Part shown: one piece after another, positions 1-64,000 of the stretch
Position numbering within the stretch: the first letter of the stretch is position 1
Layout of the letters: every line of letters begins with the position of its first letter
Virus record (IMG/VR): IMGVR_UViG_3300020048_000026
Span: 1-64,000 of that record
Source: a virus
Length of the DNA: 64,000 bases
Direction: 5' to 3' (one strand)
Position numbers and translations under genes: made by a program
Notes under the pieces: model-generated
Told to the model about the DNA's origin: nothing
The model's database searches: none
Seen by the model: only the letters and a program-made list of their open reading frames with translations

Positions 1-1557
1 ACTTTACTTGGCGGTTCATCTGGTAAGGCTTCTAAAAATGAATTGATTGCAAGATTAGCCCCTACAACCTATTATTATACAACATTTGGCCCTGCCGGTA
101 AGAATAAAAGTACGTGCGATTTCTTATACTTAATGTACACAAAGGGGGATTTGATTTCACGCAGAATTTCATCAACCGATTATTTTAGATGGGATATTGA
201 CAGTAATGTATTTTTATCGCAAGGCGGGGCATCTGGATTTCCGGTTTATACGCTTGGCGCAGGTAAAGGAATTATTACAGTATCTAATAACAACTCTAAC
301 AATACGTGGGCTATTGTAACTGCATGGCAAACTTATGGAAATACTACCCTATCCGGTGCTTGTCCTAAATTTGTGTTCAATAATATAGTATCATACGTTG
401 GAACAGGTGGTGAGTTTAATATTTCTGTATGTAATTTTTCGGGAACATGCCCGAATTTTAGTTTGCTGAAAACAACACGCTTTAAAATTGAAACCAACAA
501 TTTTGTTGGCAATTTACCACCGTTTAATTTTCCTGAATTAATTAATTCTTTTAGTATAGACGCTAATAGTTTTTCGGGTGATTTTCCTTGTATAAATTTT
601 TATAAAGCAACAAGTTCTACGGCCATAAGTTTTCTTTCTACCTATTTTTCATCGTTTGATGCCTTTTTAATCAATATGTATAATAATAGGTTAAGCTACA
701 TTGGTGCTTCATCCCCGATTATTTCTATTACCGATGCTAATTTTGCCGAACCTACCCCAGTTGGTACATCTCCATCATTAGCATATTCGGCAGGAGTTGT
801 AAATGCAAAATATGCAATCCATATATTAACAGTTAATCCATTAACTGAAACATTTAATAAAATAGACATTAGATGGAATATTGAAATACATGAAAAAACG
901 GTAATATTCACATCTGATAGTTATGGTATTGATCTTATTACGAAGGCTCAACCTGTGTTTGATAATAACAATGTGTTGTTTACAGATTTTATAGCTACAT
1001 CTTTTATCAATGCTACTGATTATCTTACAACTGCTCAAATTGTCAGCTTATATAATGATGGTTTTGGTACAGAGTGCCATAGCAATACACACGCTACATT
1101 GACAAGCCTAAATGAGGCGCAAATACTTGCAGAATATGATGCTGTAAATTTATGGTTTACTAATGCAGGCTTACCCATCCCAAAATATACTGCATATCCA
1201 GGAGGTTGGCACAATAATGTTGTCATGGAAGCAACAAGAAAGAGAAGAAAAATAGGGCGAGGTGTAGCGGGCAGTGTTTACAGGAAAATCACGAACACAA
1301 TGGATGTATTAGCCTACTCATTGGATGGGATAACATCCGGAAATGTAAATGCACAAAAAACCATAATTGATAATGTAAAAACTACAGATGGGCTAATAAT
1401 ATTTTATTTCCACGAGGTTTATATTAGCAGCAGTTCAGAGTGCTTAACTCCAGCTTATTCCTGTCAGGTAAGCGCAATTAATGAACTGATACTTTATTGT
1501 AAATCAAATGGAATCAATGTCAAATCAATGGGTGAGTTTTTTGACACTAAAATTTAG
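1..1557 (+). CDS. 5'-truncated protein with LRR-like N-terminal region and C-terminal NodB-type polysaccharide deacetylase domain
   Basis: Frame is open from base 1. C-terminal motifs FTSD, HSNTH, AYPGG and FYFHEV fit the CE4 family. The middle has NNFVGNLP/NSFSGDFP repeats. Visibly more GC-rich than the neighbours. Confidence 0.65.
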   Translation, partial: TLLGGSSGKASKNELIARLAPTTYYYTTFGPAGKNKSTCDFLYLMYTKGDLISRRISSTDYFRWDIDSNVFLSQGGASGFPVYTLGAGKGIITVSNNNSNNTWAIVTAWQTYGNTTLSGACPKFVFNNIVSYVGTGGEFNISVCNFSGTCPNFSLLKTTRFKIETNNFVGNLPPFNFPELINSFSIDANSFSGDFPCINFYKATSSTAISFLSTYFSSFDAFLINMYNNRLSYIGASSPIISITDANFAEPTPVGTSPSLAYSAGVVNAKYAIHILTVNPLTETFNKIDIRWNIEIHEKTVIFTSDSYGIDLITKAQPVFDNNNVLFTDFIATSFINATDYLTTAQIVSLYNDGFGTECHSNTHATLTSLNEAQILAEYDAVNLWFTNAGLPIPKYTAYPGGWHNNVVMEATRKRRKIGRGVAGSVYRKITNTMDVLAYSLDGITSGNVNAQKTIIDNVKTTDGLIIFYFHEVYISSSSECLTPAYSCQVSAINELILYCKSNGINVKSMGEFFDTKI

Positions 1558-1580
1558 TTCAAATAGGGAACTTTTTGTGC

Positions 1581-1637
1581 AAAACCTTGTTTTTTAAACT
1601 ATATTTTATTAATATATAGTTTAAAAAACAAGGTTTT
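1581..1637. repeat. Perfect 24-bp inverted repeat with 9-nt spacer directly before the recombinase ATG
   Basis: aaaaccttgttttttaaactatat (1581-1604) / atatagtttaaaaaacaaggtttt (1614-1637). Confidence 0.9.
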
Positions 1638-2645
1638 ATGTTAGAAACATCAGCAACAACGGAATTGATTATAGTACCAACAAAATTTGAAATTTTAGGT
1701 AAAAAAGATTATATTAATAATATAAGATTAAATGAACCTAAAATAGGAGTGTTATTTTCAGATTTTATTGTGAATACAGTTACAAGGAAATCTAAGAGAA
1801 TGGGTGATAAATACATTGCTAGTTATAGAACACTTGTATTTCATATTAATAATTTTTCAAAGTTATATAATGTAAATATTTTCACAAATAGCATAAATGA
1901 GGAATTTCTAGACGATTTTATTGTTTATCTTGAAGAGAGAGATTTAAAACAAAACTATATTAAAAGTTTAATTACTCTCACAAAAACTATGGTAAAAAAG
2001 GCTGGTTCTTATGGATATGCTGTAGATGTAACATATGATGATATTGTTTTAGATGATGAAGAAATTTTCTCTGTATATTTATCAATGAATGAAATCACAA
2101 GAATTTATTATTACAAAGGTTTATCAAAAAAACAACAACACATAAGAGATTTATTTGTTGTTGGTTGTTTAACTGCTTTAAGATATTCAGATTACTCAAC
2201 TTTGACAAAAATTAATTTTGGTGATGATTATATTACAAAAATAACTAAAAAGACTAACAAAAAAGTTATAATTCCAATTCACGATTATATAAAAGAGATT
2301 TATAAAAGATATGATGGTGATGTGAGTCCTAATGTGTGTTTACAACATTTTAATAGATACGTAAAAAAAATATGTAAAAAAGTAGGAATAAATGATACTA
2401 TAACATTCAGTTATACTAGAGGAGGAAAATTAATTACAGAAACAAAAGAAAAATGGGAACTAATTTCTTCACATACCGCAAGACGTAGTGCAGCTACAAA
2501 TATGTATCTTACCGGCAGAATGAAAACATATGAAATAATGTCCATAACTGGTCATACAACAGAGAAAAGTTTTTTTAGATATATTAAGGTAACAGGAGAG
2601 AATATCTCAAAACAATTATCAGGTGATTCATTTTTTAGAAAATAG
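1638..2645 (+). CDS. Tyrosine recombinase/integrase (Bacteroidetes-type, SAM-like plus catalytic domain)
   Basis: Catalytic residues in TALRYSD, KKT, SSHTARRSAATN and ITGHTTEKSFFRY (R-K-H-R-H-Y). Confidence 0.92.
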   Translation: MLETSATTELIIVPTKFEILGKKDYINNIRLNEPKIGVLFSDFIVNTVTRKSKRMGDKYIASYRTLVFHINNFSKLYNVNIFTNSINEEFLDDFIVYLEERDLKQNYIKSLITLTKTMVKKAGSYGYAVDVTYDDIVLDDEEIFSVYLSMNEITRIYYYKGLSKKQQHIRDLFVVGCLTALRYSDYSTLTKINFGDDYITKITKKTNKKVIIPIHDYIKEIYKRYDGDVSPNVCLQHFNRYVKKICKKVGINDTITFSYTRGGKLITETKEKWELISSHTARRSAATNMYLTGRMKTYEIMSITGHTTEKSFFRYIKVTGENISKQLSGDSFFRK

Positions 2646-2696
2646 ATAAAACTTATTAAAAAATAATACTATATAGAGTATAGTTCTTTGATATAT

Positions 2697-3064
2697 GGGG
2701 GTGGATTGATTTGACAGTATTTGTATAATCAGGATATCAGCAAGCAACGCATTTTCTAATAAGCGTTTAATAAATTAGTAGGAACAAACAATAAATGGCG
2801 AAGCACACATGCATATCGTAAACTCAAATTCAACAATGTCAGTTTCTGGAACTGTTGTTGAACGTGGAGTTCTCGTAGCCTAACAGAGAAAACCAGAAAA
2901 TCTTTTTATTAAACTATTCTGAGATATAATCGGAAATGTTTACCAGACTTAGTAATTACTTGCCAAAAATTACATATTTTTGTTCATTTTAGAAAAAATG
3001 TACTAAGCTTGTAGATGATACCGAAAGGCATTATTGAACTCGGGGTCGCACTCCGACACCTCCA
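2697..3064 (+). ncRNA. ssrA: tmRNA
   Basis: 5' GGGGGTG pairs with 3' CACCTCC-A, including the G3-U alanine pair. 5' end continues TTTGAC. A T-arm precedes the 3' end. Internal tag ORF 2797-2883 follows ATAAAT and reads GEAHMHIVNSNSTMSVSGTVVERGVLVA*. Confidence 0.92.
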
Positions 3065-3109
3065 CAATGTACTCAAAAGCATATCATAAGAACTGCTCAG
3101 AGTCAACCA

Positions 3110-3145
3110 AAAAGCCGATAAAAAATATTTTTATCGGCTTTTTTT
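3110..3145 (+). terminator. Intrinsic terminator after tmRNA
   Basis: aaaagccgataaaaa...tttttatcggctttttt. Confidence 0.8.
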
Positions 3146-3202
3146 ATTTTATATATAATTTGAATTACAAAAATTTATATATAAAAGAAAAATATTTAAG
3201 CT

Positions 3203-3478
3203 ATGGCTTTAGAATTACAGAGAATAGATCCTTGGGATGGAGATTCCAACACAGGCACAACATATTATGGATATGCAAGGGCTGGTGCTCAAGACACAGA
3301 AGAATTATGGTCATTATGTAAAAAGGTGGTTATTAATAATGTTTTAGTTTATCAATATCCATATATCACAGGAACAACAATGGCAAATACATATCCAGCA
3401 ATAGATGTAAATAATGTAACTTATTTACAATTGTCAGGTTTAAGATGGGATATGAGAACTGGTTATACATACAAATAA
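3203..3478 (+). CDS. Hypothetical protein, possibly virion-associated
   Basis: Clean ORF after a TATATA motif. Confidence 0.6.
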   Translation: MALELQRIDPWDGDSNTGTTYYGYARAGAQDTEELWSLCKKVVINNVLVYQYPYITGTTMANTYPAIDVNNVTYLQLSGLRWDMRTGYTYK

Positions 3479-3496
3479 AAATAAAAATAAAAAACT

Positions 3497-4291
3497 ATGA
3501 AAAAATTCACAACTTTAAATGAAGAAGTAAAACCAAAATATGAAATAAGAGATTCATTGAGAAATGAAATTTATTCATTAATAGAAAATTCTTTATCCAT
3601 TAAGATAACTAATGAAGAACTTTTAGATAAGGATATTAATATCAACGGTAAAGAAGAATTAGTAGAAAAAATTAAAAGTTTAATTGATGATGTTAGAATC
3701 AAAGAAAGAACATTTACTTTAGAAACAGTTAAAACAAATGTATATCGCAATTTTGATATGAAATGGTTGAATGAGCAAATTGCAGGTCTTAATAAAATAA
3801 AAATTGGAAAAGATTTTGTGTTAGCTGAAAACATACAAGATTCAAATCCTGTAACTGAGGATAAAGCAAAATTACTTCAGTACTTTGTTAAGAGATTACA
3901 CGAATTAAAACATATTGGAGGATATGAATTTAGTTATGAACCATCAGAAGGTATGTTTAAATTCACGAGTCCAGAAGATGGTGTAGTGGTTGTAGCAACA
4001 CCTTTTTATAATGATGCTAATGGTGTTCCAATTGAAGTTTTTAGTGAAGATGATCTTACAAAACATGTTATAATGAAACAAGTAAACTTTAAAATGGAAG
4101 AAGTATTATTTGATAGATATGAGCAAATTATGGAACAATTTTTAGAAGTTGATTATGATGAATGGATTGATAAAGTTGCAAAAGATGTGACAGAAGATGA
4201 GAAAGAAGTTGATCCATTATCAAAAAAAGATTGGAAAGAAGCCGAATGGAGAGGAAATCCTAATAATTTTCCATCAGGATCGTTAAAATAA
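3497..4291 (+). CDS. Putative internal head protein (CTS-like leader MKKFTTLNEE)
   Basis: Shared leader, internal LNE/LAE sites, acidic. Confidence 0.55.
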   Translation: MKKFTTLNEEVKPKYEIRDSLRNEIYSLIENSLSIKITNEELLDKDININGKEELVEKIKSLIDDVRIKERTFTLETVKTNVYRNFDMKWLNEQIAGLNKIKIGKDFVLAENIQDSNPVTEDKAKLLQYFVKRLHELKHIGGYEFSYEPSEGMFKFTSPEDGVVVVATPFYNDANGVPIEVFSEDDLTKHVIMKQVNFKMEEVLFDRYEQIMEQFLEVDYDEWIDKVAKDVTEDEKEVDPLSKKDWKEAEWRGNPNNFPSGSLK

Positions 4292-4317
4292 AAAAAGAGC
4301 CTCACGGCTCTTTTTTT
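4292..4317. terminator. Bidirectional terminator between convergent genes
   Basis: aaaaaagagcc tcac ggctcttttttt. Confidence 0.8.
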
Positions 4318-4738
4318 ATTTAATGGAAATTTTAATATTTTCAGTTTTTTCTTCTTTTAATTTAGGAATAGATACAATTAAAATTCCATTTTCCATTTGT
4401 GCAGATATTTCATTTTTATTTGCAATTTTAGGTAGTGTGAAATTTCTTTCAAAACTTGATTTGTAAAATTCTCTTCTGTAATATCCATCATTTTTTTCCT
4501 CTTTTTGATCTTCAAAATTTGAAGAAATTTTCAAAACATCATTTTCTAACTCAATTTTGATATCTTCTTTTTTTAGACCAGGTGCAGATAATTCAATCTG
4601 ATATTCATTTTCTTTTTCTAAAACATTTGACAATCCGTTATTCCTTCTTTCAAAAGCAGGAATATATTCAAATTCGTTGTCAAAAAACTTTTTTGCTAAA
4701 TTCAAAAAAGGTGTGTCGGTTTTCATTAAATTATACAT
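4316..4738 (-). CDS. Hsp20/alpha-crystallin small heat-shock protein
   Basis: APGLKKEDIKIEL, RREF..SSFERNFTLP, A.MENGIL.V.IPK. Confidence 0.95.
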   Translation of the reverse strand: MYNLMKTDTPFLNLAKKFFDNEFEYIPAFERRNNGLSNVLEKENEYQIELSAPGLKKEDIKIELENDVLKISSNFEDQKEEKNDGYYRREFYKSSFERNFTLPKIANKNEISAQMENGILIVSIPKLKEEKTENIKISIK

Positions 4739-4901
4739 AATTTTTATTTATTTTTTGAGGTTTATAACCTTATTTATTATGATTATAAATAATCAATTTT
4801 TATACCAATACATTTTTCCTGTTAAAATGTCAGACATTTTTAATATGTTTTGTCAAAATGTCAGGTATAATTTTAAATAATTAAAAATAATATATAGTAA
4901 G

Positions 4902-5384
4902 ATGATAACTAAATTTAAAATATTTGAAAAATGGGATATTTCACAAATTCCTTCTGGTTTGACAAGTCGCAGATTTGCTGATGAATTCCACAAATTAAGA
5001 AATGCTTCTGTAGATCAGAATATACCATCTATTCCCGGTAGATTTTATTGGAAAATACATAAAGATTCTTTAGGTATTATTGAAGCGTCTCTTGATAAGA
5101 TTGGTGCACCAAAAAGTTTGTTTTATGAGATAAAAAGTGATATAAATTCTAATTCTCTTAGATCGTCTACTGATTTAGAAATTTGGTATACTAAAGACTG
5201 GAAAAAAACTGGTAAATATACTTGGCTACATAAAGAATGGAGTTGGAGAGAATGGGATCACGGAAAGAAACTTAAAGGTTATCATGATGATAGATATAAA
5301 GCAGGATATAAATATATGGGAGTTGTAATGTTATCTAAGGAAGAAAAAGAGTTTTATTCAATTTCCCATTTATACAATTTATAA
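4902..5384 (+). CDS. Hypothetical, CTS-like leader (MITKFKIFE) and YNL C-terminus
   Basis: Shared terminal motifs. Confidence 0.6.
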   Translation: MITKFKIFEKWDISQIPSGLTSRRFADEFHKLRNASVDQNIPSIPGRFYWKIHKDSLGIIEASLDKIGAPKSLFYEIKSDINSNSLRSSTDLEIWYTKDWKKTGKYTWLHKEWSWREWDHGKKLKGYHDDRYKAGYKYMGVVMLSKEEKEFYSISHLYNL

Positions 5385-5696
5385 TTCATAAACTTTTATT
5401 CTCTTTGAACCGTTCACAAAATTTTTATGCCAAACTTTTCTAGTTTTATTATCTTTTTCATCATCAAAGGCTAACCAGCCTTTTTTCTTTATATATCCAA
5501 CATCGTCTTGAGAAATGTCAGTATATTCATAACCTTTGGCTTTAATTTCTGAAACTCCACTTTCAGTCTTAACTATGTTAAAACTTGTGATAAGTACACG
5601 TGGATTATCTTTTAAGTCTTTAATAACTATTTTATAATCAACAGTTTTTATCTTACCCTTTTTAGAATTTTCAAATAATTCAAATTTTATTATCAT
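5379..5696 (-). CDS. Hypothetical, CTS-like leader (MIIKFELFE)
   Basis: Shared leader; ATGA overlap with upstream gene. Confidence 0.6.
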   Translation of the reverse strand: MIIKFELFENSKKGKIKTVDYKIVIKDLKDNPRVLITSFNIVKTESGVSEIKAKGYEYTDISQDDVGYIKKKGWLAFDDEKDNKTRKVWHKNFVNGSKRIKVYEL

Positions 5697-6220
5697 AAGT
5701 TATATTTTAGTGCTTCTATTTTAATTTTAATTTCATCATAATATTTTTTTAGAATAACTGGATGAATATCATTATTATTTTTTAAATCTTGAGGATTTTC
5801 TTCTTCAATAAAAAATTTATAAAAACTATCAAAATCATTTTCTATTAAATCTTCTTGAAATTTATAAACAATTTCACTTGCAGCTTCAGGATATAATGCT
5901 ATTCTTTTTTTCTGAATTTCTTCTAATTCTCTTTGTAATCTTTCTTCTTTATATTCGCAATCAATAAATTCTTTGTATATTTTTAATTGTTTTTCTTCTA
6001 AAAAATTTATTGTTTCATCTAAAAATGGTGACATAAGTAGATTTTTATATTCTTTATGATTAGTTGCTTTTGCTATATAACTAATCCATGTTTGAATATT
6101 ATAATCAACACTACCATCTAAACTTTCAATAAAATCAAAAACTTTTTTTGGTAAATTTTTTGATCTTCTCCATTTTTCTTCATGGTAGGTAAATACTTCA
6201 TTAAATCTTTCTATTTTCAT
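5693..6220 (-). CDS. Hypothetical, CTS-like leader (MKIERFNE) and KYNL C-terminus
   Basis: Shared terminal motifs. Confidence 0.6.
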   Translation of the reverse strand: MKIERFNEVFTYHEEKWRRSKNLPKKVFDFIESLDGSVDYNIQTWISYIAKATNHKEYKNLLMSPFLDETINFLEEKQLKIYKEFIDCEYKEERLQRELEEIQKKRIALYPEAASEIVYKFQEDLIENDFDSFYKFFIEEENPQDLKNNNDIHPVILKKYYDEIKIKIEALKYNL

Positions 6221-6222
6221 AA

Positions 6223-6651
6223 TTAAAAAGTATGAATATTGAGTTTATAATAACCGTCTTGTTCCATATTAGCCTCATTTGATTCACTTTTTACAGTTTC
6301 CCAAGTTTTATTTGCGGATCCTTTCAACACATTAGAAACATGTTTAGGACCATAAATAGTTATACTTGTAGCTAAATTATTTGCATCTAACATCATAATT
6401 CCAAAAACTTTTAATTTACCTGTTTCTGGATTTTGTTTTACGATATTTATAGCATCAGTTGCTAATTTAGAAAAGGTTTGTTCGTTTGCATTTTGACTTA
6501 CAACTTCAAATCCATTTTTTTGTAATGTTGCTGTAATATCCTTTGCAAATTGATTTAAGGTTGAACTTGCATTTTTTGCTCTTATTTGTGATTGTTCAGT
6601 CACATCAGCACCTTCTTTTATAAATTTATCAAATTTAATTAAAGTTTTCAT
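6223..6651 (-). CDS. Hypothetical, CTS-like leader (MKTLIKFDKFIKE)
   Basis: Leader close to T4 internal protein MKTYQEFIAE. Confidence 0.6.
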   Translation of the reverse strand: MKTLIKFDKFIKEGADVTEQSQIRAKNASSTLNQFAKDITATLQKNGFEVVSQNANEQTFSKLATDAINIVKQNPETGKLKVFGIMMLDANNLATSITIYGPKHVSNVLKGSANKTWETVKSESNEANMEQDGYYKLNIHTF

Positions 6652-6667
6652 AGAAATATTTTATTTT

Positions 6668-6892
6668 TTATTCACCAGAATCACCATTATAAAACATATT
6701 TGGTAAATTATTATCTTTTGCATATTTTATGCCAATTTTTATAATATCAGATTGATTTTTTTTCTTAAAATTATACTCAACACCATTTTCATCACACCAC
6801 ATTTTATAATATTTGAAATATTTATGTAGTTGTGTATCAGGTATTTGATTAGTGTCTGCTTCGTTTAATTGGTTAAATCTTTTAATCTTCAT
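6668..6892 (-). CDS. Hypothetical, CTS-like leader (MKIKRFNQLNE)
   Basis: Shared leader; TATATA motif upstream on minus strand. Confidence 0.6.
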   Translation of the reverse strand: MKIKRFNQLNEADTNQIPDTQLHKYFKYYKMWCDENGVEYNFKKKNQSDIIKIGIKYAKDNNLPNMFYNGDSGE

Positions 6893-6910
6893 AATCTTTA
6901 TATATTAAAA

Positions 6911-7885
6911 TTAAATTTTAATATTATTATAAAGAATTTGTTGATAACCTGATGGTAAGTATCTACCATCTAATCTTGTGAGTTTTCTGGACAATTTTAT
7001 ATTTTCTACGACTTTTTCTTTGAAATTAAATTCTTTATTTTTTCTATAAATAGATAAAATTGCGCATAAATTTTCAATAAATTCATCAGAATCAAAATCA
7101 ATTTCATTAGGAAATTTTTGTTTGTACATGGAATAGACGGTATCAGCTCCAGCGGTTCCTATACCTCTTGTTGTCGGAGTAAATTTGACAACGCTTAAAA
7201 TATTATCACCAGAATCACCAGACACAAGTTTTCTAAAATAAGATTCTTCTTTATTTACTTGTACAATTTTTGCTTTATTTGAAAGTTTATCAAAATAATT
7301 TATGAAATCAATATCATAATTCATATCAAAGATATCACCTTCAGTAGTATCTTCAATATGCTTTAAGAATATACTATAATTTTGTGGTACAAATAATCTT
7401 TCATCTTGAAATTTATGATTGTAAATTAAGTTAATATAATTATCTATTGTACTGAAATTTAATAATTGATGAAGGTCACCATCATTAGAAAGTATTAAAT
7501 TTGAAGTACCTTCTTTATTTGTTTCATGAATTATATGTGCAATTATATCATCACCTTCAAAAGGATCAATTTGATATAAAAGACAATTATGTCTATGTTT
7601 TATATTTTCTTTAAATTTATCAAAAGTATCAAATACAAATTCCCAATCAATTTTTTCTTCTTTTTTCCTTTTACCTTTATATTCAGCATAATAAGCTTTT
7701 CTCCAACTTTTTTTGCTATCGGAAATGAAATAAATTAAATTAAAAGGGTATGCGTTTGTTATGTTGTTATAATCACTAAGTAATAGTGTTTCTAAATCAC
7801 CATATAAAGTTTTTAGTCTATGTAAAATAAAGACTGATCTATAAAGCATGTAATTTCCATCTATAACTAAATTTAAATTTATCAT
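6911..7885 (-). CDS. rnh: T4 RNase H-like 5'-3' exonuclease (FEN family)
   Basis: VIDGN, SWRK..Y.EYKGKR, FEGDDIIA, SNDGDL.QL, GDSGDNI. Confidence 0.9.
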   Translation of the reverse strand: MINLNLVIDGNYMLYRSVFILHRLKTLYGDLETLLLSDYNNITNAYPFNLIYFISDSKKSWRKAYYAEYKGKRKKEEKIDWEFVFDTFDKFKENIKHRHNCLLYQIDPFEGDDIIAHIIHETNKEGTSNLILSNDGDLHQLLNFSTIDNYINLIYNHKFQDERLFVPQNYSIFLKHIEDTTEGDIFDMNYDIDFINYFDKLSNKAKIVQVNKEESYFRKLVSGDSGDNILSVVKFTPTTRGIGTAGADTVYSMYKQKFPNEIDFDSDEFIENLCAILSIYRKNKEFNFKEKVVENIKLSRKLTRLDGRYLPSGYQQILYNNIKI

Positions 7886-8043
7886 ATATAATTTTTGTTT
7901 AGATATTATATAAAGGAAAATTACATATGTTTATATTAAAATATTTATATATAAACTTAATTATAGATGGTAATTATAAAAATAATATTAATATGATATT
8001 AGATAATGAAAATAATAATATGGAATAATTATATATATAAGAT

Positions 8044-8583
8044 ATGAAACATATTAAAATATATGAAACCTTTAATATAACATCTACAACAGGAAATAAG
8101 GTTGTAGCATATTTTGAGACAGAACAAGGTTCAAAATATTTAATTACTGATAAGGGTGAAACTAAAAGATGGAAATCTGTTCATTCTAATACTGGTGAGG
8201 ATGATAAAGGGTTAAAGGAGTGGTATCAAAAATCATTTTTTGTGGATAATAAGTTTCAATATGAAGCAAATTCTATTCAATTTCTTGTTGATAAAGGTTT
8301 TAAGTGCGCATTAAATATAGAAAATGAAAAATGTAAAATTTACATTTTAAAAAATGGTAAATGGGAAATTGGAAACATGAAAGATGCTTATCCAAAATCA
8401 AATATAGATAGACCTTTAATTTTTGATTGCACAGGTAAATTAACAATGAATTATAATTCAGTTGAATATATTTTAAATACTGATAATTTTTCAATAAAAA
8501 AATATCACTTTGGAAGTAAAGTTAGTAAAATTATTACAGCAGATAAAATAACAGATGAAGAATTAAAATATTTTAAAAAATAA
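8044..8583 (+). CDS. Hypothetical, CTS-like leader (MKHIKIYE)
   Basis: Shared leader; TATATA motif upstream. Confidence 0.6.
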   Translation: MKHIKIYETFNITSTTGNKVVAYFETEQGSKYLITDKGETKRWKSVHSNTGEDDKGLKEWYQKSFFVDNKFQYEANSIQFLVDKGFKCALNIENEKCKIYILKNGKWEIGNMKDAYPKSNIDRPLIFDCTGKLTMNYNSVEYILNTDNFSIKKYHFGSKVSKIITADKITDEELKYFKK

Positions 8584-8591
8584 CAAATAGT

Positions 8592-9824
8592 ATGAAATAT
8601 ATAAAAAATTATGAAAATTTTTCAATTTTTGATACCTTAAAAACAAGTGATAAAAATAGTTTTATTTTAATTTATAATTCATTATATGAATATCATTTAA
8701 GTTTAAATGAAAAAAATATGATAGAGTTAGAATATGGTTTATTAAATGAATCTTGGTTTACTGATCTAGTGGATAAAGGGAAAAGAGGTGTATTACAAAT
8801 TAAATCTGATGCTGGTCAAATTTTGGTTGATTTAGCAACTAAAGCAAGAGATATTTTAGATTTTGCAAAGCAATTAGCAAATAAAATTGGAGAGTATATT
8901 AAGGCACAATTTAATAATTTATTAACTAAAGTTAAAAATAAGGCATTAAAGGATGCACCTTTTGTTAAAGAATTGGTTGATTTCATAGAGAAAAAAAATA
9001 CAAGTTATTTAACAAAATATGTTAAAAGTGTTGGCTCCATTATAGAGTATATTACAAGTGGAAAATTAATTACTAGCTTAGTCACAAGATTATCAGAATT
9101 GTTTAGTAATGCTCTAAAATTAGGAACAAATGAAGGTTTAAGTTATTTAGAGAATGATTTTTTATTTGAAGAAGTTGAAGGAGAAGAAAAGAAAAATTTT
9201 TTACAAAGATTAGCAGATAAAATTAAATCTTATCCACCTTTTTCTTGGATTCCAAAAATAGAAGATTTACTTAAAAAGGGTATTATTTATGTTGGTGGTT
9301 TGGTTGATAAGTTTTTTGCTTGGCTTGAAGGTAAAGGCGCTAATGAAGCAATTAATCTTACAAAGCAACTCAGTGCGCATGGCGGTGAAAGTTCTTTTGG
9401 TAAAGGATTATATTTTCTATTTCAAATCTTGGAATTATATATTCAATATTTAATAATGGGACAAATAGATAAATTTAAAGGTTTTCTTAATAAAATTGTT
9501 ACAGGAGCAGAAGATCCAATAAAAACTGCAACCGATCAAATTAAAGATCAATCATTAGAACAAATTTGGAAATTAATAGGAATAAACGGTGAAGAACTTA
9601 TTAATAATGCTGTTAAAAAAATACCATATGTTGGTCAACTTTTGGCTGTTATGGATATGTTAGTAGTGGCAGTTGGTTCTTACTTAGCAGTAAAACCAAG
9701 TTTAGATAGGATAAAAAATCCAGAGCAAAAACCAACACAACCAGGTGAACAACCTAGTCAAGGTGAACAACCTAGTCAAGGTGAACAGCCAGTTGAGGTA
9801 AATAATACTGTTCAACAATCCTAA
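8592..9824 (+). CDS. Helical protein with CTS-like leader, hydrophobic segments and GEQPSQ tail repeats; candidate internal/ejected protein
   Basis: MKYIKNYE, internal LNE sites, hydrophobic helix near the C-terminus. Confidence 0.5.
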   Translation: MKYIKNYENFSIFDTLKTSDKNSFILIYNSLYEYHLSLNEKNMIELEYGLLNESWFTDLVDKGKRGVLQIKSDAGQILVDLATKARDILDFAKQLANKIGEYIKAQFNNLLTKVKNKALKDAPFVKELVDFIEKKNTSYLTKYVKSVGSIIEYITSGKLITSLVTRLSELFSNALKLGTNEGLSYLENDFLFEEVEGEEKKNFLQRLADKIKSYPPFSWIPKIEDLLKKGIIYVGGLVDKFFAWLEGKGANEAINLTKQLSAHGGESSFGKGLYFLFQILELYIQYLIMGQIDKFKGFLNKIVTGAEDPIKTATDQIKDQSLEQIWKLIGINGEELINNAVKKIPYVGQLLAVMDMLVVAVGSYLAVKPSLDRIKNPEQKPTQPGEQPSQGEQPSQGEQPVEVNNTVQQS

Positions 9825-9855
9825 AAATAAATCAAAAAATTTAAACATTTTTTTG

Positions 9856-10140
9856 TTAATTAACAATATACTTCATGTGACCTGCATGTTGATTATTATC
9901 TGAACCAATATAAGTGTAATAAATTTCAACTGTTTCTAATTCGTTTGGTAATCTTTCAACTTTACCTGTAGTTTCATTAATTTTCATGTTTTGTTTATAG
10001 TTAAACTTTACTGCTGGTTCTTCACCTAGTATATTTTTTAGACCTCTTTTTATATCACTAGTTCCTGCGTGTGCTAAATTTATACTTTGTGAAATGTAAT
10101 CATTAATTGCTTTTTCTTTAAACATTTTTATATCATCCAT
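9856..10140 (-). CDS. Hypothetical protein
   Basis: Clean ORF in minus-strand operon. Confidence 0.6.
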   Translation of the reverse strand: MDDIKMFKEKAINDYISQSINLAHAGTSDIKRGLKNILGEEPAVKFNYKQNMKINETTGKVERLPNELETVEIYYTYIGSDNNQHAGHMKYIVN

Positions 10141-10146
10141 TCATTT

Positions 10147-10470
10147 TCAATTATTTTTTAATAGTTCATCTATATATTTAATTTTATCTTTCCTAAATAA
10201 TTTATTTAGATTTTTGAGTTTTTCTTGTCTAATTTTTTGTTTTTGTTTTCTTCTAGTTTCAGGTGTATCATATTTAAAATCTATAAATCCAATACTAATT
10301 GATGGTGAAGAGCAAGGTTTAACTGCAACTAAATCTAATCCAATAGTTCTTGCTGCAACTTTCATTGCCATAGGTAATAAATTAAACGTATTTCCAATTG
10401 AATTTCCTGAATAATATGAATTTGATGTATTTCCTGATAATATAGATAACCATTGGTTAAAAGAACTCAT
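10147..10470 (-). CDS. Small protein containing a copy of a major capsid protein segment plus RxxKLxxL tail
   Basis: NLLPMAMKVAARTIGLDLVAVKPCSSP...FIDFKYD versus MCP NLLPVSMKIAAQTIGLDLVAVKPASSP...FVDFKYD. Confidence 0.85.
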   Translation of the reverse strand: MSSFNQWLSILSGNTSNSYYSGNSIGNTFNLLPMAMKVAARTIGLDLVAVKPCSSPSISIGFIDFKYDTPETRRKQKQKIRQEKLKNLNKLFRKDKIKYIDELLKNN

Positions 10471-10946
10471 TCATTTTCTCTCATTTTCTTAATTGTATCT
10501 TCATCATAAAAATGATAAATCAAATTTGCTAATGCTTGTCCAGTTTTTTCATTTTTTATTTCTGTTTGAATTTTTTCTCTTAAGTCTTGAAAACTTGTTA
10601 CATCATATTTGTTTTCCGTGAGTAGAGAATGAAATTTACAAGGATATATTTTTTCATATGTGTAAATTACTTCAAAAGCTGGTATTCTATATCCATAAAA
10701 TTCTGATTCATATTGTGTTTTTCTTTTTACTTTATCTGATTTTGGTACTGTTATAAAAAAACTAATTTTTGTGATTAGTATGTATGATTGTTCTATTGTA
10801 GGAACTATATCATAACTCAATAAATTATCGGTATCTTTTTCTAAGAGAATTCCATATTCTTCAAATATTCTTTGTGGAAGATTTTTTTCATATTCTTCAA
10901 AAGATCCAAGACTATCGTCCCAAAATTTCCATGTTTTATTTTCCAT
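10467..10946 (-). CDS. Hypothetical protein
   Basis: ORF overlapping its neighbours in the operon. Confidence 0.6.
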   Translation of the reverse strand: MENKTWKFWDDSLGSFEEYEKNLPQRIFEEYGILLEKDTDNLLSYDIVPTIEQSYILITKISFFITVPKSDKVKRKTQYESEFYGYRIPAFEVIYTYEKIYPCKFHSLLTENKYDVTSFQDLREKIQTEIKNEKTGQALANLIYHFYDEDTIKKMRENE

Positions 10947-11298
10947 AATCTAAAAGTTTTGTTATTTTTACTAAATTGGTGTAGGCTAATATTTCTGATT
11001 TGTTATAATCTCCAGCGAGTTCACTACCATATGTTTCTACTAATGTTCTACACATTTTTTGCTGTATTTCATGTTCAATTTCAGCAAGTGTTATATGATT
11101 TAAAATTTCCTCTCTAAAGTTATTTGCTATAATTATCTTTAAGTCTTCTGATAGTTTTTTATAGATTTGACTTTTTGCACTTAATGAGGGTAAAATTGAA
11201 AACCATTTTTTTGCTACACTTTCTTCATAATCTTTTTCTGCTTGTATGTGATTATCATACGATTCTGAGTATAAGTTAAATATATCTTCATATATCAT
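10936..11298 (-). CDS. Hypothetical protein
   Basis: ORF in operon. Confidence 0.55.
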   Translation of the reverse strand: MIYEDIFNLYSESYDNHIQAEKDYEESVAKKWFSILPSLSAKSQIYKKLSEDLKIIIANNFREEILNHITLAEIEHEIQQKMCRTLVETYGSELAGDYNKSEILAYTNLVKITKLLDYGK

Positions 11299-11315
11299 AT
11301 TTTATTAATTATTTT

Positions 11316-12260
11316 TTATTTCTTTAATATTTCTTTAATGTCAGTTACATAAGATATTAAATGTATGATTGGATCTATTGTATCTGTATATTTTTCATTA
11401 TAAGATTTTTGTATATTGATTAAGGTTGCGCCTTGTTTTATTAAATTTGGATTATCAATATTTATTAATCTGTTAAAAAGAGGTCTACCTAATGCTTTCA
11501 TTAATTCCAATGGATTATCTTGAAAATTATTCATAACATAAGTATAATTTTCTTGAATATTATTTTTTCCATCCATCATAAAATCAAAAATATCATTGTA
11601 GCCAGAAGAACTAATATTTTTAAATTGTTCTTTATTATCGGTTATAAAAACTTCTTGTAATTTTTGTGTAGCACTTCTTAAATCTGGAAAACTTAATGCT
11701 ATGATTTTTTTGATTTCTTCATCAGAAATTGTCATTTTTATTTTTGTGGCAATTGCTTTTAAGTATTTTAAATACATAGTTTGAAGATAATCAACTTCTT
11801 CCTTTGTTTTCGGATCAAAATCAACTCTAGTAAATCTGGATATTATTTTTGGATCAATTTTTTGAATGTAATTTGTTGTTAATATAAATCTTACATGTTG
11901 ATATCTATCTGAAAAACCTTTCATTGCTTTTTGATATTCATCAGATACACCATCAAATTCATCAAGAAATATAGTTTTTTGAGCATCTTTGCCCATAAAT
12001 GGATTTAGACTTTTACAATGTTTTTTTAATTGGTCTCTTAAGATATTGACACCAGTATCATCAGATGCATTATATTCTATGCTGTCTGTGTCTTTAATTA
12101 AAATTTTTCCTAATGTTGTTTTACCAGTACCCGCACTATCACTATAAAAAATCATATTTACCTTCAACCCATCTTTAATGAGTTCTCTGATTCTTGGTAA
12201 GAGTATGATTGTACCTAAACTTTTTGGTTGGTATTTATACCAAAACATATCATTTTTCAT
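11316..12260 (-). CDS. gp44: Clamp loader AAA+ subunit (T4 gp44/RFC-like)
   Basis: KYQPK, Walker A AGTGKTT, NASD, Walker B FLDEFD, SRF, FPDLR. Confidence 0.92.
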   Translation of the reverse strand: MKNDMFWYKYQPKSLGTIILLPRIRELIKDGLKVNMIFYSDSAGTGKTTLGKILIKDTDSIEYNASDDTGVNILRDQLKKHCKSLNPFMGKDAQKTIFLDEFDGVSDEYQKAMKGFSDRYQHVRFILTTNYIQKIDPKIISRFTRVDFDPKTKEEVDYLQTMYLKYLKAIATKIKMTISDEEIKKIIALSFPDLRSATQKLQEVFITDNKEQFKNISSSGYNDIFDFMMDGKNNIQENYTYVMNNFQDNPLELMKALGRPLFNRLINIDNPNLIKQGATLINIQKSYNEKYTDTIDPIIHLISYVTDIKEILKK

Positions 12261-12398
12261 TGTAATATTTTTATTTCTTTAATATATTATTTATTATCTA
12301 ATTTGTTTAGATTTGTTTAAAAAAGAAAAACACCATCCGTAGATGGTGTCTTCTTCTTAACAACTATGAATTGATTAAAGGACTTGTTAGCCCTATTA

Positions 12399-12662
12399 TT
12401 ATAGGTTATTTAACTTTAAAAGTTTCTTTTTTCTTTCTTTTTTTACAGATATTAAAAAGTTTATGTTTATCTTATTACCAGAGTTTTCTGGTAAATTTCT
12501 ATCTAAAATCACAACATTATCATTTTCAAGTCCTACAACAGTAAAAATTTCAGTAGAATACCATTTTGGATAGACAGTTTTGATAATTGGTAAACTTTTT
12601 TGCCAATTAAATCTTGATTCTTTTTCATTTATTTTTACTTTATCTCCAATTTTGAATCTCAT
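12399..12662 (-). CDS. Hypothetical (KIGDKV SH3-like start) with RxxKLxxL tail
   Basis: Ends ERKKKLLKLNNL. Confidence 0.6.
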   Translation of the reverse strand: MRFKIGDKVKINEKESRFNWQKSLPIIKTVYPKWYSTEIFTVVGLENDNVVILDRNLPENSGNKININFLISVKKERKKKLLKLNNL

Positions 12663-12943
12663 TTTGATAATTTTTTTAATTTTATTGCTCTTAGTGTTTG
12701 TTTATCAGTTATTTCTATTATTTCTAAAATATTAAAATGTAGAAATTGTTTTGTTGGATCTATATCATTTTTAATTCGTTGAATTGAATTTTCACAACTT
12801 TTTTTGTATCTCCAAAATTTTGCCTTTTTTTTGAATCTAGTTTTGGTATAATAGCAACCGATACTGTTTTGATATATTTCCTTGATATACCAAATATTTC
12901 CAAATTCATCTACTTTTATGATAAATTTTCTTTTACATTCCAT
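12659..12943 (-). CDS. Hypothetical with RxxKLxxL tail
   Basis: Ends LRAIKLKKLSK. Confidence 0.55.
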   Translation of the reverse strand: MECKRKFIIKVDEFGNIWYIKEIYQNSIGCYYTKTRFKKKAKFWRYKKSCENSIQRIKNDIDPTKQFLHFNILEIIEITDKQTLRAIKLKKLSK

Positions 12944-13009
12944 TATATAAAAATAATCATTTTGGTATAAACTAAAAAATTATATATAGAAATAAATAAA
13001 AAAAGTTTT

Positions 13010-13843
13010 ATGCATATAGATGATGATTATAATTATGACGATAATTTTGTGAGAATGGCTACAATAGGAATATGTAAAGTTTTCACAACTAAAGTAAGAT
13101 GGATAAACCGTTGGAGTGATGGTAAAAAAACAAGAGTTTTAATTCCATTTTATACACCTTTTGCTGGTCAAGAAAGATTTGTATTAGATGCTTTTGTTGA
13201 TGATACAGTTAGTACTAGAGTTGAATTAAATACTGATCAAAAACAAAGAGGAGTGATAACTTTTAAAGGTGGTTCTCAAAGAGATGATGAATTTGCTAAT
13301 CCAAATCAATATCTATCAAAAGAAACTAAATTAAATAATGATTTTAGAGCAATTGTAAGTAGAACAAGAGCAGTTCCAATATCATTAAATTATGATGTTC
13401 AAATTAGATTAGATAATGAATGGGAAGCTGATACTTGTTATACAAAAGTATTAGATGTTTTTCATAATTATAGATTTTTTAGTATTAGTTATTTTGGGTT
13501 AAAAATAGATGCATTTTTCAAATTACCTACTGATACTGGTATAGAATTACCTAGAGAAATTAATTTAGGTTCTGATGGAACTATAAGCATGAAATTTTCA
13601 TTAGAAATTAATACATACTATCCTATATTTGAAGTTAATACAGATGATTATGAAATTTGTGATAATGATGATCAAATTGATTGGACTTTCCTTGATGTTC
13701 CAAGACCTGATGGTGAAACAACACCACCAACTGAACTAAAGAGAGTTTGGTGGTATAATAATTTAATTGAGGGTAAATCTAAAGAACAAATGATACAAGC
13801 AAGACAGGATTATAGAAATGAAAATATTCAAAATTTAGAATAA
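13010..13843 (+). CDS. T4 gp15-like tail terminator/sheath stabiliser
   Basis: IPFY..GQERF, AVPISLNYDVQIR; size and late context. Confidence 0.6.
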   Translation: MHIDDDYNYDDNFVRMATIGICKVFTTKVRWINRWSDGKKTRVLIPFYTPFAGQERFVLDAFVDDTVSTRVELNTDQKQRGVITFKGGSQRDDEFANPNQYLSKETKLNNDFRAIVSRTRAVPISLNYDVQIRLDNEWEADTCYTKVLDVFHNYRFFSISYFGLKIDAFFKLPTDTGIELPREINLGSDGTISMKFSLEINTYYPIFEVNTDDYEICDNDDQIDWTFLDVPRPDGETTPPTELKRVWWYNNLIEGKSKEQMIQARQDYRNENIQNLE

Positions 13844-13948
13844 TTTTTTTCAAAAACTATTCAAAAAACTCATTTTGACAAAAAATGAGTTTTTTTTGTT
13901 AATATATAAACTCATAAATGAACTTTAAAATAAAAAAAACTGCAAGAT

Positions 13949-14158
13949 ATGGAAAGAATTAAAATGTTTGAAAATTATAATGATAACAAATGTGATGCAA
14001 ATTTGTTAATTTTCCATAGAAAAACAGGAGAATATAGACTTATTGTAAAACTTACATCTTCATCTGGATCTGTATTTAATACAGATGGTACTACAATAGA
14101 TGAATCTACCGCAAAAAAATTAATTAATGAATTTGGTGCAAAAGTTGAAGAACGATAA
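13949..14158 (+). CDS. Small hypothetical with CTS-like leader (MERIKMFE)
   Basis: Shared leader; TATATA motif upstream. Confidence 0.55.
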   Translation: MERIKMFENYNDNKCDANLLIFHRKTGEYRLIVKLTSSSGSVFNTDGTTIDESTAKKLINEFGAKVEER

Positions 14159-14216
14159 TTAATTGCACTAAAAATAAAAAAACTGCAAGACACAGTACAA
14201 AAAATAAAAAAAGAAT

Positions 14217-15503
14217 ATGAAAAATTTGAAGTATGACCTATTTAATTTCAAAAAAGATTTACCTATTGAAGATTTTGAATTAAACGTAATTGTTGAAAGA
14301 TTTATTAACAATTTTGATAAATTCTCAGAAAAAGAACTTGTTAGTTCACTTAAAGAAACTCTTACTCCATTTAGTTGGGATTTAAAAGTAAAGAGGTTAG
14401 TAGAAGGTTTAGAAGATGAAATTAAGAGCGAGCCTGTTAATTACAATTTAAAAGACTTGTACAAAAAAATTGAAAGAAAAAATTATGGACAAATGTATCG
14501 TCCAGCATTGAATTCAATTCTTAATATTATTAATATTCAAGATAATGATTCAAAAATGTCATCAATTCTTAATGAGTTGGTTATTCACGATTGGATTCCT
14601 GAAGTTAAATTATTTTTAACAGGATATATGAATAATCCAATTCAAAGACAAAATTTAGTTAATTCAGGTAAGGCTTCAAAGGTTTTCACTTTAGTTGAAA
14701 AAGTAGAAGAAGGTAATTTAGTTTTTATGAAAGATCGTTGGTTTTTAATTACTCCTGATGAAGTTAAACAAACACTTGTTGAGAATCATATTAAGGATGT
14801 TGAAAAGATCAGAGAATTTAGAATTTTAGAAAAAGTTATGACTATTGGTGATATTAAAGATGATATGATTTCATTTAGATTAGATGAAAATTTAGTTTTA
14901 AGTATATCAACCAAGAATGATAAAGAAGTATTCTTAAATGAAGAAAAATTAGACAAAGAAACTACATTAGAAAATTTATTTAATTCAAAGATTATTCCTT
15001 GGTTAAAGAAAGATTATTATGTTTTATCAACAACTGCCGCTCAAAATATTGATAAATTTGTAGATTTAGATATTGCTTTAAAGGTAGAAAATTCTTTACA
15101 CCCAAATTTAGAAACTTATGTTATTAATTACAATGATAAAATGTATGTTTATAACAAAGATGCAAGAACAGGTACAGCTTTCTATGAATATAATTCAGCA
15201 AATGATTTAATTAACGATGTTCAAAGAGAATTAGATTATGATTTAACGAAATTCTTAGACAATAAACTTTCAAAGGAAATTAAACATTTAAGAACATTAG
15301 AAGATAAGGAAATGGAAATTAAAGAAGGAATCAAACAAATTGATGAAGGTTTAGCTTTATTAAAGGAGAATGAGGATTTAGTTAATGGAGATCCAAATTT
15401 GAAGAAAATTTTTAATGACTTATTAATTTCAAAACATGAACTTTATGAAAATTTAAAACAAATTAAAGAAGATAAAGTTAAGGCAAAAAGAATGATTATA
15501 TAA
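14217..15503 (+). CDS. Hypothetical protein with C-terminal coiled coil, possibly head-associated
   Basis: Long clean ORF, multiple LxE sites, followed by a terminator. Confidence 0.55.
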   Translation: MKNLKYDLFNFKKDLPIEDFELNVIVERFINNFDKFSEKELVSSLKETLTPFSWDLKVKRLVEGLEDEIKSEPVNYNLKDLYKKIERKNYGQMYRPALNSILNIINIQDNDSKMSSILNELVIHDWIPEVKLFLTGYMNNPIQRQNLVNSGKASKVFTLVEKVEEGNLVFMKDRWFLITPDEVKQTLVENHIKDVEKIREFRILEKVMTIGDIKDDMISFRLDENLVLSISTKNDKEVFLNEEKLDKETTLENLFNSKIIPWLKKDYYVLSTTAAQNIDKFVDLDIALKVENSLHPNLETYVINYNDKMYVYNKDARTGTAFYEYNSANDLINDVQRELDYDLTKFLDNKLSKEIKHLRTLEDKEMEIKEGIKQIDEGLALLKENEDLVNGDPNLKKIFNDLLISKHELYENLKQIKEDKVKAKRMII

Positions 15504-15516
15504 TTTTTGAGATACT

Positions 15517-15547
15517 AAAAGGGTCTCATGAAAGTGAGACCCTTTTT
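15517..15547 (+). terminator. Intrinsic terminator
   Basis: aaaagggtctcat gaaa gtgagaccctttt. Confidence 0.85.
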
Positions 15548-15755
15548 GCATTTTAAAATATTTTTTCTTAAAAGACCAATAAATATTATAAACTTTTAAA
15601 TCCTAAGCATATATAACAATTATTGGCTATTTTTATTTAGTCTAAATAAAAATAAGATTTTTTCTTTTATTCATAGGCTTTCCAGAGGTTATCACAACAA
15701 ATCACATATTTTATAGGCTTTTGAGATTTAAACTCCCAAAAAATAACAAATAAGT

Positions 15756-16130
15756 ATGGCAAGATACGTAGATGATACCGATTTCTACTATGAAATAATC
15801 ATTTCAAAAGGAAAAGGTAAATTAACTAAAAAATCCGAAAGGATGATGATTAAAATTGGCGAAGAAATGATTAAAAAATTTGAAAGAAAATATAAAACGC
15901 CTGATGATAAATATGATTGTATGCAACAAGGTATTTTAATGATGTTTCAAAATTGGCAAGGTTTTAATGAAAAAAAATATTCCTCAGCGTTTCCATATTT
16001 TTCGGAAATTTGTAAAAGAGGTATAGCAGGTGGATTAAATGTTATTTATCAGAAAAAAAATAATCAAGAATCACCAAAAATGATAAGTTTGAGTCACTCA
16101 AATGAAGGTAAAGGACTTCATAATATATAA
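15756..16130 (+). CDS. gp55: T4 gp55-like late sigma factor
   Basis: YVDD.DF start, DCMQQGIL, FNEKK.SSAFPYFSEIC resembling gp55 F..EK..NPFAYFTQI. Confidence 0.75.
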   Translation: MARYVDDTDFYYEIIISKGKGKLTKKSERMMIKIGEEMIKKFERKYKTPDDKYDCMQQGILMMFQNWQGFNEKKYSSAFPYFSEICKRGIAGGLNVIYQKKNNQESPKMISLSHSNEGKGLHNI

Positions 16131-16180
16131 ACAACAGTTTTACTGTTGTTTTTTCATTTTAAAAAAATAATATATAAGTC

Positions 16181-16462
16181 ATGGCTTTAAGAGATTGGGT
16201 TAGACATGAAGGTAATATTGAATCAACTCCTTCACCTTCACCACCACATACATATGGAAATGATGAAACTTTTATTATGTTAGTAAGAGATATTCAATTT
16301 CAGGATGTACATTCAGGAGCATATAATAGATTTCCAACCTTATATGATGTAGCTTCCGCAAATGCTGGTCGCAATTATATTCCAGTAACAGATAACACGA
16401 AATTGATTCAGGATCCACCAAATCCTGCTTTAATTAATTCTTTCAGAAAAAATAATTCTTAA
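16181..16462 (+). CDS. Hypothetical protein
   Basis: ORF after a TATATA motif. Confidence 0.6.
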   Translation: MALRDWVRHEGNIESTPSPSPPHTYGNDETFIMLVRDIQFQDVHSGAYNRFPTLYDVASANAGRNYIPVTDNTKLIQDPPNPALINSFRKNNS

Positions 16463-16465
16463 GAT

Positions 16466-16639
16466 ATGTTATTAACACATGAGTTAAATCAAAAAATTGA
16501 ATTTGCTAGAGAATTGTATAGTCTTAAATTTTTGAATGAAAAATTGGAAGATGAAGATGACAAAAAACTTAGAAAAGAAAAGTTAAATAAATTGCTAGGA
16601 GAAACTTCAGATGACAAAAAATCGTTCAAGACCAAATAG
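16466..16639 (+). CDS. 57-aa protein with RxxKLxxL motif (not in ORF track)
   Basis: MLLTHELNQK...DKKLRKEKLNKLLGE...; fills the gap between two genes. Confidence 0.6.
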   Translation: MLLTHELNQKIEFARELYSLKFLNEKLEDEDDKKLRKEKLNKLLGETSDDKKSFKTK

Positions 16640-17117
16640 AAGATATAAGCAGGGTAAATATCTTCTTCAAAATTCAGAAAAATATTTAGGTAATCCTAGT
16701 GAAATTATTTATCGTAGTTCATGGGAACATGCTTTTTGTAGATTTTGTGATATAAATCAAAATGTTAGAAGATGGAGTGCAGAGGGTTTGGTAATTCCTT
16801 ATCAAATTACAAATGATAAAAATCAAGTTGAAAATCATAGATATTATCCAGATTTTTATCTTGAGATGATTACTAATGGAGATTCAGAAAAATATGATAG
16901 AGTTGTTATAGAAATAAAACCTAAAGCTGAAACTAATCCACCAAAGGCACCTCAAAAGCAAACATTAAAAATGTTAGAAAATTATGAATATTCTTTGCGA
17001 ACATATAAGAAGAATTTACATAAATGGGCATTCACAAAAGATTGGTGTGAAAAAAGAAATATAAAATTTATAATTATAACTGAGGATGATCTCAGAAAGA
17101 AAGGTTTGATTCCTTAA
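16611..17117 (+). CDS. gp4: T4 gp4-like head completion nuclease (TnsA-like)
   Basis: YRSSWE..FC..CD, W.AE...IPY, HRYYPDF, EIKP, KW. Confidence 0.88.
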   Translation: MTKNRSRPNRRYKQGKYLLQNSEKYLGNPSEIIYRSSWEHAFCRFCDINQNVRRWSAEGLVIPYQITNDKNQVENHRYYPDFYLEMITNGDSEKYDRVVIEIKPKAETNPPKAPQKQTLKMLENYEYSLRTYKKNLHKWAFTKDWCEKRNIKFIIITEDDLRKKGLIP

Positions 17118-17127
17118 TATATACATC

Positions 17128-17889
17128 ATGAATTTTTTAGAAGAAGTAACCGCACTTTTTGGTCAATACAAGCAAAATATTAAAGTAATTAGAGATGAAT
17201 CAACTTTAGAGTTGTTTACTTATATTTTAAAAGGACCTAGTACACAAGTTAGAAAAGTAGATCTAAAAGAAGTTCAAATAGGAAAATTTTATATTATTCA
17301 ATATAATTATAATGGTAATAAATTATGGTGTCCAATATTAACTATACCACCAGTTCCAAATAAGAATGAGACTGGAATATTGGAAAGGCAATTAAAAATT
17401 GTAAATATTAAAAGTATTCTATATGCAGTTAATTTTGATTATCTACCAATAAAATATAAAGCATTTTTAATTGATGCTATTATTAAAAATAATAAGGATA
17501 AATATAGTAAAAATTCAGATAAAATATCAAGTGGTGGAAAATTAAGAGATGAATCTAATTTTAATGTAACTTGGATATACAATTTTTTAAAAGTAAATGC
17601 AAATAAAAATTATGCCATTACAGCATATGATATTTCTAAAATCTTAAATGTATTTGAGGTATCTTCAACTATATTACATAGATTTGTTTTTTTGGACACT
17701 TATTATATCAATAAGAGATTGATGTATGAAACTTTGGAGAATATTCAGAATGAAAAATTGAGAATGGATTTTTCAAAAAAAGTGAAAATTTACGATGAAA
17801 TATTGAAAATTTACGAAAAAGATGTAGAGGCTTTCTATAAATCATTGAGAAATTTTGAGCAAAATCTTAAATTAATTGATGAATTATAA
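17128..17889 (+). CDS. T4 gp2-like DNA end protector
   Basis: GKFY...Y and AVNFDYLP resembling gp2 GLNLHYLP; next to gp4. Confidence 0.5.
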   Translation: MNFLEEVTALFGQYKQNIKVIRDESTLELFTYILKGPSTQVRKVDLKEVQIGKFYIIQYNYNGNKLWCPILTIPPVPNKNETGILERQLKIVNIKSILYAVNFDYLPIKYKAFLIDAIIKNNKDKYSKNSDKISSGGKLRDESNFNVTWIYNFLKVNANKNYAITAYDISKILNVFEVSSTILHRFVFLDTYYINKRLMYETLENIQNEKLRMDFSKKVKIYDEILKIYEKDVEAFYKSLRNFEQNLKLIDEL

Positions 17890-18222
17890 ATTATATTTTA
17901 ATGCAGCAAGTTTTGTTTTTAATTCATTTGCTTTTTCATCAGATGCGATATTTATTTGATCAGGTTTAGTATGTGCAAATACCACAAGTTGATTTTTTTC
18001 AATATGAGATATTTCTATTGGTTGAATATTTTTTGCTTTTGCTCTTATTGGATATCCTCGTCTATCATACGCTGTATAATAATACTTTATGTCAGTTATT
18101 AAAAACACATCATCACTAATATATTTATTCTTATCATTGAATTCAACAATATCATCTATTTCAAATTTAAAATTAGCATACTCCATTGGTTTAATTTCTT
18201 CAAAATTTCTTAAATATTTCAT
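17884..18222 (-). CDS. Hypothetical, CTS-like leader (MKYLRNFEE) and KYNL C-terminus
   Basis: Shared terminal motifs; own TATATA motif. Confidence 0.6.
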   Translation of the reverse strand: MKYLRNFEEIKPMEYANFKFEIDDIVEFNDKNKYISDDVFLITDIKYYYTAYDRRGYPIRAKAKNIQPIEISHIEKNQLVVFAHTKPDQINIASDEKANELKTKLAALKYNL

Positions 18223-18256
18223 ATTTTATATATTAAAAAATGGAACTGAATATTTT

Positions 18257-18264
18257 AATATATA
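18257..18264 (+). promoter_or_regulatory. Putative late promoter (AATATATA) of the portal gene
   Basis: The same motif sits 10-60 nt before most structural genes. Confidence 0.55.
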
Positions 18265-18283
18265 ATAAAAATTAAGTAATAAA

Positions 18284-20059
18284 ATGGCAACATATAATAG
18301 ATATCAACAACCTAATTCTATGTACGATTTCGGTAAAGGAAGCGTAGGTAGAAGCTACGGAAATAAATTATTGAGGAAACTTAGTAATTTTGGAATGGAC
18401 GATCAAGAAATGGTTGTTAAAAATAGTCAAGCAATCGGTGCTTTTCAAGATACCACAAATTTATTGTATGAGCCAGGTACTAATATGTATGATTTATTTA
18501 CAAAAAAAGTAATATCTAAAATATTAGAAAAAAAATCAATTGCATATTTAGATAGAAGATATTTGGATAAAAGAAAAATATTACATCAATATGCAATAAA
18601 AGAAGAAATTAAAGATTATGTTACAAGAATATCAGAAGAAGCAATTAATTATGATGATGATAATTATTTTGGACATGTAACTGATATTCCAGATAATTAC
18701 GATCAATCAATAAGAGTAAAATATCAAGAAAATTTTAGAAAAATTTATAATTCTTTTGGCTTCAACGATGGATTAACTGCTTGGAATTATATGAAAACCT
18801 TTTTAATTGATGGTTTTTTGGCATTTGAAATAGTATATGACGATAATCAAAAAAATATTATAAGTCTTAATTTATTAGATCCTTTAACATTAATTGTTGC
18901 TGCTGAACCAGGTACTGGTACAGTTGTTTGGATTCAAAATCCAGATATACCACAATTAAGAAGAGTGCTTTTAGATGCAAATATTATTTATATTTCTTAC
19001 TCAAATAATTTAGATTACGATGAAACAAGTTATGTTGAAGGACTTATAAAACCATATAATCAATTAAAATTATTAGAATTTACAAAATTAATGTACAATT
19101 TAAATCAAGCTTCAATTTATAAGAAGTTTGTTATTCCAGTTAATGGATTGACTCGTCAACAAGCAGAACAACAAATACAACAATTGATGAGTGAATATCA
19201 TGAAGATATTGAATGGGATGATAGAACAGGTGTACCATATATTAATGGTTCAACTAAAATTCCACATTCAAAAGATTATTGGTTTCCATCATCAGAAACT
19301 GGTACTCCAGAAATGACAATTGAGCAACCACAACAAGCAGAATTAAATGAAGATGTTACACTTCAATGGTTTTATAAGAGTTTTAAGAGGGCATCAAAAA
19401 TGCCATTCTCAAGATTAGATGAGGATCAAGGTGGTGGTAATTTCTATGATGATACCGCTTCAATTACAATGGATGAAATAAGATTCAAAAACTTTGTTAA
19501 TCGTTTGAGAACTTTATTCAAAGAGATATTAGTTAAGCCTTTAAAAATCCAAATGGTTTTAGATTTTCCTGAATTAGAAGAAGATAGATTATTTGATAGT
19601 TTTATCAAAGTAGTTTTCAATTCAAATGACTTATTTGAAGAATGGAAATATTTAAATAATTTGGCAAAAAGAGCAGAAATAGCATCAACATTATCAAGTA
19701 ACTTGCAAGATGCTGAAGGAAAACCATATCTTAGTATAGAATGGATAGTTAGAAATATCATGAAATTTACTGATAAAGATATTGAATCTAATAATAAATT
19801 TAAAATGATGAGTGGATTAGCATCTCCTGGTGGTGGAGGTGGATTTGGTGGTGGAGGTGGTGAAATGGGTGGCGGAGCATTACCTGGTGGTGATATGGGT
19901 GGTGGAATGCCTGGTGGTGACATGGGTGGTGAAATGGGTGGCGCACAAGGTGGTGAAATGGGTGCACAAATGGGTGGACAAGCACAAATGGGCGGTGGTC
20001 AAGCACAAGGTGGTGGTCAAGCACAAGGTGGTCAAGCACAAGGTGGAGCACAATTTTAA
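18284..20059 (+). CDS. gp20: Portal protein (T4 gp20-like) with Gly/Met/Gln-rich tail
   Basis: FLIDG, KPYNQLKLLE, KDYWFP, SKMPFSRL, ITMDEIRFKNFVNRLR. Confidence 0.93.
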   Translation: MATYNRYQQPNSMYDFGKGSVGRSYGNKLLRKLSNFGMDDQEMVVKNSQAIGAFQDTTNLLYEPGTNMYDLFTKKVISKILEKKSIAYLDRRYLDKRKILHQYAIKEEIKDYVTRISEEAINYDDDNYFGHVTDIPDNYDQSIRVKYQENFRKIYNSFGFNDGLTAWNYMKTFLIDGFLAFEIVYDDNQKNIISLNLLDPLTLIVAAEPGTGTVVWIQNPDIPQLRRVLLDANIIYISYSNNLDYDETSYVEGLIKPYNQLKLLEFTKLMYNLNQASIYKKFVIPVNGLTRQQAEQQIQQLMSEYHEDIEWDDRTGVPYINGSTKIPHSKDYWFPSSETGTPEMTIEQPQQAELNEDVTLQWFYKSFKRASKMPFSRLDEDQGGGNFYDDTASITMDEIRFKNFVNRLRTLFKEILVKPLKIQMVLDFPELEEDRLFDSFIKVVFNSNDLFEEWKYLNNLAKRAEIASTLSSNLQDAEGKPYLSIEWIVRNIMKFTDKDIESNNKFKMMSGLASPGGGGGFGGGGGEMGGGALPGGDMGGGMPGGDMGGEMGGAQGGEMGAQMGGQAQMGGGQAQGGGQAQGGQAQGGAQF

Positions 20060-20074
20060 AAAATAAACAATAAG

Positions 20075-20527
20075 ATGAGTTTAGATAGAAGAATTGTAAC
20101 TATATTATTTCAAAACGGAATAGCAGATGTTACTAAAGTTGAAAAATTTCTCGGTGAGAAAGATAATTATTATGAAATAATAATTGATGGTGAACTTAAA
20201 AAACTTAGAATTCCAGGACATCAATATAAAGAAGTAAAAGAAATATTTACTGTTTTTGAAAAAGAAGAAGAAAAAGAAATAGAAAAAGAAATAGAAAAAG
20301 AACAGAAATATGAAGCGGATTTAGATACCTTTGAATCTAATGTAGAACCAATAAAAGAAAAACAAGTTTTTGAACAAAAATCATTTGAAGAAGAATTATT
20401 AGAGGCTGAAAAAGAAAGTAAAAAACTTGAACAATTATTTACAAAGACTGTTACTACAAAAGTCACAAAAACAAAAAAACCTAAGAAATTAGATGATGAT
20501 ATTGATGATTTTATCAATACAATTTAA
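20075..20527 (+). CDS. Acidic protein between portal and protease, positional analogue of T4 core proteins gp67/gp68
   Basis: Synteny and Glu/Lys-rich composition only. Confidence 0.4.
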   Translation: MSLDRRIVTILFQNGIADVTKVEKFLGEKDNYYEIIIDGELKKLRIPGHQYKEVKEIFTVFEKEEEKEIEKEIEKEQKYEADLDTFESNVEPIKEKQVFEQKSFEEELLEAEKESKKLEQLFTKTVTTKVTKTKKPKKLDDDIDDFINTI

Positions 20528-20530
20528 ATT

Positions 20531-20560
20531 AAAAAAGCCAGATTTTTATCTGGCTTTTTT
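20531..20560 (+). terminator. Intrinsic terminator
   Basis: aaaaaagccagat tttt atctggctttttt. Confidence 0.85.
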
Positions 20561-20638
20561 ATTTTCCCTGTGACAATTTCAAAAATAGAAAAAAGCCATA
20601 TTTTTTAACTTATATATAAAAACAAAAACTTAAAAAGT

Positions 20639-23011
20639 ATGAAACCAGTCCTTATTGTAGAACATTGCATGGACGGTCTGAAACCAATAAGCGAATCACA
20701 AAATACTAATAAAAAAGGTGATTATATCTTGGGCGGGACATTCACAGAATTTAATATCAAGAATAGAAATGATAGAATTTATACTGCTGAAAAATTTATC
20801 CCACACTTAAACGAATTATTATCTCGTAAAAGCCAACTAGGAGTTGTTTATGGTGAATTTGATCATCCAGATGTTTTTGACACATCATTATCAAGGGTTT
20901 CGCACACAATTGAAAAAGCCTTTTTCGTTAAAGAAAGTAACGTTGTAAAAGGTGAAATTAGATTGCTCAATACTCATTGGGGTAAAGAGGCGAAAGCGTT
21001 AGTTGATGATGGTTGTCCTATTTTTGTGTCATCCAGAGCTGCAGGTATTACAGAATCTGATGGTACTGTAACTGTAAAAAAGTTATTTACTTATGATGCC
21101 GTTGCTGATCCTGGCTTTAGTTCAGCAAGAATGGAAGTTAAATCTTTAAATGAAAGTTTAGGATTTAATGAAAGCGCCAACTTTAGGATATATGACGTAT
21201 CCGATGAGTCAAAAATTAATGAATTATTTAAAATGAACGAAGATTTTGTAACCAAAAAACAAATGCTTGAGTATTCAAATTATTTAACAGAGGAAATTGA
21301 AAAATTTAAAACCACCATTAGTGATACTATCAAAGGTAAAGGTGATTTTGACCCCGCTAAATTAGAAGGTATGCTTGGCTATTATGAAAAATTACAAGAG
21401 CAACAAACAAAAATGACTAAGTATTTAGATTACTTGGCTGAAAAATTGCAAATTGTTGTGAACGAAAATGTTGAGTTGAAAAAAACTACAACTGACTTGA
21501 TTAAACACAATGATTATCTTGCTGAAAATTTGGAAAAAATAGGTAACTATTCTGAATACTTAGCAGAAAATCTAGATAAATCTATTGAATATGGTAAATA
21601 TATTGCTGAAACATTAGATAAAAATATTGACTTCTCAGAATATATTGCTGAACATGTTGATAAAAATATTAAATATTCAGAGTATTTAGCAGAAAATCTT
21701 GATAAAACCATTGATTATTCAGAGTATATCGCTGAAAATCTTGATAGTTCAATTGACTATTCAGAATACTTAGCTGAAAACCTTGACAATTCAATTGTTT
21801 ATTCAGAATATTTAGCTGAAAATCTTGACAATTCAATTGTTTATTCAGAATACATTGCTGAAAATTTAGATAATAATATCGCATATTCAGAATACATTGC
21901 TGAACATGTTGATAATAATATTTCTTATTCAGAATATATCGCTGAAAATTTAGACGATGCTATGGCATATACTAATTATATTGCAGAAAGCTTAGATAAT
22001 ACAATTGAAAAATCTAAACTTTTAACTGAAAAATTAAAAACTGGAAAAGTTCTTGAAAATTTTGACTTCATTAATGAAGAAGAAGCTAAAAATATTGATA
22101 TTAATCAATATTATGAAGATGATGCTCCAGAAGGACCAGCAGCACCAGCTGCTCAACCAGCACAGGCTCAACCAGCACAGGCACAGGCTCAACCAGCACA
22201 AGGTGAAACAGTTGATCAAGCACCAGTACAAACAGAAGAACCTGGATTACCAACCGAAGAACCAATAGAACCAACAACCGAAGAACCAGTAGGTGAAGAA
22301 GGTGTTGAAGGTGGCTTACCAACTCCTGGCGAAACAGTAGCAGTAGGTGATAATACAGGTGAAGTTCTTGCTACCAATCCTCAAAGTGGTTTAATTGTAG
22401 TTCAATTAGATACACAAGAAGAACCAGTAGAAGTTCACGAATCAAAAGTTACCAGATTAGGTAGCAGATTGAATAAGATTGAAAAATCGTTGAAAGAAAA
22501 TTTAAATACTTTGATCCTAGAAACCAAAAAAAGAAAGGCTTCAGAAGAAGATCAACCACATTTCTTGAAATTCTTAACAGAGAATAGAAAGAACGCTTAT
22601 TTTGCATTACCAGAAGATGAAAAAACCAAGGTAAAAATCGCATTAAAAGAGAGCGAAGGCAAATATACAAGCGAAGCACAAGTCATTGCATTAGTGAACG
22701 AAGCTTTATCTCCAAAAAGAAAATCATTTAATGATTTATTACTTGATGCTATGCCATCAGAATTAAAACCAATTTGGGAAAAATTAGATTCAAAAGTTCA
22801 AGCTGGACTTTTAACACAATCTAGATTATTCCCCGCTCTTGATACAGTACAAAAGTTTGAGAGTTTTTGGTACAGTAGAGACTTAGAAAGGTATACAAAC
22901 GAAAAACCTTCAAAACAATTGATTACAGAGAATCGTATCGTTGATGGCTCAAAACTTACTGAGTCACAGTTAGATCGTTTCAAATTAGTATTTGATAAAT
23001 TAAATTCTTAA
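20639..23011 (+). CDS. gp21: Prohead protease (gp21-like) fused to scaffold/core protein (gp22-like)
   Basis: KNRNDRIY, GEFDHP, VSH, VSSRAAG, YDAVADPGF in the first ~170 aa, then coiled-coil repeats; directly before MCP. Confidence 0.9.
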   Translation: MKPVLIVEHCMDGLKPISESQNTNKKGDYILGGTFTEFNIKNRNDRIYTAEKFIPHLNELLSRKSQLGVVYGEFDHPDVFDTSLSRVSHTIEKAFFVKESNVVKGEIRLLNTHWGKEAKALVDDGCPIFVSSRAAGITESDGTVTVKKLFTYDAVADPGFSSARMEVKSLNESLGFNESANFRIYDVSDESKINELFKMNEDFVTKKQMLEYSNYLTEEIEKFKTTISDTIKGKGDFDPAKLEGMLGYYEKLQEQQTKMTKYLDYLAEKLQIVVNENVELKKTTTDLIKHNDYLAENLEKIGNYSEYLAENLDKSIEYGKYIAETLDKNIDFSEYIAEHVDKNIKYSEYLAENLDKTIDYSEYIAENLDSSIDYSEYLAENLDNSIVYSEYLAENLDNSIVYSEYIAENLDNNIAYSEYIAEHVDNNISYSEYIAENLDDAMAYTNYIAESLDNTIEKSKLLTEKLKTGKVLENFDFINEEEAKNIDINQYYEDDAPEGPAAPAAQPAQAQPAQAQAQPAQGETVDQAPVQTEEPGLPTEEPIEPTTEEPVGEEGVEGGLPTPGETVAVGDNTGEVLATNPQSGLIVVQLDTQEEPVEVHESKVTRLGSRLNKIEKSLKENLNTLILETKKRKASEEDQPHFLKFLTENRKNAYFALPEDEKTKVKIALKESEGKYTSEAQVIALVNEALSPKRKSFNDLLLDAMPSELKPIWEKLDSKVQAGLLTQSRLFPALDTVQKFESFWYSRDLERYTNEKPSKQLITENRIVDGSKLTESQLDRFKLVFDKLNS
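21506..22000 (+). repeat. About 12 tandem 14-aa (42-nt) coding repeats, consensus SIxYSEYIAENLDN
   Basis: Visible in the translation of 20639..23011. Confidence 0.92.
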
Positions 23012-23039
23012 AAATGGAAAAAAATGACATTTTTTAAAG

Positions 23040-23047
23040 AATATATA
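23040..23047 (+). promoter_or_regulatory. Putative late promoter (AATATATA) of the major capsid gene
   Basis: Recurrent motif, preceded by an A-tract/T-tract as at the scaffold gene. Confidence 0.55.
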
Positions 23048-23095
23048 AGAATACTAAAAATAAAGACTTTGTCTTAAAAAAAATAAATAATAAAA

Positions 23096-24943
23096 ATGAA
23101 TTTACTTATTGACAACCAAAAAGCTATCGCAAAATGGAAACCAGTATTGGAGAGTTTAGGTGTAAACGATCCTTACAGAATGAAATGGATGGCTGAGTAT
23201 GCTGAAATGCATTCATTAAATGAAAATGTTGCTTATAGTACATTAGGTAACTTAAATGGTATGGGCGCTGTTCAAGCTGCACAACCATCATCAACTCCTG
23301 GTTTAGTATGGGGTGATTACGGAATGGGTACCGCAGGTGGTATTGGTTCAGGTGATATAGGACAGAATTTACTTCCAGTATCAATGAAAATCGCTGCTCA
23401 AACTATCGGTCTTGATTTAGTAGCTGTTAAACCAGCATCATCACCTAAAGTTGACTTACTTTTCGTTGACTTCAAATATGATAACTTGGCTGACACAACT
23501 TTAAAAGACGAAAGACCAATTATGTTCTCATTGAACATTGCAGCTGGTTTAACAACTTTGAATACTGCTTTAAAAGCAGCTATGGTTGTAACTGTTGACG
23601 CAAACGGAACTCCTACTTACGAAAAAGTTGGTGGTTTAACACAACAAATGTATGTTCACTTATCAGGTGGTACATTAACTGTTAATAACACAATTGCTTC
23701 CGCTCCAACTCTTGTATCTTCTTTAGCAAATTATTTTGCAAAAGGTGCTACCGCAGCTTTATCATCAGATATTTTAGCTTTTGATCCAGTTCTTATTCAA
23801 TATCCTCAGAATGGTGCAGCACCAAAGAAAGAAGGTTGGATGGAATTCTTAGGATGGAGCCGTATCAATGGTTATCCTATGTTTAGAATCTTCCGTCAGT
23901 TCAACACCGGCGCTAATAACGCAGGTTGGGGATTTGATGATGATAGAAATACTTTCCCAACAGCAGCATATTCAATCAAAGATATGTTAAATGCAGGTGT
24001 AAGTATGGAAATTGCAGACGCAGCAGGCGCACCAACTATTATCGCTTTAACTGGTGTTACTATTGAATTAGTATCATTATTAGAAGATCATATTCCTGGT
24101 TTCTCAGCTGGTTGGTATCTTAACAAACCTATGACCCGTGATGAAGACGAAAGAACTTATCCAAACGTTATTGGACCAGACATCTTCACAAAAACCATTC
24201 AAGTTGGTGACATTGAAATCACTTCATCATTGAAGAGAACCCAAATTGAAGATATCAAAGCCGCAACTGGTATGGATATCGTTCAAAAATTAGAATCAGT
24301 ATTGGTTAACGAACTTACCCAAACTATTTCAAAACAAATTATTGCAAAAGTAACCGAAATGGCTGACAAAAATAGAATTGCTCACACAACTCCTAAAGAT
24401 GCAGCTGGAATTTCTAAATTTGACTTCAACGTTGATACCTACTTAGCAGTTGGTGCAGCTACCCCAGGTGGTGAAACTACTCACTCAATCCAAAGAAAAC
24501 TTATTGCTAAACTCAATAACGCTTCTAACTTTATTGCAACTGAAGGTCGTGTTGGACCAGCTCAATACCTTGTAACCAATGGTAACTTAGCTTCCGTAAT
24601 TCAAGACGTTGCAGGTTATACCATTAACCCTGTTAAGGCTAATGTAAACGCAAATGGTCAACTTTTCCCAATGGGTAATGTTGGTAACATCAGCATCTAT
24701 GTTGACCCTTATCAAAGATGGGATGATAACCGTATCTTCTTAGGTAGAAAGAACTCAGTTGAACAACCAGGTTTGGTATTCGTACCTTATTTAATGGCTC
24801 AATCAATTCAATTAATCTCCGAAGCTACTTGGGCGCCCCGTATGATGATTAGAAGCCGTTATGCTGTTGCTGATATCGGATTCTTTCCACACAAACAATT
24901 CATGACAATCAGAGTAACAGACTCATTAGGTGTTTTAATCTAA
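23096..24943 (+). CDS. gp23: Major capsid protein (T4 gp23-like)
   Basis: KWKPVLE, LNE cleavage site, DLVAVKP, EDIKA..GMD, YVDPY, FVPY, SRYA; strong codon bias. Confidence 0.95.
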   Translation: MNLLIDNQKAIAKWKPVLESLGVNDPYRMKWMAEYAEMHSLNENVAYSTLGNLNGMGAVQAAQPSSTPGLVWGDYGMGTAGGIGSGDIGQNLLPVSMKIAAQTIGLDLVAVKPASSPKVDLLFVDFKYDNLADTTLKDERPIMFSLNIAAGLTTLNTALKAAMVVTVDANGTPTYEKVGGLTQQMYVHLSGGTLTVNNTIASAPTLVSSLANYFAKGATAALSSDILAFDPVLIQYPQNGAAPKKEGWMEFLGWSRINGYPMFRIFRQFNTGANNAGWGFDDDRNTFPTAAYSIKDMLNAGVSMEIADAAGAPTIIALTGVTIELVSLLEDHIPGFSAGWYLNKPMTRDEDERTYPNVIGPDIFTKTIQVGDIEITSSLKRTQIEDIKAATGMDIVQKLESVLVNELTQTISKQIIAKVTEMADKNRIAHTTPKDAAGISKFDFNVDTYLAVGAATPGGETTHSIQRKLIAKLNNASNFIATEGRVGPAQYLVTNGNLASVIQDVAGYTINPVKANVNANGQLFPMGNVGNISIYVDPYQRWDDNRIFLGRKNSVEQPGLVFVPYLMAQSIQLISEATWAPRMMIRSRYAVADIGFFPHKQFMTIRVTDSLGVLI

Positions 24944-24963
24944 CCTACTCCTTTATTGGATTC

Positions 24964-24992
24964 AAAAAAGCCAAACGCAAGTTTGGCTTTTT
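24964..24992 (+). terminator. Intrinsic terminator after MCP
   Basis: aaaaaagccaaac gcaa gtttggctttttt. Confidence 0.9.
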
Positions 24993-25010
24993 TATTTTAA
25001 TATATAAAGT

Positions 25011-25763
25011 ATGTCTAAACGAAATGAAGTACAAGATTTAATTAATAGAGCAAATATAGTTCACAATAATAAATATGATTACTCATTATTGAAAACACAT
25101 AATTCTATGCAAGATTATCAAGATATTATTTGTCCCAAACATGGAATATTTAAAGTTCCTTTACATTGGCATATAAATAAAGGTAGAGGATGTAAACAAT
25201 GTGCTATTGATAATGTTACAGATACAAAAGATAGTTTCATTGAAAAGGCAAATAAAGTACATAATAACAAATATGATTATTCAAGAATTGATTATATAAC
25301 ATCAAGAATTAAAGTTGAAATAATTTGTCCAAAACACGGATCATTTTTTCAACAACCAAATCCACATTTATATAAAAAAGCAGGTTGTCCAGTTTGCAAG
25401 GAATCAAAAGGTGAGAGGTTTATTTCCAAATTATTACAATCATATAATATAGACTTCATTCCCCAGAAATCATTCCCCGATTTAAAACACAGAAAATTAT
25501 TATATTTTGATTTTTATTTAACTGAATTGAATATGTGTATTGAATTTGATGGTGAGCAACATTATAGACATGTATGGGGCACAGAAGAAAACTTTAATGA
25601 TATACAATTGCGTGATAAATTAAAAACCGAATATTGTATTACTAATAATATTCCTTTGCTAAGGTTGACGTATAAAGATACGGACATTGAGATTAAGTCT
25701 AAAATTTTAAATTTCTTACAGATAAAGGAATCTCGTATAATCACTAATTTTCATTTATTTTAA
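25011..25763 (+). CDS. Putative homing-type endonuclease: two HNNKYDYS...CPKHG zinc-ribbon repeats plus PD-(D/E)XK/Vsr-like domain
   Basis: CPKHG twice, GCPVC, SKGE, FDFY, IEFDGEQH, RDKLK..YC. Confidence 0.75.
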   Translation: MSKRNEVQDLINRANIVHNNKYDYSLLKTHNSMQDYQDIICPKHGIFKVPLHWHINKGRGCKQCAIDNVTDTKDSFIEKANKVHNNKYDYSRIDYITSRIKVEIICPKHGSFFQQPNPHLYKKAGCPVCKESKGERFISKLLQSYNIDFIPQKSFPDLKHRKLLYFDFYLTELNMCIEFDGEQHYRHVWGTEENFNDIQLRDKLKTEYCITNNIPLLRLTYKDTDIEIKSKILNFLQIKESRIITNFHLF

Positions 25764-25794
25764 ACCTTTCAAACTCTCCGACGTATAATTACAT

Positions 25795-26610
25795 ATGTTA
25801 AATATAATAATTTTTTCTAAAGACCGCCCAGCGCAACTAGAGCTGCTCCTGAGATCAATGAAATTTTATTTCAAAGAATTCTATGAATATAAAATAAATA
25901 TTTTATATACTTATTCCTCTGATTTTTTTAAAGAAGGTTACGAAAAACTATTTAAAATTCATAATGATAATAATATAAATTATATAAAAGAAACGTTAAA
26001 ATTTAAAGAACACGTTTTATTGTTATTAAATCAAGATAATCCTTATAGTGTATTTTTTGTTGATGATATAATTTTTAAAAGTCCCTTTACATTAAATTGT
26101 AAACAGTTCAAATTATTTACATTAAATGATGAGATTTTAGCCTTATCTTTAAGATTACACCCTTACTTAACTTATTGTTATTCAGCGAGACAAAGAATGT
26201 TTTCTCCTAACTTTGATTCTAATTTTGCATTTAAATGGGTTGGATTACCAGGAGATTATGGATATCCAATGAGTTTAGATGGACATTTTTTTAGAACAAA
26301 AGAAATAACAGCACTTACAAAAGTTTTGAATTTTACTAATCCAAATTCTTATGAAAGTTTGCTTGCTGGTTATCCATTTAACCGATTGAAGTTGATATGT
26401 TTTGAGGATTCTATTATTTTGAATAATCCAGTTAATAAAGTTCAAAATTTTAATAACAATTTTCATGGTAATGTATCCGCAATTTATTTGAATGAGAATT
26501 TTTTGAATGATTATATTATTGATTTAGAAGATTTTAAGGACTTTAAAAATATTTCTTGTCATCAAGAAGTACCAATAAAATTAATTAAAAATATTGAAAA
26601 AGAAGTTTAA
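25795..26610 (+). CDS. Putative glycosyltransferase (GT-A-like)
   Basis: IIFSKDR..QL, FFVDD; first gene of the glyco cluster. Confidence 0.6.
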   Translation: MLNIIIFSKDRPAQLELLLRSMKFYFKEFYEYKINILYTYSSDFFKEGYEKLFKIHNDNNINYIKETLKFKEHVLLLLNQDNPYSVFFVDDIIFKSPFTLNCKQFKLFTLNDEILALSLRLHPYLTYCYSARQRMFSPNFDSNFAFKWVGLPGDYGYPMSLDGHFFRTKEITALTKVLNFTNPNSYESLLAGYPFNRLKLICFEDSIILNNPVNKVQNFNNNFHGNVSAIYLNENFLNDYIIDLEDFKDFKNISCHQEVPIKLIKNIEKEV

Positions 26611-27409
26611 AATTGTAGATCATATGTTTGCTCATGCGACATATAGCACGGATTATCAAGATTCTAAGTACATTGAATGGGACAGAAATCCGATTAATTT
26701 TGGTGAGAAAAATGTTTTTTATACAGATTATAGTTTAGATCAAGTTCGTGAATCTGTTATTAACAATTTTGCTTGGCTATTAGAATCACCAGATATTACA
26801 CCACAGTCTTATAGGTGGATAGAACCAAATCATAATAGATTCCGATTAGTTTTAACGAACAGTAAAGAATTATTAGATAAAGGTGAAAATTATAGATTTT
26901 GTCCTACTGGTGGTTGTTGGATTAAACCAGAAGATCAAAAGATTTATGAAAAAAATAAATTAGTCTCTATAATAGCCTCAGCAAAAAGAATGACACATGG
27001 TCATATGTTAAGGCACCAGAGTATATTTGAGTATAGGAGCAAATTGGATGTTTATGGTAGAGGATATGTGCCTGTGGAGTACAAATTAGATGCATTAAAA
27101 GATTATGCTTTTTCATTAACTATTGAAAATACTAAAAAAGATTTTTATTTTACAGAAAAATTACTTGATTGTTTTATGACTGGTACAGTACCAATATATT
27201 GGGGTTGTCCATCTATTGGAAATTTCTTTAATCTTGATGGTATGATAATTTTTGATGATATTAAAGATTTATCTAAAATTTTGGAGGAGATCACTTTTGA
27301 GCAATATATAAAAATGAAGGATGCGATTGAAGAAAATTTTGAAAAAGCGAAAGAATATTTAATAGCAGAAGATTATATCTATAAAAATTATTTAAAAGTA
27401 TATGAATGA
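26594..27409 (+). CDS. GT10-like (alpha-1,3-fucosyltransferase family) glycosyltransferase
   Basis: YAFSLTIEN...YFTEKLLDCF..GTVPIYWG. Confidence 0.85.
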   Translation: MKKKFKIVDHMFAHATYSTDYQDSKYIEWDRNPINFGEKNVFYTDYSLDQVRESVINNFAWLLESPDITPQSYRWIEPNHNRFRLVLTNSKELLDKGENYRFCPTGGCWIKPEDQKIYEKNKLVSIIASAKRMTHGHMLRHQSIFEYRSKLDVYGRGYVPVEYKLDALKDYAFSLTIENTKKDFYFTEKLLDCFMTGTVPIYWGCPSIGNFFNLDGMIIFDDIKDLSKILEEITFEQYIKMKDAIEENFEKAKEYLIAEDYIYKNYLKVYE

Positions 27410-28169
27410 TTATTTATTAAATGTTAATACTACTATTAACAAAGACCCAAGATGGAAATTATTGGAGGACCTTTATGTTAAAAATTATTTTGATAAAAAA
27501 AATCAAAAGAATATAGATAAAATACCTAAAATTATACATCAAATTTGGTTAGGTGGAGAAATTCCTGAAAGATATGTTAAATATCGTGAGAAGATGATTC
27601 AAATAAATCCGAATTGGGAATGCAAATTATGGACAGATAAAGATGTTGAATCATTTGGATTAAAGAATAAAATATTATATAATAATATTAAAAATCTTGG
27701 TGCGAGAAGTGATATTTTTAGATATGAAATTTTAGAAAGATTTGGTGGATTATATGTTGATGTTGATTTTGATTTTATTAAACCATTTGATGATTTATGT
27801 CATTTAGACTTTTTTGCAGGAAATGGACATTCAAATCAGCCTGAAGTATTTAATAGCATTATAGCATCATCACCTAATTATAAGATGATATCCCTTATCG
27901 TTTCTGAATTACAGAAAAAGCAAACTTTTAATGATAATATAGATGGAGTTATGAATAATACTGGTCCTTATTTTATAGCAAAAATGATTTTTGATAATGT
28001 GAACGTTGATGATAATGTTGTTATATTTCCTACAAAATTTCTTTTTCCATTTCCAGCAGTTTATAGGCATAATGTTGATGATGGGGAAGAATCAAAAAGA
28101 TTCATATATAGTTTTTTGAATGATAACTCTTATTGTATTCATTTGTGGCATACGAATTGGCAAAAATAA
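27402..28169 (+). CDS. GT32 (DxD, OCH1-like) glycosyltransferase
   Basis: IPKIIHQIW, SDIFRYEIL..FGGLYVDVD, TGP. Confidence 0.9.
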   Translation: MNDYLLNVNTTINKDPRWKLLEDLYVKNYFDKKNQKNIDKIPKIIHQIWLGGEIPERYVKYREKMIQINPNWECKLWTDKDVESFGLKNKILYNNIKNLGARSDIFRYEILERFGGLYVDVDFDFIKPFDDLCHLDFFAGNGHSNQPEVFNSIIASSPNYKMISLIVSELQKKQTFNDNIDGVMNNTGPYFIAKMIFDNVNVDDNVVIFPTKFLFPFPAVYRHNVDDGEESKRFIYSFLNDNSYCIHLWHTNWQK

Positions 28170-28179
28170 AAAATATAAA

Positions 28180-28917
28180 ATGATAAATAGAATTAGATTA
28201 GATCATACAGTAAATGATAGAGGATTTTTTTCAGTTATTTTACAAATGTTGAGTATTTATATGCGGCATCCTAATATACCTTTTTATATAGATTTATCAA
28301 ATTGGAGTATATTTCAAGATAAGGTGAATGATAATGTTTGGGAATATTATTTTGATCAATTTTATGATAAGTTTGAAACAAATTATAAAATTGTCAATAC
28401 AAATACAATTGCAAATTATTCAGAGAGATTTCTTTATATTCCTCAATTTAATAATGCAACAAAAAATTTAAAATTAAAAAGTGGTATAATTGATATAGTG
28501 AATAAATATAATATATTTAATGATAAAAAAGTATTGGGTGTACATAGAAGAGTAACAGATAAGTTAAATTATCCTGGTCATGGAAGACCTATTGATTTAG
28601 ATATTATATTAAAAAATATAGATGAAATTAAGGATGAGTATGATTTAATTTATTTTTGTAGTGATGATCAAAAAAGTATGGATATTTTTGAAAAAAAATA
28701 TAAAGATAAATTTTATTGTTATTCTGATTCATTTAGAAGTACTGACGATAAGCCAATACACACTACTCCTAATACAATTAAAAATTCTAAAAAGGGTGAG
28801 GATGTGTTGGTTGAAAGTATATTGCTTTCAAAATGTGATTATTTTTTAGCAGTAGATTCTAATGTAGATGTATTTGCTATTTATATGACGGATTCAAAAT
28901 ATAAATATTTAGGATAA
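28180..28917 (+). CDS. NodZ/GT23-like fucosyltransferase
   Basis: GFFS, GVHRRVTDK, CSDD, LLSKCD...SNV; ATG 28180 preferred to the track start. Confidence 0.7.
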   Translation: MINRIRLDHTVNDRGFFSVILQMLSIYMRHPNIPFYIDLSNWSIFQDKVNDNVWEYYFDQFYDKFETNYKIVNTNTIANYSERFLYIPQFNNATKNLKLKSGIIDIVNKYNIFNDKKVLGVHRRVTDKLNYPGHGRPIDLDIILKNIDEIKDEYDLIYFCSDDQKSMDIFEKKYKDKFYCYSDSFRSTDDKPIHTTPNTIKNSKKGEDVLVESILLSKCDYFLAVDSNVDVFAIYMTDSKYKYLG

Positions 28918-29708
28918 TGAGATATATTCAAGGTGATGATTTTATAAGAATGGCTAATTGTCATTATTGCTCAGGTGAAGATGTATATTTACATTTTAAT
29001 AGATCAATAACAGATAATTTAATCTATACACACAATCATTTTATAAAAGATTTGTTAATAGATGTTAAAAAGTATAATGAAGAAGTTGTTATAGTTTCTC
29101 AGAACACTGATACAGCAATAGAAAAAATGGATATTCCAGATAATGTTATAAAAATATTTGCACAAAATATAAATTTTGTTCATACTAAAATAGAATCTAT
29201 ACCTATTGGTTTGGAAAATGATAGATGGTTTCCACATATGAATAAAAAAAACAAGATTATAAATAAATTAAATGAATCCAAACATATTAGAAATTTAGTA
29301 TATATGAATCATAATGTTAATACAAATTTACAAATAAGAATGGCACCATTCAATATATTACATAATAAGAATTTTGTTACAACACAAATGTTATCTAATG
29401 GACAAAATTTTGATAATTATATTGATAATGTTTATAATCATAAATTTATAATTTGTCCTGAGGGACACGGAATTGACACACATAGAAAATGGGAAGCATT
29501 ATATTTAAATTCTATACCAATAGAGATTAAAAGTATAAATAATTCTTTTTATGAAGACTTGCCAATATTATTAATAGATAGTTGGGATCAATTAAATGAA
29601 GAATTTTTAAATGCTGAATATGAAAGAATTATAAATATAAATTGGAATCTTGATAAATTGGATTTTAATTATTGGTCAGATAGAATAAAAAAATATTTAA
29701 AAAAATAA
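28917..29708 (+). CDS. Exostosin/GT47-like glycosyltransferase
   Basis: FIICPEGHGIDTHRKWEALYL.SIPI. Confidence 0.7.
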   Translation: MRYIQGDDFIRMANCHYCSGEDVYLHFNRSITDNLIYTHNHFIKDLLIDVKKYNEEVVIVSQNTDTAIEKMDIPDNVIKIFAQNINFVHTKIESIPIGLENDRWFPHMNKKNKIINKLNESKHIRNLVYMNHNVNTNLQIRMAPFNILHNKNFVTTQMLSNGQNFDNYIDNVYNHKFIICPEGHGIDTHRKWEALYLNSIPIEIKSINNSFYEDLPILLIDSWDQLNEEFLNAEYERIININWNLDKLDFNYWSDRIKKYLKK

Positions 29709-29717
29709 TAATATAAT

Positions 29718-30281
29718 ATGAACTTACCTTTTGTTGGTGATACTTTTGTGGTATCGGAATTTTTAAAATTAAAAAATCAATTTAACATTGAAACTGTAGT
29801 AGAAACTGGAACAAATAAAGGTGATACTACCTATTGGTTAGCTGAGAATTTCAATAATGTATATACTATAGAAATAACTGAATCTTCTTTAAATGAAGCT
29901 AAAAATAATTGTAATATTTTCAAAAATATTACATATTTTTGTGGTTCATCATCTCATTTTATGGATGATATAATATCAAAGGTTCAAAATGAGAAAGTTA
30001 TGTTTTTTTTAGATGCACATGGTGATAATCCTTGTCCAACTATTTCAGAATTAATAAGTATTAAGAAAATGAATATTAAACCTATCATATGTATTCATGA
30101 TTTTTATGTGCCTGGTAGTAACTTTTCTTGGGATTCATATAAAGATTTTGAATATAGGTTAGAAAATATTGAAAGTCTTATATGTGATATATATGGTGAT
30201 GATAATTATACATATTATTATAACTCAGAAGCAAATGGTTGTAATGTTGGTGTAATATATATTCTACCTAAAATAAATTAG
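29718..30281 (+). CDS. Class I SAM-dependent methyltransferase
   Basis: VETGTNKG, TIEI, GSS, FFLDAH, IHDF. Confidence 0.8.
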   Translation: MNLPFVGDTFVVSEFLKLKNQFNIETVVETGTNKGDTTYWLAENFNNVYTIEITESSLNEAKNNCNIFKNITYFCGSSSHFMDDIISKVQNEKVMFFLDAHGDNPCPTISELISIKKMNIKPIICIHDFYVPGSNFSWDSYKDFEYRLENIESLICDIYGDDNYTYYYNSEANGCNVGVIYILPKIN

Positions 30282-30284
30282 AAT

Positions 30285-31103
30285 ATGAAAAAGAATTTTG
30301 GTTTAATTAATATAGCTTCTGGTGGATTTTTTTCTAATTTTTTTGTTTCTCTATCAACCGCAATAGAGGCGGATAAAAATAATTTAATTCCTTATGTAGA
30401 ATTGAACAATACTGTTTTTTCTCAATTTAGTCATGAAGATAATGTAAACACTTGGAATTGGTGGTTTGATCAGGAGGAACCTAGTTCTGAAGATTCTATT
30501 ATAAATGTTTCAAAAAATATTGAAAGTTTTTTAAATTTTCCAGCACCGTTTGGTGATATAACTTGGAATAGAAAAGATATATGTGATAGCAGATTATTTT
30601 TTAATAATCATTTTAAAATAAAAGAACATATATTGAAAATGACTCACCAATATTATGATTCTTTTTTTAAAAATAAAGTTATTTTGGGTGTTATGGCAAG
30701 AGGTACAGAATTTAACAATATTCATCCCCAATATGGCGATCAAAATGTTTATACTTATGTTGATGAAGTAAAAAAAGTTTTATTAGAACATTCAGAAATA
30801 GATAATATTTTTTTAGTTACAGAAGATAGTGATTATATTAAAGTTTTTGATGATATTTTTGATAATTTATTATATATGAATGTTTTTAGAAGAACAACAC
30901 AAACATTAGAGTATTGTAAACGTAATTGGTTATGGCCTTATGAAAATTCTTCAAGAGAAAACCATACAAGAATTTTAGGTGACGAATGTTTATATCAAGC
31001 ATTATTGTTGGGTAAGTGTGATTATTTAGTGTGTAAAAGAAATAGTATGGCTGGTGCCGCAGTTTTTTTTAATGATAATTTAAAAAACGTATATTACGTA
31101 TAA
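30285..31103 (+). CDS. Second NodZ/GT23-like fucosyltransferase
   Basis: GFFSN, GVMARGTE, FLVTED, LLGKCD. Confidence 0.65.
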   Translation: MKKNFGLINIASGGFFSNFFVSLSTAIEADKNNLIPYVELNNTVFSQFSHEDNVNTWNWWFDQEEPSSEDSIINVSKNIESFLNFPAPFGDITWNRKDICDSRLFFNNHFKIKEHILKMTHQYYDSFFKNKVILGVMARGTEFNNIHPQYGDQNVYTYVDEVKKVLLEHSEIDNIFLVTEDSDYIKVFDDIFDNLLYMNVFRRTTQTLEYCKRNWLWPYENSSRENHTRILGDECLYQALLLGKCDYLVCKRNSMAGAAVFFNDNLKNVYYV

Positions 31104-31118
31104 AATAATAAAATAAAA

Positions 31119-31823
31119 ATGATTGATAATATATTCATAATTCATTGGAAAGAATTAATAGATAGAAAAAAATATTTGGAAGAAAAATTATCTGAATATA
31201 ATGTTACTTGGATTGATATTTATGATAGAAATAGTATCACAAATGAAACTATATCTAAAGTCTATAAAAAGAATGTAGAACTGTGGAATAATAGAATGCA
31301 TAGATTATATAATCATAAACCTGAATATCAAGAAATGAAAATTTCTGAAATTTGTAATTCATTATCTCACCTTTATGTACTAGATTATATGATAGATAAT
31401 AATATTGATTATGGTATAGTTTTAGAAGATGATGTTATATTAAAATCTGATTTTTTTCAAAGATTTGATTCTTGTTTTAATGATACTCCAAAAGATTTTG
31501 ATATTATATTTTTTGGTTCAAGTTTTTCACCTCAAATATTGGATAGTGTTGGTTTTGAGAATGATAAGCCAGCAATAGAAATTAAATATGGTGTTTCTGT
31601 ATATGAAAAATTCAGAAATCCAAAAACAAGAACAGTTGATGCTTATATTTTAAAAAAATCAACTTGTAAAAAATTAAAAACTATTACAAATGAAATATCA
31701 TCTGCTTATGATCATGACATGGCGTATTTTATTAAAGAATTGGATTTGAAGGTTTATTGGTGGGAACCAGGTTTAGTTTTTCAAGGAAGTCAAGCAGGAT
31801 ATTATGGTAGTTCCATAAGATAA
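31119..31823 (+). CDS. GT25 glycosyltransferase
   Basis: IIH....DRK, EICNSLSH, VLEDDV, AYI. Confidence 0.85.
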   Translation: MIDNIFIIHWKELIDRKKYLEEKLSEYNVTWIDIYDRNSITNETISKVYKKNVELWNNRMHRLYNHKPEYQEMKISEICNSLSHLYVLDYMIDNNIDYGIVLEDDVILKSDFFQRFDSCFNDTPKDFDIIFFGSSFSPQILDSVGFENDKPAIEIKYGVSVYEKFRNPKTRTVDAYILKKSTCKKLKTITNEISSAYDHDMAYFIKELDLKVYWWEPGLVFQGSQAGYYGSSIR

Positions 31824-31834
31824 AATAATTTTAT

Positions 31835-32740
31835 ATGATATATTTCTATAATACATTTCATAATGGTGATATTCATTACTCTAAAAGTTTTGTAAGAGAT
31901 ACAATGAAAAAAATGGGGACAAATGATTATTGTTATTTACATAACAATAATCCTGAAATTTTAAAAGATTTTCCTACTATAAAACAGGATAAATCTTTTA
32001 CAACCTTTGACAATTGGAATTTAGTTAGTAGATATCCTATATCATATTACAATCAAGTTATTTTAGAATCTGCACCCAACAATAATAATATCTATATTAA
32101 TACTTGGGTTGGTCAACAAAATTGGATCACAAAAAGTGGAATGAATAGAAATAGAGATGATAGATATTGTTCCTTATATTCACATTATGAGTTATATGAA
32201 GATATATTTAGTACATTAGGATTACCGATTGAACCTATTGAATATTATTTACCAGAAATTGATTTTGATTTTATAGAAAAAGAAAATATTGATAATTTTT
32301 TCTCCAATAATAAATTTGATTTAAGTGTATTAATTGTAAATAATGATCCAGATACTATTAGGATTCAAATGGATATGGAAGGTATTGTAGATATGTTATC
32401 AAATAAATATCCAAATATTTTATTTATTTTAACAAGAAAAGCAAATTTAAATAGGGAAAATATCGCTTATACTAATGATATAATAGGTTTAGCTTGTGAT
32501 TTGAATGAAATTAGTTATTTATCAAAATTCTGTGATATTATAGTAGGACGACCATCTGGTCCTTATACGTTTAGTATAATAAAGGATAATTTTGTAAAAG
32601 AGAAATGTTTAATTACAATTTCAAATAATAAATATGATCAGTTTTATTTTGAGTCTGATGCAGATATATTTTTATTAACTAATCATACTTCTAATGCTCT
32701 AATAAATGTGTTAGAAAATAAAATAAATGAAAGATTATGA
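31835..32740 (+). CDS. Putative GT-B fold glycosyltransferase
   Basis: HNGDIH, CDIIVGRPSGP (GT9-like); cluster context. Confidence 0.5.
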   Translation: MIYFYNTFHNGDIHYSKSFVRDTMKKMGTNDYCYLHNNNPEILKDFPTIKQDKSFTTFDNWNLVSRYPISYYNQVILESAPNNNNIYINTWVGQQNWITKSGMNRNRDDRYCSLYSHYELYEDIFSTLGLPIEPIEYYLPEIDFDFIEKENIDNFFSNNKFDLSVLIVNNDPDTIRIQMDMEGIVDMLSNKYPNILFILTRKANLNRENIAYTNDIIGLACDLNEISYLSKFCDIIVGRPSGPYTFSIIKDNFVKEKCLITISNNKYDQFYFESDADIFLLTNHTSNALINVLENKINERL

Positions 32741-33561
32741 TAGAAAAAGTATTTTATGAAATAGAAGAAGATTTTTGGTGCGAAACTAGATATTTAAATA
32801 CAGTTTATGATTTAATTAAGGATAGATTAGATGGTGATTATTCAATAGTTATAACTCCAAATTTGAGAAGTTTACCAGAAACAAAATATAAAAAAATAGT
32901 TTTATTGACAGGTGATGAGTTAGGCTTTCTTGGTATGAATCCTTATAACCGTAATGATGTTGTAGCAGTATTTAGAATTTTTAATAGAATAGGAAGATTT
33001 GATAATAAATATATTTTTCCAATTCCAGTTGGATATAATTGGACAATGCATAGCGATAAAACTAAAAAAATGGTAAAAATGTATCCTGAAAAAAAATTAT
33101 CAGAAAGAAAATATGATATTTTTTATGCTGGACAACCTTTACCATGGAGAAATGAATTGGTTAGTAATTTGGTCAATTTGAAAGATAAGTTTAATGTATT
33201 TTTTAATCAATCACCTTCTTTTAGATCAGGTATAGATATTGATGAATATTATAAGCTATTAGGAGATACTAAGATTGCATTAGCACCAGATGGTACATCA
33301 GTTGATACTTTTAGATATGTTGAAGCGTTTGGTAGTGGGTGTATTGTTATATCAACACCTAAAGATGATTTATGGTATTATAGAAATTCTCCTGTTTTTG
33401 TGATTAATTCTTGGAGTGAGTTGAATGAAAATTTAATTCAAAATATATTATCAACAAATATTGATGATTTATACTATAAAAATTTACAATATTATGAGGA
33501 AAAATTATCAGAAGAAGCTGTAGCAAGTTATATAATAAATAGTATTCAAAATGGAAAATAA
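32737..33561 (+). CDS. Exostosin/GT47-like glycosyltransferase
   Basis: DIFYAG, TKIALAPDG..VDTFRYVEA...GCIVI. Confidence 0.7.
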   Translation: MIEKVFYEIEEDFWCETRYLNTVYDLIKDRLDGDYSIVITPNLRSLPETKYKKIVLLTGDELGFLGMNPYNRNDVVAVFRIFNRIGRFDNKYIFPIPVGYNWTMHSDKTKKMVKMYPEKKLSERKYDIFYAGQPLPWRNELVSNLVNLKDKFNVFFNQSPSFRSGIDIDEYYKLLGDTKIALAPDGTSVDTFRYVEAFGSGCIVISTPKDDLWYYRNSPVFVINSWSELNENLIQNILSTNIDDLYYKNLQYYEEKLSEEAVASYIINSIQNGK

Positions 33562-34012
33562 TATACTTTTCAATGTAGATGAATATTTTGAAAAAAATCA
33601 GAATCTTTCTGGTGGTAATACTATGTATTCTGTATCAAGAGAACTTGGTAGCAAGTTAACAAAAAAAATTGAAGAATTTAAAGAATTTAAAATAAATAAA
33701 ATCATAACTAATGGTAATATTGCAAGTGTTCTGATGGATTTAATAAGTTATACTTTTACACCTAATATTAGAAATATAACAAATGGACAAATATATCCTA
33801 TGGGAAAATTTCAAGATATTCCTGTGTTTGTTGATCCCTATATGAGATGGAGTGATAATTTTATTCATTTTGAGTATGAACCAGATATTAAACACTTTAG
33901 AAAAATTAAGATTCAGAGTCTTGAAAATACTCTACCAGAAGAGGATAAAAATATTAAATATGGAAGAATATATAGTGGAGTTATAATAGATACAAAAGGT
34001 ATATTACTTTAA
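33551..34012 (+). CDS. Small protein containing a copy of the C-terminal major capsid protein segment
   Basis: ITNGNIASVLMD...NGQIYPMG...VFVDPYMRWSDN versus MCP VTNGNLASVIQD...NGQLFPMG...IYVDPYQRWDDN. Confidence 0.85.
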   Translation: MENNILFNVDEYFEKNQNLSGGNTMYSVSRELGSKLTKKIEEFKEFKINKIITNGNIASVLMDLISYTFTPNIRNITNGQIYPMGKFQDIPVFVDPYMRWSDNFIHFEYEPDIKHFRKIKIQSLENTLPEEDKNIKYGRIYSGVIIDTKGILL

Positions 34013-34335
34013 TCTTCTTCTTGAGGATTAACTTTTTTCTTTCTTATGTATTGTTTTCTTTTGTTCGGTACAACTTTTGTGTCTAATTTTACACCAGATT
34101 TAAGTTGATCTTCACGCTTCATTTTTTTGATAGTTTTATCAATTTCTAGTTTTTCTTTTCTACCTTCATTTATAAAAGTTTCAAAGTTAAAAATTCTTGA
34201 TTCTTTTTTATAGTAATCCCACATACCATAACATTTACCAACAGCTTGTTTCTGATCTGTACCTTCATGTCTAACAGCACTAATACATCTAGAAATGTAT
34301 TTGTTCTTTTTTTCTTTTTTCTTTGGCTTTGGCAT
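34009..34335 (-). CDS. Basic hypothetical (YISRCIS...QAVGKCY) with internal CTS-like motif IFNFETFINE
   Basis: Translation. Confidence 0.6.
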   Translation of the reverse strand: MPKPKKKEKKNKYISRCISAVRHEGTDQKQAVGKCYGMWDYYKKESRIFNFETFINEGRKEKLEIDKTIKKMKREDQLKSGVKLDTKVVPNKRKQYIRKKKVNPQEED

Positions 34336-34339
34336 TACT

Positions 34340-34411
34340 TTAAAGATTGTATTTTTCTGCTATTTCTAATTCTTTTATTTTTGTTTTTATATCTTTAATT
34401 ATTCTTTTCAT
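34340..34411 (-). CDS. 23-aa micro-ORF MKRIIKDIKTKIKELEIAEKYNL (not in ORF track)
   Basis: Ends in the shared KYNL-stop; lies downstream of a TATATA motif. Confidence 0.55.
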   Translation of the reverse strand: MKRIIKDIKTKIKELEIAEKYNL

Positions 34412-34469
34412 TACGCCTTCGTGTGTTTCATAAGTGTATATATTATTTTTTTAATTCAAATTTTAATTG

Positions 34470-34477
34470 TATATTTG
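34470..34477 (+). promoter_or_regulatory. Bacteroidota-type -7 promoter element (TATATTTG)
   Basis: Matches TAnnTTTG, just upstream of ATG 34495. Confidence 0.6.
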
Positions 34478-34494
34478 TATTAAATATAAATGAT

Positions 34495-34656
34495 ATGAGT
34501 CTGGCAAAAAGAGCATTAGAAATGAAGGATACGAATCCTTTAAAAAAACAAATCTTAGATTTTTTAAATGAAAAACCTAAGATTGAAAAAGTTGTTAAGA
34601 CTAGAGTTGTAAAACCAAAAAAAGGTTCTACTACTGGATTTATTTCATTTGGTTGA
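34495..34656 (+). CDS. Small basic hypothetical (MSLAKRALEMK...)
   Basis: Start moved to the ATG downstream of the promoter element. Confidence 0.5.
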   Translation: MSLAKRALEMKDTNPLKKQILDFLNEKPKIEKVVKTRVVKPKKGSTTGFISFG

Positions 34657-34689
34657 AATTCTAAAATTAGTTTCTATTTTTGACTTTTT

Positions 34690-35091
34690 TTATTTTATTG
34701 TACTAAGTTTAGATAATCCATAAAAAATATCTATTATTCTAACTTTTAATAATCCCATTGATTGTGTATTATATACAACTGAACTTGATGGTCGTTGTAA
34801 TAGACATGTTATCCATATTTCTTGACCTCTTTTTACTTGTTTGAGACTTAAATCGGTATTTAATACGGGACCTCCGGCAATTTCATCTAATTTTTTTATT
34901 TCTTCGGGATCTTCTATCATACCAGTTATTTGAACTATTTCCATAGGTCCCTCAATTTTCCTATATTCGCCATTATCTAATCTTGAAATGGCAATAATAT
35001 CATCAGAAAGAGGTTGAAATTCTTTATTTTTACTAAAGTCTTTCACCTTTTTATTTTTGAATTCATCAAATTTTTTAGTTATATCTGACAT
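34690..35091 (-). CDS. Hypothetical, CTS-like leader (ITKKFDEF)
   Basis: Shared leader. Confidence 0.55.
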   Translation of the reverse strand: MSDITKKFDEFKNKKVKDFSKNKEFQPLSDDIIAISRLDNGEYRKIEGPMEIVQITGMIEDPEEIKKLDEIAGGPVLNTDLSLKQVKRGQEIWITCLLQRPSSSVVYNTQSMGLLKVRIIDIFYGLSKLSTIK

Positions 35092-35096
35092 AATTT

Positions 35097-35396
35097 TTAT
35101 TGAATTTCACTATTAGGATCTGAAGGTATTAATTGCTTAGGAATATCCATATCATTTTCCATATCATTTTCACCTAAATGTTCTATAATTTGGTCTAAAA
35201 GTTCAACAACATGACCCACGGAGCCAGCATATCCCCAATTTCTCAAATCACTTTGATATTTTTCTTTAAATATATTTAATCTTGATTTAACTATATCTAA
35301 TTTAGATTGTGCTTCAGCAAAACTATGATCAAATACCTGTTGTGCTTGTGTACTTTCTTTTAGTAAATCTTCTTTTAATGTTGTAAATTTTTTCAT
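35097..35396 (-). CDS. Hypothetical, CTS-like leader (MKKFTTLKE..LKE)
   Basis: Leader nearly identical to that of 3497..4291. Confidence 0.6.
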   Translation of the reverse strand: MKKFTTLKEDLLKESTQAQQVFDHSFAEAQSKLDIVKSRLNIFKEKYQSDLRNWGYAGSVGHVVELLDQIIEHLGENDMENDMDIPKQLIPSDPNSEIQ

Positions 35397-35411
35397 TTTG
35401 TTTTTATTTTT

Positions 35412-35903
35412 TTAAATGTTATAAAGTTCTGCACTTTTTTTTGTTAAATAAAATTCATATTCTTCTGGAAATTCTTTTTTAATAGTGTCAAATATCATTT
35501 CTCTATACTTACGTTTAGATGCTTTAGGATCATTTAGAATATCAAAAAAATCTTCATTTGAATCACTTTTTATACTTAAATCGGCACCAGATTTTATTAA
35601 TAACCTTATTATATCAATTTTAGGTTGATAAGCCGAAACTATTAGTGCTGTTTCACCTAAGTCATTTTTCCAATTTATATCTGCTCCTGCGTCAATTATT
35701 TCTTCACATATTTCTAAATTAGTATCAAAATCTTTTGCAAAATATACAGCATCAATTAGTGGTGAACTTAAAAATCTGGTATATTTAGTAATATCTGCTC
35801 CTAATTCTTTTAATTTTTTAAATTGAGTTAAGTCACCATTTGCTGCAAAGAAATGTAATTCACGATCAAAATTTGTAGATTCAAATTTTTTAATATATTT
35901 CAT
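35412..35903 (-). CDS. Ankyrin-repeat protein with CTS-like leader and YNI C-terminus
   Basis: LHFFAANG, GADI, GETALI.SA, LLIKSGADL. Confidence 0.85.
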   Translation of the reverse strand: MKYIKKFESTNFDRELHFFAANGDLTQFKKLKELGADITKYTRFLSSPLIDAVYFAKDFDTNLEICEEIIDAGADINWKNDLGETALIVSAYQPKIDIIRLLIKSGADLSIKSDSNEDFFDILNDPKASKRKYREMIFDTIKKEFPEEYEFYLTKKSAELYNI

Positions 35904-36361
35904 TCTTCAAATTTTTTTATAAATAATGGATTTTCATCATCTGATGATAATTCCTCTATTGGTTCTACATCACCTCCAATTTTTTCAATGCTTGGATCAT
36001 CTACTTTAACAAATTTATAATCTTGTAATTCTTCAACAATTGCATCTTCTGAAATTTCAGTATCTGTAAATGAATTAACTATATTATGTATGTCATGTAA
36101 GGTTAAAACATAAACACCTTCTTCTGAATCCTCAATTTCTATGGTAGATTCATTTAGATAATCAGAATACTTTGTAATATTTTTTTCAAAAGATAAATCT
36201 TCAGGATTACTTGGTTCAAGTTCATTATCATAATATGTATCTAAGAATTCTTGTATTTCTTCTTTTACATAAATAGTTTCATTTAGAAAATCTTCTTGTG
36301 CTTCTAAGCTTCTTATCCATTTTTCTAAAAGAGATTTTGAAATATTTAAAGTTTCTTCCAT
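35900..36361 (-). CDS. Acidic hypothetical with internal (ITKYSDYLNE) and C-terminal (IKKFEE) CTS-like motifs
   Basis: Translation. Confidence 0.55.
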   Translation of the reverse strand: MEETLNISKSLLEKWIRSLEAQEDFLNETIYVKEEIQEFLDTYYDNELEPSNPEDLSFEKNITKYSDYLNESTIEIEDSEEGVYVLTLHDIHNIVNSFTDTEISEDAIVEELQDYKFVKVDDPSIEKIGGDVEPIEELSSDDENPLFIKKFEE

Positions 36362-36370
36362 TTTTTTGTT

Positions 36371-36808
36371 TTATTTTTCTCTTAATTTATAATCTTGAAC
36401 CAAGTATTCTTTATATTTATTTATTAATTTATCAATTAATATTTCATTTGTAAAGTTTTTATTATCAAGATCGTAAACTAAATCTTCATTTATTGTAATA
36501 TTAATATTATTTAAATTTTCATCTTGATAAATAGATAATTTTGCTTTAATCTTATCTCTATTTGAAAGATTTATAGTTAAATATGTATTATATATTAATT
36601 TAATATTTTTAAAATTCCGCTTATTAAAATATCCGCTTATTTCCATAATTCTTATGGAACTTGGACTATTTCTTCTTTTATAGGTTATTATTGATAATTC
36701 ATGTTTAATTTTTTCAATTAAATCTTTATTTTCATTCTCAACATTAACTGCTATGTCTGTTAAATCCATATTTATCTTCTCATGAAGTTTCTCAAATTTT
36801 GTAATCAT
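36371..36808 (-). CDS. Hypothetical, CTS-like leader (MITKFEKLHE)
   Basis: Start reassigned to the leader ATG downstream of the TATATA motif. Confidence 0.55.
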   Translation of the reverse strand: MITKFEKLHEKINMDLTDIAVNVENENKDLIEKIKHELSIITYKRRNSPSSIRIMEISGYFNKRNFKNIKLIYNTYLTINLSNRDKIKAKLSIYQDENLNNINITINEDLVYDLDNKNFTNEILIDKLINKYKEYLVQDYKLREK

Positions 36809-36890
36809 TATTGTTTCCTCCTTTTTCATCATGTATATATAATTTTTCAAAGTATAAAAATTATATATACATAAAAATTATTACTTTAAA

Positions 36891-39173
36891 ATGGCAATTA
36901 TTCGTATAAGAGATTTAGAAACAGAAGCAACTTTAACAGGTGAAAATTATATACCAATAGATAGAGATGATTATTACACTAACGCTAAAAAACTTTCTTT
37001 ATCAAATTTCAATAATTATATTACTGGTATTACATATAGTTTCTCATCAGGATTAACTTCAGGAACAGATGGTACATCAGGTAGTTCAGGTAGTTCAGGA
37101 ACTAATGGAACCTCTGGTAGTTCAGGTAGTTCAGGTCAAGATGGTACTAATTTTGGAACTTCAGGCTCATCAGGCTCATCAGGCTTTGGTATTAATGGAA
37201 CCTCTGGTAGTTCAGGTAGTTCAGGTATTAGTGTTGCTGGTACTGATGGAACTTCTGGCTCATCAGGTAGTTCAGGAATAGGTGTTGCTGGTACCTCAGG
37301 CTCATCTGGAACCAATGGAACCTCTGGTAGTTCAGGTATTAGTATTGCTGGAACCTCTGGTAGTTCAGGTATTAGTGTTTCTGGTACTGATGGAACTTCA
37401 GGTACAAATGGCACTTCGGGAGTTGGAACTAATGGAACCGATGGAACCTCTGGTAGTTCAGGTACGTCAGGTGTTGGTGGTAGTGGTACTGATGGAACCT
37501 CTGGTAGTTCAGGCTCATCAGGTATTGGTGGTGGTACAGATGGAACCTCAGGAACCAATGGAACCTCAGGAACCAATGGAACCTCAGGTAGTTCAGGTAT
37601 TAATGGAACCTCAGGAAGTTCAGGAATTAATGGAACCTCTGGTAGTTCAGGAATTAATGGAACCTCAGGTAGTTCAGGAACTAACGGAACCTCAGGAAGT
37701 TCAGGAACCAGCGGTGGAGGTCTTCAAGAATTTCCTTTCTATGTTGTAGTATCTGGTGAAACATATTTATCTACACCTCAACCAATAAATTCTGGTGGTA
37801 CGATTGTTTTTAATCAGTTAAGTGGTATTTATATAAGTACTGGTTTAACATCACAAGGATTCTTAGAATTAAATTTATCAGCATCACAAGGTTTAGATGA
37901 ATGGGTTGTTGTAAATGTTCCTGAGTTAGATGCTGCTTGGGCAGAATCTATGGCAAGTACAAGATATGGTAGAATTTGGTGTGTTGGTACAGGATTTACT
38001 TGGACACAAAATACTGATTATATAATAATGCCTTCTGGTAATACAGGTGCACATAAAATTGAAATCGTTGGCTTACCTGAGGCAACATTTAATGTTGATA
38101 CATTTACTGTTAGATTTGGTGATGGGTTTTTAAGTAATATTATTTGGCGAACAAATACCACTAATTATATAACTTCATATAATGGTAGATTAAAATTAGT
38201 AAATAATTATTTTATTGATGATATATCAGGTACAACAAGTGGTACACAAAGGATTCATATAAATATAGATGGTTATGTAAGAGATAATACAGGGTTAATT
38301 GATATAGATGGAATTATGCATTATACTCAAAATTATACTTGGAATAACACAGAGATTATACAACCAATTAGAATTCATAATACAGAGAATAGTCCAGTAG
38401 CATTTGATAATTTATATGTAAATATAAGAGGTGTTGATACTGTTAGTTCATTTGAAAGATTTAACAGAGTTAGATTAAGCGCTTCTGTAGGTACAGATTT
38501 TAAGGTTTCAGGAGATGAGACATGGTTTTTTTCTCCTCAACAAGAATTGCCAGGTACTGGTAATATTGATGCTACTTCAGAAATTTTAAAAACATCATCA
38601 ATTGATAGAGTTCGTGGTGAAAGAATTCCAACAGGTACTACATCTTTAACAAAATATGTTATGTTAGATACTGATAATTATTTAAAAATAGTTACTTTAA
38701 CTGGTGGTACAGGTGGAGGTACATCAGGAACTAACGGTACATCAGGTAGTTCAGGATCATCAGGAATCAATGGCACCTCAGGCTCATCAGGTATTAATGG
38801 TACCTCAGGTTCATCAGGAACCAATGGTACCTCAGGTTCAAGTGGCATCTCACCATCAATATTTACTTGGTCGCTTGATACGCCAGAAGTTGATGGAATA
38901 CCAGGACCTAGATTATATCATAATATGAGAGTTCAAAGGGTTGATTCTTATTGTGTATCATTATCTTCTGTTACATTTACTGTTTCATATAAGAGTACAC
39001 CAACAGGTTCAACAACATATATTTATTCTGGTGTTACAAATACAACACAAGGAGATTCATCAGGTGCGATATCTGAAAGTGTATCGGCAGATAATTGGTT
39101 ATGGTTAGATATTAATAGTATTCAAGGTGCGCCTGATAAATTGGTCGTCTCACTTGCTTTAATATATACGTAA
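36891..39173 (+). CDS. Fibre-like virion protein with Gly-X-Y (GTS/GSS/GTN) repeats
   Basis: Long GTSGSS tracts near the N- and C-termini around a beta-rich domain; N-terminus shared with 39886..43161. Confidence 0.7.
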   Translation: MAIIRIRDLETEATLTGENYIPIDRDDYYTNAKKLSLSNFNNYITGITYSFSSGLTSGTDGTSGSSGSSGTNGTSGSSGSSGQDGTNFGTSGSSGSSGFGINGTSGSSGSSGISVAGTDGTSGSSGSSGIGVAGTSGSSGTNGTSGSSGISIAGTSGSSGISVSGTDGTSGTNGTSGVGTNGTDGTSGSSGTSGVGGSGTDGTSGSSGSSGIGGGTDGTSGTNGTSGTNGTSGSSGINGTSGSSGINGTSGSSGINGTSGSSGTNGTSGSSGTSGGGLQEFPFYVVVSGETYLSTPQPINSGGTIVFNQLSGIYISTGLTSQGFLELNLSASQGLDEWVVVNVPELDAAWAESMASTRYGRIWCVGTGFTWTQNTDYIIMPSGNTGAHKIEIVGLPEATFNVDTFTVRFGDGFLSNIIWRTNTTNYITSYNGRLKLVNNYFIDDISGTTSGTQRIHINIDGYVRDNTGLIDIDGIMHYTQNYTWNNTEIIQPIRIHNTENSPVAFDNLYVNIRGVDTVSSFERFNRVRLSASVGTDFKVSGDETWFFSPQQELPGTGNIDATSEILKTSSIDRVRGERIPTGTTSLTKYVMLDTDNYLKIVTLTGGTGGGTSGTNGTSGSSGSSGINGTSGSSGINGTSGSSGTNGTSGSSGISPSIFTWSLDTPEVDGIPGPRLYHNMRVQRVDSYCVSLSSVTFTVSYKSTPTGSTTYIYSGVTNTTQGDSSGAISESVSADNWLWLDINSIQGAPDKLVVSLALIYT

Positions 39174-39187
39174 AAATAAATTATAAA

Positions 39188-39868
39188 ATGGATATTGCAT
39201 ATTTAGGATCAACCAATGTGGTTTCAGGTTCCTCATCATTAGAGATTGTAACGTTAAATCAAACATTAACAAAACAACATACGATTTTGGCTTTTGTAAA
39301 TTGTCGTTCAAATACAAAAATTACTCCAGTTGCACCTAATGGATGGACTCAAATTGCCAACGTTGATGGTGTAAGTGGTAAAACATTTGTATATTTAACA
39401 CAACCAACTGGAACAACAGTTGATCCAACATATACAATATCCGGGTTATCTCCCACTTTAAATTGTGCATTTGCATTATTTTTTAGTGGTTGTTCATATC
39501 ATTCTTCTAATGTTATTAATGCGATTGTACAAAAACACAATACTCTTGGTACTGGTGTTAGTGGATTTACCACGACCACAAAAAATACAATGATAGTAGA
39601 ATTTGTTGGTACTGTAACAAATACCCAAATAAGTGCTTATGCAAGTACACCTTCTTTGACTTGGACTGAAAGAAGAGATTCTGGTTTTTTCCATTCTACC
39701 AATATTCAATTACGTATTGCAGCAGCAACTTCGTCGTTGGCACCAACAGATAATTATACTTTTTTTGATTATAGTTTCTTAGGTGATACAGGAACTGAAA
39801 GTGAGGTAATAGTTGTTGCGTTAACACCAAGAAAAGGTAATGTTCCTATGTCTATGAGCAGTTTGTAA
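39188..39868 (+). CDS. Thr/Ser-rich beta protein, probably fibre-associated
   Basis: Lies between the two fibre genes; APNGWTQI motif. Confidence 0.5.
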   Translation: MDIAYLGSTNVVSGSSSLEIVTLNQTLTKQHTILAFVNCRSNTKITPVAPNGWTQIANVDGVSGKTFVYLTQPTGTTVDPTYTISGLSPTLNCAFALFFSGCSYHSSNVINAIVQKHNTLGTGVSGFTTTTKNTMIVEFVGTVTNTQISAYASTPSLTWTERRDSGFFHSTNIQLRIAAATSSLAPTDNYTFFDYSFLGDTGTESEVIVVALTPRKGNVPMSMSSL

Positions 39869-39885
39869 AAATATATAGAAAATGA

Positions 39886-42800
39886 ATGGCAATTATTCGT
39901 ATAAGAGATTTAGAAACAGAGGAAAATTTAATAGGAGAGAATTACATACCTATTGATAGAGACGATTATTATTCAAATGCTAAAAAACTTTCATTATCAA
40001 ACTTCAATAATTATATTACTGGAATTACCTATAGTTTCTCATCAGGATTAACCTCAGGAACAGATGGAACTTCAGGTAGTTCAGGTAGTTCAGGAATCAA
40101 TGGAACCTCAGGTTCGTCTGGTAGTTCAGGTCAAGACGGAACCAATTTTGGAACATCAGGTTCATCAGGCTCATCAGGCATTGGCGTTAATGGAACCTCA
40201 GGTAGTTCAGGTAGTTCAGGTATTGATGGTACAAACTTTGGAACATCAGGCTCATCTGGTAGTTCAGGAATAGGAATATCAGGAACAGATGGATCTTCAG
40301 GATCATCAGGAAGTTCAGGTCAAGACGGAACTAATTTTGGAACATCTGGATCTTCAGGTAGTTCAGGTACTTCTGGTGGTGGAAGTGGAACCGCAGGATC
40401 ATCTGGAACAGATGGAAGTTCAGGGACAGATGGAACCAATGGAACTTCAGGTAGTTCAGGAACTAATGGAACCAATGGAACCTCAGGTAGTTCAGGAACA
40501 GATGGAATCAACGGAACTTCAGGTAGTTCAGGTCAAGATGGAACATCAGGCTCATCAGGAACCAATGGTAGTTCAGGTAGTTCAGGATCGGATGGAACCT
40601 CAGGTAGTTCAGGAACTAATGGAACCAATGGAACCTCAGGTAGTTCAGGAATTTTACCACCATTAGGTACTAGTGGTGAATTGGTTTATACTGATCCATT
40701 GGCAACTTATGGATATAATGTAAATTTAGGATTAATTTTTTCTGGAAACACTTTATCTTTATCAGGTATAGGATTTAAATATGCTAATGGTTCTGAAGGT
40801 GTTGAAAAAATTCTTACAAGTGATGTTTTTGGTAATGCTGAATGGATAAGTGTTGTAACTGGAATAACAGATGTAATTGATAGAACATTTGATTTGAAAA
40901 TTTCAAATCAAGTATTATCTGTAGTACCGTATGCGACTAAAAAATCTTCTGATCCAGGATTTGCATATTTTTATTTAACAGGAAATACGAGTGGTCAAAC
41001 TCCAACATTTTATAATCCTTTGACTTTAGATGGCTATTTAAATTCTACAGGACAAAATATCTATACTATTGAAAATACTTCAGTTTTGGGTCCTGAATTG
41101 AATGTGAATCCTGATGGATGGACCGTAACAGGTGATGCTGTTAGTGTTGGAAGTGGAAAATACACTTTTAATACAAGTGGCGTAGCAGGTTCAATAAGTT
41201 ATAATTTTGGAACATTTTCATTATCTGATGTTTATATTTTTATTTTTTATTTTTCAAATGCTGTTGGTGGCGGTTTTCCTGGAATTACATTTGCTGGTGC
41301 TACTAAAACCTATATGGGTGGTTCTTATTCAGGATCTCAATTTAATCATTATGAAATTAATCCTTTAAATGTATCTGGTGTTTGTACATTAACAGTTGAT
41401 GCTGGTGCATATTCAAATTATTATATTAATCAAATAACAGTTAAAAAAGTATTGGCTCCTTCAAATAAATATATTACTCATTACACAACTGGTACAACTT
41501 CTAATGAATTTAGATCATCATATTCAAATGAAAATATTTCTGTTGGATTGGATTCTGGTAAATATCTTGTACCAACAAACACCAATATACCTACTGGAAC
41601 AGGTAATTTATCATTTGGAAAACAATCAATCTATAAGGCTACTGTGGCTACTGATAACCTAGCATTTGGAAATTATTCACAATGGGATTTGAGAGAGGGT
41701 GAGGATAATATAAGTATTGGAAATTATTCTTTATATTCCAATAAATTAGGTATAAGAAATATTGCAATTGGATCAAGGGCTCTTTTTACAACAACATCTA
41801 ATTATAATATAGCCATAGGGTATAGAGTTATGTCATTAGCCACTTCGGCATCTAGCAATGTTGGTATTGGAGTTGGTGTAATGCAATCTCTAACTACTGG
41901 CACATATAATACAGCAGTAGGGGCAAATAGTTCATTGGCTGTAACAAGCGCAAGTTATAATACTTCTTTGGGGACTGGATCTTTGCAAAATAATAGCACT
42001 GGTTCACATAACACTGGCGTGGGATCTTATTCTTTTACTTCGGTTTCATCTGGGACTTTAAATGTGGGGTTGGGGTATTATGCTGGATATGGAATATCTA
42101 CGGGCAGTTATAACGTACATTTAGGCCCTTACGCTGGCGGTGGATCAACTGATTATTCAAAAGAAGTATCGCAATATGCTTATAATTCGGCTGATAATAA
42201 TAATGTTTTCATTGGAAATTTAGCATCAAAATCAACATATACGGCAGCAGCGACATCTAATAGTGTAGCAATTGGGATAGATGCAAAAATATATCAAGAT
42301 AATCAAGTTACATTGGGTGGTAATAATGTATCATCAACATTTTTAAAAGGATCTGTTGAACTTCGAGATTTCACAATACTTGCTAACGAAACATTGAGTG
42401 ATATAAATCCTATTGATAATTCAAAATGGACAACAACAGGTGATATGTCGGTTTTACCCGGAAGCGGATTAACATATACTTATAATACAGGTTCTGGAAT
42501 ATTTTCCCAAACATTTGGTAATCAATTAAATCCTTTGAAGGGAAACAGGTGGTATAAAGTTATTCTTACTACAGCGGGCACACTGGCAATTCCTGGTCCT
42601 TATTATTCAACTTTTACTATATCAATTACAGGAAACACATTTGCCCCAACAACATTAAATTTTTATCCTTATACAAACACATCTCAATTTTTATATTTAA
42701 AAACTGTTACTAACCCAACTGATATAACATTTAATATAACTTGTGCACTAGGAACAGGTAATGGGATAGTTAGAATTTCAAATATAAGTATCAAAGAATG

Positions 42801-43161
42801 TATTGGTGGTGATTTATTTGTAAATAGAAAAATTACAGGATATGGTCCAAATGTAAGATTTCAATTAGATCCAACTGTTATAAACTCGGGCACAAGTACA
42901 GCATATTTCTTTGATACTGAAAATATATTAACTGCAACTGGCTCTACACTATTATCAATAAGAAATAGTGGTCAAACTAAATTTGATGTTGATTATGATG
43001 GAAATACTCAAATTCCTTTAGGAAAAGCAACATATCATAGACAAGTTATGGGTATTGATACTGTTGGTGATTGGAGACAATGGGCAAGTATAACTAATTT
43101 TTATACTGATATTTGTACAAGTATAAATCCAACTGTTTGGACTAATAAACAAACATTATGA
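39886..43161 (+). CDS. Fibre/adhesin-like virion protein with Gly-X-Y repeats and YadA-head-like NxAxG repeats
   Basis: GTSGSS tract, then NLAFG/NISIG/NIAIG/NVGIG/NTAVG/NTSLG repeats. Confidence 0.72.
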   Translation: MAIIRIRDLETEENLIGENYIPIDRDDYYSNAKKLSLSNFNNYITGITYSFSSGLTSGTDGTSGSSGSSGINGTSGSSGSSGQDGTNFGTSGSSGSSGIGVNGTSGSSGSSGIDGTNFGTSGSSGSSGIGISGTDGSSGSSGSSGQDGTNFGTSGSSGSSGTSGGGSGTAGSSGTDGSSGTDGTNGTSGSSGTNGTNGTSGSSGTDGINGTSGSSGQDGTSGSSGTNGSSGSSGSDGTSGSSGTNGTNGTSGSSGILPPLGTSGELVYTDPLATYGYNVNLGLIFSGNTLSLSGIGFKYANGSEGVEKILTSDVFGNAEWISVVTGITDVIDRTFDLKISNQVLSVVPYATKKSSDPGFAYFYLTGNTSGQTPTFYNPLTLDGYLNSTGQNIYTIENTSVLGPELNVNPDGWTVTGDAVSVGSGKYTFNTSGVAGSISYNFGTFSLSDVYIFIFYFSNAVGGGFPGITFAGATKTYMGGSYSGSQFNHYEINPLNVSGVCTLTVDAGAYSNYYINQITVKKVLAPSNKYITHYTTGTTSNEFRSSYSNENISVGLDSGKYLVPTNTNIPTGTGNLSFGKQSIYKATVATDNLAFGNYSQWDLREGEDNISIGNYSLYSNKLGIRNIAIGSRALFTTTSNYNIAIGYRVMSLATSASSNVGIGVGVMQSLTTGTYNTAVGANSSLAVTSASYNTSLGTGSLQNNSTGSHNTGVGSYSFTSVSSGTLNVGLGYYAGYGISTGSYNVHLGPYAGGGSTDYSKEVSQYAYNSADNNNVFIGNLASKSTYTAAATSNSVAIGIDAKIYQDNQVTLGGNNVSSTFLKGSVELRDFTILANETLSDINPIDNSKWTTTGDMSVLPGSGLTYTYNTGSGIFSQTFGNQLNPLKGNRWYKVILTTAGTLAIPGPYYSTFTISITGNTFAPTTLNFYPYTNTSQFLYLKTVTNPTDITFNITCALGTGNGIVRISNISIKECIGGDLFVNRKITGYGPNVRFQLDPTVINSGTSTAYFFDTENILTATGSTLLSIRNSGQTKFDVDYDGNTQIPLGKATYHRQVMGIDTVGDWRQWASITNFYTDICTSINPTVWTNKQTL

Positions 43162-43506
43162 GTTTGGTAAAACAAAATCATTACTTATTCCACCAGCGTT
43201 TCCTCTTGCCGCAGGTGAATAATCTGTACCTACTGGTTGTTCTTGAGTCCAAGATGGTTTATAAGGTTCTTTCATATCATCAGTTTTATTAATAACCATA
43301 CCTTTATCAAAAGGTATAGGTCTTTGATGAGGAAAAGGATTATTTTGAGTATTGAAAGAAAACTGATAATGAATACCGTCTTCTGTGATGATTTTAACAG
43401 GTACAATTTCTCTTTTATCTGTTTTTGGTATTTTATAGAGAATTAATACTATGTCTCCAAGATTAAAGCCACCTAGTTGTTCGTATAATTTAAAGTTTGT
43501 TATCAT
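43156..43506 (-). CDS. Hypothetical, CTS-like leader (MITNFKLYE)
   Basis: Shared leader. Confidence 0.6.
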   Translation of the reverse strand: MITNFKLYEQLGGFNLGDIVLILYKIPKTDKREIVPVKIITEDGIHYQFSFNTQNNPFPHQRPIPFDKGMVINKTDDMKEPYKPSWTQEQPVGTDYSPAARGNAGGISNDFVLPNS

Positions 43507-43952
43507 TATAAGTTATATTTTTTTACATTTTTATAGAATTCAATTTCTTCTGGTGTTAATATTATTTCTCCTATATATATTGATTTTTTTGTTGGTTTTC
43601 CTTTAGCCGAGAAATGAGATTTTATATTATCATCATTATAACTTGTATCTTCAATTTCTTCACTTATAGTATTTATATATTTTTTACTTGTTGGGTACCC
43701 CACACGATGTTTATCAACTTCATAAAAATCCCAAATATCATCGTAGAATCGCAAGAAAAATCCTTTATATTGATTAAAATAATCATCTTCTTCATTTTTA
43801 AAATATTCAATTATATCATTTTTTATTGATTCACTAACATTAATTTTTTTTATCGTTAAAAAAAATAATTCTTTTGTATTTTTATTTACAAATGGAATAT
43901 AACAATGAAAAATCTTTTCTTTATTTTCAAATATTTTAAAATTTGTTATCAT
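43506..43952 (-). CDS. Hypothetical, CTS-like leader (MITNFKIFE) and KYNL C-terminus
   Basis: Shared terminal motifs; tail resembles that of 4902..5384. Confidence 0.6.
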   Translation of the reverse strand: MITNFKIFENKEKIFHCYIPFVNKNTKELFFLTIKKINVSESIKNDIIEYFKNEEDDYFNQYKGFFLRFYDDIWDFYEVDKHRVGYPTSKKYINTISEEIEDTSYNDDNIKSHFSAKGKPTKKSIYIGEIILTPEEIEFYKNVKKYNL

Positions 43953-44279
43953 AAATTATATTTTTGTGCTGAATTTTTTAATTCCCATTCTTCTAAAGTT
44001 ATAAAATCCTTTTTTAAAAAAAATTTTTTTCTTTTTATTTTTCCTTTTTCATTATAACTATCTCTAACATACTTATCGTCTTTATCTTTAACTCTAATTA
44101 AAGCATTATCAATACTTACAATTTCATAACTATAATCTTTAACTAATATACCTCTTGATGAATAATAATCTAATGGTGCCATTCTTCTTATTCCATTTAC
44201 TGCAACAATAATATCACCTACTTTCCAATCAGAATGTGATTCAAATAACTTAAAATTTGTTATCATAAATTATATTTTT
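43936..44279. repeat. Exact 30-nt direct repeat at gene junctions (43936-43965 and 44250-44279)
   Basis: ttaaaatttgttatcataaattatattttt at both sites; encodes KYNL-stop overlapping MITNFK. Confidence 0.9.
43949..44266 (-). CDS. Hypothetical, CTS-like leader (MITNFKLFE) and KYNL C-terminus
   Basis: Shared terminal motifs. Confidence 0.6.
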   Translation of the reverse strand: MITNFKLFESHSDWKVGDIIVAVNGIRRMAPLDYYSSRGILVKDYSYEIVSIDNALIRVKDKDDKYVRDSYNEKGKIKRKKFFLKKDFITLEEWELKNSAQKYNL

Positions 44280-44748
44280 TGTCAGCATCTATAATATGTT
44301 CAAATTCTTCTTTTCCAAACACATCCATGTATGGTGCTCTCTTTTCTTTTATATAAAAATTATATAGTTCCATAAAGAGTTTTTGATTATTATTAGCAAC
44401 TTCATCTATACTTTTAATATCTGTTATATTTAACATATTTACTCTATATTTAGAATAAAAATCTTTAAAGATGATAGATTTTCCTGGTTGTGAGTAAGAT
44501 ATAGAAGTATCATTTGTATCTAATTCTATTTTTGATGGTATAAAAATCTTTTTTTCATCAACAAAAACAACAAATTCTTTAACAAAATCATTATATTGAT
44601 GAATATCATGTTTAATATTAAATAATATTTCATCTATTTCATTTAAATCTGACTTCCATTTTTTGAGAATATCCATGTCAATATTAGCATATTCATCATA
44701 TTCTTTATAATGTACATCAGCCATTTCATTAAATTTTTGTATTTTCAT
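44263..44748 (-). CDS. Hypothetical, CTS-like leader (MKIQKFNE) and KYNL C-terminus
   Basis: Shared terminal motifs. Confidence 0.6.
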   Translation of the reverse strand: MKIQKFNEMADVHYKEYDEYANIDMDILKKWKSDLNEIDEILFNIKHDIHQYNDFVKEFVVFVDEKKIFIPSKIELDTNDTSISYSQPGKSIIFKDFYSKYRVNMLNITDIKSIDEVANNNQKLFMELYNFYIKEKRAPYMDVFGKEEFEHIIDADKKYNL

Positions 44749-45090
44749 TTAGAAATCTGTTTTTAATTCTTCTTCGGTTTTAATTTGAATCATATTACTA
44801 TCTGCCCAATCATAAATATCATCCCATACAGAAGAACTTTCAACAATTTTATTCTTTTCTTCTGTTAATCTATCAATTAATTCCTTTAATTTTGTCCAAG
44901 CATTTTCAGAGGTTTTCTTTAAAATTAAATCTTTTTGATTATTTAAAAAATTGATATATTGTTCGTTAAATGTTGATAATTCATTACTATTTTCGTATAT
45001 TGAATCTTTCCATATTTTAGATATATCTAAGACTAATTTCCAGTCTTCTTCATTTTTACTCTGTTCAAATAATTTAAAGCTTGTTATCAT
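44749..45090 (-). CDS. Hypothetical, CTS-like leader (MITSFKLFE)
   Basis: Shared leader; TATATA motif upstream. Confidence 0.6.
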   Translation of the reverse strand: MITSFKLFEQSKNEEDWKLVLDISKIWKDSIYENSNELSTFNEQYINFLNNQKDLILKKTSENAWTKLKELIDRLTEEKNKIVESSSVWDDIYDWADSNMIQIKTEEELKTDF

Positions 45091-45177
45091 AAATCATATA
45101 TATAAAAATTATAAATATAAATTTTACTTAAACAATTACTTTATTTTGTTATATATTTTAAAAAATAATAGTGAATT

Positions 45178-45810
45178 ATGCTAAATCCAAAAGTTAGTGT
45201 TATTATGGCTTCATATTTATTACCATATCCAGGAAGCCGTTCTAATCCAGATAAAAAGTTTATTCGTGCTGTTAATAGCTTCAAAAAACAAATTTATCAA
45301 AATAAAGAATTAGTTATTGTTTCTGATGGTTGTCCATTAACAGTTGATTTATACAATAAATATTTTTCTAATGATTCAAATATCAAATTATTACAAATAC
45401 CAAAACAACAACTTTATTCAGGTGAAATGAGAAATGCCGCACTCAATTTAGTTGATGGTGATATAATTTCTTATTTAGATACCGATGATGTATTAGGACC
45501 AAAACATTTACAAACAATAGTGGATCAATTTGATATGGAAAATTATGATTTTGTTTTTTACAATGATTATATGGTTCTTGATCCAACTTTCAAAAAATTA
45601 CAATTAAGAATAGTTGAGCCTCGTTGGGCTAGTATAGGTACTAGTTCTGTTAGTCATAAAAATCTTAGAAATGTAAGTTGGTCTAAATCTGGTGGTTATG
45701 GACATGATTTTTTATTTGTTTTTAACATGGCAAGTCAAGGTTTAAGATATAAAAAATTAGAAAAAGTTCCTGAATATTTAGTTTGTCACTATTATAATGG
45801 TGATTTTTAA
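45178..45810 (+). CDS. GT2 family glycosyltransferase
   Basis: VSVIMASY, ELVIVSDG, RNAAL, YLDTDD. Confidence 0.9.
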   Translation: MLNPKVSVIMASYLLPYPGSRSNPDKKFIRAVNSFKKQIYQNKELVIVSDGCPLTVDLYNKYFSNDSNIKLLQIPKQQLYSGEMRNAALNLVDGDIISYLDTDDVLGPKHLQTIVDQFDMENYDFVFYNDYMVLDPTFKKLQLRIVEPRWASIGTSSVSHKNLRNVSWSKSGGYGHDFLFVFNMASQGLRYKKLEKVPEYLVCHYYNGDF

Positions 45811-45823
45811 AAAATTATAAAAT

Positions 45824-46597
45824 ATGAAAAATAAATTTTATGTACATGGTACAGATGAATTAGTAGATTTGGAAGTTGATTCTTCAATTTTAATAAATAA
45901 TTGGGGAAGAAGATTTGAAGTTTTATATCCAGAATCTGTTGCGTATTACGAAATCTATAAAAGAGAAGATTATTTCAAAGGTGATTGTATTATTTTACCA
46001 GGTGATATTGTAGTTGATTGTGGTGGTAATGTAGGAATTTTTACATCAATGGCACTTGATATGGGAGCAGCAAGAGTATTATCCTTTGAACCTTTTGTTA
46101 ATAACTTTGAAATAAATAAAAAAAATAATCCTAACGCAGAAGTTTTCTGTAACGCAGTTTCAAATAAAACAGGTGACAAAACTGAGTTATTATATACATC
46201 ATCAGGGAATGGTGGTCATACTATAATTGAATCTGAAATTGATAGACAAGTTGGTCTTTATGAACATAAAAACCTATTCGTAACTACAGTAACTTTAGAT
46301 GATATAATTTCTCAAAATTATCTTGATCATATTGATTTTTTAAAAATTGATACAGAAGGCGCAGAACTAAAAATTCTTGAAGGATTATCTGATACAAATT
46401 TAAATAAAATTAGATGTATAGCATTAGAATACCACCATAATGTTTTTAATTATGATGATGATATTTTTATTAATTTCCAACAAAGATTCCTTAATAATGG
46501 ATTTAATGTATTTACCTGGATATTAGATAATTATACAAGAATGGTTTATATTAGTAGAGGTGATGTATTCGTCATAAATCCAAAACATCCAGTATGA
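45824..46597 (+). CDS. FkbM-family methyltransferase
   Basis: VVDCGGNVG, SFEP, TLDD, IDFLKIDTEGAE, EYH. Confidence 0.92.
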   Translation: MKNKFYVHGTDELVDLEVDSSILINNWGRRFEVLYPESVAYYEIYKREDYFKGDCIILPGDIVVDCGGNVGIFTSMALDMGAARVLSFEPFVNNFEINKKNNPNAEVFCNAVSNKTGDKTELLYTSSGNGGHTIIESEIDRQVGLYEHKNLFVTTVTLDDIISQNYLDHIDFLKIDTEGAELKILEGLSDTNLNKIRCIALEYHHNVFNYDDDIFINFQQRFLNNGFNVFTWILDNYTRMVYISRGDVFVINPKHPV

Positions 46598-46965
46598 CAG
46601 ATTTTACAATTAAAAAAGAAGAACATATAAAATTCATAATAGACAATTTTGATTTTGTCGCAGTTAAAAAATATATGGATTGTGTAAATTGGAAATGGGT
46701 AGGAATATCACCTGATATAAATGCTTTAATTGAAAATGCCACACAATTGTTAAACGATGTGTATAATAGAGATGTTATATCTATATCAACAGGAGGATTT
46801 AAAGCTACAAAATATGATGATCATTTAGAATTAGAATTTATACTTTCTAGTTGGAGAAGTGAAATTTTAAATTATGGACCTGAATATGAAAAACTTAAGA
46901 AAATAAAACTTAGAAAAAGAAAACTTAGAACAATAACTCAAAACTTACAAAATGAAAACTATTGA
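46594..46965 (+). CDS. Hypothetical with RxxKL tail
   Basis: FDF..V...M....W.W, STGGF, ends LRKRKLRTI. Confidence 0.6.
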   Translation: MTDFTIKKEEHIKFIIDNFDFVAVKKYMDCVNWKWVGISPDINALIENATQLLNDVYNRDVISISTGGFKATKYDDHLELEFILSSWRSEILNYGPEYEKLKKIKLRKRKLRTITQNLQNENY

Positions 46966-47188
46966 AATTTACGAAAAAACAAAGACAAAAAAATTACAAC
47001 TTCTATTAAATCAATATGAAACTTATGTTGAAAATGGTAATCTTATTTTAGAAAAATTTGAAGAAAATAATGTTAAGGATGAAGGTTACGTAGCATTAAA
47101 GAATAAAGTTAATGATTATGAAATAGATGTTCATTTAATCCGCATGATACTTACAAAAAGATTATGGTTTGAGGACCAAAAAGAGTAA
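46952..47188 (+). CDS. Hypothetical protein
   Basis: ORF ending in a terminator. Confidence 0.55.
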   Translation: MKTIEIYEKTKTKKLQLLLNQYETYVENGNLILEKFEENNVKDEGYVALKNKVNDYEIDVHLIRMILTKRLWFEDQKE

Positions 47189-47246
47189 TATAAAATATTA
47201 CTCTTTTTGAGGACCAAAAAGAGTAATATAAAATATTACTCTTTTT
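47168..47246. repeat. Tandem 38-nt duplication, each copy holding a terminator hairpin
   Basis: tttgaggaccaaaaagagtaatataaaatattactctt twice. Confidence 0.9.
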
Positions 47247-47299
47247 ATTTTTATGGAGTTCTAAATTTTATATATAATATAAAATATTAGAATTTTTAT

Positions 47300-49984
47300 A
47301 TGGCAACACCTCTTTATAAACCAATGAAATCAAAGGGAACATCTTTCTATTGTTTCCCTAGTGCCGCAAGCGATTTAAATTTAGCAAATTATAATGATTA
47401 TTATGATCTTAATTTTACTAAATTTATGTTATTAAATATTCCTCGTCTTGAAAACGGTAGTCCAAATCCTACAGATGGTATTTTTGATTTTATTCCAAAA
47501 AGTAGAATAGGTGAAAATCCTTTCTATTCAGATGATCCAAATTATACAACACCAACAAAATTATCAGATCAGATAGTTGAGTCTTTAAGAAATTATGTTG
47601 CTAATTATGATACATCTATACACGAAAGTAGAATAAATACAAATACAGATTTTTATAATATAGCAGAAAAATATACACCAACTGAGCACATTTTCTGGAA
47701 ATGGTGTAGAAAAATGAATATTATTGATTTTGAACCAGCAGTTCATAAAGTTGATTGGGATAAAAATCTTTCAGATTTTGATAATCCAAATGCATCAACA
47801 ATAACTAATGTAGATTATTTTAGAAAATATTTATGGAAAGAAAGAGAAGTTATTGATTATCAAACAATACATGTTGAAGAAAGTAATGATTATAATGGTA
47901 GTACTGGTACATATTCTACACCTAAATTTACATTAAATGAAATTACAAAATTTAAGGTAGGTGATAAAGTTATATTAAAAAGTGATGAATTATTAGATCA
48001 ATCAAGTTTAACCGCATTAACATTTGGTCAGGCTTATACAATTGGTCAAATAGAATTTAGTGGAAATACTACCACATATATTTGGTTGGATGTTGATTAT
48101 ACTGCTGGTCCGCCAGTTGATTTAACTTCAACTTATGTTTATTTGAAATATAATAGGTTAGTGCAGTATATTGGTGAAATTAATCAAATTACAAATATAC
48201 AAACTGCGTCAAGAGTTGGTCAAGAGGTTACGGCTTATATTCCACATCAAGCAGGTAGAACACCAACAGTTCTTTTTGGTACAAGAGATAACACAAATTA
48301 TTATCCAGATTTATCAATACCTATTTTAGCAAGTGAAATTCAAACGGAGATTGTTGGTGCAGAAAGTTTAAATTCACCAATAAGAACTGATCCACAGAAT
48401 TATCCAGGCTCATATTTCGGACAATTTGATACAGAAGATAATACTTACTTGTGTTCTAATGGAGATAGTGTTAGATATCAGGGAGATTATTATGGTGTTC
48501 AATTAACAGATAATACTGGATTAAATGCTGAAAATTATATAGAAAAATTAACTGAATTTAATTCAGATGCTATTGATGGACTTTTTATAGATGTTGATAG
48601 ATATCATTATTATAAAATGAATATTCCATCAATGGAAACAAGAAATTTTGATGAATTTAGTTCTATTTCTATACAAGGTCAAGCACCTGAAGATTTTGAT
48701 TTTAATGCTATTTTATGGTACTATGAATTAATAGAAAGAGATCAAAATAATAATATAAATTCCTATGTAAATTTATATGGAATTGAATTTCTAAACAATC
48801 CTGATAATGATGATGATAATTATGCCGAATTAATTACCCCATATCAGAAATTAGTAACAAATGGTGTTCATGATGGCTTATCTTATATGTTTAATTTAAA
48901 TCTTAATTATAATATTGATAATGATGTTTTACCATTAACTTATGATCCAAGTACAATTTATAATATGTTTGGATTTGATATGTATAATGAAATGATGAAA
49001 AGATTATATCAAGTTAATGAAAATTTTGTTAATATAATAGAGGAATTTGTAAGAATAAATATGGACCTTCAAGATATGAAGAGTTTAATCTATTCACAAA
49101 CTGATATAGATGATTTAAAGTCTAGAATGAAGAATATGGAAGAACTTTTGAGATTATATGCATCTAATCAATTTGTTGATTCAGATACTGCTAAAATATC
49201 AGTAGATAATTCTGGAATTTATCCTAAATTGAAATTTAATGTTGTTGGTGTTGAATATGATGAAATTAAAAATATAAGTACAACAGTTGCTTATAATTAT
49301 AATTTCACTAATACTGGTGCTTCTTATCCTGTTACTCTATCATTTACTAATAAGATGTTATTAAACATTGTAAATGATAACGTTTCAACCGATAGTGGAA
49401 ATGTTATTGTAATGTTAGATAGAGATCTTAGGAATAAACAAAGATTAGATATTATTATTAAGCCTGAATATGCACAATATGTACAGAAATTATACTTAAA
49501 TATGTTATTTAATTATAATAATACTAAATCAGAAATCAACATTTTTAATGTTGATTTACCAAAGGATATTGAGTCGTATAATGTTTTATTACCTGATTCA
49601 TCTGTATTTGCAGATAGTTATTATTTGAATGAAAATATTTATGTTAATTGTACTGATATAAATACTGGTGGAACATGGTGTTCAACAGGATTTACAGAAT
49701 TAGTTTTAACAGAAGATATATTTAAAACTGGTGATACTATTTATGTACAAAATTTATATCTACTTGATCCATCAGGAAATACATTGGATTATAGTGGTGC
49801 TTATAAAATCTTACAAAGAGTTGGTATTGATTTGACAATAGATTTACAAGCATATGGTTATAAACTATTAGGGCAGCCTAGGGTTAGTTATTATAGAGGT
49901 ATTCAAGTCTCTATACTCCGAGTGAATGGAGATGATAATACTACTTTTAATCAAAGATATGATGTATCTTACAAAATAATTTAA
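47300..49984 (+). CDS. Large structural protein, probably baseplate or tail
   Basis: Late motif upstream; in operon with the gp6-like gene; no specific family recognised. Confidence 0.5.
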   Translation: MATPLYKPMKSKGTSFYCFPSAASDLNLANYNDYYDLNFTKFMLLNIPRLENGSPNPTDGIFDFIPKSRIGENPFYSDDPNYTTPTKLSDQIVESLRNYVANYDTSIHESRINTNTDFYNIAEKYTPTEHIFWKWCRKMNIIDFEPAVHKVDWDKNLSDFDNPNASTITNVDYFRKYLWKEREVIDYQTIHVEESNDYNGSTGTYSTPKFTLNEITKFKVGDKVILKSDELLDQSSLTALTFGQAYTIGQIEFSGNTTTYIWLDVDYTAGPPVDLTSTYVYLKYNRLVQYIGEINQITNIQTASRVGQEVTAYIPHQAGRTPTVLFGTRDNTNYYPDLSIPILASEIQTEIVGAESLNSPIRTDPQNYPGSYFGQFDTEDNTYLCSNGDSVRYQGDYYGVQLTDNTGLNAENYIEKLTEFNSDAIDGLFIDVDRYHYYKMNIPSMETRNFDEFSSISIQGQAPEDFDFNAILWYYELIERDQNNNINSYVNLYGIEFLNNPDNDDDNYAELITPYQKLVTNGVHDGLSYMFNLNLNYNIDNDVLPLTYDPSTIYNMFGFDMYNEMMKRLYQVNENFVNIIEEFVRINMDLQDMKSLIYSQTDIDDLKSRMKNMEELLRLYASNQFVDSDTAKISVDNSGIYPKLKFNVVGVEYDEIKNISTTVAYNYNFTNTGASYPVTLSFTNKMLLNIVNDNVSTDSGNVIVMLDRDLRNKQRLDIIIKPEYAQYVQKLYLNMLFNYNNTKSEINIFNVDLPKDIESYNVLLPDSSVFADSYYLNENIYVNCTDINTGGTWCSTGFTELVLTEDIFKTGDTIYVQNLYLLDPSGNTLDYSGAYKILQRVGIDLTIDLQAYGYKLLGQPRVSYYRGIQVSILRVNGDDNTTFNQRYDVSYKII

Positions 49985-49987
49985 TGA

Positions 49988-50638
49988 ATGGATATTTTAG
50001 TTGGAGACTTAGTAAATAAAATAAAAAAAGTTTTTGATTCTACAAAGGTACTTTCTGTTGAAAGTGTTTATGAAAAAACAGAATCAAGTGATTTGAAGTT
50101 GGTTATTTCAATGAACAAAATTTTATATGATGATGTTAATGTTATTTATACAAAATTGATATTTGTTACAGATGCAAGTAAAGCTAAGATTATAAAGAAC
50201 AATTTTACTTATTTATTTGATATTAATTGTGAATATGTTAGAGTTGATTTTTCTAGTATAGAAGATTTCTCAACTAAAATTTCAAATATTTTCAAAGAAA
50301 ATAAATTTGGTGAAAATATTAAAACTTTATCAAAATTTGTCAAATCTCCTTCAACATTAATAAATGAATGGTTTCAAGAAAACGATATTACTGATATTTC
50401 AGTTACAAATGTAAAAGAAGATAAAATATCAATTATGCCTTGTAAATCATTATATTTTAAGTTTATTATTGATTTAAATAATAACCAAAATATAGAATTA
50501 ACAATTTCAAAAGAAAAAGAAACCGAATATGTATATCAATTCAAATTTTTAGATAATATATATGAAGATAAACAATCAAATTTAAATACACTTGTTGAAA
50601 CAATAGGTGATAATCTTAAAAATAAAATTAAAATGTAA
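49988..50638 (+). CDS. Hypothetical protein
   Basis: ORF in the baseplate operon. Confidence 0.6.
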   Translation: MDILVGDLVNKIKKVFDSTKVLSVESVYEKTESSDLKLVISMNKILYDDVNVIYTKLIFVTDASKAKIIKNNFTYLFDINCEYVRVDFSSIEDFSTKISNIFKENKFGENIKTLSKFVKSPSTLINEWFQENDITDISVTNVKEDKISIMPCKSLYFKFIIDLNNNQNIELTISKEKETEYVYQFKFLDNIYEDKQSNLNTLVETIGDNLKNKIKM

Positions 50639-50640
50639 AG

Positions 50641-52635
50641 ATGGCAAATAGTACAAAACTTAACAGAGTTTTTAATTTCATAGAATTAAATTATAAAAAT
50701 TTAACAAATCAAATAACGAATTGGTTAAGTTCCGCATATGACAAATCAGGTATTCTTTTTAATTCAGCGTCACCTTATGGACAAATTTTAGAAGTTGTAA
50801 AGGAACTTTTTCTTCAGAATATTTTATATTTGAAAAATTTCGTTAAACAAATTGATATTGATCAATCTAACTCTAAAAGAATGATAAGCAATATTGCTAG
50901 AATATCAGGACATAATCCTTCAAGAGCAATATCAGCAAAAGGTACACTTAAATTTAAACTTAAACAAGGTATTAATATTGATCAAACAGTTGCTGGTGGT
51001 CAAGTTACTATTTACGATGATACAATTGTAAAAAATAAAACTAATGGATTATACTATGCTTTGAAAGTTGGTACAGATAAAAATATTTATCCTTTAACTC
51101 CTGGTTGCCAATTTTTTGTGAATATTGTTCAGGGAAAATATGAGAAACAAAATTTTACCGGAGATGGCACTATGATGCAGTCATTGCAAGTTACTGTTAG
51201 TAACAATTCTACTATTGATAATTTTGATTATCAAGTTTTGTTAAATGGTATAAATTTGCAAATTAGAGATCATTTATATGATATGCTTGAAAATGAATAT
51301 GCTTGTTATACAAGAACTGGATTCAATGGCGGCTTAGATATATATTTTGGAAATGGTGTTAATGGTATTATTCCTCCAATTGGTTCTCTAATAGAAGTGA
51401 AATATTTATTAAATAATGGATTACAAGGAAATATTTTAAATAATAAAGTTAATGATTTTACTTTTGTAGATGATATGTATGATGAAAATGGTACAGCAAT
51501 TCAGGCAAGCCAATTATTTGATGCTTTTGTTGAAACAAATATACAATTTGCTAGTGATGGTGAAAGTATTGAATATACAAAATCAGTAATACCTTATGTT
51601 TCTAGAAATTTTGTTCTTGCTACACCAGCACAATTTATCTATCATCTTAAAAAATTGAATATGTTTTCAAAAGTTAACGCTTTTAATACTCTTGATATGA
51701 TAAAAATTGATATTGATAGTGATGGAAATTTGGATAATATAAACATCAATGAAATGTATCTTTATTTAATTCCAAGAATAACTGACTATTTCTCATCTGA
51801 TATTAATTATTTTAACGTTCCTTTTGATAGTTTCTTTTTAGATCAAGTAGAGAAAGATAGAATAATTACTTATCTAAAAATGCAAGGTATTGTGAGTATA
51901 ACATCAGTTATAAAAATTATTGATCCACAAATTAAAAGATTTATTGTCAATATTTTTATAAGAAGATATGAAGATGTAACCGAAGAAAATATTAGAGAAC
52001 AAATTACTAATATATTATCATCATATTTTTCAAGTTATAATAGATATGATAGAGTTGTTAAATCAGATTTGATAAGTCAATTAAAAAATATTGATGGCGT
52101 TGATTCGGTGAATCTTGAATTTGTTAGTAAAGATAATGAAGATTATCATAGAGATGGTGCACTTTTATCATCAACACAAAAAAATGTTACACAAACCACA
52201 TATGCTACAACTACAGCATCAGTAAATGTTCCTGCCGATTCTTATAGAACAGCAATGACAGCTATTAAACAATCAAAAACAACAGATTCAAGTGAAAGTT
52301 CATCACAAAAAAGTAAAATTGCACCTATTAGTAATAAATTAGCAGGAATTAAATCTTTGAGTATGACAACTAAAAAAGATTCTGTAGATTCATCATTAAC
52401 ATCTGTAGGTAATACAACAGTTATTTCATATACAGATACAACTCAATATGATTCTAAAAAATTAGTAGGAATTGATCCAGTTTTAGGTGATATAGTTATT
52501 GGAAGAAATGAATTAATTATTTTGAGAGGTGGCTGGAGTAATAGAAATGGTGTATTTTTTCACGAAGATCCAAAAACAAATACAGGATTTAGCACAGTAA
52601 ATATTATTTGGAAAGGTATAACTCCAAGAAAATAA
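50641..52635 (+). CDS. Baseplate wedge protein (T4 gp6-like)
   Basis: IARISGHNPSRAISA, IVQG, IYFGNG..G..PP.GS.I.V.Y, DGESIE. Confidence 0.8.
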   Translation: MANSTKLNRVFNFIELNYKNLTNQITNWLSSAYDKSGILFNSASPYGQILEVVKELFLQNILYLKNFVKQIDIDQSNSKRMISNIARISGHNPSRAISAKGTLKFKLKQGINIDQTVAGGQVTIYDDTIVKNKTNGLYYALKVGTDKNIYPLTPGCQFFVNIVQGKYEKQNFTGDGTMMQSLQVTVSNNSTIDNFDYQVLLNGINLQIRDHLYDMLENEYACYTRTGFNGGLDIYFGNGVNGIIPPIGSLIEVKYLLNNGLQGNILNNKVNDFTFVDDMYDENGTAIQASQLFDAFVETNIQFASDGESIEYTKSVIPYVSRNFVLATPAQFIYHLKKLNMFSKVNAFNTLDMIKIDIDSDGNLDNININEMYLYLIPRITDYFSSDINYFNVPFDSFFLDQVEKDRIITYLKMQGIVSITSVIKIIDPQIKRFIVNIFIRRYEDVTEENIREQITNILSSYFSSYNRYDRVVKSDLISQLKNIDGVDSVNLEFVSKDNEDYHRDGALLSSTQKNVTQTTYATTTASVNVPADSYRTAMTAIKQSKTTDSSESSSQKSKIAPISNKLAGIKSLSMTTKKDSVDSSLTSVGNTTVISYTDTTQYDSKKLVGIDPVLGDIVIGRNELIILRGGWSNRNGVFFHEDPKTNTGFSTVNIIWKGITPRK

Positions 52636-52920
52636 TTATTCTTGTAAAAATTCTTTAAAAATTTCTTCTTTATTGTTTAGAATAAAAGTATGTATGTAAT
52701 ACGCTAATTTCTTATAATTTTTATATTCATAAATATTTTTAATGTTATAATCTTGTAAGAAATTCTCATCTATTGACATTATATAATCATTTTCTTTATT
52801 GAACCAATATACGAGTTGATAAATCTTTTCTTTTACTTTTAATGATAATATAACAGCAACCCCATCATTGATCTCACCAATATAATCTATGATTGAAATA
52901 AAATTAACTTCTTCTTCCAT
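52636..52920 (-). CDS. Hypothetical protein
   Basis: Clean ORF. Confidence 0.55.
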   Translation of the reverse strand: MEEEVNFISIIDYIGEINDGVAVILSLKVKEKIYQLVYWFNKENDYIMSIDENFLQDYNIKNIYEYKNYKKLAYYIHTFILNNKEEIFKEFLQE

Positions 52921-52966
52921 TTAGAAAACATATTTTTTTATATATATAATAAAAATAAGGTTTCAC

Positions 52967-53338
52967 ATGGCTTTAAAAGACGTAAAAGATTTAGTTATAA
53001 GATATCCAGGTCACCCAAAATACCAAGAAGGTAGAATAGTTGAAGATGATGAAATTGAAGTTATTGTTCAAAAATTGGAAATGATATTATTTACTAATAA
53101 AGGTGAAGTATTAGGTGATATTGAAATGGGCTGTAATTTAGAGTATTATTTATGGCAAACAAGAGTCACCACAGGAAATCTAAAAAGTAAAGTAGAAGAA
53201 CAAATATCAATATACATACCAGAGTTAGTTAACTTAGGCTATTCCCTAAGTGTTGATTTATACGAAGGTACATTAAGAGATATCCTTTATTTAAATTTTA
53301 TAATAAAGGGATATAATATTGAATTTATCTTTGAATAA
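52967..53338 (+). CDS. gp25-like baseplate wedge/sheath initiator
   Basis: LFTNKGE.LGD.EMGCNLE.YL, I..YIPE. Confidence 0.75.
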   Translation: MALKDVKDLVIRYPGHPKYQEGRIVEDDEIEVIVQKLEMILFTNKGEVLGDIEMGCNLEYYLWQTRVTTGNLKSKVEEQISIYIPELVNLGYSLSVDLYEGTLRDILYLNFIIKGYNIEFIFE

Positions 53339-53353
53339 AAATTAAAAAAATTT

Positions 53354-55432
53354 ATGAGTGAAAGAGTTGATGAATTTATCTTAACCACAGATATAATTGA
53401 AGATATTGAACAAAGAGAAAATCTAGGAAAAATTCTTAAAAGACATGAAAAAGTATGGTTTTCAAACACTAAAGGTGTTCGTAAACCATATTTAACATTT
53501 GCAATGACTGATGATGAATTTGAAGAATATATTAAATGTAAAATTAATATACAATATTTTGCAGAGAAATATTGTCAAATTAAAAGAGAAGATGGTACCG
53601 TTGGACCAATGACACTTCGTGATTATCAAAAAGATATTATTGACCTCTATACAAAAAATCCAAGAAGTATTTTAATGGCTTCAAGACAAACTGGTAAAAC
53701 AGTTTCAGCCGCAATTGTTATTATTCATTTTGTTTTATTTAATGATGATAAAGGGGTTATGATTGTAGCAAATAAAGGTAAAACCGTTAAGGAAATTATT
53801 AGAAAAATTAAAGATATTTATAAATTACTACCATTTTTTATAAAAAAAGGCGTTACTAACTGGAATGAAACTCAAATAGCATTTGAAAATAATTCACGTA
53901 TTCAAACAGAAAATAGAACAAAAGATCCATCAATCGGTTTTACAATTGACCTTTTATATCTTGATGAGTTCGCCCACATACCAGATAATTTTATTCGTGA
54001 CTATTATGGTGCTATTGTACCAGTCGTTTCATCTGTTAATAACTCTCGTATTATAATTACGTCTACTCCAAATGGATATAATATGTTTTGGGAATTAATG
54101 ACTGCCGCAGAATTACCCGATGAGGATCCAAATAAAAATCCATATAAAGCAATGAGAGTCTTATGGACTCAAGTACAAGGTCGTGAAGATACTAAAATAA
54201 AAATTTTAGATGTAAAATTAAAGAAATTTGGATTCAATAAACAACAAGTATTAAGAGAAATAAGAGAAAAAGGTAATATAACACTTTATAAAAAACACGT
54301 TAATGATGATATAATTGATTGTGTAAAATATGATGTTGAAGATGAAAAAACCTATATTGATAATATTAGAAAAATTCGTATAAATGGTATTCCTTTACCT
54401 GAACTTGCTGTTGTCTCCAATTGGCAAGAAGAAGAAACAAAACTTTTAGGCTCACCTGATAAATTTGACCAAGAATATGGATTACACTTCGTTACTGGTG
54501 ATAAAATCTTATTCAATAAAGAAACTATTGATTTATTAAAAAGTAAACAAATACCATTTGATTATATGGAATTACCACAATTTAAAAGATTGAACATTCC
54601 TTACGATTCATTGAAATTTGTTAGAAATTTGGATTTATTTAATCCACTCCGAGCAAAAGATTATTATATTTTAATATCAATTGACTTATCTGAGGGGTTA
54701 GCCAAAGACTATTCTGTTATAAACATATTTAGGCTCTCTCTGAGAGATAAATTAGAAATAGAGAAGTACAAGTATGAAAGTTTATATGAGTTGTTCAAAA
54801 TTGAGCAAATTGGCTTATATCGCAATAATCTTTATTCAATTAGAGAACTTGCACATATTTTTTATTTAATTGCATTTGAAGTATTTAATCCTGAAAAAGT
54901 TAAAGTTGTACTAGAATACAATACATACGGTTCAGAATTTTTAACACACCTACCCAATGTTTTTGATGGTGAAAATCAGTATTCAAATTCTGTCTTTTTG
55001 AGATTTAAACATAATAGAGAAGATTTAGTAGGAAAAATAGGATTAAAACTTACTAAAGATAAACATCTTATTATTGATAAGGAATTTCAACAATCAGTTA
55101 GAAATAGAAGAATGGTGCTACATAGCGATATTAATATTAGCGAAATTACAACATTTAGTAAACACGAAACTACTTCTGGTAATGTAACATATAGAGCAGA
55201 ATCAGGAAACGATGATGTTGTAATGTCAACAATCACATTATCAACTTGTTTTGATAATGTCGGTTATAAAAATCTCGTTGATTTATATATCAATAATGAT
55301 TTACAAGGTGATGTTTTAAGATATATTGAAAATATAACAAGTAAATCAACTAATACTGGTAGTGTTGTAGGTGCCTATAATAAGATTTACAAAAGAAGAC
55401 CAGAGTATTCAAACATGAGATATCCGAGATAA
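53354..55432 (+). CDS. gp17: Terminase large subunit (T4 gp17-like)
   Basis: LRDYQ, SRQTGKT, YLDEFAH, TSTPNG, FDQEY, IDLSEG..KDYS, DDVVM. Confidence 0.95.
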   Translation: MSERVDEFILTTDIIEDIEQRENLGKILKRHEKVWFSNTKGVRKPYLTFAMTDDEFEEYIKCKINIQYFAEKYCQIKREDGTVGPMTLRDYQKDIIDLYTKNPRSILMASRQTGKTVSAAIVIIHFVLFNDDKGVMIVANKGKTVKEIIRKIKDIYKLLPFFIKKGVTNWNETQIAFENNSRIQTENRTKDPSIGFTIDLLYLDEFAHIPDNFIRDYYGAIVPVVSSVNNSRIIITSTPNGYNMFWELMTAAELPDEDPNKNPYKAMRVLWTQVQGREDTKIKILDVKLKKFGFNKQQVLREIREKGNITLYKKHVNDDIIDCVKYDVEDEKTYIDNIRKIRINGIPLPELAVVSNWQEEETKLLGSPDKFDQEYGLHFVTGDKILFNKETIDLLKSKQIPFDYMELPQFKRLNIPYDSLKFVRNLDLFNPLRAKDYYILISIDLSEGLAKDYSVINIFRLSLRDKLEIEKYKYESLYELFKIEQIGLYRNNLYSIRELAHIFYLIAFEVFNPEKVKVVLEYNTYGSEFLTHLPNVFDGENQYSNSVFLRFKHNREDLVGKIGLKLTKDKHLIIDKEFQQSVRNRRMVLHSDINISEITTFSKHETTSGNVTYRAESGNDDVVMSTITLSTCFDNVGYKNLVDLYINNDLQGDVLRYIENITSKSTNTGSVVGAYNKIYKRRPEYSNMRYPR

Positions 55433-55481
55433 TTTTTCAAACTATAATCCTATTTTTTTATATAAAAGATAAAATAGTTTT

Positions 55482-56243
55482 ATGGCAAATATATCTTATA
55501 AATTCACTATATCAATGGGACAAATGAGTCTTTTTTTAGAAAAAGTTCATGATCTTTTAACTATTGATGATGAAATTTTATTAAAAATAGATAAAAACAA
55601 TATTCTTATATATTCTATTGTTGGTGAAAAAACAAACGTTAATGCATTTAAATCTTTCATTTTTAAAACAGATGAGATATTTACATTTTTAGATGAGATT
55701 CCAAAAGAAATAAGATTTATAATAGTAGATGGTTCTAAATTTGAAAATAGTTTAAGAAATTATCTTGATTTTAAAGAAGATATTGATTGTGAATTCTCAA
55801 TGAGTGATAATGTTTATGCAGACAATTTTAGACTTAAAAATTCTAAATTGAAATTAGGTATCATAGGTGGTGATATTCAAGCAATGAATACCTCAATTGA
55901 TATTGAAAAAATGAAGAAAACTTTTGATAAAAATAATATAGATTTCAAGTTTATTTTAGATAAAGGCTCATATACAAAAATTAAAAAAATTGCATCTATT
56001 GATATCGAAAATGATATTTTAACATTAGTTGTTGATGAAAATAAATTAACAATTGGTGAAGGTCATTGGAACCTTAATATTTGTGATATAGAACACGAAG
56101 ATTTATCAATAACATTTCCAAAGAAATACTTTAAATCAATAGCATTTACAGAAGCTGAAATTGATATTTATGTTTTTGATACTTTTTTATTAATAGATAA
56201 TCAAAATACAACAATGGTCATAGCACTCGAGATGAGTGTGTAA
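55482..56243 (+). CDS. Probable sliding clamp (gp45/PCNA-like)
   Basis: 253 aa with a repeated helix-then-strands pattern; a clamp loader is present in the window. Confidence 0.55.
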   Translation: MANISYKFTISMGQMSLFLEKVHDLLTIDDEILLKIDKNNILIYSIVGEKTNVNAFKSFIFKTDEIFTFLDEIPKEIRFIIVDGSKFENSLRNYLDFKEDIDCEFSMSDNVYADNFRLKNSKLKLGIIGGDIQAMNTSIDIEKMKKTFDKNNIDFKFILDKGSYTKIKKIASIDIENDILTLVVDENKLTIGEGHWNLNICDIEHEDLSITFPKKYFKSIAFTEAEIDIYVFDTFLLIDNQNTTMVIALEMSV

Positions 56244-56264
56244 CAATTTAAAAATTAAAAAGTT

Positions 56265-56930
56265 ATGGGTACAAGAGGTTCATCAGGGTTTATCTATAAA
56301 GATACACCTTATTTAAATTACAATCATTATGATTCCTATCCAGATGGTTTAGGTAGAGATGTTTTACATTTTATTGTAGATGTAAATAAAGAAAATGGTT
56401 GGGATAAATTCAAAGAAAATTCAAATGATATTATTCCAATAACAGAAAAAAGGATAACAGATCCTGATATAATTGAAAAATATAAGAAATATGCCGATTT
56501 AAGTGTTTCAACCAAAACATATGATGATCCATATTGCTTATTTAGAAAAATACAAGATTCTTGGATGCCTGAAATTTTAAAAGGCGAACTTAAACATTTT
56601 ACTTTTAATGATAATTTCATTAAAGAATCACTATTTTGCGAATATGCTTATGTTATTAATCTAGATACCATGAAATTGGAATTTTATGATGGATATCAAA
56701 AAGAAAGTCAACCTTCTAATAGATTTGGTGAAATACCTAATGAAGATGGTTATTATCCTTGCCGTTTAGTTGCTGTTTTTGATCTTCAAAAAATTCAAAA
56801 TAGTACTGACGTTGGACATATTGTAGAAAAAATGGATTTAATTTGTGATTTAAAAAAAGATGATCCGTCCATTTTACAATATTTCCGAAAACCAAAATTG
56901 GATAAAATAAATGAAAAAGCCTCTTTATAG
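56265..56930 (+). CDS. Conserved phage hypothetical (MGTRG...YNHYDSYP.GLG) with RxxKL tail
   Basis: FCEYAYVINLD motif; ends FRKPKLDKINE. Confidence 0.65.
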   Translation: MGTRGSSGFIYKDTPYLNYNHYDSYPDGLGRDVLHFIVDVNKENGWDKFKENSNDIIPITEKRITDPDIIEKYKKYADLSVSTKTYDDPYCLFRKIQDSWMPEILKGELKHFTFNDNFIKESLFCEYAYVINLDTMKLEFYDGYQKESQPSNRFGEIPNEDGYYPCRLVAVFDLQKIQNSTDVGHIVEKMDLICDLKKDDPSILQYFRKPKLDKINEKASL

Positions 56931-56940
56931 AGGCTTTTTT
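56914..56940. terminator. Bidirectional terminator between the gene and the tRNAs
   Basis: aaaaagcctc tttata gaggcttttt. Confidence 0.8.
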
Positions 56941-56944
56941 CTTG

Positions 56945-57017
56945 CCCTAAGTGTAGGACTTGAACCTACGACCAACTATTTTAGAGATAGCTGCTCTACC
57001 AACTGAGCTAACAAAGG
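56945..57017 (-). tRNA. tRNA with CUA anticodon (amber suppressor), copy 1
   Basis: CCTTTGT TA GCTC AGTTGGTA GAGC A GCTAT CTCTAAA ATAGT TGGTC GTAGG TTCAAGT CCTAC ACTTAGG G; two U-U mismatches in the acceptor stem. Confidence 0.85.
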
Positions 57018-57023
57018 ATTTTG

Positions 57024-57096
57024 AGATCCAGGTGGGGATCGAACCCACGACCAACTATTTTAGAGATAGCTTCTCTACCAACTGAGATACAAGATC
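57024..57096 (-). tRNA. tRNA with CUA anticodon (amber suppressor), copy 2
   Basis: GATCTTG TA TCTC AGTTGGTA GAGA A GCTAT CTCTAAA ATAGT TGGTC GTGGG TTCGATC CCCAC CTGGATC T; one U-U mismatch in the acceptor stem. Confidence 0.88.
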
Positions 57097-57102
57097 AAGT
57101 AA

Positions 57103-57130
57103 GTTATTAGAGGATTCGTCCTCTAATAAC
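57103..57130. other. Perfect 12-bp hairpin in the tRNA 5' leader
   Basis: gttattagagga ttcg tcctctaataac. Confidence 0.8.
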
Positions 57131-57134
57131 AATA

Positions 57135-57142
57135 CAAAAGTA
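57135..57142 (-). promoter_or_regulatory. Bacteroidota-type -7 element (TACTTTTG) upstream of the amber tRNAs
   Basis: Matches TAnnTTTG. Confidence 0.6.
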
Positions 57143-57166
57143 CTACTTTTCTTCCATAGAAAAAAA

Positions 57167-57583
57167 TTATTTATAAAAATTACCTTTTTCTAATTTATAT
57201 ATTTTTAAAAGCCTATCAGCCTCATTTCTCGCCTTAATCCATTCTTTTCTGGCGTTCTGGATTTTTTCTTCTTTAACAGATGGTTTAATACGAACCTTTT
57301 CTATTTCAAAAAGTCTTGATAACAATCCTAAAAAAGTGTTAATCTTCCTTAATGATGGCTTTTCACTTCTTTCAATCCAGTAACAATATTTCTGGATTTT
57401 TTTCATTTGATTTTGTGATAAATTTTTCCATTTAATCTCATAATATTTTTCAATATCACCTGATACTTGGTAATTATTTTCTTTGATAACTTTTTCAATT
57501 TTTTCAATTGCGTCTGCGATTTTGCTATCAATTTCACTTCTACTGTAGGTATACTCAATACCTGATGCTAATGTTGTTTCCAT
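57167..57583 (-). CDS. Basic hypothetical protein
   Basis: Clean ORF downstream of the minigene. Confidence 0.6.
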   Translation of the reverse strand: METTLASGIEYTYSRSEIDSKIADAIEKIEKVIKENNYQVSGDIEKYYEIKWKNLSQNQMKKIQKYCYWIERSEKPSLRKINTFLGLLSRLFEIEKVRIKPSVKEEKIQNARKEWIKARNEADRLLKIYKLEKGNFYK

Positions 57584-57673
57584 AATGTTTTTTTGTTTTT
57601 TGTTTTTTTATAAAAAATTGTTTAATTGTAATTGAATTCTTGATTCGCGAATTGCGAATTTCTTATGGAAACT

Positions 57674-57697
57674 TTAAGGTGGTTTGTTCTACGTCAT
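57674..57697 (-). other. Minigene ATG ACG TAG AAC AAA CCA CCT TAA (MT-amber-NKPP) with strong SD
   Basis: AAAGGAG lies 6 nt before the ATG; first three codons identical to the Pth2-like gene. Confidence 0.7.
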
Positions 57698-57718
57698 AAC
57701 GTTCTCCTTTCTTTTTTT

Positions 57719-58099
57719 TTATATAATTTCTAATTTTTTTAATTTTGTTTTTCTCTCTTCTTTTTTTGATATATCAATCAAAAAATATTTTCCTTCTTTT
57801 TCATTATATTTTATTTGATAAATAAAAGGTCCCTCAGATATAACATCAAATTCAAAATAATTCTGTTTTGATTTTACAATATCATAACCAATTTTAGCAT
57901 TATTGTAAAAATTTAGAGTTTGAGTTCTATCTTCATTGTCATATTGACGATTAAGTAAACTAATTAAATTGTTCGCTAATCTCATATCACTAAATTCATC
58001 ATGAACTTTAGCATCCTTTATATCATCAAATAAACTCCAAAAAGAATCTGCTTTATATGATATTTTACCTTTTGATTCAATTTTAAATATCTTGCTCAT
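57719..58099 (-). CDS. Hypothetical with RxxKLxxL tail
   Basis: Ends ERKTKLKKLEII. Confidence 0.6.
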   Translation of the reverse strand: MSKIFKIESKGKISYKADSFWSLFDDIKDAKVHDEFSDMRLANNLISLLNRQYDNEDRTQTLNFYNNAKIGYDIVKSKQNYFEFDVISEGPFIYQIKYNEKEGKYFLIDISKKEERKTKLKKLEII

Positions 58100-58362
58100 A
58101 AATTATATTTTTTTGTTGCTTGATCTAATTCTACTCTTTCTTTAATTTTTTTCTGACTATACTCAATTGCAGTATCCATATACTCTGCTAAATGTTCACT
58201 ACAACAATTCGCTTCTAAATTTGATAACTGAGATCCACCAATAAAAACTAAGTATTTATCGTGATTTTGACAGTTTTCTTTACAACAATGTGAAGTATCT
58301 GAAAAACTTCCATGTATAACATGAACTTTGTAAAATTCGTAATATTCTTTATATGTAGCCAT
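58096..58362 (-). CDS. Cys/His-rich small protein with KYNL C-terminus
   Basis: CC..NC, CCSEH; ends ATKKYNL. Confidence 0.6.
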   Translation of the reverse strand: MATYKEYYEFYKVHVIHGSFSDTSHCCKENCQNHDKYLVFIGGSQLSNLEANCCSEHLAEYMDTAIEYSQKKIKERVELDQATKKYNL

Positions 58363-58366
58363 AATT

Positions 58367-58585
58367 TTAGATGTTATAATTGTTTAATTCATTGAAAAAT
58401 TCGTAAACTTCTTTTAATTTTTTAACCATTTCATTTCTATCACTCTCGTCAAAATATCCCATATAAGTTCCTTCATACCAACCGCCTCCACCAGATATTG
58501 ATTCACTTTGATGCCCAGTATAAGAACATTCACTTAGAGATTCTAATTCATTAATGACCTCTAATAATAATTTATCTTCAAGCAT
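58367..58585 (-). CDS. Hypothetical protein, translationally coupled to the Pth2-like gene
   Basis: GGAGG precedes ATG 58585, which overlaps the end of the upstream gene. Confidence 0.55.
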   Translation of the reverse strand: MLEDKLLLEVINELESLSECSYTGHQSESISGGGGWYEGTYMGYFDESDRNEMVKKLKEVYEFFNELNNYNI

Positions 58586-58967
58586 AAACCACCTCCTCTC
58601 CTTTGAAAGTATTTTTATCAATTCCATTAAATATATTGTATTCCTTTAACATTAAAGGTAAAGATGAGGTAAGCCTACGAGTTTTATCAGAAGGCTCAAT
58701 AGCAATCGCAGTAATCTGATTCCTAATATCAGGTTCACGAAAAACGACAAATTTTAAATGATTTTTTTCCAATTTTGAAATGAGAGAATATAATTCTTCT
58801 TCATTTTCTACAGAAAGCTGTGCTAAATAAGGGTCGTTGTACCAATAATTGGAAATTTGGTGATGTTCAACGAAAAACATAATCGCAGCATGGGTTGCTT
58901 GCGTTGCCTGATATCCAGGACTTAAATCTCTTCTTGTTACTGTTGTTAATTTGTTAACCTACGTCAT
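58578..58967 (-). CDS. Pth2-like peptidyl-tRNA hydrolase with in-frame TAG at codon 3
   Basis: MT*VNKLTTVTRRDLSPGYQATQATHAAIMFF...FREPDIRNQITAIA. The R.DL..G...Q..HA signature lies upstream of the track start. Confidence 0.8.
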
Positions 58968-59017
58968 GATTTCTAAATTGTTTTTAATGTATATATTAAT
59001 TTTTGTGTTTTGTTTTA

Positions 59018-59025
59018 CAAATGTA
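59018..59025 (-). promoter_or_regulatory. Bacteroidota-type -7 element (TACATTTG) upstream of the Pth2-like gene
   Basis: Matches TAnnTTTG; a TATATA motif also lies at about 58989-58999. Confidence 0.6.
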
Positions 59026-59055
59026 TGGAACTTTTTTAATAAAAAAAATTTTAAA

Positions 59056-59289
59056 AAATTAATTATCTCATAGCCGCGATCTTGTTTCTAATCTCACATT
59101 TATCTAAGTCTTTCAACTTCCTTTCCAACGAAAGGTGCTCCAACCCGACCTCACAGGGAAACCGACACCCTCAGTCTGTTTGGATTGCTACTTGTGTGGT
59201 GATAACGAATTTCTTCTCCCACAGTAGGTTTTGTAGTCGCGAACTTCCTCTAATATTTCTACCAGCGTAAGATCGAATAATTAATTTTT
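59056..59289 (-). ncRNA. rnpB: Minimal RNase P RNA (type A catalytic domain, specificity domain almost absent)
   Basis: P1 aaaattaattat/ataattaatttt; P2 ATCTTAC/GTGAGAT; P3 CTGGTA-GAAA-TATTAG; GAGGAAG; P4 AG(T)TCGCGA/TCGCGGCT; P5 CTAC/GTAG-CAA; P6 AAACC/GGTTT; P7 TGTGG/CCACA; P15 TCCAA/TTGGA; AGATAAAT; AAACAAGA. Confidence 0.88.
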
Positions 59290-59701
59290 AAAATTCAGGT
59301 TCGTTATAAATAACTTTTGCTTTTGCATCTTTTTTTACACCATTTTTGAAATAATATCTACTTGGATCATCACCAAATCCATTATCCCAATCAATATCCA
59401 ATTGAAAAACTAAAGTTGGATATTTTTTTGAAAATTCTTTAATATCATCTTCAATTTTATAGCCACTACCTGGCTCATTTGAATTACCATCAGAATTTAG
59501 TAAATATGAACAATCATCACTTGTGTCTAAAAGTTCATCTATGATTGTGTTGCTTGATACAATCATATCAATTTCATCTGAAGGTGAACCACATTTTGAA
59601 CAAAATTGACCATTGATTTGTGTTTTACAATTTGGACAAAATGGTACTTTATTTGTAATTTCACCAATAATTTTTAATTTAAAGTAATTTTCGTAACTCA
59701 T
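59288..59701 (-). CDS. Double zinc-ribbon protein
   Basis: CPNC...FCSKCG; FSKKYP. Confidence 0.65.
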   Translation of the reverse strand: MSYENYFKLKIIGEITNKVPFCPNCKTQINGQFCSKCGSPSDEIDMIVSSNTIIDELLDTSDDCSYLLNSDGNSNEPGSGYKIEDDIKEFSKKYPTLVFQLDIDWDNGFGDDPSRYYFKNGVKKDAKAKVIYNEPEF

Positions 59702-59705
59702 AATT

Positions 59706-60296
59706 TTATTTCAAGTTAAATCCGTTGTTTTTTAATGTGTCTTTTATATCTTCTACTGAAAGGTCACTTGTAAGTCCAACAAAGCCATTTTCATCCAATT
59801 GAATTTCACCAAGGTCAAGTTCTTCTATTTCTGGAAGTTCATCACAGGGATCCTGGTCTGATACATATTTTCCATTTTTCATCCAAACTGTTATTCCAAT
59901 ATTTATACCATCATTCTGATATAATTCTTTTTTCCAAGTTTCATTTGATAAACTGAAATCTTCAACTTCTAATAGATATTTAGAAACTTTTGATTTTGCT
60001 TTATAAATTGATGATGGTATACCATTTCCCTTTTTTACTAAAGTTGCATATTGTAAAATTGCAAGTCCGTAATCAGACATAATTTTATCTTTTTTTAATT
60101 TTAGTAAATTTTGATTTGTATTATTAATACCAATATTAGAATTTACTACTTTTAAAACAACTAATCCTGCATAATTATCATCTTTCAATTTGATAATTTC
60201 AAGTTCCATGTTATCTAACCAGCCATCTTTAACATTTATAATATCACCTTCGGAAAAACCGTTATAATTTGGTGAATAGTTTTTTACGTGTTTCAT
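59706..60296 (-). CDS. Hypothetical protein
   Basis: Start moved to ATG 60296, downstream of the promoter element. Confidence 0.6.
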   Translation of the reverse strand: MKHVKNYSPNYNGFSEGDIINVKDGWLDNMELEIIKLKDDNYAGLVVLKVVNSNIGINNTNQNLLKLKKDKIMSDYGLAILQYATLVKKGNGIPSSIYKAKSKVSKYLLEVEDFSLSNETWKKELYQNDGINIGITVWMKNGKYVSDQDPCDELPEIEELDLGEIQLDENGFVGLTSDLSVEDIKDTLKNNGFNLK

Positions 60297-60317
60297 ATTT
60301 TTTAATTTTTGATACAA

Positions 60318-60325
60318 CAAATGTA
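60318..60325 (-). promoter_or_regulatory. Bacteroidota-type -7 element (TACATTTG)
   Basis: Matches TAnnTTTG. Confidence 0.6.
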
Positions 60326-60350
60326 TAACAATTTTCTGAAACAAAAAAAT

Positions 60351-60611
60351 CTATTTCAAATTTTTTTGTGTAATAGGTTCATTACATTTAGGACATTTTA
60401 TATATCCCATACCCGATTCAGTTACAGACAAATAATCAAATGTATGCTTACACTTTGGACAAATAACAAGATTTCCTATCCTATCAAGAACTTTTTGTTT
60501 TTCATCATCTGTCATTCTCTTCCATTTAGCAATTTCTTTTCCAGTTCGTTTACAACCTTTACAAACTCCATCTACTAAACCACATTTATCTACACAAGGA
60601 CTCTTTATCAT
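60351..60611 (-). CDS. DUF1289-like Cys-rich protein plus zinc ribbon
   Basis: SPCV..C.....CKGCKRT..EI.KW; CPKC twice. Confidence 0.8.
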   Translation of the reverse strand: MIKSPCVDKCGLVDGVCKGCKRTGKEIAKWKRMTDDEKQKVLDRIGNLVICPKCKHTFDYLSVTESGMGYIKCPKCNEPITQKNLK

Positions 60612-61150
60612 AACGATTTATTATTAATTTTTAAATATTTCAAAGGTACACTATCAGTTAACCAAACACCATTTTCACTCAAGTAAAATTTATAACCATC
60701 AGTATTCATTGCAGCTGAGTCAACTTCCAATATAATTGGAGCATTTCTTTTAGAATACCTTTTTCCTACACTATATGCAACTTCAATATCATCAGTTAAA
60801 TGTACATGAAGCCTTCTCATTTTTTCTAAACCCTTACCCCTAATAATCTTTTCATAACTATCAGGACTTGTACCATGATAAAGTACCCTTGGAGGTCTAA
60901 TCGCCTTTAATCCAACATCAACCTTAACCGAATGACCCTGAGATGCGCGAATTTTAGACTTATCCTGATTATAAGCCAATCTTTTCTTATCATTCGTATC
61001 TACAATATGATTCAATTCTTCCTGTGTTATACCAACCTTATTTAAAAGTGATTTAACATCAACATACCCACTAGTATCCATTATTAAATCCTCTGAATTG
61101 TGCCTTAATAGATAAGTTATCTTCTTTCCTATTTGTATATAATCTTTCAT
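60608..61150 (-). CDS. kptA: RNA 2'-phosphotransferase (KptA/Tpt1)
   Basis: LLRH, DKKR, IRASQGHS, LYHGT, RLHVHL, SENGVWL. Confidence 0.95.
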   Translation of the reverse strand: MKDYIQIGKKITYLLRHNSEDLIMDTSGYVDVKSLLNKVGITQEELNHIVDTNDKKRLAYNQDKSKIRASQGHSVKVDVGLKAIRPPRVLYHGTSPDSYEKIIRGKGLEKMRRLHVHLTDDIEVAYSVGKRYSKRNAPIILEVDSAAMNTDGYKFYLSENGVWLTDSVPLKYLKINNKSL

Positions 61151-61353
61151 GATTTTTGTTTATTTCCTATTAATTGATAAGCATCTAAAAGATGTCTTTG
61201 TGCCTTACCAATACTCTTTTTTATCTTTTTGTGCTTTTTCACTACAGGATGCGTAACTAACATATCCTCCATCATATTTGCTATACAATACGCCCTGTCT
61301 AATACTTCATGATAACTAAAAGCATCAAATTTTTTCTTTTTCTTATTTTTCAT
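61147..61353 (-). CDS. Hypothetical protein
   Basis: ORF in operon; YHEVLDR motif. Confidence 0.6.
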   Translation of the reverse strand: MKNKKKKKFDAFSYHEVLDRAYCIANMMEDMLVTHPVVKKHKKIKKSIGKAQRHLLDAYQLIGNKQKS

Positions 61354-61607
61354 ATAAAGTCTATTTGCTTTAATTCAATTATACCATCTTTACCATTATT
61401 CCATTTTACATACCAAAGATCACAATCCCTAAAAGCATTTTTATCTTTTGGTAACCACAAACAAGAAATTTCACCTTGAAAATCTTCTCCAAATTTAGGT
61501 TTAAGTTGAATTTTTTTACCTATTAATCTAGAATCAATTTCAATTAATGAATAATATTCTTCTCCATAGGTTTCTTTGAACCTTTTTATATAATCAGAAT
61601 TTGTCAT
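61350..61607 (-). CDS. Hypothetical protein
   Basis: ORF in operon. Confidence 0.55.
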   Translation of the reverse strand: MTNSDYIKRFKETYGEEYYSLIEIDSRLIGKKIQLKPKFGEDFQGEISCLWLPKDKNAFRDCDLWYVKWNNGKDGIIELKQIDFI

Positions 61608-62032
61608 TATTTTCCTTTTAATTTTTCTAATTTTTTCCTTCTCTGTTCCTTAATCGGATCCTCCATTTTAATTTTTTCAAAATCCGCACTCTCTGAATAA
61701 TATCCATTAGACGAACCATACCAACGAATTGTTACATAACCTTTTACAGTTGCTAATTTATAAAAAGTCCAAGTTGCTGATTCATCATAACCATCATCTG
61801 TTTTTGTTGCATCCTGAGTTGATTCTTCTGCCTGTAAAATACGACTTCCAATTAAATCATCTAAATCACCTTCAATATCTTCAATATACACATTTTCACA
61901 GCAATCTTGTGAATGATACATTTTATATTCTGCACCATTCGCAAGATAAAAATAGACAAATTCATCATTAATTCTTTCAATTTTAATGATGAATTTATTC
62001 AATAAGTCACTAATATTAACATGTTCCCTCAT
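61607..62032 (-). CDS. Conserved phage protein (HSQDCCENV...WYGSSNGYYSE) with RxxKLxxL tail
   Basis: Recognisable phage motif; ends QRRKKLEKLKGK. Confidence 0.7.
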   Translation of the reverse strand: MREHVNISDLLNKFIIKIERINDEFVYFYLANGAEYKMYHSQDCCENVYIEDIEGDLDDLIGSRILQAEESTQDATKTDDGYDESATWTFYKLATVKGYVTIRWYGSSNGYYSESADFEKIKMEDPIKEQRRKKLEKLKGK

Positions 62033-62553
62033 TATTCAAATTTAATTTTTAATCCCATATTCTGCATTGCTAATAATGCTTCTGCATTTCCCTTAGCATC
62101 ATTCACAGGATTATGATCATGAGTTGTTTTTCTTAACTTTTTCCAACTTGACCTTGAATCCATCTTCATACCACAATATAAATCACCTATCCTACGACTT
62201 GACCATCCAAAAGGATTAACTCCTCCATTAAACTCTTGAAAATAAAGATTAATCCAACCTGCATCATATCCATTATTATCCGATATTAAAATAGGCTGAC
62301 CAATTGATACCGATTTAATCCACTCCGCAAATTCTTTCATAACCTTAACTGGTTCATCAAAAGTTTCATGCTCCTCCCTTGAAAATCCACTAATCGCAAG
62401 AGCCTCCGGAACCCAAATACCAGATATCGGTCTTACTTTACCATAAAACGTTTTACTTAAACTAGGCTCCACCACAACCGCTCCAAAACAAACCATTGAG
62501 TGCCTTAAAAAATTCTGTCCATCTGACTCTACATCTACTACTATAAAACTCAT
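62032..62553 (-). CDS. DEDDh 3'-5' exonuclease
   Basis: VDVESDG, N.GYD, HNPVNDA. Confidence 0.85.
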   Translation of the reverse strand: MSFIVVDVESDGQNFLRHSMVCFGAVVVEPSLSKTFYGKVRPISGIWVPEALAISGFSREEHETFDEPVKVMKEFAEWIKSVSIGQPILISDNNGYDAGWINLYFQEFNGGVNPFGWSSRRIGDLYCGMKMDSRSSWKKLRKTTHDHNPVNDAKGNAEALLAMQNMGLKIKFE

Positions 62554-62577
62554 AATTTTTCTTTTATTTTACAAATA

Positions 62578-62585
62578 CAAATATA
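62578..62585 (-). promoter_or_regulatory. Bacteroidota-type -7 element (TATATTTG)
   Basis: Matches TAnnTTTG upstream of the exonuclease operon. Confidence 0.6.
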
Positions 62586-62654
62586 TAACAATTTTTAAAT
62601 AAAAAAAAGGAATAAAAATAATTTTATTCCTTTTTAGCTTTTCATTTGGAATTA

Positions 62655-62837
62655 TTACTTTCCTTTAGTTACTTCAACAGATGCTTGTCTATATGGTGTT
62701 ACCAATTTCTTAATTTCACCTAAAGCCTTACGAACATCAGCTTCCGCTGTTTTGTTGCCTTTTTCAACAAATTTTGCGTGTCTTTCTTGTACAATAGCAA
62801 ATTGCTCTTCAATTTTTGCATAGAGTTCTTCTAACAT
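62655..62837 (-). CDS. Histone H1-like Hc1-domain small protein (Bacteroidetes type)
   Basis: EKGNKTA...VRKA..EI.KL...YR.AS. Confidence 0.75.
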   Translation of the reverse strand: MLEELYAKIEEQFAIVQERHAKFVEKGNKTAEADVRKALGEIKKLVTPYRQASVEVTKGK

Positions 62838-62991
62838 ATTTATTTAATTATTTTTATAATCAATTCAATGATTGATTTTATTGAATACAGATTATATAAC
62901 AATGCTATTATAAAGTTTAATTTTTTTGTTGTTATTTGTTGTTTTTATGATTTAATATTATTAATATATACTAAAAAATGATATTACTATC

Positions 62992-63282
62992 ATGAAAAAT
63001 TATAACGAAGGTAAATTATACGATGAACAAATTAATAGTTTACAAGAAGAACTAGAAGAATTATTAGTGAAAGCTGAAAAAATTCTTGATTATAAATCCG
63101 AAGATATTAACGAAGTAGTTGAAAAATTGCTAATCTTAAATACCGAAGAATCAGATACATTAGCAGCAGATATTATCTCAATAGAAGATGATATGATCGT
63201 TACCGAAGAATATTATTCTGAAATTGAATCCGAAGATCCTTTTACTAACTTGTATGATCAAGATTCAGATTTATCTTTTTGA
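62992..63282 (+). CDS. Acidic hypothetical with short CTS-like leader (MKNYNE)
   Basis: TATATA motif upstream. Confidence 0.55.
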   Translation: MKNYNEGKLYDEQINSLQEELEELLVKAEKILDYKSEDINEVVEKLLILNTEESDTLAADIISIEDDMIVTEEYYSEIESEDPFTNLYDQDSDLSF

Positions 63283-63505
63283 TTTTCTTTGCTCTTAACC
63301 TCTTTTCAAACTCAACATGATTTGATTCTATAACCTTCAATACCCAATGATAAAATAAATTTTCATGAAATTCCATTAAATGTGATTTGCCTTTATAAAA
63401 AGCACATTGAATTAATATATCATTATTAGATAACTTCTTTCCTAAATCAACTAAAATATCAAGAATATCTTCAGCTGAATACTTTTTTATTTCTGTGAGT
63501 GTCAT
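63245..63505 (-). CDS. Hypothetical with RxxK(I/L)xx(I/L) tail
   Basis: Start moved to MTLTEIKK after the tRNA; LRAKKIKKIN. Confidence 0.55.
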   Translation of the reverse strand: MTLTEIKKYSAEDILDILVDLGKKLSNNDILIQCAFYKGKSHLMEFHENLFYHWVLKVIESNHVEFEKRLRAKKIKKINLNLDHTS

Positions 63506-63507
63506 TT

Positions 63508-63598
63508 TGGCGGAGAGTGTAGGATTCGAACCTACGGGACCCTTACGAGTCCTACAGTTTTCAAGACTGTCGCGATAGACCAACTCTGCCAACTCTCC
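63508..63598 (-). tRNA. tRNA-Ser(UGA)
   Basis: GGAGAGT/ACTCTCC-G-CCA acceptor, loop CTTGAAA, long variable arm, TTCGAAT. Confidence 0.95.
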
Positions 63599-63631
63599 AA
63601 TATTTTATATATAAAATTTATTCCTCTATGT

Positions 63632-64000
63632 TTAAATTAATATTAACCTATCTACACCAATCGCAAACCCAATTCCTCCATCATAACTACCACCACCACA
63701 AATTTGTTTCTGCGCACCCAATTTATCACAAGATATTTCAAATCCTTTTCCATCCTTATAGTAATCTAACCCCCTCTTCACATCTGTATTTATATCAAAA
63801 TCTGGTGTTACTAATTCAATTATTTTACTAGATATTTCTATAAGTTCATCTAAATAGTCCTTATTTGGATTCAAAATTTCAACTCCAAATTGTGTAAATT
63901 CCCTATATCTTCCTGCTTGTGGTGATTCACCTCTAAAACATTCTCCAATGTAAAATAATTTTACGTTTTTTTGATATTTTAATTTTTCCTTCGCTATTAA
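63632..64000 (-). CDS. HisRS-like class II synthetase catalytic core, 5' end outside the window, with no anticodon-binding domain
   Basis: Frame is open to the window end: motif 2 FRGESPQAGRYREFTQFGVE, RGLDYY, GGGSYD, motif 3 GFAIGVDRL, then stop. Confidence 0.85.
   Translation of the reverse strand, partial: LIAKEKLKYQKNVKLFYIGECFRGESPQAGRYREFTQFGVEILNPNKDYLDELIEISSKIIELVTPDFDINTDVKRGLDYYKDGKGFEISCDKLGAQKQICGGGSYDGGIGFAIGVDRLILI

Follow-up and report, generated by a model that had tools for sequence, protein, structure and literature searches.

A Glu-ending N-terminal leader and a strictly C-terminal tag on unrelated small genes of a huge Mahaphage-like phage

Tagged genes in the window

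The sequence analysed, a 154,853-bp IMG/VR contig with 207 genes, amounts to about 22% of the genome of a huge, Mahaphage-like phage. This uncultured phage is best explained as T4-related, with a Bacteroidota host. The window is a 64,000-nt stretch of this contig, and counts per window and per contig differ. About a fifth of the contig's genes encode unrelated small late proteins with a shared N-terminal tag that ends in Glu. Such leader genes number 19–20 in the window and about 41 of 207 on the whole contig, with the leader running on through the rest of the sequence. All of the roughly 20 leader genes listed in a first-pass annotation of the window were located; the leader is strong in most and weak in ITKKFDEF (34690–35091, −) and MKNYNE (62992).

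The first gene (3497–4291, +) encodes 264 residues that open with MKKFTTLNE/E, the slash marking the end of the leader, and lacks the C-terminal tail. It is followed by a 160-residue two-tag protein, which begins MITKFKIFE/K and ends LYNL (4902–5384, +; late-type promoter-like motif 5 nt upstream). A minus-strand block is headed by MKIKRFNQLNE/A (74 residues, 6668–6892; late motif 6 nt upstream) and continues with MKTLIKFDKFIKE/G (142 residues, 6223–6651, −) and the two-tag protein MKIERFNE/V ... LKYNL (175 residues, 5693–6220, −), whose stop overlaps, as ATGA, the start of MIIKFELFE/N (105 residues, 5379–5696, −). On the plus strand lie MKHIKIYE/T (179 residues, 8044–8583; late motif 4 nt upstream), MKYIKNYE/N (410 residues, 8592–9824) and MERIKMFE/N (69 residues, 13949–14158), the last in a slot that holds 0–3 other leader genes in relatives. 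A lone two-tag gene, MKYLRNFE/E ... LKYNL (112 residues, 17884–18222, −; late motif 4 nt upstream), is found in the variable slot on the upstream side of the portal gene.

Further along, MKKFTTLKE/D (99 residues, 35097–35396, −) neighbours a two-tag ankyrin-repeat protein, MKYIKKFE/S ... ELYNI (163 residues, 35412–35903, −), assigned by Pfam (Ank), an alignment and AlphaFold2. In its model the pLDDT is 58 for leader residues 1–10, about 61 for the last three residues and above 90 in the core, suggesting that the tags are appendages outside the folded domain. The open reading frame of MITKFEKLHE/K (36371–36811, −) opens seven codons earlier, at 36832; because the late motif abuts this upstream ATG, the internal Met at 36811 is likely the true start. 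A five-gene minus-strand block (43156–45090) is headed by MITSFKLFE/Q (113 residues, 44749–45090; late motif 6 nt upstream). Three two-tag genes follow, MKIQKFNE/M ... KKYNL (161 residues, 44263–44748), MITNFKLFE/S ... QKYNL (105 residues with an SH3-like body, 43949–44266) and MITNFKIFE/N ... KKYNL (148 residues, 43506–43952), and MITNFKLYE/Q (116 residues, 43156–43506) is last.

The leader-like gene MKTIEIYE/K (78 residues, 46952–47188, +) was absent from the earlier list. The annotation had also overlooked the C-terminal tag that most of these proteins bear, the leader beyond the window, and a tail-bearing gene, MATYKEYYE ... KKYNL (88 residues, 58096–58362, −), whose N-terminus is of all the most like the T4 capsid-targeting sequence (CTS). 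A candidate at 32737–33561 (+), picked by a broad regular expression only, is probably a false positive.

The protein bodies are mutually unrelated, as had been proposed: with the leader removed, 31 of 33 are singletons in an all-versus-all blastp comparison (1e-3). Pfam assigns different folds to those it recognizes; the bodies include ankyrin, GNAT, methyltransferase and SH3-like types, and most are orphans. Median length is 148 residues for leader proteins on the contig and 119 for two-tag proteins, and the bodies are slightly acidic on average (mean net charge −1.5 per 100 residues).

Two tags conserved as peptides

The leader is a basic, amphipathic appendage of 8–13 residues that ends in Phi-[F/Y/N]-Glu and occurs in three spellings, MK[YH][IL][KR]x[FY]E, MI[TI]xF[KE][IL][FY]E and MKIx[KR]FN(..)E. 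Lys is found at P4 and P7, and P3 is L, I, F or Y in 29 of 39 leaders and N or K in five of 39. The residue that closes the leader skeleton is Glu in 200 cases and Asp in four (p 4e-51). A tight regular expression for the leader matches 30 of the 207 gene starts on the contig, compared with five of 699 internal Met residues (0.7%) and 10 of 2027 other ATGs that are open for 16 codons (0.5%); when these N-termini were shuffled 1000 times with composition preserved, a mean of 2.8 and a maximum of nine matched. An AT-rich bias at start codons thus fails to account for the motif.

These controls also bear on a reading of the leader as a translation-initiation feature, a preferred A/U-rich opening of late mRNAs that are almost leaderless, in a host lacking Shine-Dalgarno pairing. 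The residues K, Y, I, L, F and N can indeed all be encoded by A/T-only codons, and many first genes have the late motif just 4–7 nt from the ATG. Such an origin is nonetheless highly improbable, since neither composition-matched shuffles nor other ATGs produce the motif, and the invariant Glu has a G in either of its codons (GAA/GAG). The 4–7 nt spacing is also seen at late genes devoid of the leader, operon-internal genes do carry the leader, and it occurs in none of four AT-rich relatives (1.7 Mb in total).

At the opposite end, 25 contig proteins terminate exactly in an (A)(K/N)K-Y-N-L-type tail, and 23 of the 25 also have the leader. The tail consensus, [ATS]-[NK]-K-[FY]-N-[LI]-COOH, is preceded by an amphipathic helical hairpin. 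Its position is strict: it is present at 230 of 1760 C-termini versus 49 of 323,704 internal positions, and an extra residue is almost never tolerated. Leader and tail co-occur within one protein in other viral contigs as well (odds ratio 18, p 6e-89), and the tail is absent from complete relatives that carry the leader. A likeness of the tail to the C-terminus of the phage's own scaffold did not hold in a profile test. The tail is best explained as a second recognition signal that requires a free carboxyl end.

Where tagged genes stand in tandem, the junction AAA TAT AAT TTA TGA overlaps the next ATG, and the last tail Leu is always TTA (21 of 21 versus 63% expected, p 6e-5). Tagged genes also sit in variable slots that differ among close relatives. 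Such features would suit conserved ends that serve as DNA-level cassette boundaries, either shuffling homologies or start/stop translational-coupling junctions, with their translation a by-product; a shared CTS may itself help ip gene exchange, and T4-type phages shuffle genes via conserved promoter/stem-loop cassettes (PMC2839356, PMC4122927). As the primary role of the tags this is improbable. Apart from the last Leu, codons at the conserved positions of the tags are used as in the genome at large, and in relatives codons vary freely with the peptide kept. Amino-acid exchanges are conservative (F/Y, L/I, K/R; E but not D). Eight of the 25 tails have no start after them because they close operons or face a convergent gene, and the co-occurrence of leader and tail in one protein likewise argues against cassette boundaries. 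Gene shuffling may be a secondary benefit.

The variation of synonymous codons on the contig and in 640-kb relatives indicates that both tags are selected as peptides. The class-B leader appears 12 times on the contig, 20 times in LR756502 and 19 times in LR745206, with free synonymous variation and no match to a reversed-pattern control; the capsid proteins of these two relatives are about 51% identical to that of the contig. By the searches made, the tags are restricted to viruses. In 596 Gb of prokaryote genomes there were 57 single matches, mostly chance, with only 15 plausible gene starts, and viral contigs yielded more than 120 stretches with tags, often in tandem. The search identified no cultured carrier of the leader, and the cultured relatives PTm1 and pT24 gave no matches to it. 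LR756501, which has the same scaffold repeats as the contig phage, and the Lak phages keep head genes, yet strict leader spellings are rare or lacking in them, although looser forms occur. The tagged genes are best explained as encoding late accessory "cargo" proteins, a set that is hypervariable.

Late-type promoter motifs, the prohead protease and a possible route into the capsid

The motif [TA]ATATATA is located 4–7 or 16–24 nt upstream of the portal, protease and fibre genes as well as of the genes that open the leader blocks, which bears out the earlier statement that the blocks begin after the same TATATA motif as structural genes. One example, TAATATATA (18252–18264, +), precedes the portal gene (18284) by about 19 nt. 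Leader genes are found 37 times behind this late-type motif and three times behind a host-type one (odds ratio 7.4, p 1.6e-4), so the refuting condition set in the annotation, equal frequency in early or non-virion genes, does not refute its reading. At independent loci the late to host-type ratio is 90:2 for leader genes versus 243:94 (odds ratio 17, p 2e-9). By their promoter motifs, leader genes would be expressed late, together with the head genes.

Among the head genes, P0001 (790 residues) encodes a protease with a predicted gp21 fold, fused to a scaffold. The prohead protease domain (approximately residues 1–160; 20639–21118, +) is identified by Pfam, family alignment, AlphaFold2 and Foldseek. 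Family alignment reveals invariant H76, H89 and S131/S132; the Foldseek top matches of the predicted fold are T4 gp21 (PDB 5JBL, E 4e-7, TM 0.65–0.69). Pfam S80 scores 28.1 bits, above cut-off, with S77 below cut-off, and many of the more than 5000 homologues have S77/S80. The scaffold part (21422–21997, +) contains 13 [YF][IL]AE sites, eleven of them in acidic 14-residue repeats, Y-S-E-Y-[IL]-A-E-N-[LV]-D-x-x-I-x, in which Y-S-E-Y-I-A-E resembles residues 4–10 of the T4 CTS. These sites are candidates for both protease cleavage and docking. The capsid-protein propeptide has, at residues 40–44, S-L-N-E-N (23213–23227, +), a candidate maturation site of the form Phi-N-E/N that is kept in all seven Mahaphage-type relatives compared; its Phi-N-E ending is the same as in the ..FNE and ..LNE leaders.

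Together these features are compatible with a leader that acts as a T4-style capsid-targeting signal, is cleaved by the gp21-type protease, and, with the tail as a second signal, allows proteins to be packaged and delivered with the DNA, a proposal to which we give an even chance. The leader would attach its protein to the prohead core during assembly, plausibly by docking at the 13 acidic Y-S-E-Y-[IL]-A-E-N-L-D repeats of the protease-scaffold protein, and the protease would then remove it after Glu, leaving a mature protein inside the head for delivery. The tail might be, as a guess, a second docking contact in the prohead. We infer the docking of tagged proteins, the removal of the leader, and their packaging, injection and role in the host from sequence, and every computational test run was compatible with a T4-like, protease-cleaved targeting leader.

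The first-pass annotation had proposed such a leader, along with injection of the cargo and a putative anti-defence role for it, and that view is sustained in part, for the leader. In its favour are the late context, the 200:4 preference for Glu, which a Glu-specific prohead protease would lead one to expect, the gp21-fold protease, the CTS-like repeats and the low-confidence appendage. Against it, the leader has no homology to the T4 CTS, its P3 is sometimes non-hydrophobic, Phi-x-E triplets are frequent in such proteins, and the bodies are slightly acidic on average. With about 41 tagged genes on a contig that covers 22% of the genome, a virion would contain more than 100 cargo species by a wide margin, a number without precedent, and the scarcity of strict leaders in LR756501 and Lak phages, which have head genes, also weighs against it. 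The T4 model, moreover, leaves the strict C-terminal tag unexplained.

That tag also invites a reading of both as signals for non-capsid machinery: a protease or unfoldase, of host or phage origin, for degradation at a set time; a chaperone; an export pathway; or a RiPP-like modifying enzyme with many substrates. Exact C-terminal placement, outside the T4 CTS model, is typical for readers of a free C-terminus, and Phi-x-Phi-COOH is similar to what PDZ or tail-specific proteases bind. The complete relatives with leader but no tail also fit this reading, and their existence makes two separate readers likely. We regard non-capsid machinery as unlikely, however, since it predicts neither the late context nor the strictness of Glu, and neither the gp21-type protease nor the CTS-like scaffold repeats. 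The approximately 40 larger proteins scanned, on a contig that covers 22% of the genome, yielded no PDZ, S41, Clp or radical-SAM candidate and no tailoring-enzyme gene linked to tagged genes.

A broader formulation, put forward tentatively, is a two-signal sorting code in the clade of huge Bacteroidota phages represented here. A cleavable leader and a strictly C-terminal K-[F/Y]-N-[L/I] with its own receptor would label one gene in five, amounting to hundreds in each genome across thousands of uncultured phages, and assign the products to the virion or to another dedicated compartment. It is conceivable that such a code is undescribed so far. If true, it would allow the delivered effector repertoire of uncultivable phages to be listed from sequence alone; a capsid-loading leader, if real, would make injected phage proteins readable from sequence.

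Comparison with known systems

The PeSLs of T4-type phages are intergenic DNA elements, an early promoter plus stem-loop, that form mobile cassettes (PMC2839356, PMC4122927). As with PeSLs, small variable genes in plastic regions are bordered here by short conserved sequences, which may favour shuffling. Unlike PeSLs, the tags are coding, late and conserved as peptides, and the junction has no intergenic promoter and hairpin. Membership in PeSL-type cassettes was rejected because the tags lie inside coding sequence, with codons that vary as background and freely in relatives.

In phiKZ-like giant phages (phiKZ, 201phi2-1, SPN3US), propeptides of head and ejection proteins are cut after Glu by gp175/gp245 (PMC5694885, PMC10052503). 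These phages resemble the present one in that they fill the head with many proteins and trim these after Glu with a gp21-related protease, and their paralogues may share N-terminal propeptide sequences. Their motif is S/A/G-x-E, however, and their propeptides mostly exceed 100 residues; a family-wide 8-residue leader on unrelated small proteins, or a C-terminal tag, is not reported for them. HK97-fold shells use C-terminal docking peptides, such as encapsulin cargo-loading peptides and the coat-binding helix-turn-helix of P22 scaffolding protein. A short C-terminal element, here after a helical hairpin, could similarly address a protein into a shell, but no sequence likeness to these peptides is known and K-[FY]-N-[LI] must be at the very end.

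The capsid targeting sequence of T4 internal proteins was reportedly the subject of work by Mullaney and Black in 1996. Compared with this CTS, the leader has another sequence, is basic and comes in three spellings; the closest CTS match in the phage is the scaffold repeat rather than a cargo leader. Tens of tagged genes per 155 kb contrast with 3–10 per genome, protease and scaffold form one fusion protein here, the two phages differ in genome size and host phylum, and the present one is known from sequence alone. T4 internal proteins are highly basic (PMC8442874), unlike the bodies here, and lack the extra strict C-terminal tag. The T4 CTS, MKTYQEFIAE (PMC8442874), marks IPI–III and Alt and is removed by the gp21 prohead protease (PMC9026906, PMC8442874, PMC3012670, PMC12373910). 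The internal proteins of T-even phages, injected anti-restriction proteins, share nothing but this packaging leader (PMC12373910, PMC3012670). Here, too, a short N-terminal peptide, of the kind that spans 10–19 residues in T4-type systems, is carried by otherwise unrelated, non-essential-looking proteins whose genes vary between relatives, and the phage has a gp21-fold protease, a scaffold, and T4-type portal and capsid genes. CTS residues 8 (Ile) and 10 (Glu) govern processing, which Asp-10 blocks (PMC9026906); the leader likewise ends in Phi-x-Glu, with Asp no substitute for Glu and aromatics 3–4 residues apart upstream of the site. T4 Alt, which is processed at both termini (PMC9026906), offers a precedent for signals at both ends.

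Distribution of the leader

The 154,853-bp IMG/VR virus record to which the window belongs as its first 64 kb (contig G000) has a G+C content of 26.6% and is ~22% complete according to CheckV, and so represents one part of a phage genome of very large size. Encoded on the contig are a portal (window 18284-20059), a capsid protein (23096-24943) and a large terminase, all T4-type, in addition to P0001, a 790-aa protein with Peptidase_S80/S77 signatures (20639-23011, +), whose protease domain lies at 20639-21268. Its closest relatives by capsid protein are 'uncultured phage' genomes of 635-735 kb, LR756501 (57% identity) and LR756502 and LR745206 (~51%), with Lak phages (29%) and Tenacibaculum jumbo phages (26%) more distant. 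A fused scaffold-protease gene is common to this contig and the Tenacibaculum phages PTm1 and pT24, and the leader was absent from both of these cultured relatives when they were examined for a carrier.

A leader was found at every site named in the first-pass annotation, two of them weak (34690-35091 and 62992-63282); the gene list itself required correction, as one gene is better begun at an internal Met (36811) and another had been overlooked (58096-58362). A broad-regex match at 32737-33561 is probably a false positive. A tight regex matches 30/207 gene starts on the whole contig, compared with 5/699 internal Met positions and 10/2027 other ATGs, and shuffles preserving the composition of each N-terminus give a mean of 2.8 and a maximum of 9 matches. 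The broader curated list comprises 41 genes on the whole contig. A relaxed pattern has 0 matches in four AT-rich phage genomes (1.7 Mb total). These regex controls and the empty AT-rich genomes rule out AT-rich start-codon bias, the artifact against which the leader had to be weighed from the outset. Interpretation of the leader as a translation-start feature fails the controls and is very improbable. Anchored on the final Glu, the consensus contains I/F/L at P5, K/R at P4 (27/39), L/I/F/Y at P3 (29/39), F/Y/N at P2, E at P1 and N/K/S/T at P1'. LR756502 and LR745206 carry 20 and 19 leaders of the class-B spelling; LR756501 is devoid of strict spellings and contains tandem small genes with looser leader-like starts.

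Several other features of the contig were recorded. A long run of glycosyltransferase-like genes lies 3' of the capsid gene (window 25795-33561, +), and relatives have Glyco_transf_10/11/6/25 and sugar-modifying enzymes in the same place, suggesting that the virion or DNA is glycosylated, or the surface modified. Two collagen-repeat fibre-like genes (window 36891-39173 and 39886-43161, +) share an identical N-terminus, MAIIRIRDLETE, and look like a common attachment module with different distal parts. TAG recoding has been reported for Lak phages. The TAG stop is used in just 13/207 genes here, and two of these are in frame with the next ORF (window 29718-31103, +, and 59706-60611, -); readthrough would extend 187 aa to 461 aa and 86 aa to 301 aa, and may reflect partial TAG recoding.

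A C-terminal tag and selection at the peptide level

The sequence (A)(K/N)K-Y-N-L forms the very C-terminus of 25 proteins on the contig, 23 of which also possess the leader. Where such genes lie in tandem, the stop codon overlaps the start codon of the gene that follows (TTATGA); 8/25 tail genes close an operon or face a convergent gene, indicating that the tail is part of the protein and not of the next gene's start. An IMG/VR scan with one leader spelling returned, among the matches listed, >120 stretches, often with 3-5 tandem copies on contigs of 100-500 kb; ORFs begun by this leader, again among the matches listed, have a median length of 131 aa and end in FNL (40), FNI (24), YNL (10) or YNI (7). 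Leader and tail are strongly associated within the same protein (odds ratio 18, p = 6e-89; 1,684 ORFs from loci among the matches listed). The tail logo is [ATS]-[NK]-K-[FY]-N-[LI], with each of the last four positions 93-99% fixed given the other three. It terminates 230/1,760 ORFs vs 49 occurrences at 323,704 internal positions, and an added residue is almost never tolerated. The tail is preceded by an amphipathic, acidic helix-like pattern, and ~30 residues make up the conserved C-terminal module of the ankyrin family.

Such a strict C-terminal tag is without described counterpart and points to a reader of its own. The main rival to a capsid-targeting role, that one or both tags address other machinery (degradation, chaperone, export or modification), provides the best fit to the strict requirement for a free C-terminus; no PDZ, S41 or Clp reader was found among ~40 proteins scanned, with ~22% of the genome covered, and the proposal as a whole is considered unlikely. 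No paper describing leader or tail in huge phages was found in the literature. Mimicry of the C-terminus of the protease-scaffold family (..FKNL, ..DKLNS) was convincing by eye and failed a profile test, in which that family had a median of -14.3 vs +24.2 for true tails, just 7% of its members exceeded the null 95th percentile, and P0001 ranked 10th of 173. A -1 frameshift signal, AAA-TTT-AAC, was also dropped, being in the wrong phase and missing from the KYNL form. The palindrome TTATAA marks the junction of four convergent gene pairs, where both stop codons overlap by 6 nt (window 5379-5384 and 17884-17889; G000 71621-71626 and 146791-146796), and one partner in every pair has a ..YNL end.

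At the DNA level, the tail pattern has 28 matches in the contig vs 5 for a reversed control, and by the same comparison is not enriched in four complete relatives. Because LR756502 and LR745206 carry leaders, the leader is the more widespread of the two, and the tail was added to it in some lineages. Head genes had no matches on five large two-tag IMG/VR contigs, each a 25-70% complete fragment.

Class-B leaders of the relatives use AAA/AAG, TAT/TAC, CAT/CAC, TTA/CTA/CTT/TTG/ATT/ATA, TTT/TTC and GAA/GAG, and codon choice at conserved positions in the contig is indistinguishable from that elsewhere in the genome (Glu p = 0.52, Tyr 0.60, Asn 0.52). The final Leu of the tail is TTA without exception (p = 6e-5), in part because of the start/stop overlap. 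This synonymous variation in relatives, together with background codon usage in the contig, shows that both tags are kept as peptides. A DNA-level cassette or coupling role could add to peptide selection but cannot replace it, and is improbable as the explanation of the tags. In 596 Gb of prokaryotic genomes the leader pattern yields 57 single matches, just 15 of them plausible gene starts; three with a tail-like end, on short MAG contigs, look like mis-binned phage DNA. Judged from these sequence searches, both tags are viral. Two-tag genes (MKYLKSFE...EYNL and similar) were seen on short MAG contigs of a 'Promethearchaeota' (JAFGOA010000025.1, loci L154/L160) and a Muribaculaceae (L185) genome, probably phage DNA binned into cellular genomes.

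Expression class, protein bodies and gene turnover

Two promoter-like motifs divide the genes: TAnnTTTG, the -7 box of Bacteroidota promoters, precedes early-looking genes, and [TA]ATATATA precedes structural genes. Bacteroidota is the presumed host phylum, and one homologue is located in a Saprospiraceae MAG. Each gene was classed by the nearest such motif upstream within its same-strand run. With 'late' inferred from the motif common to portal, protease and fibre genes, 37 leader genes fall in late-type and 3 in host-type units, compared with 82 and 49 non-leader genes (OR 7.4, p = 1.6e-4). Promoter-proximal genes of independent IMG/VR loci give 90 late vs 2 host for leader genes and 243 vs 94 for others (p = 2e-9). 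By motif class, then, the leader is far from equally frequent in early genes, the outcome that would have undercut the original proposal. Across the contig, the ATG is separated from the late-type motif TAATATATA by either 4-7 nt or 16-24 nt (e.g. 8030-8043 and 18252-18264), and the shorter spacing would yield nearly leaderless mRNAs. A late-type motif also precedes the tyrosine-integrase-family gene that accompanies a polysaccharide deacetylase-domain protein at the contig start (window 133-2645, +). Early-gene 3' ends are purine- and A-rich (AGAAAAGAAAAATTAAAAAA..) right before the next start (G000, e.g. 124580-131800, -) and may be a translation-initiation region, not a protein tag.

The protein bodies are unrelated, as the first-pass annotation had stated: with the leader removed, 31/33 have no relative among the others, and this result, with PHROGs and searches of 5.8 billion proteins, rules out paralogy. 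Pfam identifies ankyrin repeats, a class-I methyltransferase, a GNAT acetyltransferase and an ExoX-like_C protein, PHROGs gives almost no matches, and most bodies are orphans. One small tagged protein has no relative among 5.8 billion proteins; another has an SH3-like predicted body whose nearest ESM Atlas clusters are all viral. The AlphaFold2 model of the ankyrin two-tag protein (35412-35903, -) has a mean pLDDT of 90.6. Its residues 1-10 (mean 58) extend the first helix outward, and its C-terminal module is modelled with confidence as a helical hairpin (131-144, 146-160), with the last three residues at ~61. Both tags are, in this model, appendages outside the repeat core, as fits linear motifs read by another protein, and the elongated stack makes it unlikely that the two ends form one joint element.

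The syntenic head module was compared in four relatives (protease 69-82% identical). Slots 3' of a conserved 277-aa gene and 5' of the portal gene vary in content from phage to phage, with between zero and three genes of the leader or two-tag kind, or else unrelated genes. No positional orthologue of the portal-adjacent two-tag gene was found in the relatives, where the slot holds other genes. In relatives the slot upstream of the portal accommodates a 759-aa CotH protein with Por_Secre_tail, a T9SS C-terminal domain (locus L135, 4450-6729, -), or a Cas12f1-like_TNB gene (L136, 5479-5901, +).

Protease, scaffold and the T4 capsid targeting sequence

The first ~160 residues of P0001, folded with 25 homologues, have as their sole strong PDB matches three chains of T4 gp21 (5JBL; E 4e-7, probability 1.00, TM 0.65-0.69 by target, 21-22% identity), followed by herpesvirus assemblins. 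H76, H89 and S131/S132 do not vary in the family; on contigs of up to 735 kb, >5,000 members were detected at E <= 1e-10. Residues 262-453 contain 13 [YF][IL]AE sites, eleven of them within 14-residue repeats, Y-S-E-Y-[IL]-A-E-N-[LV]-D-x-x-I-x, conserved in relatives; a comparison of leader and scaffold-repeat co-variation found identical repeats kept in all Mahaphage-type relatives. The capsid protein propeptide has a T4-like start, KWKP.LE, resembling that of gp23, and its segment ..EYAE[MF]H[SQ]-[LMI]-N-E|N, conserved in 7/7 Mahaphage-type relatives examined, ends as the ..LNE, ..FNE and ..INE leaders do. One gene of 156 aa, in a block of early appearance (G000 128086-128556, -), opens with MLTDRNKIIQKWRPVIES, which resembles the start of the capsid propeptide, MNLLIDNQKAIAKWKPVLES (window 23096-23160); it may represent a separate copy of the beginning of the capsid delta domain.

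A leader whose final residue is a determinant for the protease should not accept Asp in place of Glu. In the DISCRIMINATING test, leader skeletons were taken outside selection by the Glu-containing search pattern and the next residue was counted, giving Glu 200 vs Asp 4 against a background E/(E+D) of 0.52 (p = 4e-51). This strict Glu, the late context, viral restriction and appended position of the leader, the gp21-type protease, the CTS-like scaffold and the T-even internal-protein precedent make a capsid-targeting and processing signal the simplest reading of these sequences. Confidence in it is evenly balanced, being limited by cargo that is not basic, an unprecedented number of tagged proteins and an unexplained C-terminal tag.

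Capsid-carried phage proteins act ahead of any phage gene expression. If the tags mark cargo, they offer a sequence-only route to very many candidate first-strike effectors of unculturable giant phages; a scale of ~20% of genes would alter the reading of huge-phage coding capacity, and loading of foreign proteins into large capsids by such short peptides might be conceivable. The anti-defence role first proposed for the tagged proteins is no more than a reasonable analogy to T4, in which capsid-carried proteins are specific restriction-system inhibitors (PMC12373910).

T-even internal proteins likewise supply the precedent for a targeting leader (PMC12373910, PMC3012670). In the T4 CTS, MKTYQEFIAE (PMC8442874), targeting depends on residues 4 and 7 and processing on residues 8 and 10, with Asp at position 10 blocking the latter, and T4 Alt is trimmed at both ends (PMC9026906). 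Residues 4-10 of the CTS, Y-Q-E-F-I-A-E, are nearly identical to the scaffold repeat of P0001, so that the scaffold resembles a string of gp21-type sites. The cargo leaders have P3 (L/I), P1 (E) and P1' (N) in common with these repeats, but the leaders are basic whereas the repeats are acidic.

What the first reader, a model, noticed from the sequence alone, without database searches (positions are those of the whole stretch)
56945..58967. Amber-gated translation circuit: two CUA tRNAs, a Pth2-like gene with TAG at codon 3, and a matching ATG-ACG-TAG minigene
Seen: two tRNA(CUA) genes sit at the end of a minus-strand run of genes. That run opens with a Pth2-like gene reading ATG ACG TAG GTT..., with no ATG/GTG/TTG between the TAG and the R.DL..G...Q..HA signature, so intact enzyme needs read-through. 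The same nine bases start a second tiny ORF at 57697. The long core genes are not interrupted by TAG, so this is not genome-wide recoding. Known: two-codon minigenes such as lambda bar cause peptidyl-tRNA drop-off, which Pth relieves. Inference: without suppression the message makes only fMet-Thr, and with charged suppressor it makes the hydrolase. That would be a local switch sensing RF1 versus suppressor availability, possibly also controlling the coupled downstream gene. I do not know of a description of this arrangement.
Basis: partly seen in the sequence, partly recalled or inferred. Interest (0 to 1): 0.93.

Follow-up and report, generated by a model that had tools for sequence, protein, structure and literature searches.

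The report
Suppressor-tRNA-gated phage hydrolase operon
A large standard-code phage carries two tRNAs that read the stop codon UAG, and both a tRNA-hydrolase-like gene and a tiny leader gene in the same operon hold a UAG at codon 3, so the operon looks like a natural, apparently unpublished switch that turns on only while the stop is being read through.

Summary
Two tRNA(CUA) genes, a PTH2-like gene starting ATG ACG TAG, and a second ATGACGTAG all lie on one minus-strand operon. No other gene in the 155-kb contig needs TAG read-through.

The early stop is conserved. Of 50 distinct homologous loci, 39 begin ATG, then 1-4 codons, then a stop, with no other start before the domain. They include cultured Tenacibaculum phage pT24 and Stenotrophomonas phage RAS14, whose annotated starts are truncated. 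A matching suppressor tRNA lies within 4 kb in 28 of the 39.

One relative (L063) uses TAA and carries tRNA(UUA) instead.

The "minigene" is not a two-codon, bar-like ORF. It is a conserved 7-codon leader, M-x-UAG-x-K/R-P-P-UAA, with a strong Shine-Dalgarno site in a genome that almost never uses one. The sequence just after its stop pairs with the start codon of the next gene, a 138-aa protein ("p138") of unknown function. In L063 the leader's gate and end codons are swapped (TAA gate, TAG end).

Best reading: both outputs are made only when the phage suppressor is active, the hydrolase directly and p138 through an erm/SecM-like attenuator. Nothing is experimental.

This scan has reported the same cassette on other genomes. 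I found no published description.

The parts
58578..58967 (-). PTH2-like (peptidyl-tRNA-hydrolase-like) gene, 129 codons, starting ATG ACG TAG GTT
   Evidence: Pfam PTH2 at 31.8 bits against a cutoff of 23. The family profile hits solved Pth2 2zv3_A at E=1.4e-10. The next canonical start is Met30.
58959..58961 (-). Gate codon UAG at codon 3 of the PTH2-like gene
   Evidence: An early stop is conserved in 39 of 50 distinct homologues: TAG at codon 3 in 26, codon 4 in 8, codon 5 in 4, and TAA at codon 3 in 1. It is present in contigs from other samples.
58367..58585 (-). 72-aa ORF whose ATG overlaps the PTH2-like stop (ATGCTTGA), with its own strong SD (GGAGAGGAGG); possibly translationally coupled
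   Evidence: Read directly from the sequence. The same overlap (ATGA) and an SD occur in L001. No family match.
57719..58362 (-). Two small ORFs of unknown function (88 aa and 126 aa) between the hydrolase gene and the leader
   Evidence: ORF list. No significant family match.
57703..57710 (-). Strong Shine-Dalgarno site (AAAGGAGA) of the leader ORF
   Evidence: Conserved as AGAAAGGAG(G/A) in 14 IMG/VR loci. Only 7 of 171 ORFs in this genome have even a 4-mer SD.
57674..57697 (-). Leader ORF ATG ACG TAG AAC AAA CCA CCT TAA = M-T-UAG-N-K-P-P-stop
   Evidence: Conserved as M-x-UAG-x-K/R-P-P-UAA with synonymous Pro and Lys codon changes. L063 has a TAA gate and a TAG end.
57663..57672 (-). Anti-start segment GUUUCCAUAA, beginning 1 nt after the leader stop
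   Evidence: A 10-bp helix with 57576-57585 in the minimum-energy fold, z=-3.1. Duplex energies of -11 to -15 kcal/mol in 11 of 15 loci, with 0-1 of 300 shuffles as good. Compensatory change in L037.
57576..57585 (-). Start region UUAUGGAAAC of the 138-aa gene, the partner of the anti-start segment
57167..57583 (-). p138: conserved 138-aa helical protein of unknown function, always between the leader and the suppressor tRNA
   Evidence: Homologues in 33 fetched loci. Alignment A2. AF2 model with pLDDT 84. No informative fold or family match.
57104..57129 (-). Perfect hairpin (TTATTAGAGGA-CGA-ATCCTCTAATAA) between p138 and the first tRNA; role unknown
   Evidence: Read directly from the sequence; not tested further.
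57023..57096 (-). tRNA(CUA) 'type B' (acceptor GAUCUUG.., discriminator U); no encoded CCA
   Evidence: This type is conserved in L034, L037 and L038.
56944..57017 (-). tRNA(CUA) 'type A' (acceptor CCUUUGU.. with two mismatches, discriminator G); no encoded CCA
   Evidence: This type is conserved in L034, L035 and L038.
56914..56939 (-). Intrinsic terminator closing the operon just after the tRNAs
   Evidence: 11-bp stem followed by a T run.

Best explanation
This is a suppressor-tRNA-dependent operon with two outputs. The phage encodes two UAG-reading tRNAs at the operon's end.

(1) The PTH2-like gene has UAG as codon 3 and no other usable start. Without charged suppressor, ribosomes release only fMet-Thr. 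With it, they make the full enzyme.

(2) A 7-codon leader (M-T-UAG-N-K-P-P-UAA) is driven by a strong Shine-Dalgarno site in a genome that otherwise lacks them. It works as a read-through sensor. The 10 nt that begin one base after its UAA pair with the AUG region of the next gene, p138. A ribosome that ends at the UAG stops about 16 nt short of that helix. A ribosome that reads through reaches K-P-P-UAA, probably lingers there, and covers and melts the helix, freeing the p138 start.

Both outputs would therefore track the activity of the phage's own suppressor against host RF1.

Shown here: the sequence features, their conservation, and the joint change of stop codon, leader end codon and tRNA anticodon. 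Inferred: that the tRNAs are made and charged, that read-through and stalling occur, and what the outputs do.

My guess for the purpose is that the hydrolase recycles peptidyl-tRNAs produced when stops are overridden, made in proportion to suppression.
For: - Conservation: 39 of 50 distinct PTH2-like loci start ATG, 1-4 codons, then a stop, with no canonical start before the domain. They span 23-55% GC and several phage lineages.
- Cultured phages: in pT24 and RAS14 the annotated starts cut off conserved N-terminal residues.
- tRNA co-occurrence: a matching suppressor tRNA lies in the flank of at most 4 kb in 28 of the 39. Of the 11 remaining (non-gated or ambiguous) loci, five also carry a suppressor tRNA in the flank: L070 and the mycobacteriophages L013 and L016 (CUA), and the two Lak loci (UUA). 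L064 has a normal start and 19 tRNAs, none of them CUA.
- Covariation: L063 has ATG ACG TAA and only a tRNA(UUA). Its leader uses TAA as the gate and TAG as the end codon.
- Position follows the ORF start, not the fold: in pT24 (PTH2-like part first) and RAS14/XacN1 (PTH2-like part last) the stop sits at codon 3 of the fused ORF.
- TAG is otherwise almost absent inside these genes, and absent from other genes of this contig.
- Leader: 14 of 16 pattern hits in IMG/VR lie upstream of a p138 homologue and a tRNA(CUA). Pro and Lys codons vary synonymously.
- Further leader classes also carry an early UAG and a Pro-containing end (MSxIRSP, MSxRNKSP, M[KR]xIVIRGPT). In L056 the leader is fused in frame to p138.
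- Anti-start helix: searches (z=-3.1; 11 of 15 loci, 0-1 of 300 shuffles as good), and GCUUCCAU:AUGGAAGC in L037 against GUUUCCAU:AUGGAAAC here.
- SD use is exceptional in this genome (7 of 171 ORFs).
- The base after the stop is always a purine.
Against: - Nothing is experimental. No RNA run holds the locus, and the charging, identity and expression of the tRNAs are unknown.
- One tRNA type has two acceptor-stem mismatches.
- A strong suppressor should be costly. TAG ends 13 of 176 long ORFs of this phage and an unknown share of host genes.
- Four of 15 leader-bearing loci, including the close relative L001, lack the anti-start helix, so that mechanism is not universal.
- The Pro codons could partly be kept for RNA pairing. 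The first Pro codon is CCA or CCG in all 14 CCN-CCN leaders and never CCU or CCC. In the helix-less subclade the Pro codons pair with a downstream GGUG.
- K-P-P-stop is not a proven arrest motif at this peptide length.
- 11 of the 39 gated loci show no suppressor in the fetched flank. Lak phages, L064 and L070 have ungated starts.
- The function of p138 is unknown.
Confidence: 0.7

Rival explanations
1. Remnant or fringe of ordinary stop-codon recoding. The lineage (Mahaphage/Lak relatives) reassigns TAG to an amino acid, and the TAG in these two ORFs is simply a sense codon with no regulatory role.
For: The nearest relatives are huge phages, some of which show further in-frame TAGs. The L001 hydrolase has a second TAG, and a neighbouring L001 ORF has one. 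Recoded phages with suppressor tRNAs are well documented (10.1101/2021.08.26.457843).
Against: A plain sense codon would drift to synonymous codons and to other positions. Here the stop stays at codons 3-5 of the ORF in 39 of 50 loci and is nearly the only one in the gene. It follows the ORF start even when the domain order is inverted. This 155-kb contig has no other in-frame TAG. In L063 the gate and end codons of the leader swap together with the anticodon.
Confidence: 0.12
2. Bar-like minigene system. The strongly translated ATG-ACG-TAG units are there to generate fMet-Thr-tRNA drop-off. This would sequester a rare host tRNA (ACG/TCG readers) as a host-shutoff or autoregulatory device that the phage hydrolase relieves. 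Read-through would be incidental.
For: The leader has a strong SD. Rare NCG codons sit at codon 2 in a 27% GC genome (ACG, TCG). It is physically linked to a peptidyl-tRNA-hydrolase-like gene. Lambda bar minigenes are known to be toxic when Pth is limiting (established knowledge).
Against: Codon 2 is not conserved (Thr, Ser, Phe, Tyr, Leu, Ile, Lys), so no single tRNA is targeted. The four codons after the UAG are kept at the amino-acid level, and the ORF length is kept at 7 codons (8 in L038 and L063). The stop is always the one matched by the phage tRNA, never the genome's usual TAA, except where the tRNA is UUA.
Confidence: 0.08
3. Start-stop uORF with re-initiation. ATG-NNN-TAG is a mini-uORF, and the real hydrolase start is the next codon (AUU/AUA/GUN), reached by termination-reinitiation without any suppressor.
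For: The codon after the stop is ATT, ATA or ATC in 27 of 39 gated loci and GTA or GTT in 6. In mycobacteriophages Bxz1 and Myrna a GTG follows the TAG directly and is the annotated start, with a well-placed SD in Myrna.
Against: The stop is TAG in 38 of 39 loci, although TAA is the dominant stop in these AT-rich genomes (124 of 176 here). In several loci AAC, AGC, ACA, ACT or AAA follows the stop. The one TAA case comes with tRNA(UUA). The leader's post-UAG codons are conserved as coding.
Confidence: 0.05
4. Artefact or decay: a sequencing error, or a pseudogene next to unrelated tRNAs.
For: This is a single metagenomic contig. Two relatives (L049, L050) have the domain out of frame with the nearest ATG.
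Against: The same TAG is present in contigs from other samples and in dozens of diverged homologues, including cultured phages. The rest of the ORF is intact with its invariant residues kept.
Confidence: 0.01

Closest known systems
Stop-codon-recoded phages with suppressor tRNAs ('code 15', TAG read as Gln; Lak, crAss-like and the 'gemstone' clades; Borges et al., 10.1101/2021.08.26.457843)
   Same: A phage-encoded tRNA(CUA) overrides a host stop codon, and in-frame stops are proposed to delay expression of certain genes until the tRNA is active.
   Different: There, many genes (mainly late and lysis genes) carry many in-frame stops at varied positions. Here a standard-code genome keeps one stop at codon 3 of one enzyme gene and one in a leader. 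The paper does not mention the hydrolase or an early-codon rule.
Leader-peptide translational attenuation and arrest peptides (ermC, cat, SecM-secA, MifM, and RAPP/RGPP peptides ApdA/ApdP/ApcA; PMC7897499, PMC10951233, PMC12992588)
   Same: A short upstream ORF with its own ribosome-binding site, a Pro-rich C-terminal motif, and an RNA helix that hides the next gene's start and would be opened by a paused ribosome.
   Different: The signal is not a drug, a secretion state or an amino acid. It is whether a stop codon inside the leader is read through. The peptide is only 7 residues and ends K/R-P-P-stop (or IRGPT-stop), which is not in register with RAPP. Stalling is not shown.
prfB (RF2) autoregulation through an early in-frame UGA
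   Same: An in-frame stop near the 5' end makes synthesis of a translation factor depend on how efficiently that stop is recognised.
   Different: prfB escapes by a +1 frameshift and senses its own product. Here the ORF stays in frame and escape needs a dedicated suppressor tRNA. The product is a hydrolase-like enzyme, not a release factor.
Lambda bar minigenes and Pth
   Same: A two-sense-codon ORF behind a strong SD, and a link to peptidyl-tRNA hydrolase biology.
   Different: Bar toxicity depends on a specific last sense codon (AUA) and ends at the stop. Here codon 2 varies and the codons beyond the stop are conserved.
Synthetic amber-suppressor gene gates (PMC7969014, a sup-tRNA feed-forward loop; PMC6412442 section 6, UAG placed in the tna leader)
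   Same: The same logic: a UAG placed early in a gene or in a leader peptide makes the output depend on a suppressor tRNA.
   Different: Those are engineered. This would be a natural counterpart, conserved across phage lineages.
'Orphan' suppressor tRNAs of cultured standard-code jumbo phages (XacN1: two tRNA-CUA, no target found; PMC5852040)
   Same: tRNA(CUA) in a phage that uses TAG as a stop.
   Different: That study read through 18 annotated amber stops and found no target. The XacN1 PTH2-like fusion gene ORF364 is preceded in frame by ATG AAG TAG, and its RAS14 homologue has no other start. This offers a candidate target.

Membership tests
PTH2 peptidyl-tRNA hydrolase (PF01981) | Sequence match above the Pfam gathering score over the whole domain | tested here: met
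   31.8 bits against a cutoff of 23, profile positions 2-113 of 115. The profile of 15 homologues hits solved Pth2 chains: 2zv3_A at E=1.4e-10, and 1rzw, 1wn2 and 1q7s.
PTH2 peptidyl-tRNA hydrolase (PF01981) | Conserved active-site motifs (G-K..AQ..HA loop; D-A-G..T) | tested here: inconclusive
   Q20, H23, E75, D77 and T83 are invariant in the family. However, the loop is 2 residues shorter and lacks the canonical Lys, and the canonical Asp aligns with Glu of an E-P-D motif.
PTH2 peptidyl-tRNA hydrolase (PF01981) | Hydrolysis of peptidyl-tRNA | not testable with these tools
   Needs an enzyme assay.
Stop-codon-recoded phage (code 15) | Many genes, especially late genes, interrupted by in-frame TAG | tested here: not met
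   Only the PTH2-like gene and the leader need TAG read-through in 154,853 bp. TAG ends 13 of 176 long ORFs.
Stop-codon-recoded phage (code 15) | Phage-encoded suppressor tRNA | tested here: met
   Two tRNA(CUA) genes.
Leader-peptide translational attenuator (erm/cat/SecM type) | Short upstream ORF with its own ribosome-binding site | tested here: met
   A 7-codon ORF behind AAAGGAGA, conserved in 14 IMG/VR loci.
Leader-peptide translational attenuator (erm/cat/SecM type) | RNA helix that sequesters the downstream start and lies within reach of a ribosome at the end of the leader | tested here: met
   A 10-bp helix starting 1 nt after the UAA. Present in 11 of 15 loci and well beyond shuffles. 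Wobble and full compensatory changes. Absent in one subclade.
Leader-peptide translational attenuator (erm/cat/SecM type) | Programmed ribosome pausing on the leader | not testable with these tools
   K/R-P-P-stop and IRGPT-stop contain Pro motifs known to slow termination or peptide-bond formation (own knowledge; PMC12992588). Toeprinting or ribosome profiling is needed.
RAPP/RGPP arrest peptides | C-terminal R-A/G-P-P motif in that register | tested here: not met
   The window leader ends N-K-P-P. Relatives end x-K/R-P-P, R-S-P, K-S-P or I-R-G-P-T. None has R-x-P-P.
Lambda bar-type minigene | ORF of two sense codons with a strong SD | tested here: met
   ATG ACG TAG behind AAAGGAGA.
Lambda bar-type minigene | Effect tied to a particular last sense codon, with nothing functional beyond the stop | tested here: not met
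   Codon 2 varies widely, and the four codons after the stop are conserved with synonymous changes.

The most novel reading that the evidence does not exclude
Large phages of many lineages carry a self-contained read-through sensor. It comprises a suppressor tRNA, a hydrolase gene locked by the matching stop at its 5' end, and (in this clade) a leader peptide that converts read-through into unmasking of a second gene's start. This would be the long-sought natural target of 'orphan' suppressor tRNAs in standard-code phages. It could also be the checkpoint from which full stop-codon recoding evolved, because it lets a phage measure how far the stop has been overridden before committing.
Probability: 0.4. 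Interest if true: 0.9.

Novelty: new variant of a known kind. Interest (0 to 1): 0.85.

Why it matters
- It gives suppressor tRNAs in standard-code phages a concrete, conserved client gene. The XacN1 authors looked for such a target and did not find one.
- It corrects the annotated starts of the hydrolase-like genes of cultured phages pT24 and RAS14.
- It points to a natural counterpart of the amber-suppressor gates and UAG-bearing leader peptides built in synthetic biology.
- It offers a small, testable system for how a virus senses and tunes stop-codon read-through in a host with the normal code. It may also show how code change starts.
- Cultured phages with the module exist, so the key experiments are feasible.

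Tried and rejected
- **tRNA identity.** The two CUA tRNAs are 80% alike and at most 68% like any other tRNA of the phage. The amino acid they carry could not be assigned.
- **p138 function.** No Pfam or PHROG match. No Foldseek hit against PDB at E<=0.001. VIA-align wide search gave a best Z of 6.5 on generic helical bundles. The Atlas gave no usable feature hit.
- **Rfam.** A scan of 56500-60000 found only the two tRNAs above threshold, and nothing for the GC-richer element at 59056-59289.
- **Wide alignment search.** The search for related loci with the 15-sequence alignment A3 failed for lack of a conserved stretch, so I used the closer alignment A4.
- **In-frame TAG counts.** A crude count in neighbouring frames of the fetched loci was uninformative for GC-richer loci, where long spurious frames occur.
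- **Sequencing runs.** No RNA holder was listed. All holders are contigs from aquatic or freshwater metagenomes.
- **9-mer enrichment.** With one mismatch allowed, the 9-mer is not enriched.
- **Genome-wide early TAG.** ATG-NNN-TAG followed by an open frame is no more common in this genome than the TGA equivalent (16 against 17). Early TAG is therefore not a general start feature here.
- **HD-motif domain.** The domain fused to the PTH2-like part in pT24 and XacN1 has no homologue in this contig and no Pfam match.
- **Lak-A2.** My first reading of an in-frame ATG AAT TAG was wrong; it is out of frame.
Full report
**1. What is in the window**

The minus strand between about 59000 and 56900 holds one gene run that ends in an intrinsic terminator at 56939-56914. 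In order it contains:
- a 129-codon ORF at 58967-58578 that reads ATG ACG TAG GTT...;
- a 72-aa ORF whose ATG overlaps that ORF's stop (ATGCTTGA);
- two small ORFs of 88 and 126 aa;
- a tiny ORF at 57697-57674;
- a 138-aa ORF at 57583-57167, called p138 here;
- two tRNA genes with anticodon CUA, at 57096-57023 and 57017-56944.

Read through the TAG, the first ORF matches Pfam PTH2 above the gathering score: 31.8 bits against 23, covering the whole model from residue 6. A profile of 15 homologues hits solved archaeal and human Pth2 structures, with 2zv3_A at E=1.4e-10. The next canonical start is Met30, after the conserved R.DL..G.Q..Q..HA block.

The window is the first 64 kb of a single 154,853-bp contig at 26.6% GC. 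Its large terminase is 52% identical to that of the 735-kb 'huge phage' LR756501. In the whole contig no other plausible gene needs TAG read-through, and TAG ends 13 of 176 ORFs of at least 100 aa. Contigs from two other samples of the same study carry the same TAG.

**2. The early stop is conserved and tied to the tRNA**

I inspected the DNA of homologues from GenBank phages and IMG/VR. Of 50 distinct loci, 39 begin ATG, then 1-4 sense codons, then a stop, with no ATG/GTG/TTG before the domain. The stop is TAG at codon 3 in 26 loci, at codon 4 in 8 and at codon 5 in 4, and TAA at codon 3 in 1. These loci range from 23% to 55% GC.

Cultured phages are among them:
- Tenacibaculum phage pT24 starts ATG AAA TAG ATA.... 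Its annotated CDS begins 42 codons later, at the first ATG after the stop, which removes the catalytic motif.
- Stenotrophomonas phage RAS14 starts ATG AAG TAG ACC.... Its annotated GTG start cuts conserved residues.

In pT24 the PTH2-like part is N-terminal to a second domain carrying an H-D-x-G-K-P motif. In RAS14 and XacN1 the order is inverted. In both cases the stop sits at codon 3 of the fused ORF. The stop therefore belongs to the ORF start, not to a residue of the fold.

A matching suppressor tRNA lies within the fetched flank of at most 4 kb in 28 of the 39 gated loci. The 11 remaining loci are less clean: five of them also carry a suppressor tRNA in the flank (L070, Myrna and Bxz1 with CUA; the two Lak loci with UUA). 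L064 has a normal start and 19 flanking tRNAs, none of them CUA.

The clearest single result is L063. Its hydrolase starts ATG ACG TAA GTA..., and the only tRNA in its flank has anticodon UUA.

The base after the stop is a purine in all 39 gated loci. From my own knowledge of E. coli amber suppression, that is the context most favourable to suppression.

**3. The second ATGACGTAG is a conserved leader, not a two-codon minigene**

Read through, it gives M-T-UAG-N-K-P-P-UAA. The pattern GGAG-N(4-7)-ATG-NNN-TAG-NNN-ANN-CCN-CCN-TAA found 16 places in IMG/VR. Fourteen of them have the same context: a p138 homologue 60-160 nt downstream, then a tRNA(CUA) in 13 of the 14 (L030 ends before the tRNA; its longer twin L035 shows it).

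- The peptides are M-[T/S/F/Y/L]-UAG-x-[K/R]-P-P.
- The Pro and Lys codons vary synonymously (CCA/CCG; CCT/CCC/CCA/CCG; AAA/AAG).

In L063 the leader reads ATG ACG TAA GTA AAT AAA CCA CCG TAG. The gate codon has become TAA, matching the UUA tRNA, and the end codon has become TAG.

Other subclades have different leaders in front of p138. All carry an early UAG and a Pro-containing end:
- MSxIRSP and MSxRNKSP;
- M[KR]xIVIRGPT;
- MKxIKITIRGPTYLF.

In L056 the leader is fused in frame to p138, which is then gated directly.

The strong AAAGGAG SD is exceptional in this genome. Only 7 of 171 long ORFs have even a 4-mer SD, which is below the random expectation and typical of a Bacteroidota-type host.

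The nine-base identity with the hydrolase start recurs in L001, L041, L040 and L063, but not in L003, L004, L035-L038. That is 5 matches among 11 loci, so it is not essential.

**4. How the leader could work**

One base after the leader's UAA lies GUUUCCAUAA. This is the exact complement of UUAUGGAAAC at the p138 start, and the minimum-energy fold of the region forms that 10-bp helix (z=-3.1).

- In 11 of 15 distinct loci, the 22 nt after the leader stop form a duplex of -11 to -15 kcal/mol with the p138 start region. At most 1 of 300 shuffles does as well.
- Variants keep the pairing through G-U wobble.
- L037 shows a full compensatory change: GCUUCCAU with AUGGAAGC.

A ribosome with UAG in its A site would protect about 12 nt downstream and end roughly 16 nt short of the helix. 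A ribosome with the final UAA in its A site would cover most of the helix. C-terminal Pro-Pro before a stop is known to slow termination (own knowledge), and RAPP/RGPP motifs arrest elongation (PMC10951233, PMC12992588). The motifs here resemble these but are not in the same register.

The design is that of erm/cat/SecM-type attenuators, with read-through of a stop as the input. One subclade (L001, L003, L020, L029) lacks the helix and has other conserved hairpins instead, so the read-out differs there.

**5. What remains open**

- The tRNAs fall into two types conserved among relatives. One of them has a mismatched acceptor stem. Their amino-acid identity could not be assigned, and they lack an encoded CCA.
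- p138 is a confidently modelled helical protein (pLDDT 84) with no informative structural or family match.
- The PTH2-like family keeps Q20, H23, E75, D77 and T83, but lacks the canonical loop Lys. Its substrate is therefore uncertain.
- No RNA data hold the locus.
- Why a hydrolase should be tied to suppression is inference. My preferred idea is feed-forward supply of a peptidyl-tRNA recycling activity in proportion to read-through. Negative feedback on the suppressor itself is an alternative.

**6. Rival explanations**

- *Plain recoding remnant.* Disfavoured by the positional, gene-specific conservation and the codon swap.
- *Bar-like drop-off minigene.* Disfavoured by the variable codon 2 and the conserved post-stop codons.
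- *Start-stop re-initiation at AUU/GUN.* Disfavoured by the exclusive use of the suppressor-matched stop, and by loci where AAC, AGC or ACA follows the stop.
- *Mycobacteriophages Bxz1 and Myrna.* These have ATG/GTG-TAG-GTG with a tRNA(CUA) nearby and remain ambiguous.
- *Lak phages.* These lack an in-frame early TAG.

**7. Literature and earlier notes**

Full-text searches found no description of an early stop in phage PTH2 genes or of a suppression-sensing leader.
- The Borges preprint on recoded phages does not mention the hydrolase.
- The jumbo-phage review notes PTH2 genes but not the stop.
- The XacN1 paper states that no target of its two CUA tRNAs was found.
- Synthetic analogues exist (PMC7969014; PMC6412442).

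This scan has already reported the same cassette on many other genomes, including stop/anticodon covariation and Pro-Pro or RGPP leaders. A later check of one such report kept the observation but priced the bold reading low, because nothing is experimental. I reached the points above from my own calls and set my confidence with that caution in mind.

**Verdict**

The feature is real and conserved. Its best reading is a suppressor-tRNA-gated operon with a direct gate and a leader-based attenuator. It is a new variant of known kinds (stop-codon recoding; leader-peptide attenuation). It appears unpublished and can be tested directly in cultured phages.

Noticed in passing
window 59056-59289 (-): A GC-richer intergenic stretch just upstream of the PTH2-like gene is conserved at 67-78% identity in relatives L035, L021, L063 and L004. 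In L035, L063 and L004 it lies upstream of their PTH2-like genes. It folds stably (-54.8 kcal/mol).
   Followed up: partly
L003:2974-3978 and L004:2098-3234: Relatives carry a second PTH2-like paralogue. It also starts ATG-NCG-TAG and is split after P-G-Y-Q by an in-frame insertion of about 200-250 aa with treble-clef zinc-finger and DUF723 domains, which looks like a homing-endonuclease-type insertion at the catalytic motif.
   Followed up: partly
L012 (pT24), L014 (XacN1), L015 (RAS14): The PTH2-like domain is fused, in either order, to a domain with H-D-x-G-K-P, H-F-P-N-H-A and H-D-M-x-x-H-T motifs (HD-phosphohydrolase-like by eye, with no Pfam hit). This suggests a two-enzyme tRNA-repair or recycling unit. 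The annotated starts of the pT24 and RAS14 genes are truncated.
   Followed up: partly
L049:~3930-4000 and L050:~3950-4000: In two homologues without a suppressor tRNA in the flank, the nearest ATG is followed by an early stop (ATG AAG CGG ATC TAA; ATG AAA GAA GAA CAG TTA GGC TGA). The PTH2 domain continues in the +1 frame from that stop. This is either an assembly indel or a prfB-like frameshift version of the gate.
   Followed up: no
window 29712-31103 (+) and 59706-60611 (-): Two TAG-terminated genes are in frame with the next gene (TAG, one or no codon, then the next start). An active amber suppressor would therefore make fusion proteins.
   Followed up: no
genome 66205-66294 (-), just beyond the window: The 29-codon ORF MALVKKHSSKSFKFWSHS..., noted by another reader upstream of the Lys/His/Ser/Phe/Trp tRNA array, exists as described. 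If it is a real leader, this phage would use codon-matched leader peptides in front of both of its tRNA clusters.
   Followed up: partly
whole contig: Only 7 of 171 ORFs of at least 100 aa have a 4-mer Shine-Dalgarno motif, which is below chance and points to a Bacteroidota-type host. The leader ORF and the 72-aa ORF after the hydrolase gene are rare exceptions with very strong SDs.
   Followed up: partly
L016 (Bxz1) 1468-1482; L013 (Myrna) 1971-1985: In mycobacteriophage cluster C, the PTH2 genes are preceded in frame by ATG TAG or GTG TAG directly before the annotated GTG start. A tRNA(CUA), annotated 'tRNA-OTHER' in Bxz1, lies about 130 nt (Myrna) to 300 nt (Bxz1) downstream. This may be a codon-2 version of the gate or a coincidence.
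   Followed up: partly
L017 (Lak-B1) and L011 (Lak-A2): Lak phages have a tRNA(UUA) about 0.6-0.7 kb upstream of their PTH2-like gene. Lak-B1 has ATG-x-x-TAA 30 codons upstream of the domain, but also an ordinary in-frame ATG after it. Lak-A2 has no clear start at all.
   Followed up: no
window 57691-57702 (-): A small hairpin places the leader AUG in its loop: ACGU-UAUG-ACGU here, against ACGA-UAUG-UCGU in L001 and L004. This is a compensatory pair linking codon 2 to the base before the AUG.
   Followed up: partly

Follow-up and report, generated by a model that had tools for sequence, protein, structure and literature searches.

The window analysed here comprises the first 64,000 nucleotides of a 154.9-kb viral record (IMGVR_UViG_3300020048_000026), the completeness of which was estimated at 22% by CheckV. 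On its minus strand, between positions 59054 and 59289, it carries a gene for a 236-nt RNase P-like RNA, which lies within a minus-strand block of translation genes (Table 1). The gene is a stand-alone unit outside the tRNA array, and the nearest tRNA is located 2 kb away. Its boundaries were derived independently from the outer ends of the P1 helix and agree with the span of 59056-59289 that had been proposed in the initial annotation of this DNA. In the surroundings of the gene, the two CUA tRNAs, which had been described as mismatched, were indeed found to have one and two mismatches in their acceptor stems, and both are without an encoded CCA. The peptidyl-tRNA hydrolase PTH2 scored 31.8 bits when it was read through the TAG codon near its start, versus 19.4 bits when truncated. 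The tmRNA mentioned in the initial annotation can be traced to a sub-threshold match on the plus strand; ARAGORN made no tmRNA call at 2697-3067. A scan for sigma-70 promoters around the RNA gene yielded 8 sites compared to 7.2 in shuffled sequences, which represents no excess.

Table 1. Features of the RNA gene and its surroundings. Coordinates are those of the window unless stated otherwise; for the RNA, nucleotide 1 corresponds to 59289 on the minus strand.
Feature	Position	Strand	Remarks
tmRNA-like match	2697-3067	+	44.3 bits, cut-off 47, sub-threshold
Two tandem tRNA-CUA genes	56944-57096	-	2 kb downstream of the RNA
PTH2 peptidyl-tRNA hydrolase	58578-58967	-	third codon TAG
U-rich tract	59030-59053	-	directly after P1
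RNase P-like RNA gene	59054-59289	-	ends set by the outer ends of P1
P4, 3' strand UCGCGGCU	59072-59079	-	pseudoknot with 59237-59245
J18/2 AGAUAAAU (CR-IV), P2 3' strand, J2/4 UAGAAACAAGA (start of CR-V)	59080-59105	-	AGAUAAAU at 59098-59105, GUGAGAU directly after
Two P18-region hairpins, CCUUUC-GUUG-GAAAGG and AAGUU-GAAA-GACUU	59106-59135	-	optional; the second with a GNRA loop like L18
P15 UCCAA/UUGGA, L15 internal loop, P16 GACU/GGUC, P17 AGGG/CCCU	59139-59184	-	
J5/15 GCAA	59185-59188	-	G common to P5; A's equivalent to the E. coli A248 region
P7 UGUGG/CCACA	59195-59223	-	encloses 59200-59218, in the place of the S-domain
P6, 5' strand AAACC	59227-59231	-	forms a pseudoknot with GGUUU of the P17 loop (59159-59163)
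P5, 5' strand CUAC	59233-59236	-	partner GUAG at 59188-59191
J3/4 GAGGAA (CR-I) and P4 5' strand AGU[U]CGCGA	59237-59250	-	bulged U at 59242
P3 hairpin CUGGUA-GAAA-UAUUAG	59250-59265	-	covariation at the helix base
P2, 5' strand AUCUUAC	59267-59273	-	partner GUGAGAU at 59091-59097
P1, 5' strand	59274-59289	-	3' strand at 59054-59070 with one bulged A; 14 + 2 bp
Zinc-ribbon ORF	59288-59701		RNA gene starts at its stop codon
Tpt1/KptA	60608-61150	-	
tRNA-Ser	63508-63598	-	
Class II aaRS fragment	63632-64000	-	
Nine or more additional tRNAs	about 64.3-66.05 kb of the record	-	array at 63.5-66 kb

All of the helices that had been listed in the initial annotation are present on the minus strand, that is, P1-P7, the P4 pseudoknot with its bulged U, and P15-P17. 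The P4 helix consists of 3 bp, the bulged U and another 5 bp, is formed by strands that are about 160 nt apart and has the same register as A66-G74/C353-U360 in the E. coli rnpB sequence with which it was compared. The P7 helix, which had been estimated to enclose about 19 nt, encloses exactly that number, where bacterial RNAs have about 160 nt (P8-P14). Within this stub, a GAA-GAAA-UUC mini-hairpin is placed between the conserved unpaired nucleotides A73, G84, U86 and A90. One idea is that the T-loop-like arrangement U-N-N-N-A (U86...A90) in the stub represents a candidate motif. A K-turn in the stub was also considered and rejected by eye, as the 3' side ends in NA without the conserved GA. 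The L15 internal loop displays ACAG on its 5' side and GGG followed by U on its 3' side; in bacteria, the GGU in L15 is the binding site of the 3'-CCA of the tRNA. Three of the loops in the RNA are GAAA tetraloops, and J2/4 contains ACAAGA. The linkers that had been proposed, GAGGAA, AGAUAAAU and ACA-A, were recovered, with the exception of AGCAA, which must be shortened to GCAA because its first A belongs to P5. The U-rich tract that follows P1 likely marks the end of the transcript, judging from its composition.

Taken in isolation, the window copy gave few signals. Rfam in gathering mode identified no RNase P family in the whole window, and at E <= 10 no RNase P family, RNaseP-T included, was identified in the region 58900-59450. 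Likewise, RF00010 had no match at E <= 10 in the whole 154.9-kb record, and the window copy does not reach the gathering threshold of 100 bits for this family. A covariance-model search had been set as a test in the initial annotation, and for the window copy it came out negative, with no Rfam match at E <= 10. The minimum free energy of the sequence was not significant (z = -1.49), and the corresponding structure mis-pairs P5 and P7.

The RNA belongs to a family that was identified in more than 100 viral contigs by two pattern scans. The first scan, in which an exact 16-mer from J3/4-P4 was used, retrieved 41 viral contigs, 34 of which contained the whole RNA, the remaining contigs being GC-rich chance matches. 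The second scan was based on a pattern for the 3' half, with P1-P7 and P4 left unconstrained, and retrieved 94 more stretches. A covariance model, here called R1, was built from 22 sequences and included nested helices only, with P1 trimmed and both P4 and P6 left out; its E-values are rough owing to a shortened calibration. R1 produced 31 and 58 further matches in the two sets, and located the window copy at 59064-59279 (178 bits, E 2e-43), which was its sole match in the 154.9-kb record. The RNA is 175-240 nt long across the family. When 50,697 phage records were searched, a match was obtained only to LR756501/LR756503, an uncultured phage of 735,411 bp, with 79.7% identity. BLAST searches with three members embedded in tRNA arrays against the 50,697 phage records returned only LR756501/LR756503 or no match.

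The predicted structure is maintained across the family. Standard pairs occupied 90.6% and 91.5% of the cells in alignments of 33 and 59 relatives, compared to 30-44% in a control in which the 3' partners had been slid by 1-3 columns. Double-sided changes were observed at 37 of 54 and 44 of 54 pairs in the two alignments, and none of 500 shuffles reached the observed values. The alignments were fitted to the nested helices, among them P2, P5 and P7, in which changes on both sides or covariation were seen at 6 of 7, 3 of 4 and 4 of 5 pairs, respectively, in the aligned relatives. The covariation in P4 and P6 is unbiased because neither of these helices is present in R1; it amounted to 7 of 8 pairs in P4, with 97.7% of the cells paired in the set in which P4 was free to vary, and to all five pairs in P6. 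Furthermore, covariation was seen in each of P15, P16 and P17, in which 92-98% of the cells are paired, and the sequence of P1 differs among relatives while its complementarity is kept in nearly all of them. A direct comparison of LR756501 with the window copy revealed compensatory changes in P1, P5, P6, P7, P16 and P17, such as a U-A to G-C exchange in P1, CAAC/GUUG for CUAC/GUAG in P5 and CAGCU/AGCUG for AAACC/GGUUU in P6. The covariation among relatives that had been suggested as a check in the initial annotation was thus found to support every helix of the C-domain, both pseudoknots included.

Both sets of relatives were anchored on a conserved motif. The conservation of the anchoring motif is circular within its own set, and for this reason we cite the conservation of each motif from the non-anchoring set only. 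Among 45 distinct relatives that were retrieved with this region unconstrained, GAGGAA and the bulged U reached a conservation of 95% or more, and GCAA, GGGU and AGAUAAAU were also conserved at a level of at least 95%. In the set anchored at the 5' side, GCAA showed no variation, CGGGUUG was nearly invariant, and AGAUAAAU and UAGAAACAAGA were invariant or nearly so. R1 aligned GCAA to GGAGCAA in E. coli, and the segment 59080-59105 to AGAUGAAUGACUGUCCACGACAGAA in E. coli; in the relative L057, this segment was also aligned to the RF00010 consensus. Taken together, the patterns show purifying selection on the nucleotides of the predicted catalytic core.

Other segments differ in length or presence. 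The stretch enclosed by P7 ranges from 18 to 130 nt, with a median of 24 nt in 82 relatives, and the span of P3 from 10 to 49 nt across the family. The hairpins in the P18 region are missing in 56 of the 82 relatives, and their stems compensate in others, as exemplified by AAGUC-GAAA-GACUU, CACAG-GAAA-CUGUG and GUCC-GCAA-GGAC. The copy in the relative L038 is split by an Rrf2-nrdD-nrdG gene cassette. An intron was considered and rejected, with no Rfam intron identified at E <= 0.1. The putative ribozyme in L038 may even be assembled from two separately transcribed halves.

The link to cellular RNase P was provided by the relatives. L057 matched the RNaseP_bact_a model with 70.7 bits, which is the best score among the relatives and below the gathering threshold (E 1.5e-19 in a 49-kb search and 1.2e-21 in a search of 401 bases), and L074 matched the RNaseP_arch model (RF00373) with 59.1 bits and an E-value of 4.7e-14. 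Weaker Rfam matches were obtained for L090 and L068. The Rfam-matched members had scores of 78-107 bits on R1, with identical coordinates. The alignment of L057 to RF00010 covers P1, P2, P3, GAGGAAAGUC, P5, GCAA, P15-P17, P18, AGAUAAAUG and AACAGAA...GCUUA, and has 25 nt in place of 110 model positions for the S-domain. In the reverse direction, the 3'-half pattern followed by R1 was applied to 185,579 prokaryote species, each represented by one genome. The genuine class A rnpB genes recovered in this way numbered five, including four from WOR-3 MAGs, with RF00010 scores of 205-243 bits and R1 E-values from 7e-10 to 1.6e-5. For one of these, the rnpB gene L152, the R1 alignment spans the gene, with P1-P5 and P15 to P1' matched and 163 nt set against 39 positions in the phage model. 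The best R1 match in the E. coli locus was located inside rnpB, with a score of 7.7 bits and an E-value of 0.02; the 3' half was correctly aligned and the 5' half mis-aligned.

The C-domain features of the bacterial class A are found in the phage RNA. These include P4 with its bulged U, which in class A is formed by a CR-I like GAGGAAAGUC and a CR-V like ACANAA...GGCUUA, CR-IV in J18/2 (class A AGNNNNAU, here AGAUAAAU) followed by the 3' strand of P2, the P15-P16-P17 arm with the P6 pseudoknot and the GGU in L15, and the adenosines in J5/15. The S-domain with P8-P14, CR-II and CR-III was not identified in the window copy, which has 19 nt inside P7. Nor does the RNA fall into the archaeal type T (RF02357), to which there was no match at E <= 10, its helices being those of class A. 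The possibility that an S-domain is supplied in trans was considered and rejected, as the 154.9-kb record contains no S-domain-like match. The covariation, the Rfam matches of the relatives, the recognition of rnpB genes by R1 and the viral carriers bear out the proposal in the initial annotation of a phage RNase P RNA without the S-domain. Sequence comparisons thus support the prediction that the minus strand at 59054-59289 encodes an RNase P RNA in which the C-domain has been kept and the S-domain lost.

The family is linked to tRNA genes. All predicted tRNAs share the strand of the RNA at the 88 loci inspected, and a tRNA is located within 2 kb of the RNA at 56 of these. At 35 of the 88 loci, a tRNA was found at most 150 nt from an end of the RNA, usually at a distance of 5-20 nt, and at 17 loci tRNAs are present on both sides. 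Across the family, the RNA accompanies ordinary and complete tRNA arrays, with 20-38 tRNAs of all specificities, and not suppressor tRNAs. A run of at least 6 T in 8 nt after P1 was observed in about 60% of the relatives without a tRNA within 60 nt downstream and in 10% of the relatives followed by a tRNA. The proportion of tRNAs in the arrays with a gene-encoded CCA ranges from 0/24 to 24/24 and shows no correlation with the RNA. Since the encoding of CCA varies from none to all, the conserved GGU in L15 cannot be attributed to gene-encoded CCA.

The carriers are viral contigs of up to 518 kb, plus LR756501 of 735 kb, and several are complete according to CheckV. One copy is present in each of five genomes of 476-735 kb, as well as in the record of the window. 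In the genomes of prokaryote species, the miniature form was found in only four MAG contigs, all of which are phage-like, including one of 3 kb with 14 tRNAs and another with two GOLLD RNAs. No RnpA (PF00825) was identified in the record of the window or in the five near-complete relatives of 476-735 kb, which makes the host RnpA the simplest candidate for a protein partner.

We hypothesize that the RNA is an active miniature class A RNase P ribozyme that matures the tRNAs of the phage, and we assign a probability of roughly 0.7 to this reading. A discrete transcript would be made during infection, ending at P1 and the U-rich tract, and would cleave the 5' leaders off the phage tRNA precursors, with the tmRNA precursor as a possible further substrate. 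It could work with the host RnpA or alone, and the phage would gain an extra or independent capacity for maturation of its large set of tRNAs. In RNase P, the adenosines in J5/15 adjoin the cleavage site and the S-domain measures the elbow of the tRNA. A working ribozyme is suggested because of the constraint on the bulged U in P4, the adenosines in J5/15, the GGU in L15 and the P15-P17 arm stabilized by P6, in combination with the linkage to tRNA genes. Isolated C-domains of bacterial RNase P are reported to cleave pre-tRNA with reduced efficiency (PMC5839562), and the archaeal type T RNAs are reported to be functional without an S-domain (PMC3579882). Activity in vivo may depend on a partner, since bacterial C-domains without the S-domain are much weaker in vitro. 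A more far-reaching version is that large phages have a self-sufficient RNase P without an S-domain, assisted by the host RnpA or protein-free, that would constitute an independent pathway of tRNA maturation, tolerate non-canonical phage tRNAs and keep phage translation on when the RNA synthesis or RNase P of the host is off; this version is tentative, and we consider the odds to be somewhat against it.

We also considered the possibility that the specificity of the ribozyme has been altered, such that ordinary pre-tRNAs would not be its main targets. Cleavage would instead be directed at aberrant phage tRNAs such as the CUA suppressors with their mismatches, at the precursor of the tmRNA, at polycistronic transcripts of the phage, or at RNAs of the host through tRNA-like or guide-like pairing. 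The loss of the domain that measures the elbow would fit with such a shift, as would the nearby CUA tRNAs with their one and two acceptor-stem mismatches and no encoded CCA, the tmRNA-like gene at 2697-3067 and the conservation of the unpaired A73, G84, U86 and A90, which suggests a retained contact. However, the family tracks ordinary arrays of 20-38 tRNAs rather than suppressor tRNAs, and the nucleotides that bind the ends of canonical tRNAs, the GGU in L15 and the adenosines in J5/15, are conserved; we therefore find altered specificity unlikely. Another hypothesis is that the RNA serves as a decoy or sponge, which sequesters the host RnpA or competes with the host RNase P RNA and thereby shuts down or redirects the maturation of host tRNAs. 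A role of this kind was once discussed for a poxvirus RNase P-like RNA (PMC3001073), the phage genomes examined have no RnpA gene of their own, and the parts of the RNA with which RnpA makes contact in bacteria (P2/P3, J18/2, J2/4 and P15) have been kept. Yet a decoy would have no need for the bulged U in P4, the adenosines in J5/15, the GGU in L15 or the P6 pseudoknot, all of which are strongly constrained, and inhibition from a same-strand position inside the tRNA arrays of the phage itself would be self-defeating, which makes this scenario improbable.

The loss of half of the molecule, and the fact that the window copy went undetected by Rfam, could also be taken to indicate that an rnpB gene was captured from a host and is now decaying without a function. 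Such a pseudogene is at odds with the retention of the RNA in more than 100 contigs, in which all helices show compensation and the core nucleotides are invariant, with the single copy in each complete genome, and with identities among the members down to about 70-80% while pairing is still above 90%. We regard it as very improbable and as effectively refuted by the covariation. Finally, a 62-aa ORF with a TTG start is listed on the plus strand at 59082-59270, and the antisense strand is open over at least 90% of the length in about one third of the relatives, whereas this frame is closed in most of them. The TTG-start frame had no family match, the indels are not in triplets, as illustrated by a 2-nt gap in P3 relative to LR756501, whole hairpins have been gained and lost among the relatives, and the substitutions are compensatory in the RNA helices rather than synonymous. 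A protein-coding function for this segment hence deserves almost no credence.

Few ribozymes are universal, and RNase P RNA, which is among them, has been treated as a cellular or organellar gene. In a full-text literature search, no publication describing an RNase P RNA encoded by a phage was retrieved, and none is mentioned in a 2024 review. If the more far-reaching version with a self-sufficient RNase P is true, it would be the first catalytically active virus-encoded RNase P, and a natural minimal ribozyme of the bacterial type. A natural minimum of 175-240 nt would show what evolution keeps when the catalytic half suffices, and would provide studies of structure and mechanism with a compact ribozyme from nature, as well as a direct test of the importance of the S-domain and the protein in vivo. 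It would also add 5' processing of tRNAs to the translation set of giant phages, which includes tRNAs, tmRNA, aaRS, PTH2 and Tpt1, and the RNA accounts for a gap that recurs, unannotated, in the tRNA arrays of phages. Because the current Rfam models miss most of the members, the family requires a model of its own.

The closest known system is the bacterial class A RNA (RF00010), represented by the 377-nt M1 RNA encoded by rnpB in E. coli, in which the order and topology of P1-P7, P15-P17 and P18 are identical to those of the phage RNA. The two also have in common CR-I (GAGGAA...), CR-IV (AGAUAAAU), CR-V (ACA.A...GGCUA), the GCAA in J5/15 and the GGU in L15. The phage RNA differs in that 19 nt stand in for the S-domain (P8-P14, CR-II and CR-III), and in its length of 236 nt, down to about 175 nt in relatives, and its long P1. 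In P4, A-U and G-C of E. coli are replaced by G-C and U-G. Furthermore, an additional hairpin separates P15 from P18, which is itself optional in the family, and the RNA is encoded by phages, often within tRNA arrays.

The type T RNAs of Pyrobaculum and other Thermoproteaceae (RF02357) are about 200 nt, and are reported to have kept the C-domain and lost nearly all of the S-domain (PMC3579882). They show that an RNA without the S-domain can serve as the working enzyme of a cell. However, the sequence and the proteins of type T are archaeal, whereas the phage RNA is of class A, with P6, P16, P17 and the GGU in L15, and the likeness between the two is a matter of convergent reduction, not of common descent. 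Ribozymes consisting of the C-domain only have also been engineered, one example being the C-domain of B. subtilis in combination with the protein. Another is Eco CP RPR (PMC5839562). Such constructs are made up of the same parts as the phage RNA. Activity would be expected for the phage RNA because they cleave pre-tRNA in spite of the missing S-domain, with the protein being of help. The engineered C-domains were truncated in the laboratory and are much less efficient, whereas the phage RNA is natural and selected, and has additions in the form of conserved nucleotides in the P7 stub, three GAAA tetraloops and the extra hairpin. The nearest viral precedent is an earlier claim of an RNA resembling RNase P RNA in the orthopoxvirus camelpox; this RNA from a eukaryotic virus is reported to have shown some likeness in secondary structure only and no cleavage of pre-tRNA in vitro (PMC3001073). 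Unlike the camelpox RNA, the phage RNA contains the full conserved catalytic core, supported by covariation.

The gene for the miniature RNase P RNA is surrounded in the window by genes for RNA processing and translation, which are listed in the table together with features of contigs that carry relatives of the ribozyme.

Genes and RNA features in the window and in contigs (L-numbers) with copies of the miniature RNase P RNA
Feature	Location	Strand	Remark
tmRNA-like gene	window 2697-3067	+	sub-cut-off Rfam match
Terminase large subunit	window 53354-55432	+	
tRNA(CUA), two in tandem	window 56944-57096	-	spacer 5 nt
PTH2 peptidyl-tRNA hydrolase gene	window 58578-58967	-	Pfam match
Tpt1/KptA RNA 2'-phosphotransferase	window 60608-61150	-	146 bits
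3'-5' exoribonuclease-like ORF	window 62032-62553	-	weak match
Class II aminoacyl-tRNA synthetase fragment	window 63632-64000	-	continues beyond window end
RNase P RNA gene halves	L038:5089-5126 and L038:8928-9058	+	
Phage-encoded tmRNA	L075:1263-1644	-	ARAGORN, with tag peptide
GOLLD RNA, two matches	L181:2318-3902	+	182 and 155 bits

The PTH2 gene, located 1.5 kb upstream of the tRNA(CUA) pair, begins with the codons ATG ACG TAG. When the TAG is read through, the Pfam PTH2 match is full-length, spanning positions 2-113 of the 115-position profile with a score of 31.8 bits, as compared to 19.4 bits for the open reading frame that follows the TAG. Together, the in-frame TAG and the two nearby tRNA(CUA) genes suggest that amber codons are read through or recoded in this phage. 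The tRNAs have one and two acceptor-stem mismatches, neither gene encodes CCA, and the pair is flanked by a hairpin 7 nt upstream and by a hairpin and an A-run downstream. The tmRNA-like gene was missed by ARAGORN and scored 44.3 bits against the Rfam cut-off of 47, with an E-value of 1.5e-17 in a search of the record. The tmRNA in L075 is situated 1.2 kb from the miniature RNase P RNA of the same contig.

Within the 19-nt P7 stub (59200-59218, minus strand), the unpaired A73, G84, U86 and A90, as counted from 59289, are conserved at 80-95% across the family, and the arrangement U86-N-N-N-A90 is reminiscent of a T-loop motif. In L038, the gene is broken in the single-stranded linker between the 5' strand of P6 and P7 by a 3.8-kb insert with Rrf2, nrdD and nrdG. 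Each of the two halves retains an intact sequence, and no Rfam match to an intron was obtained for this copy. The split may represent either a recent disruption or a putative two-piece ribozyme, joined via P1, P2, P4, P5 and P6.

Two carrier contigs of 494 kb (L009, record G002) and 476 kb (L052, record G004) have a CheckV completeness of 98%, despite being labelled as proviruses in IMG/VR. The GOLLD matches are located 2-3 kb from the ribozyme copy in L181, a phage-like contig (JBBAEW010000030.1) binned in a bacterial (Saccharofermentanales) MAG. Genuine class A rnpB genes were identified in WOR-3 MAGs (L152:27-361, plus strand, and also L136, L139 and L186) with scores of 205-243 bits. In the L152 alignment, P18 is absent from the stretch between P15 and AGAUAAAU, and the C-domain of these four bacterial RNAs is unusually near the phage form.
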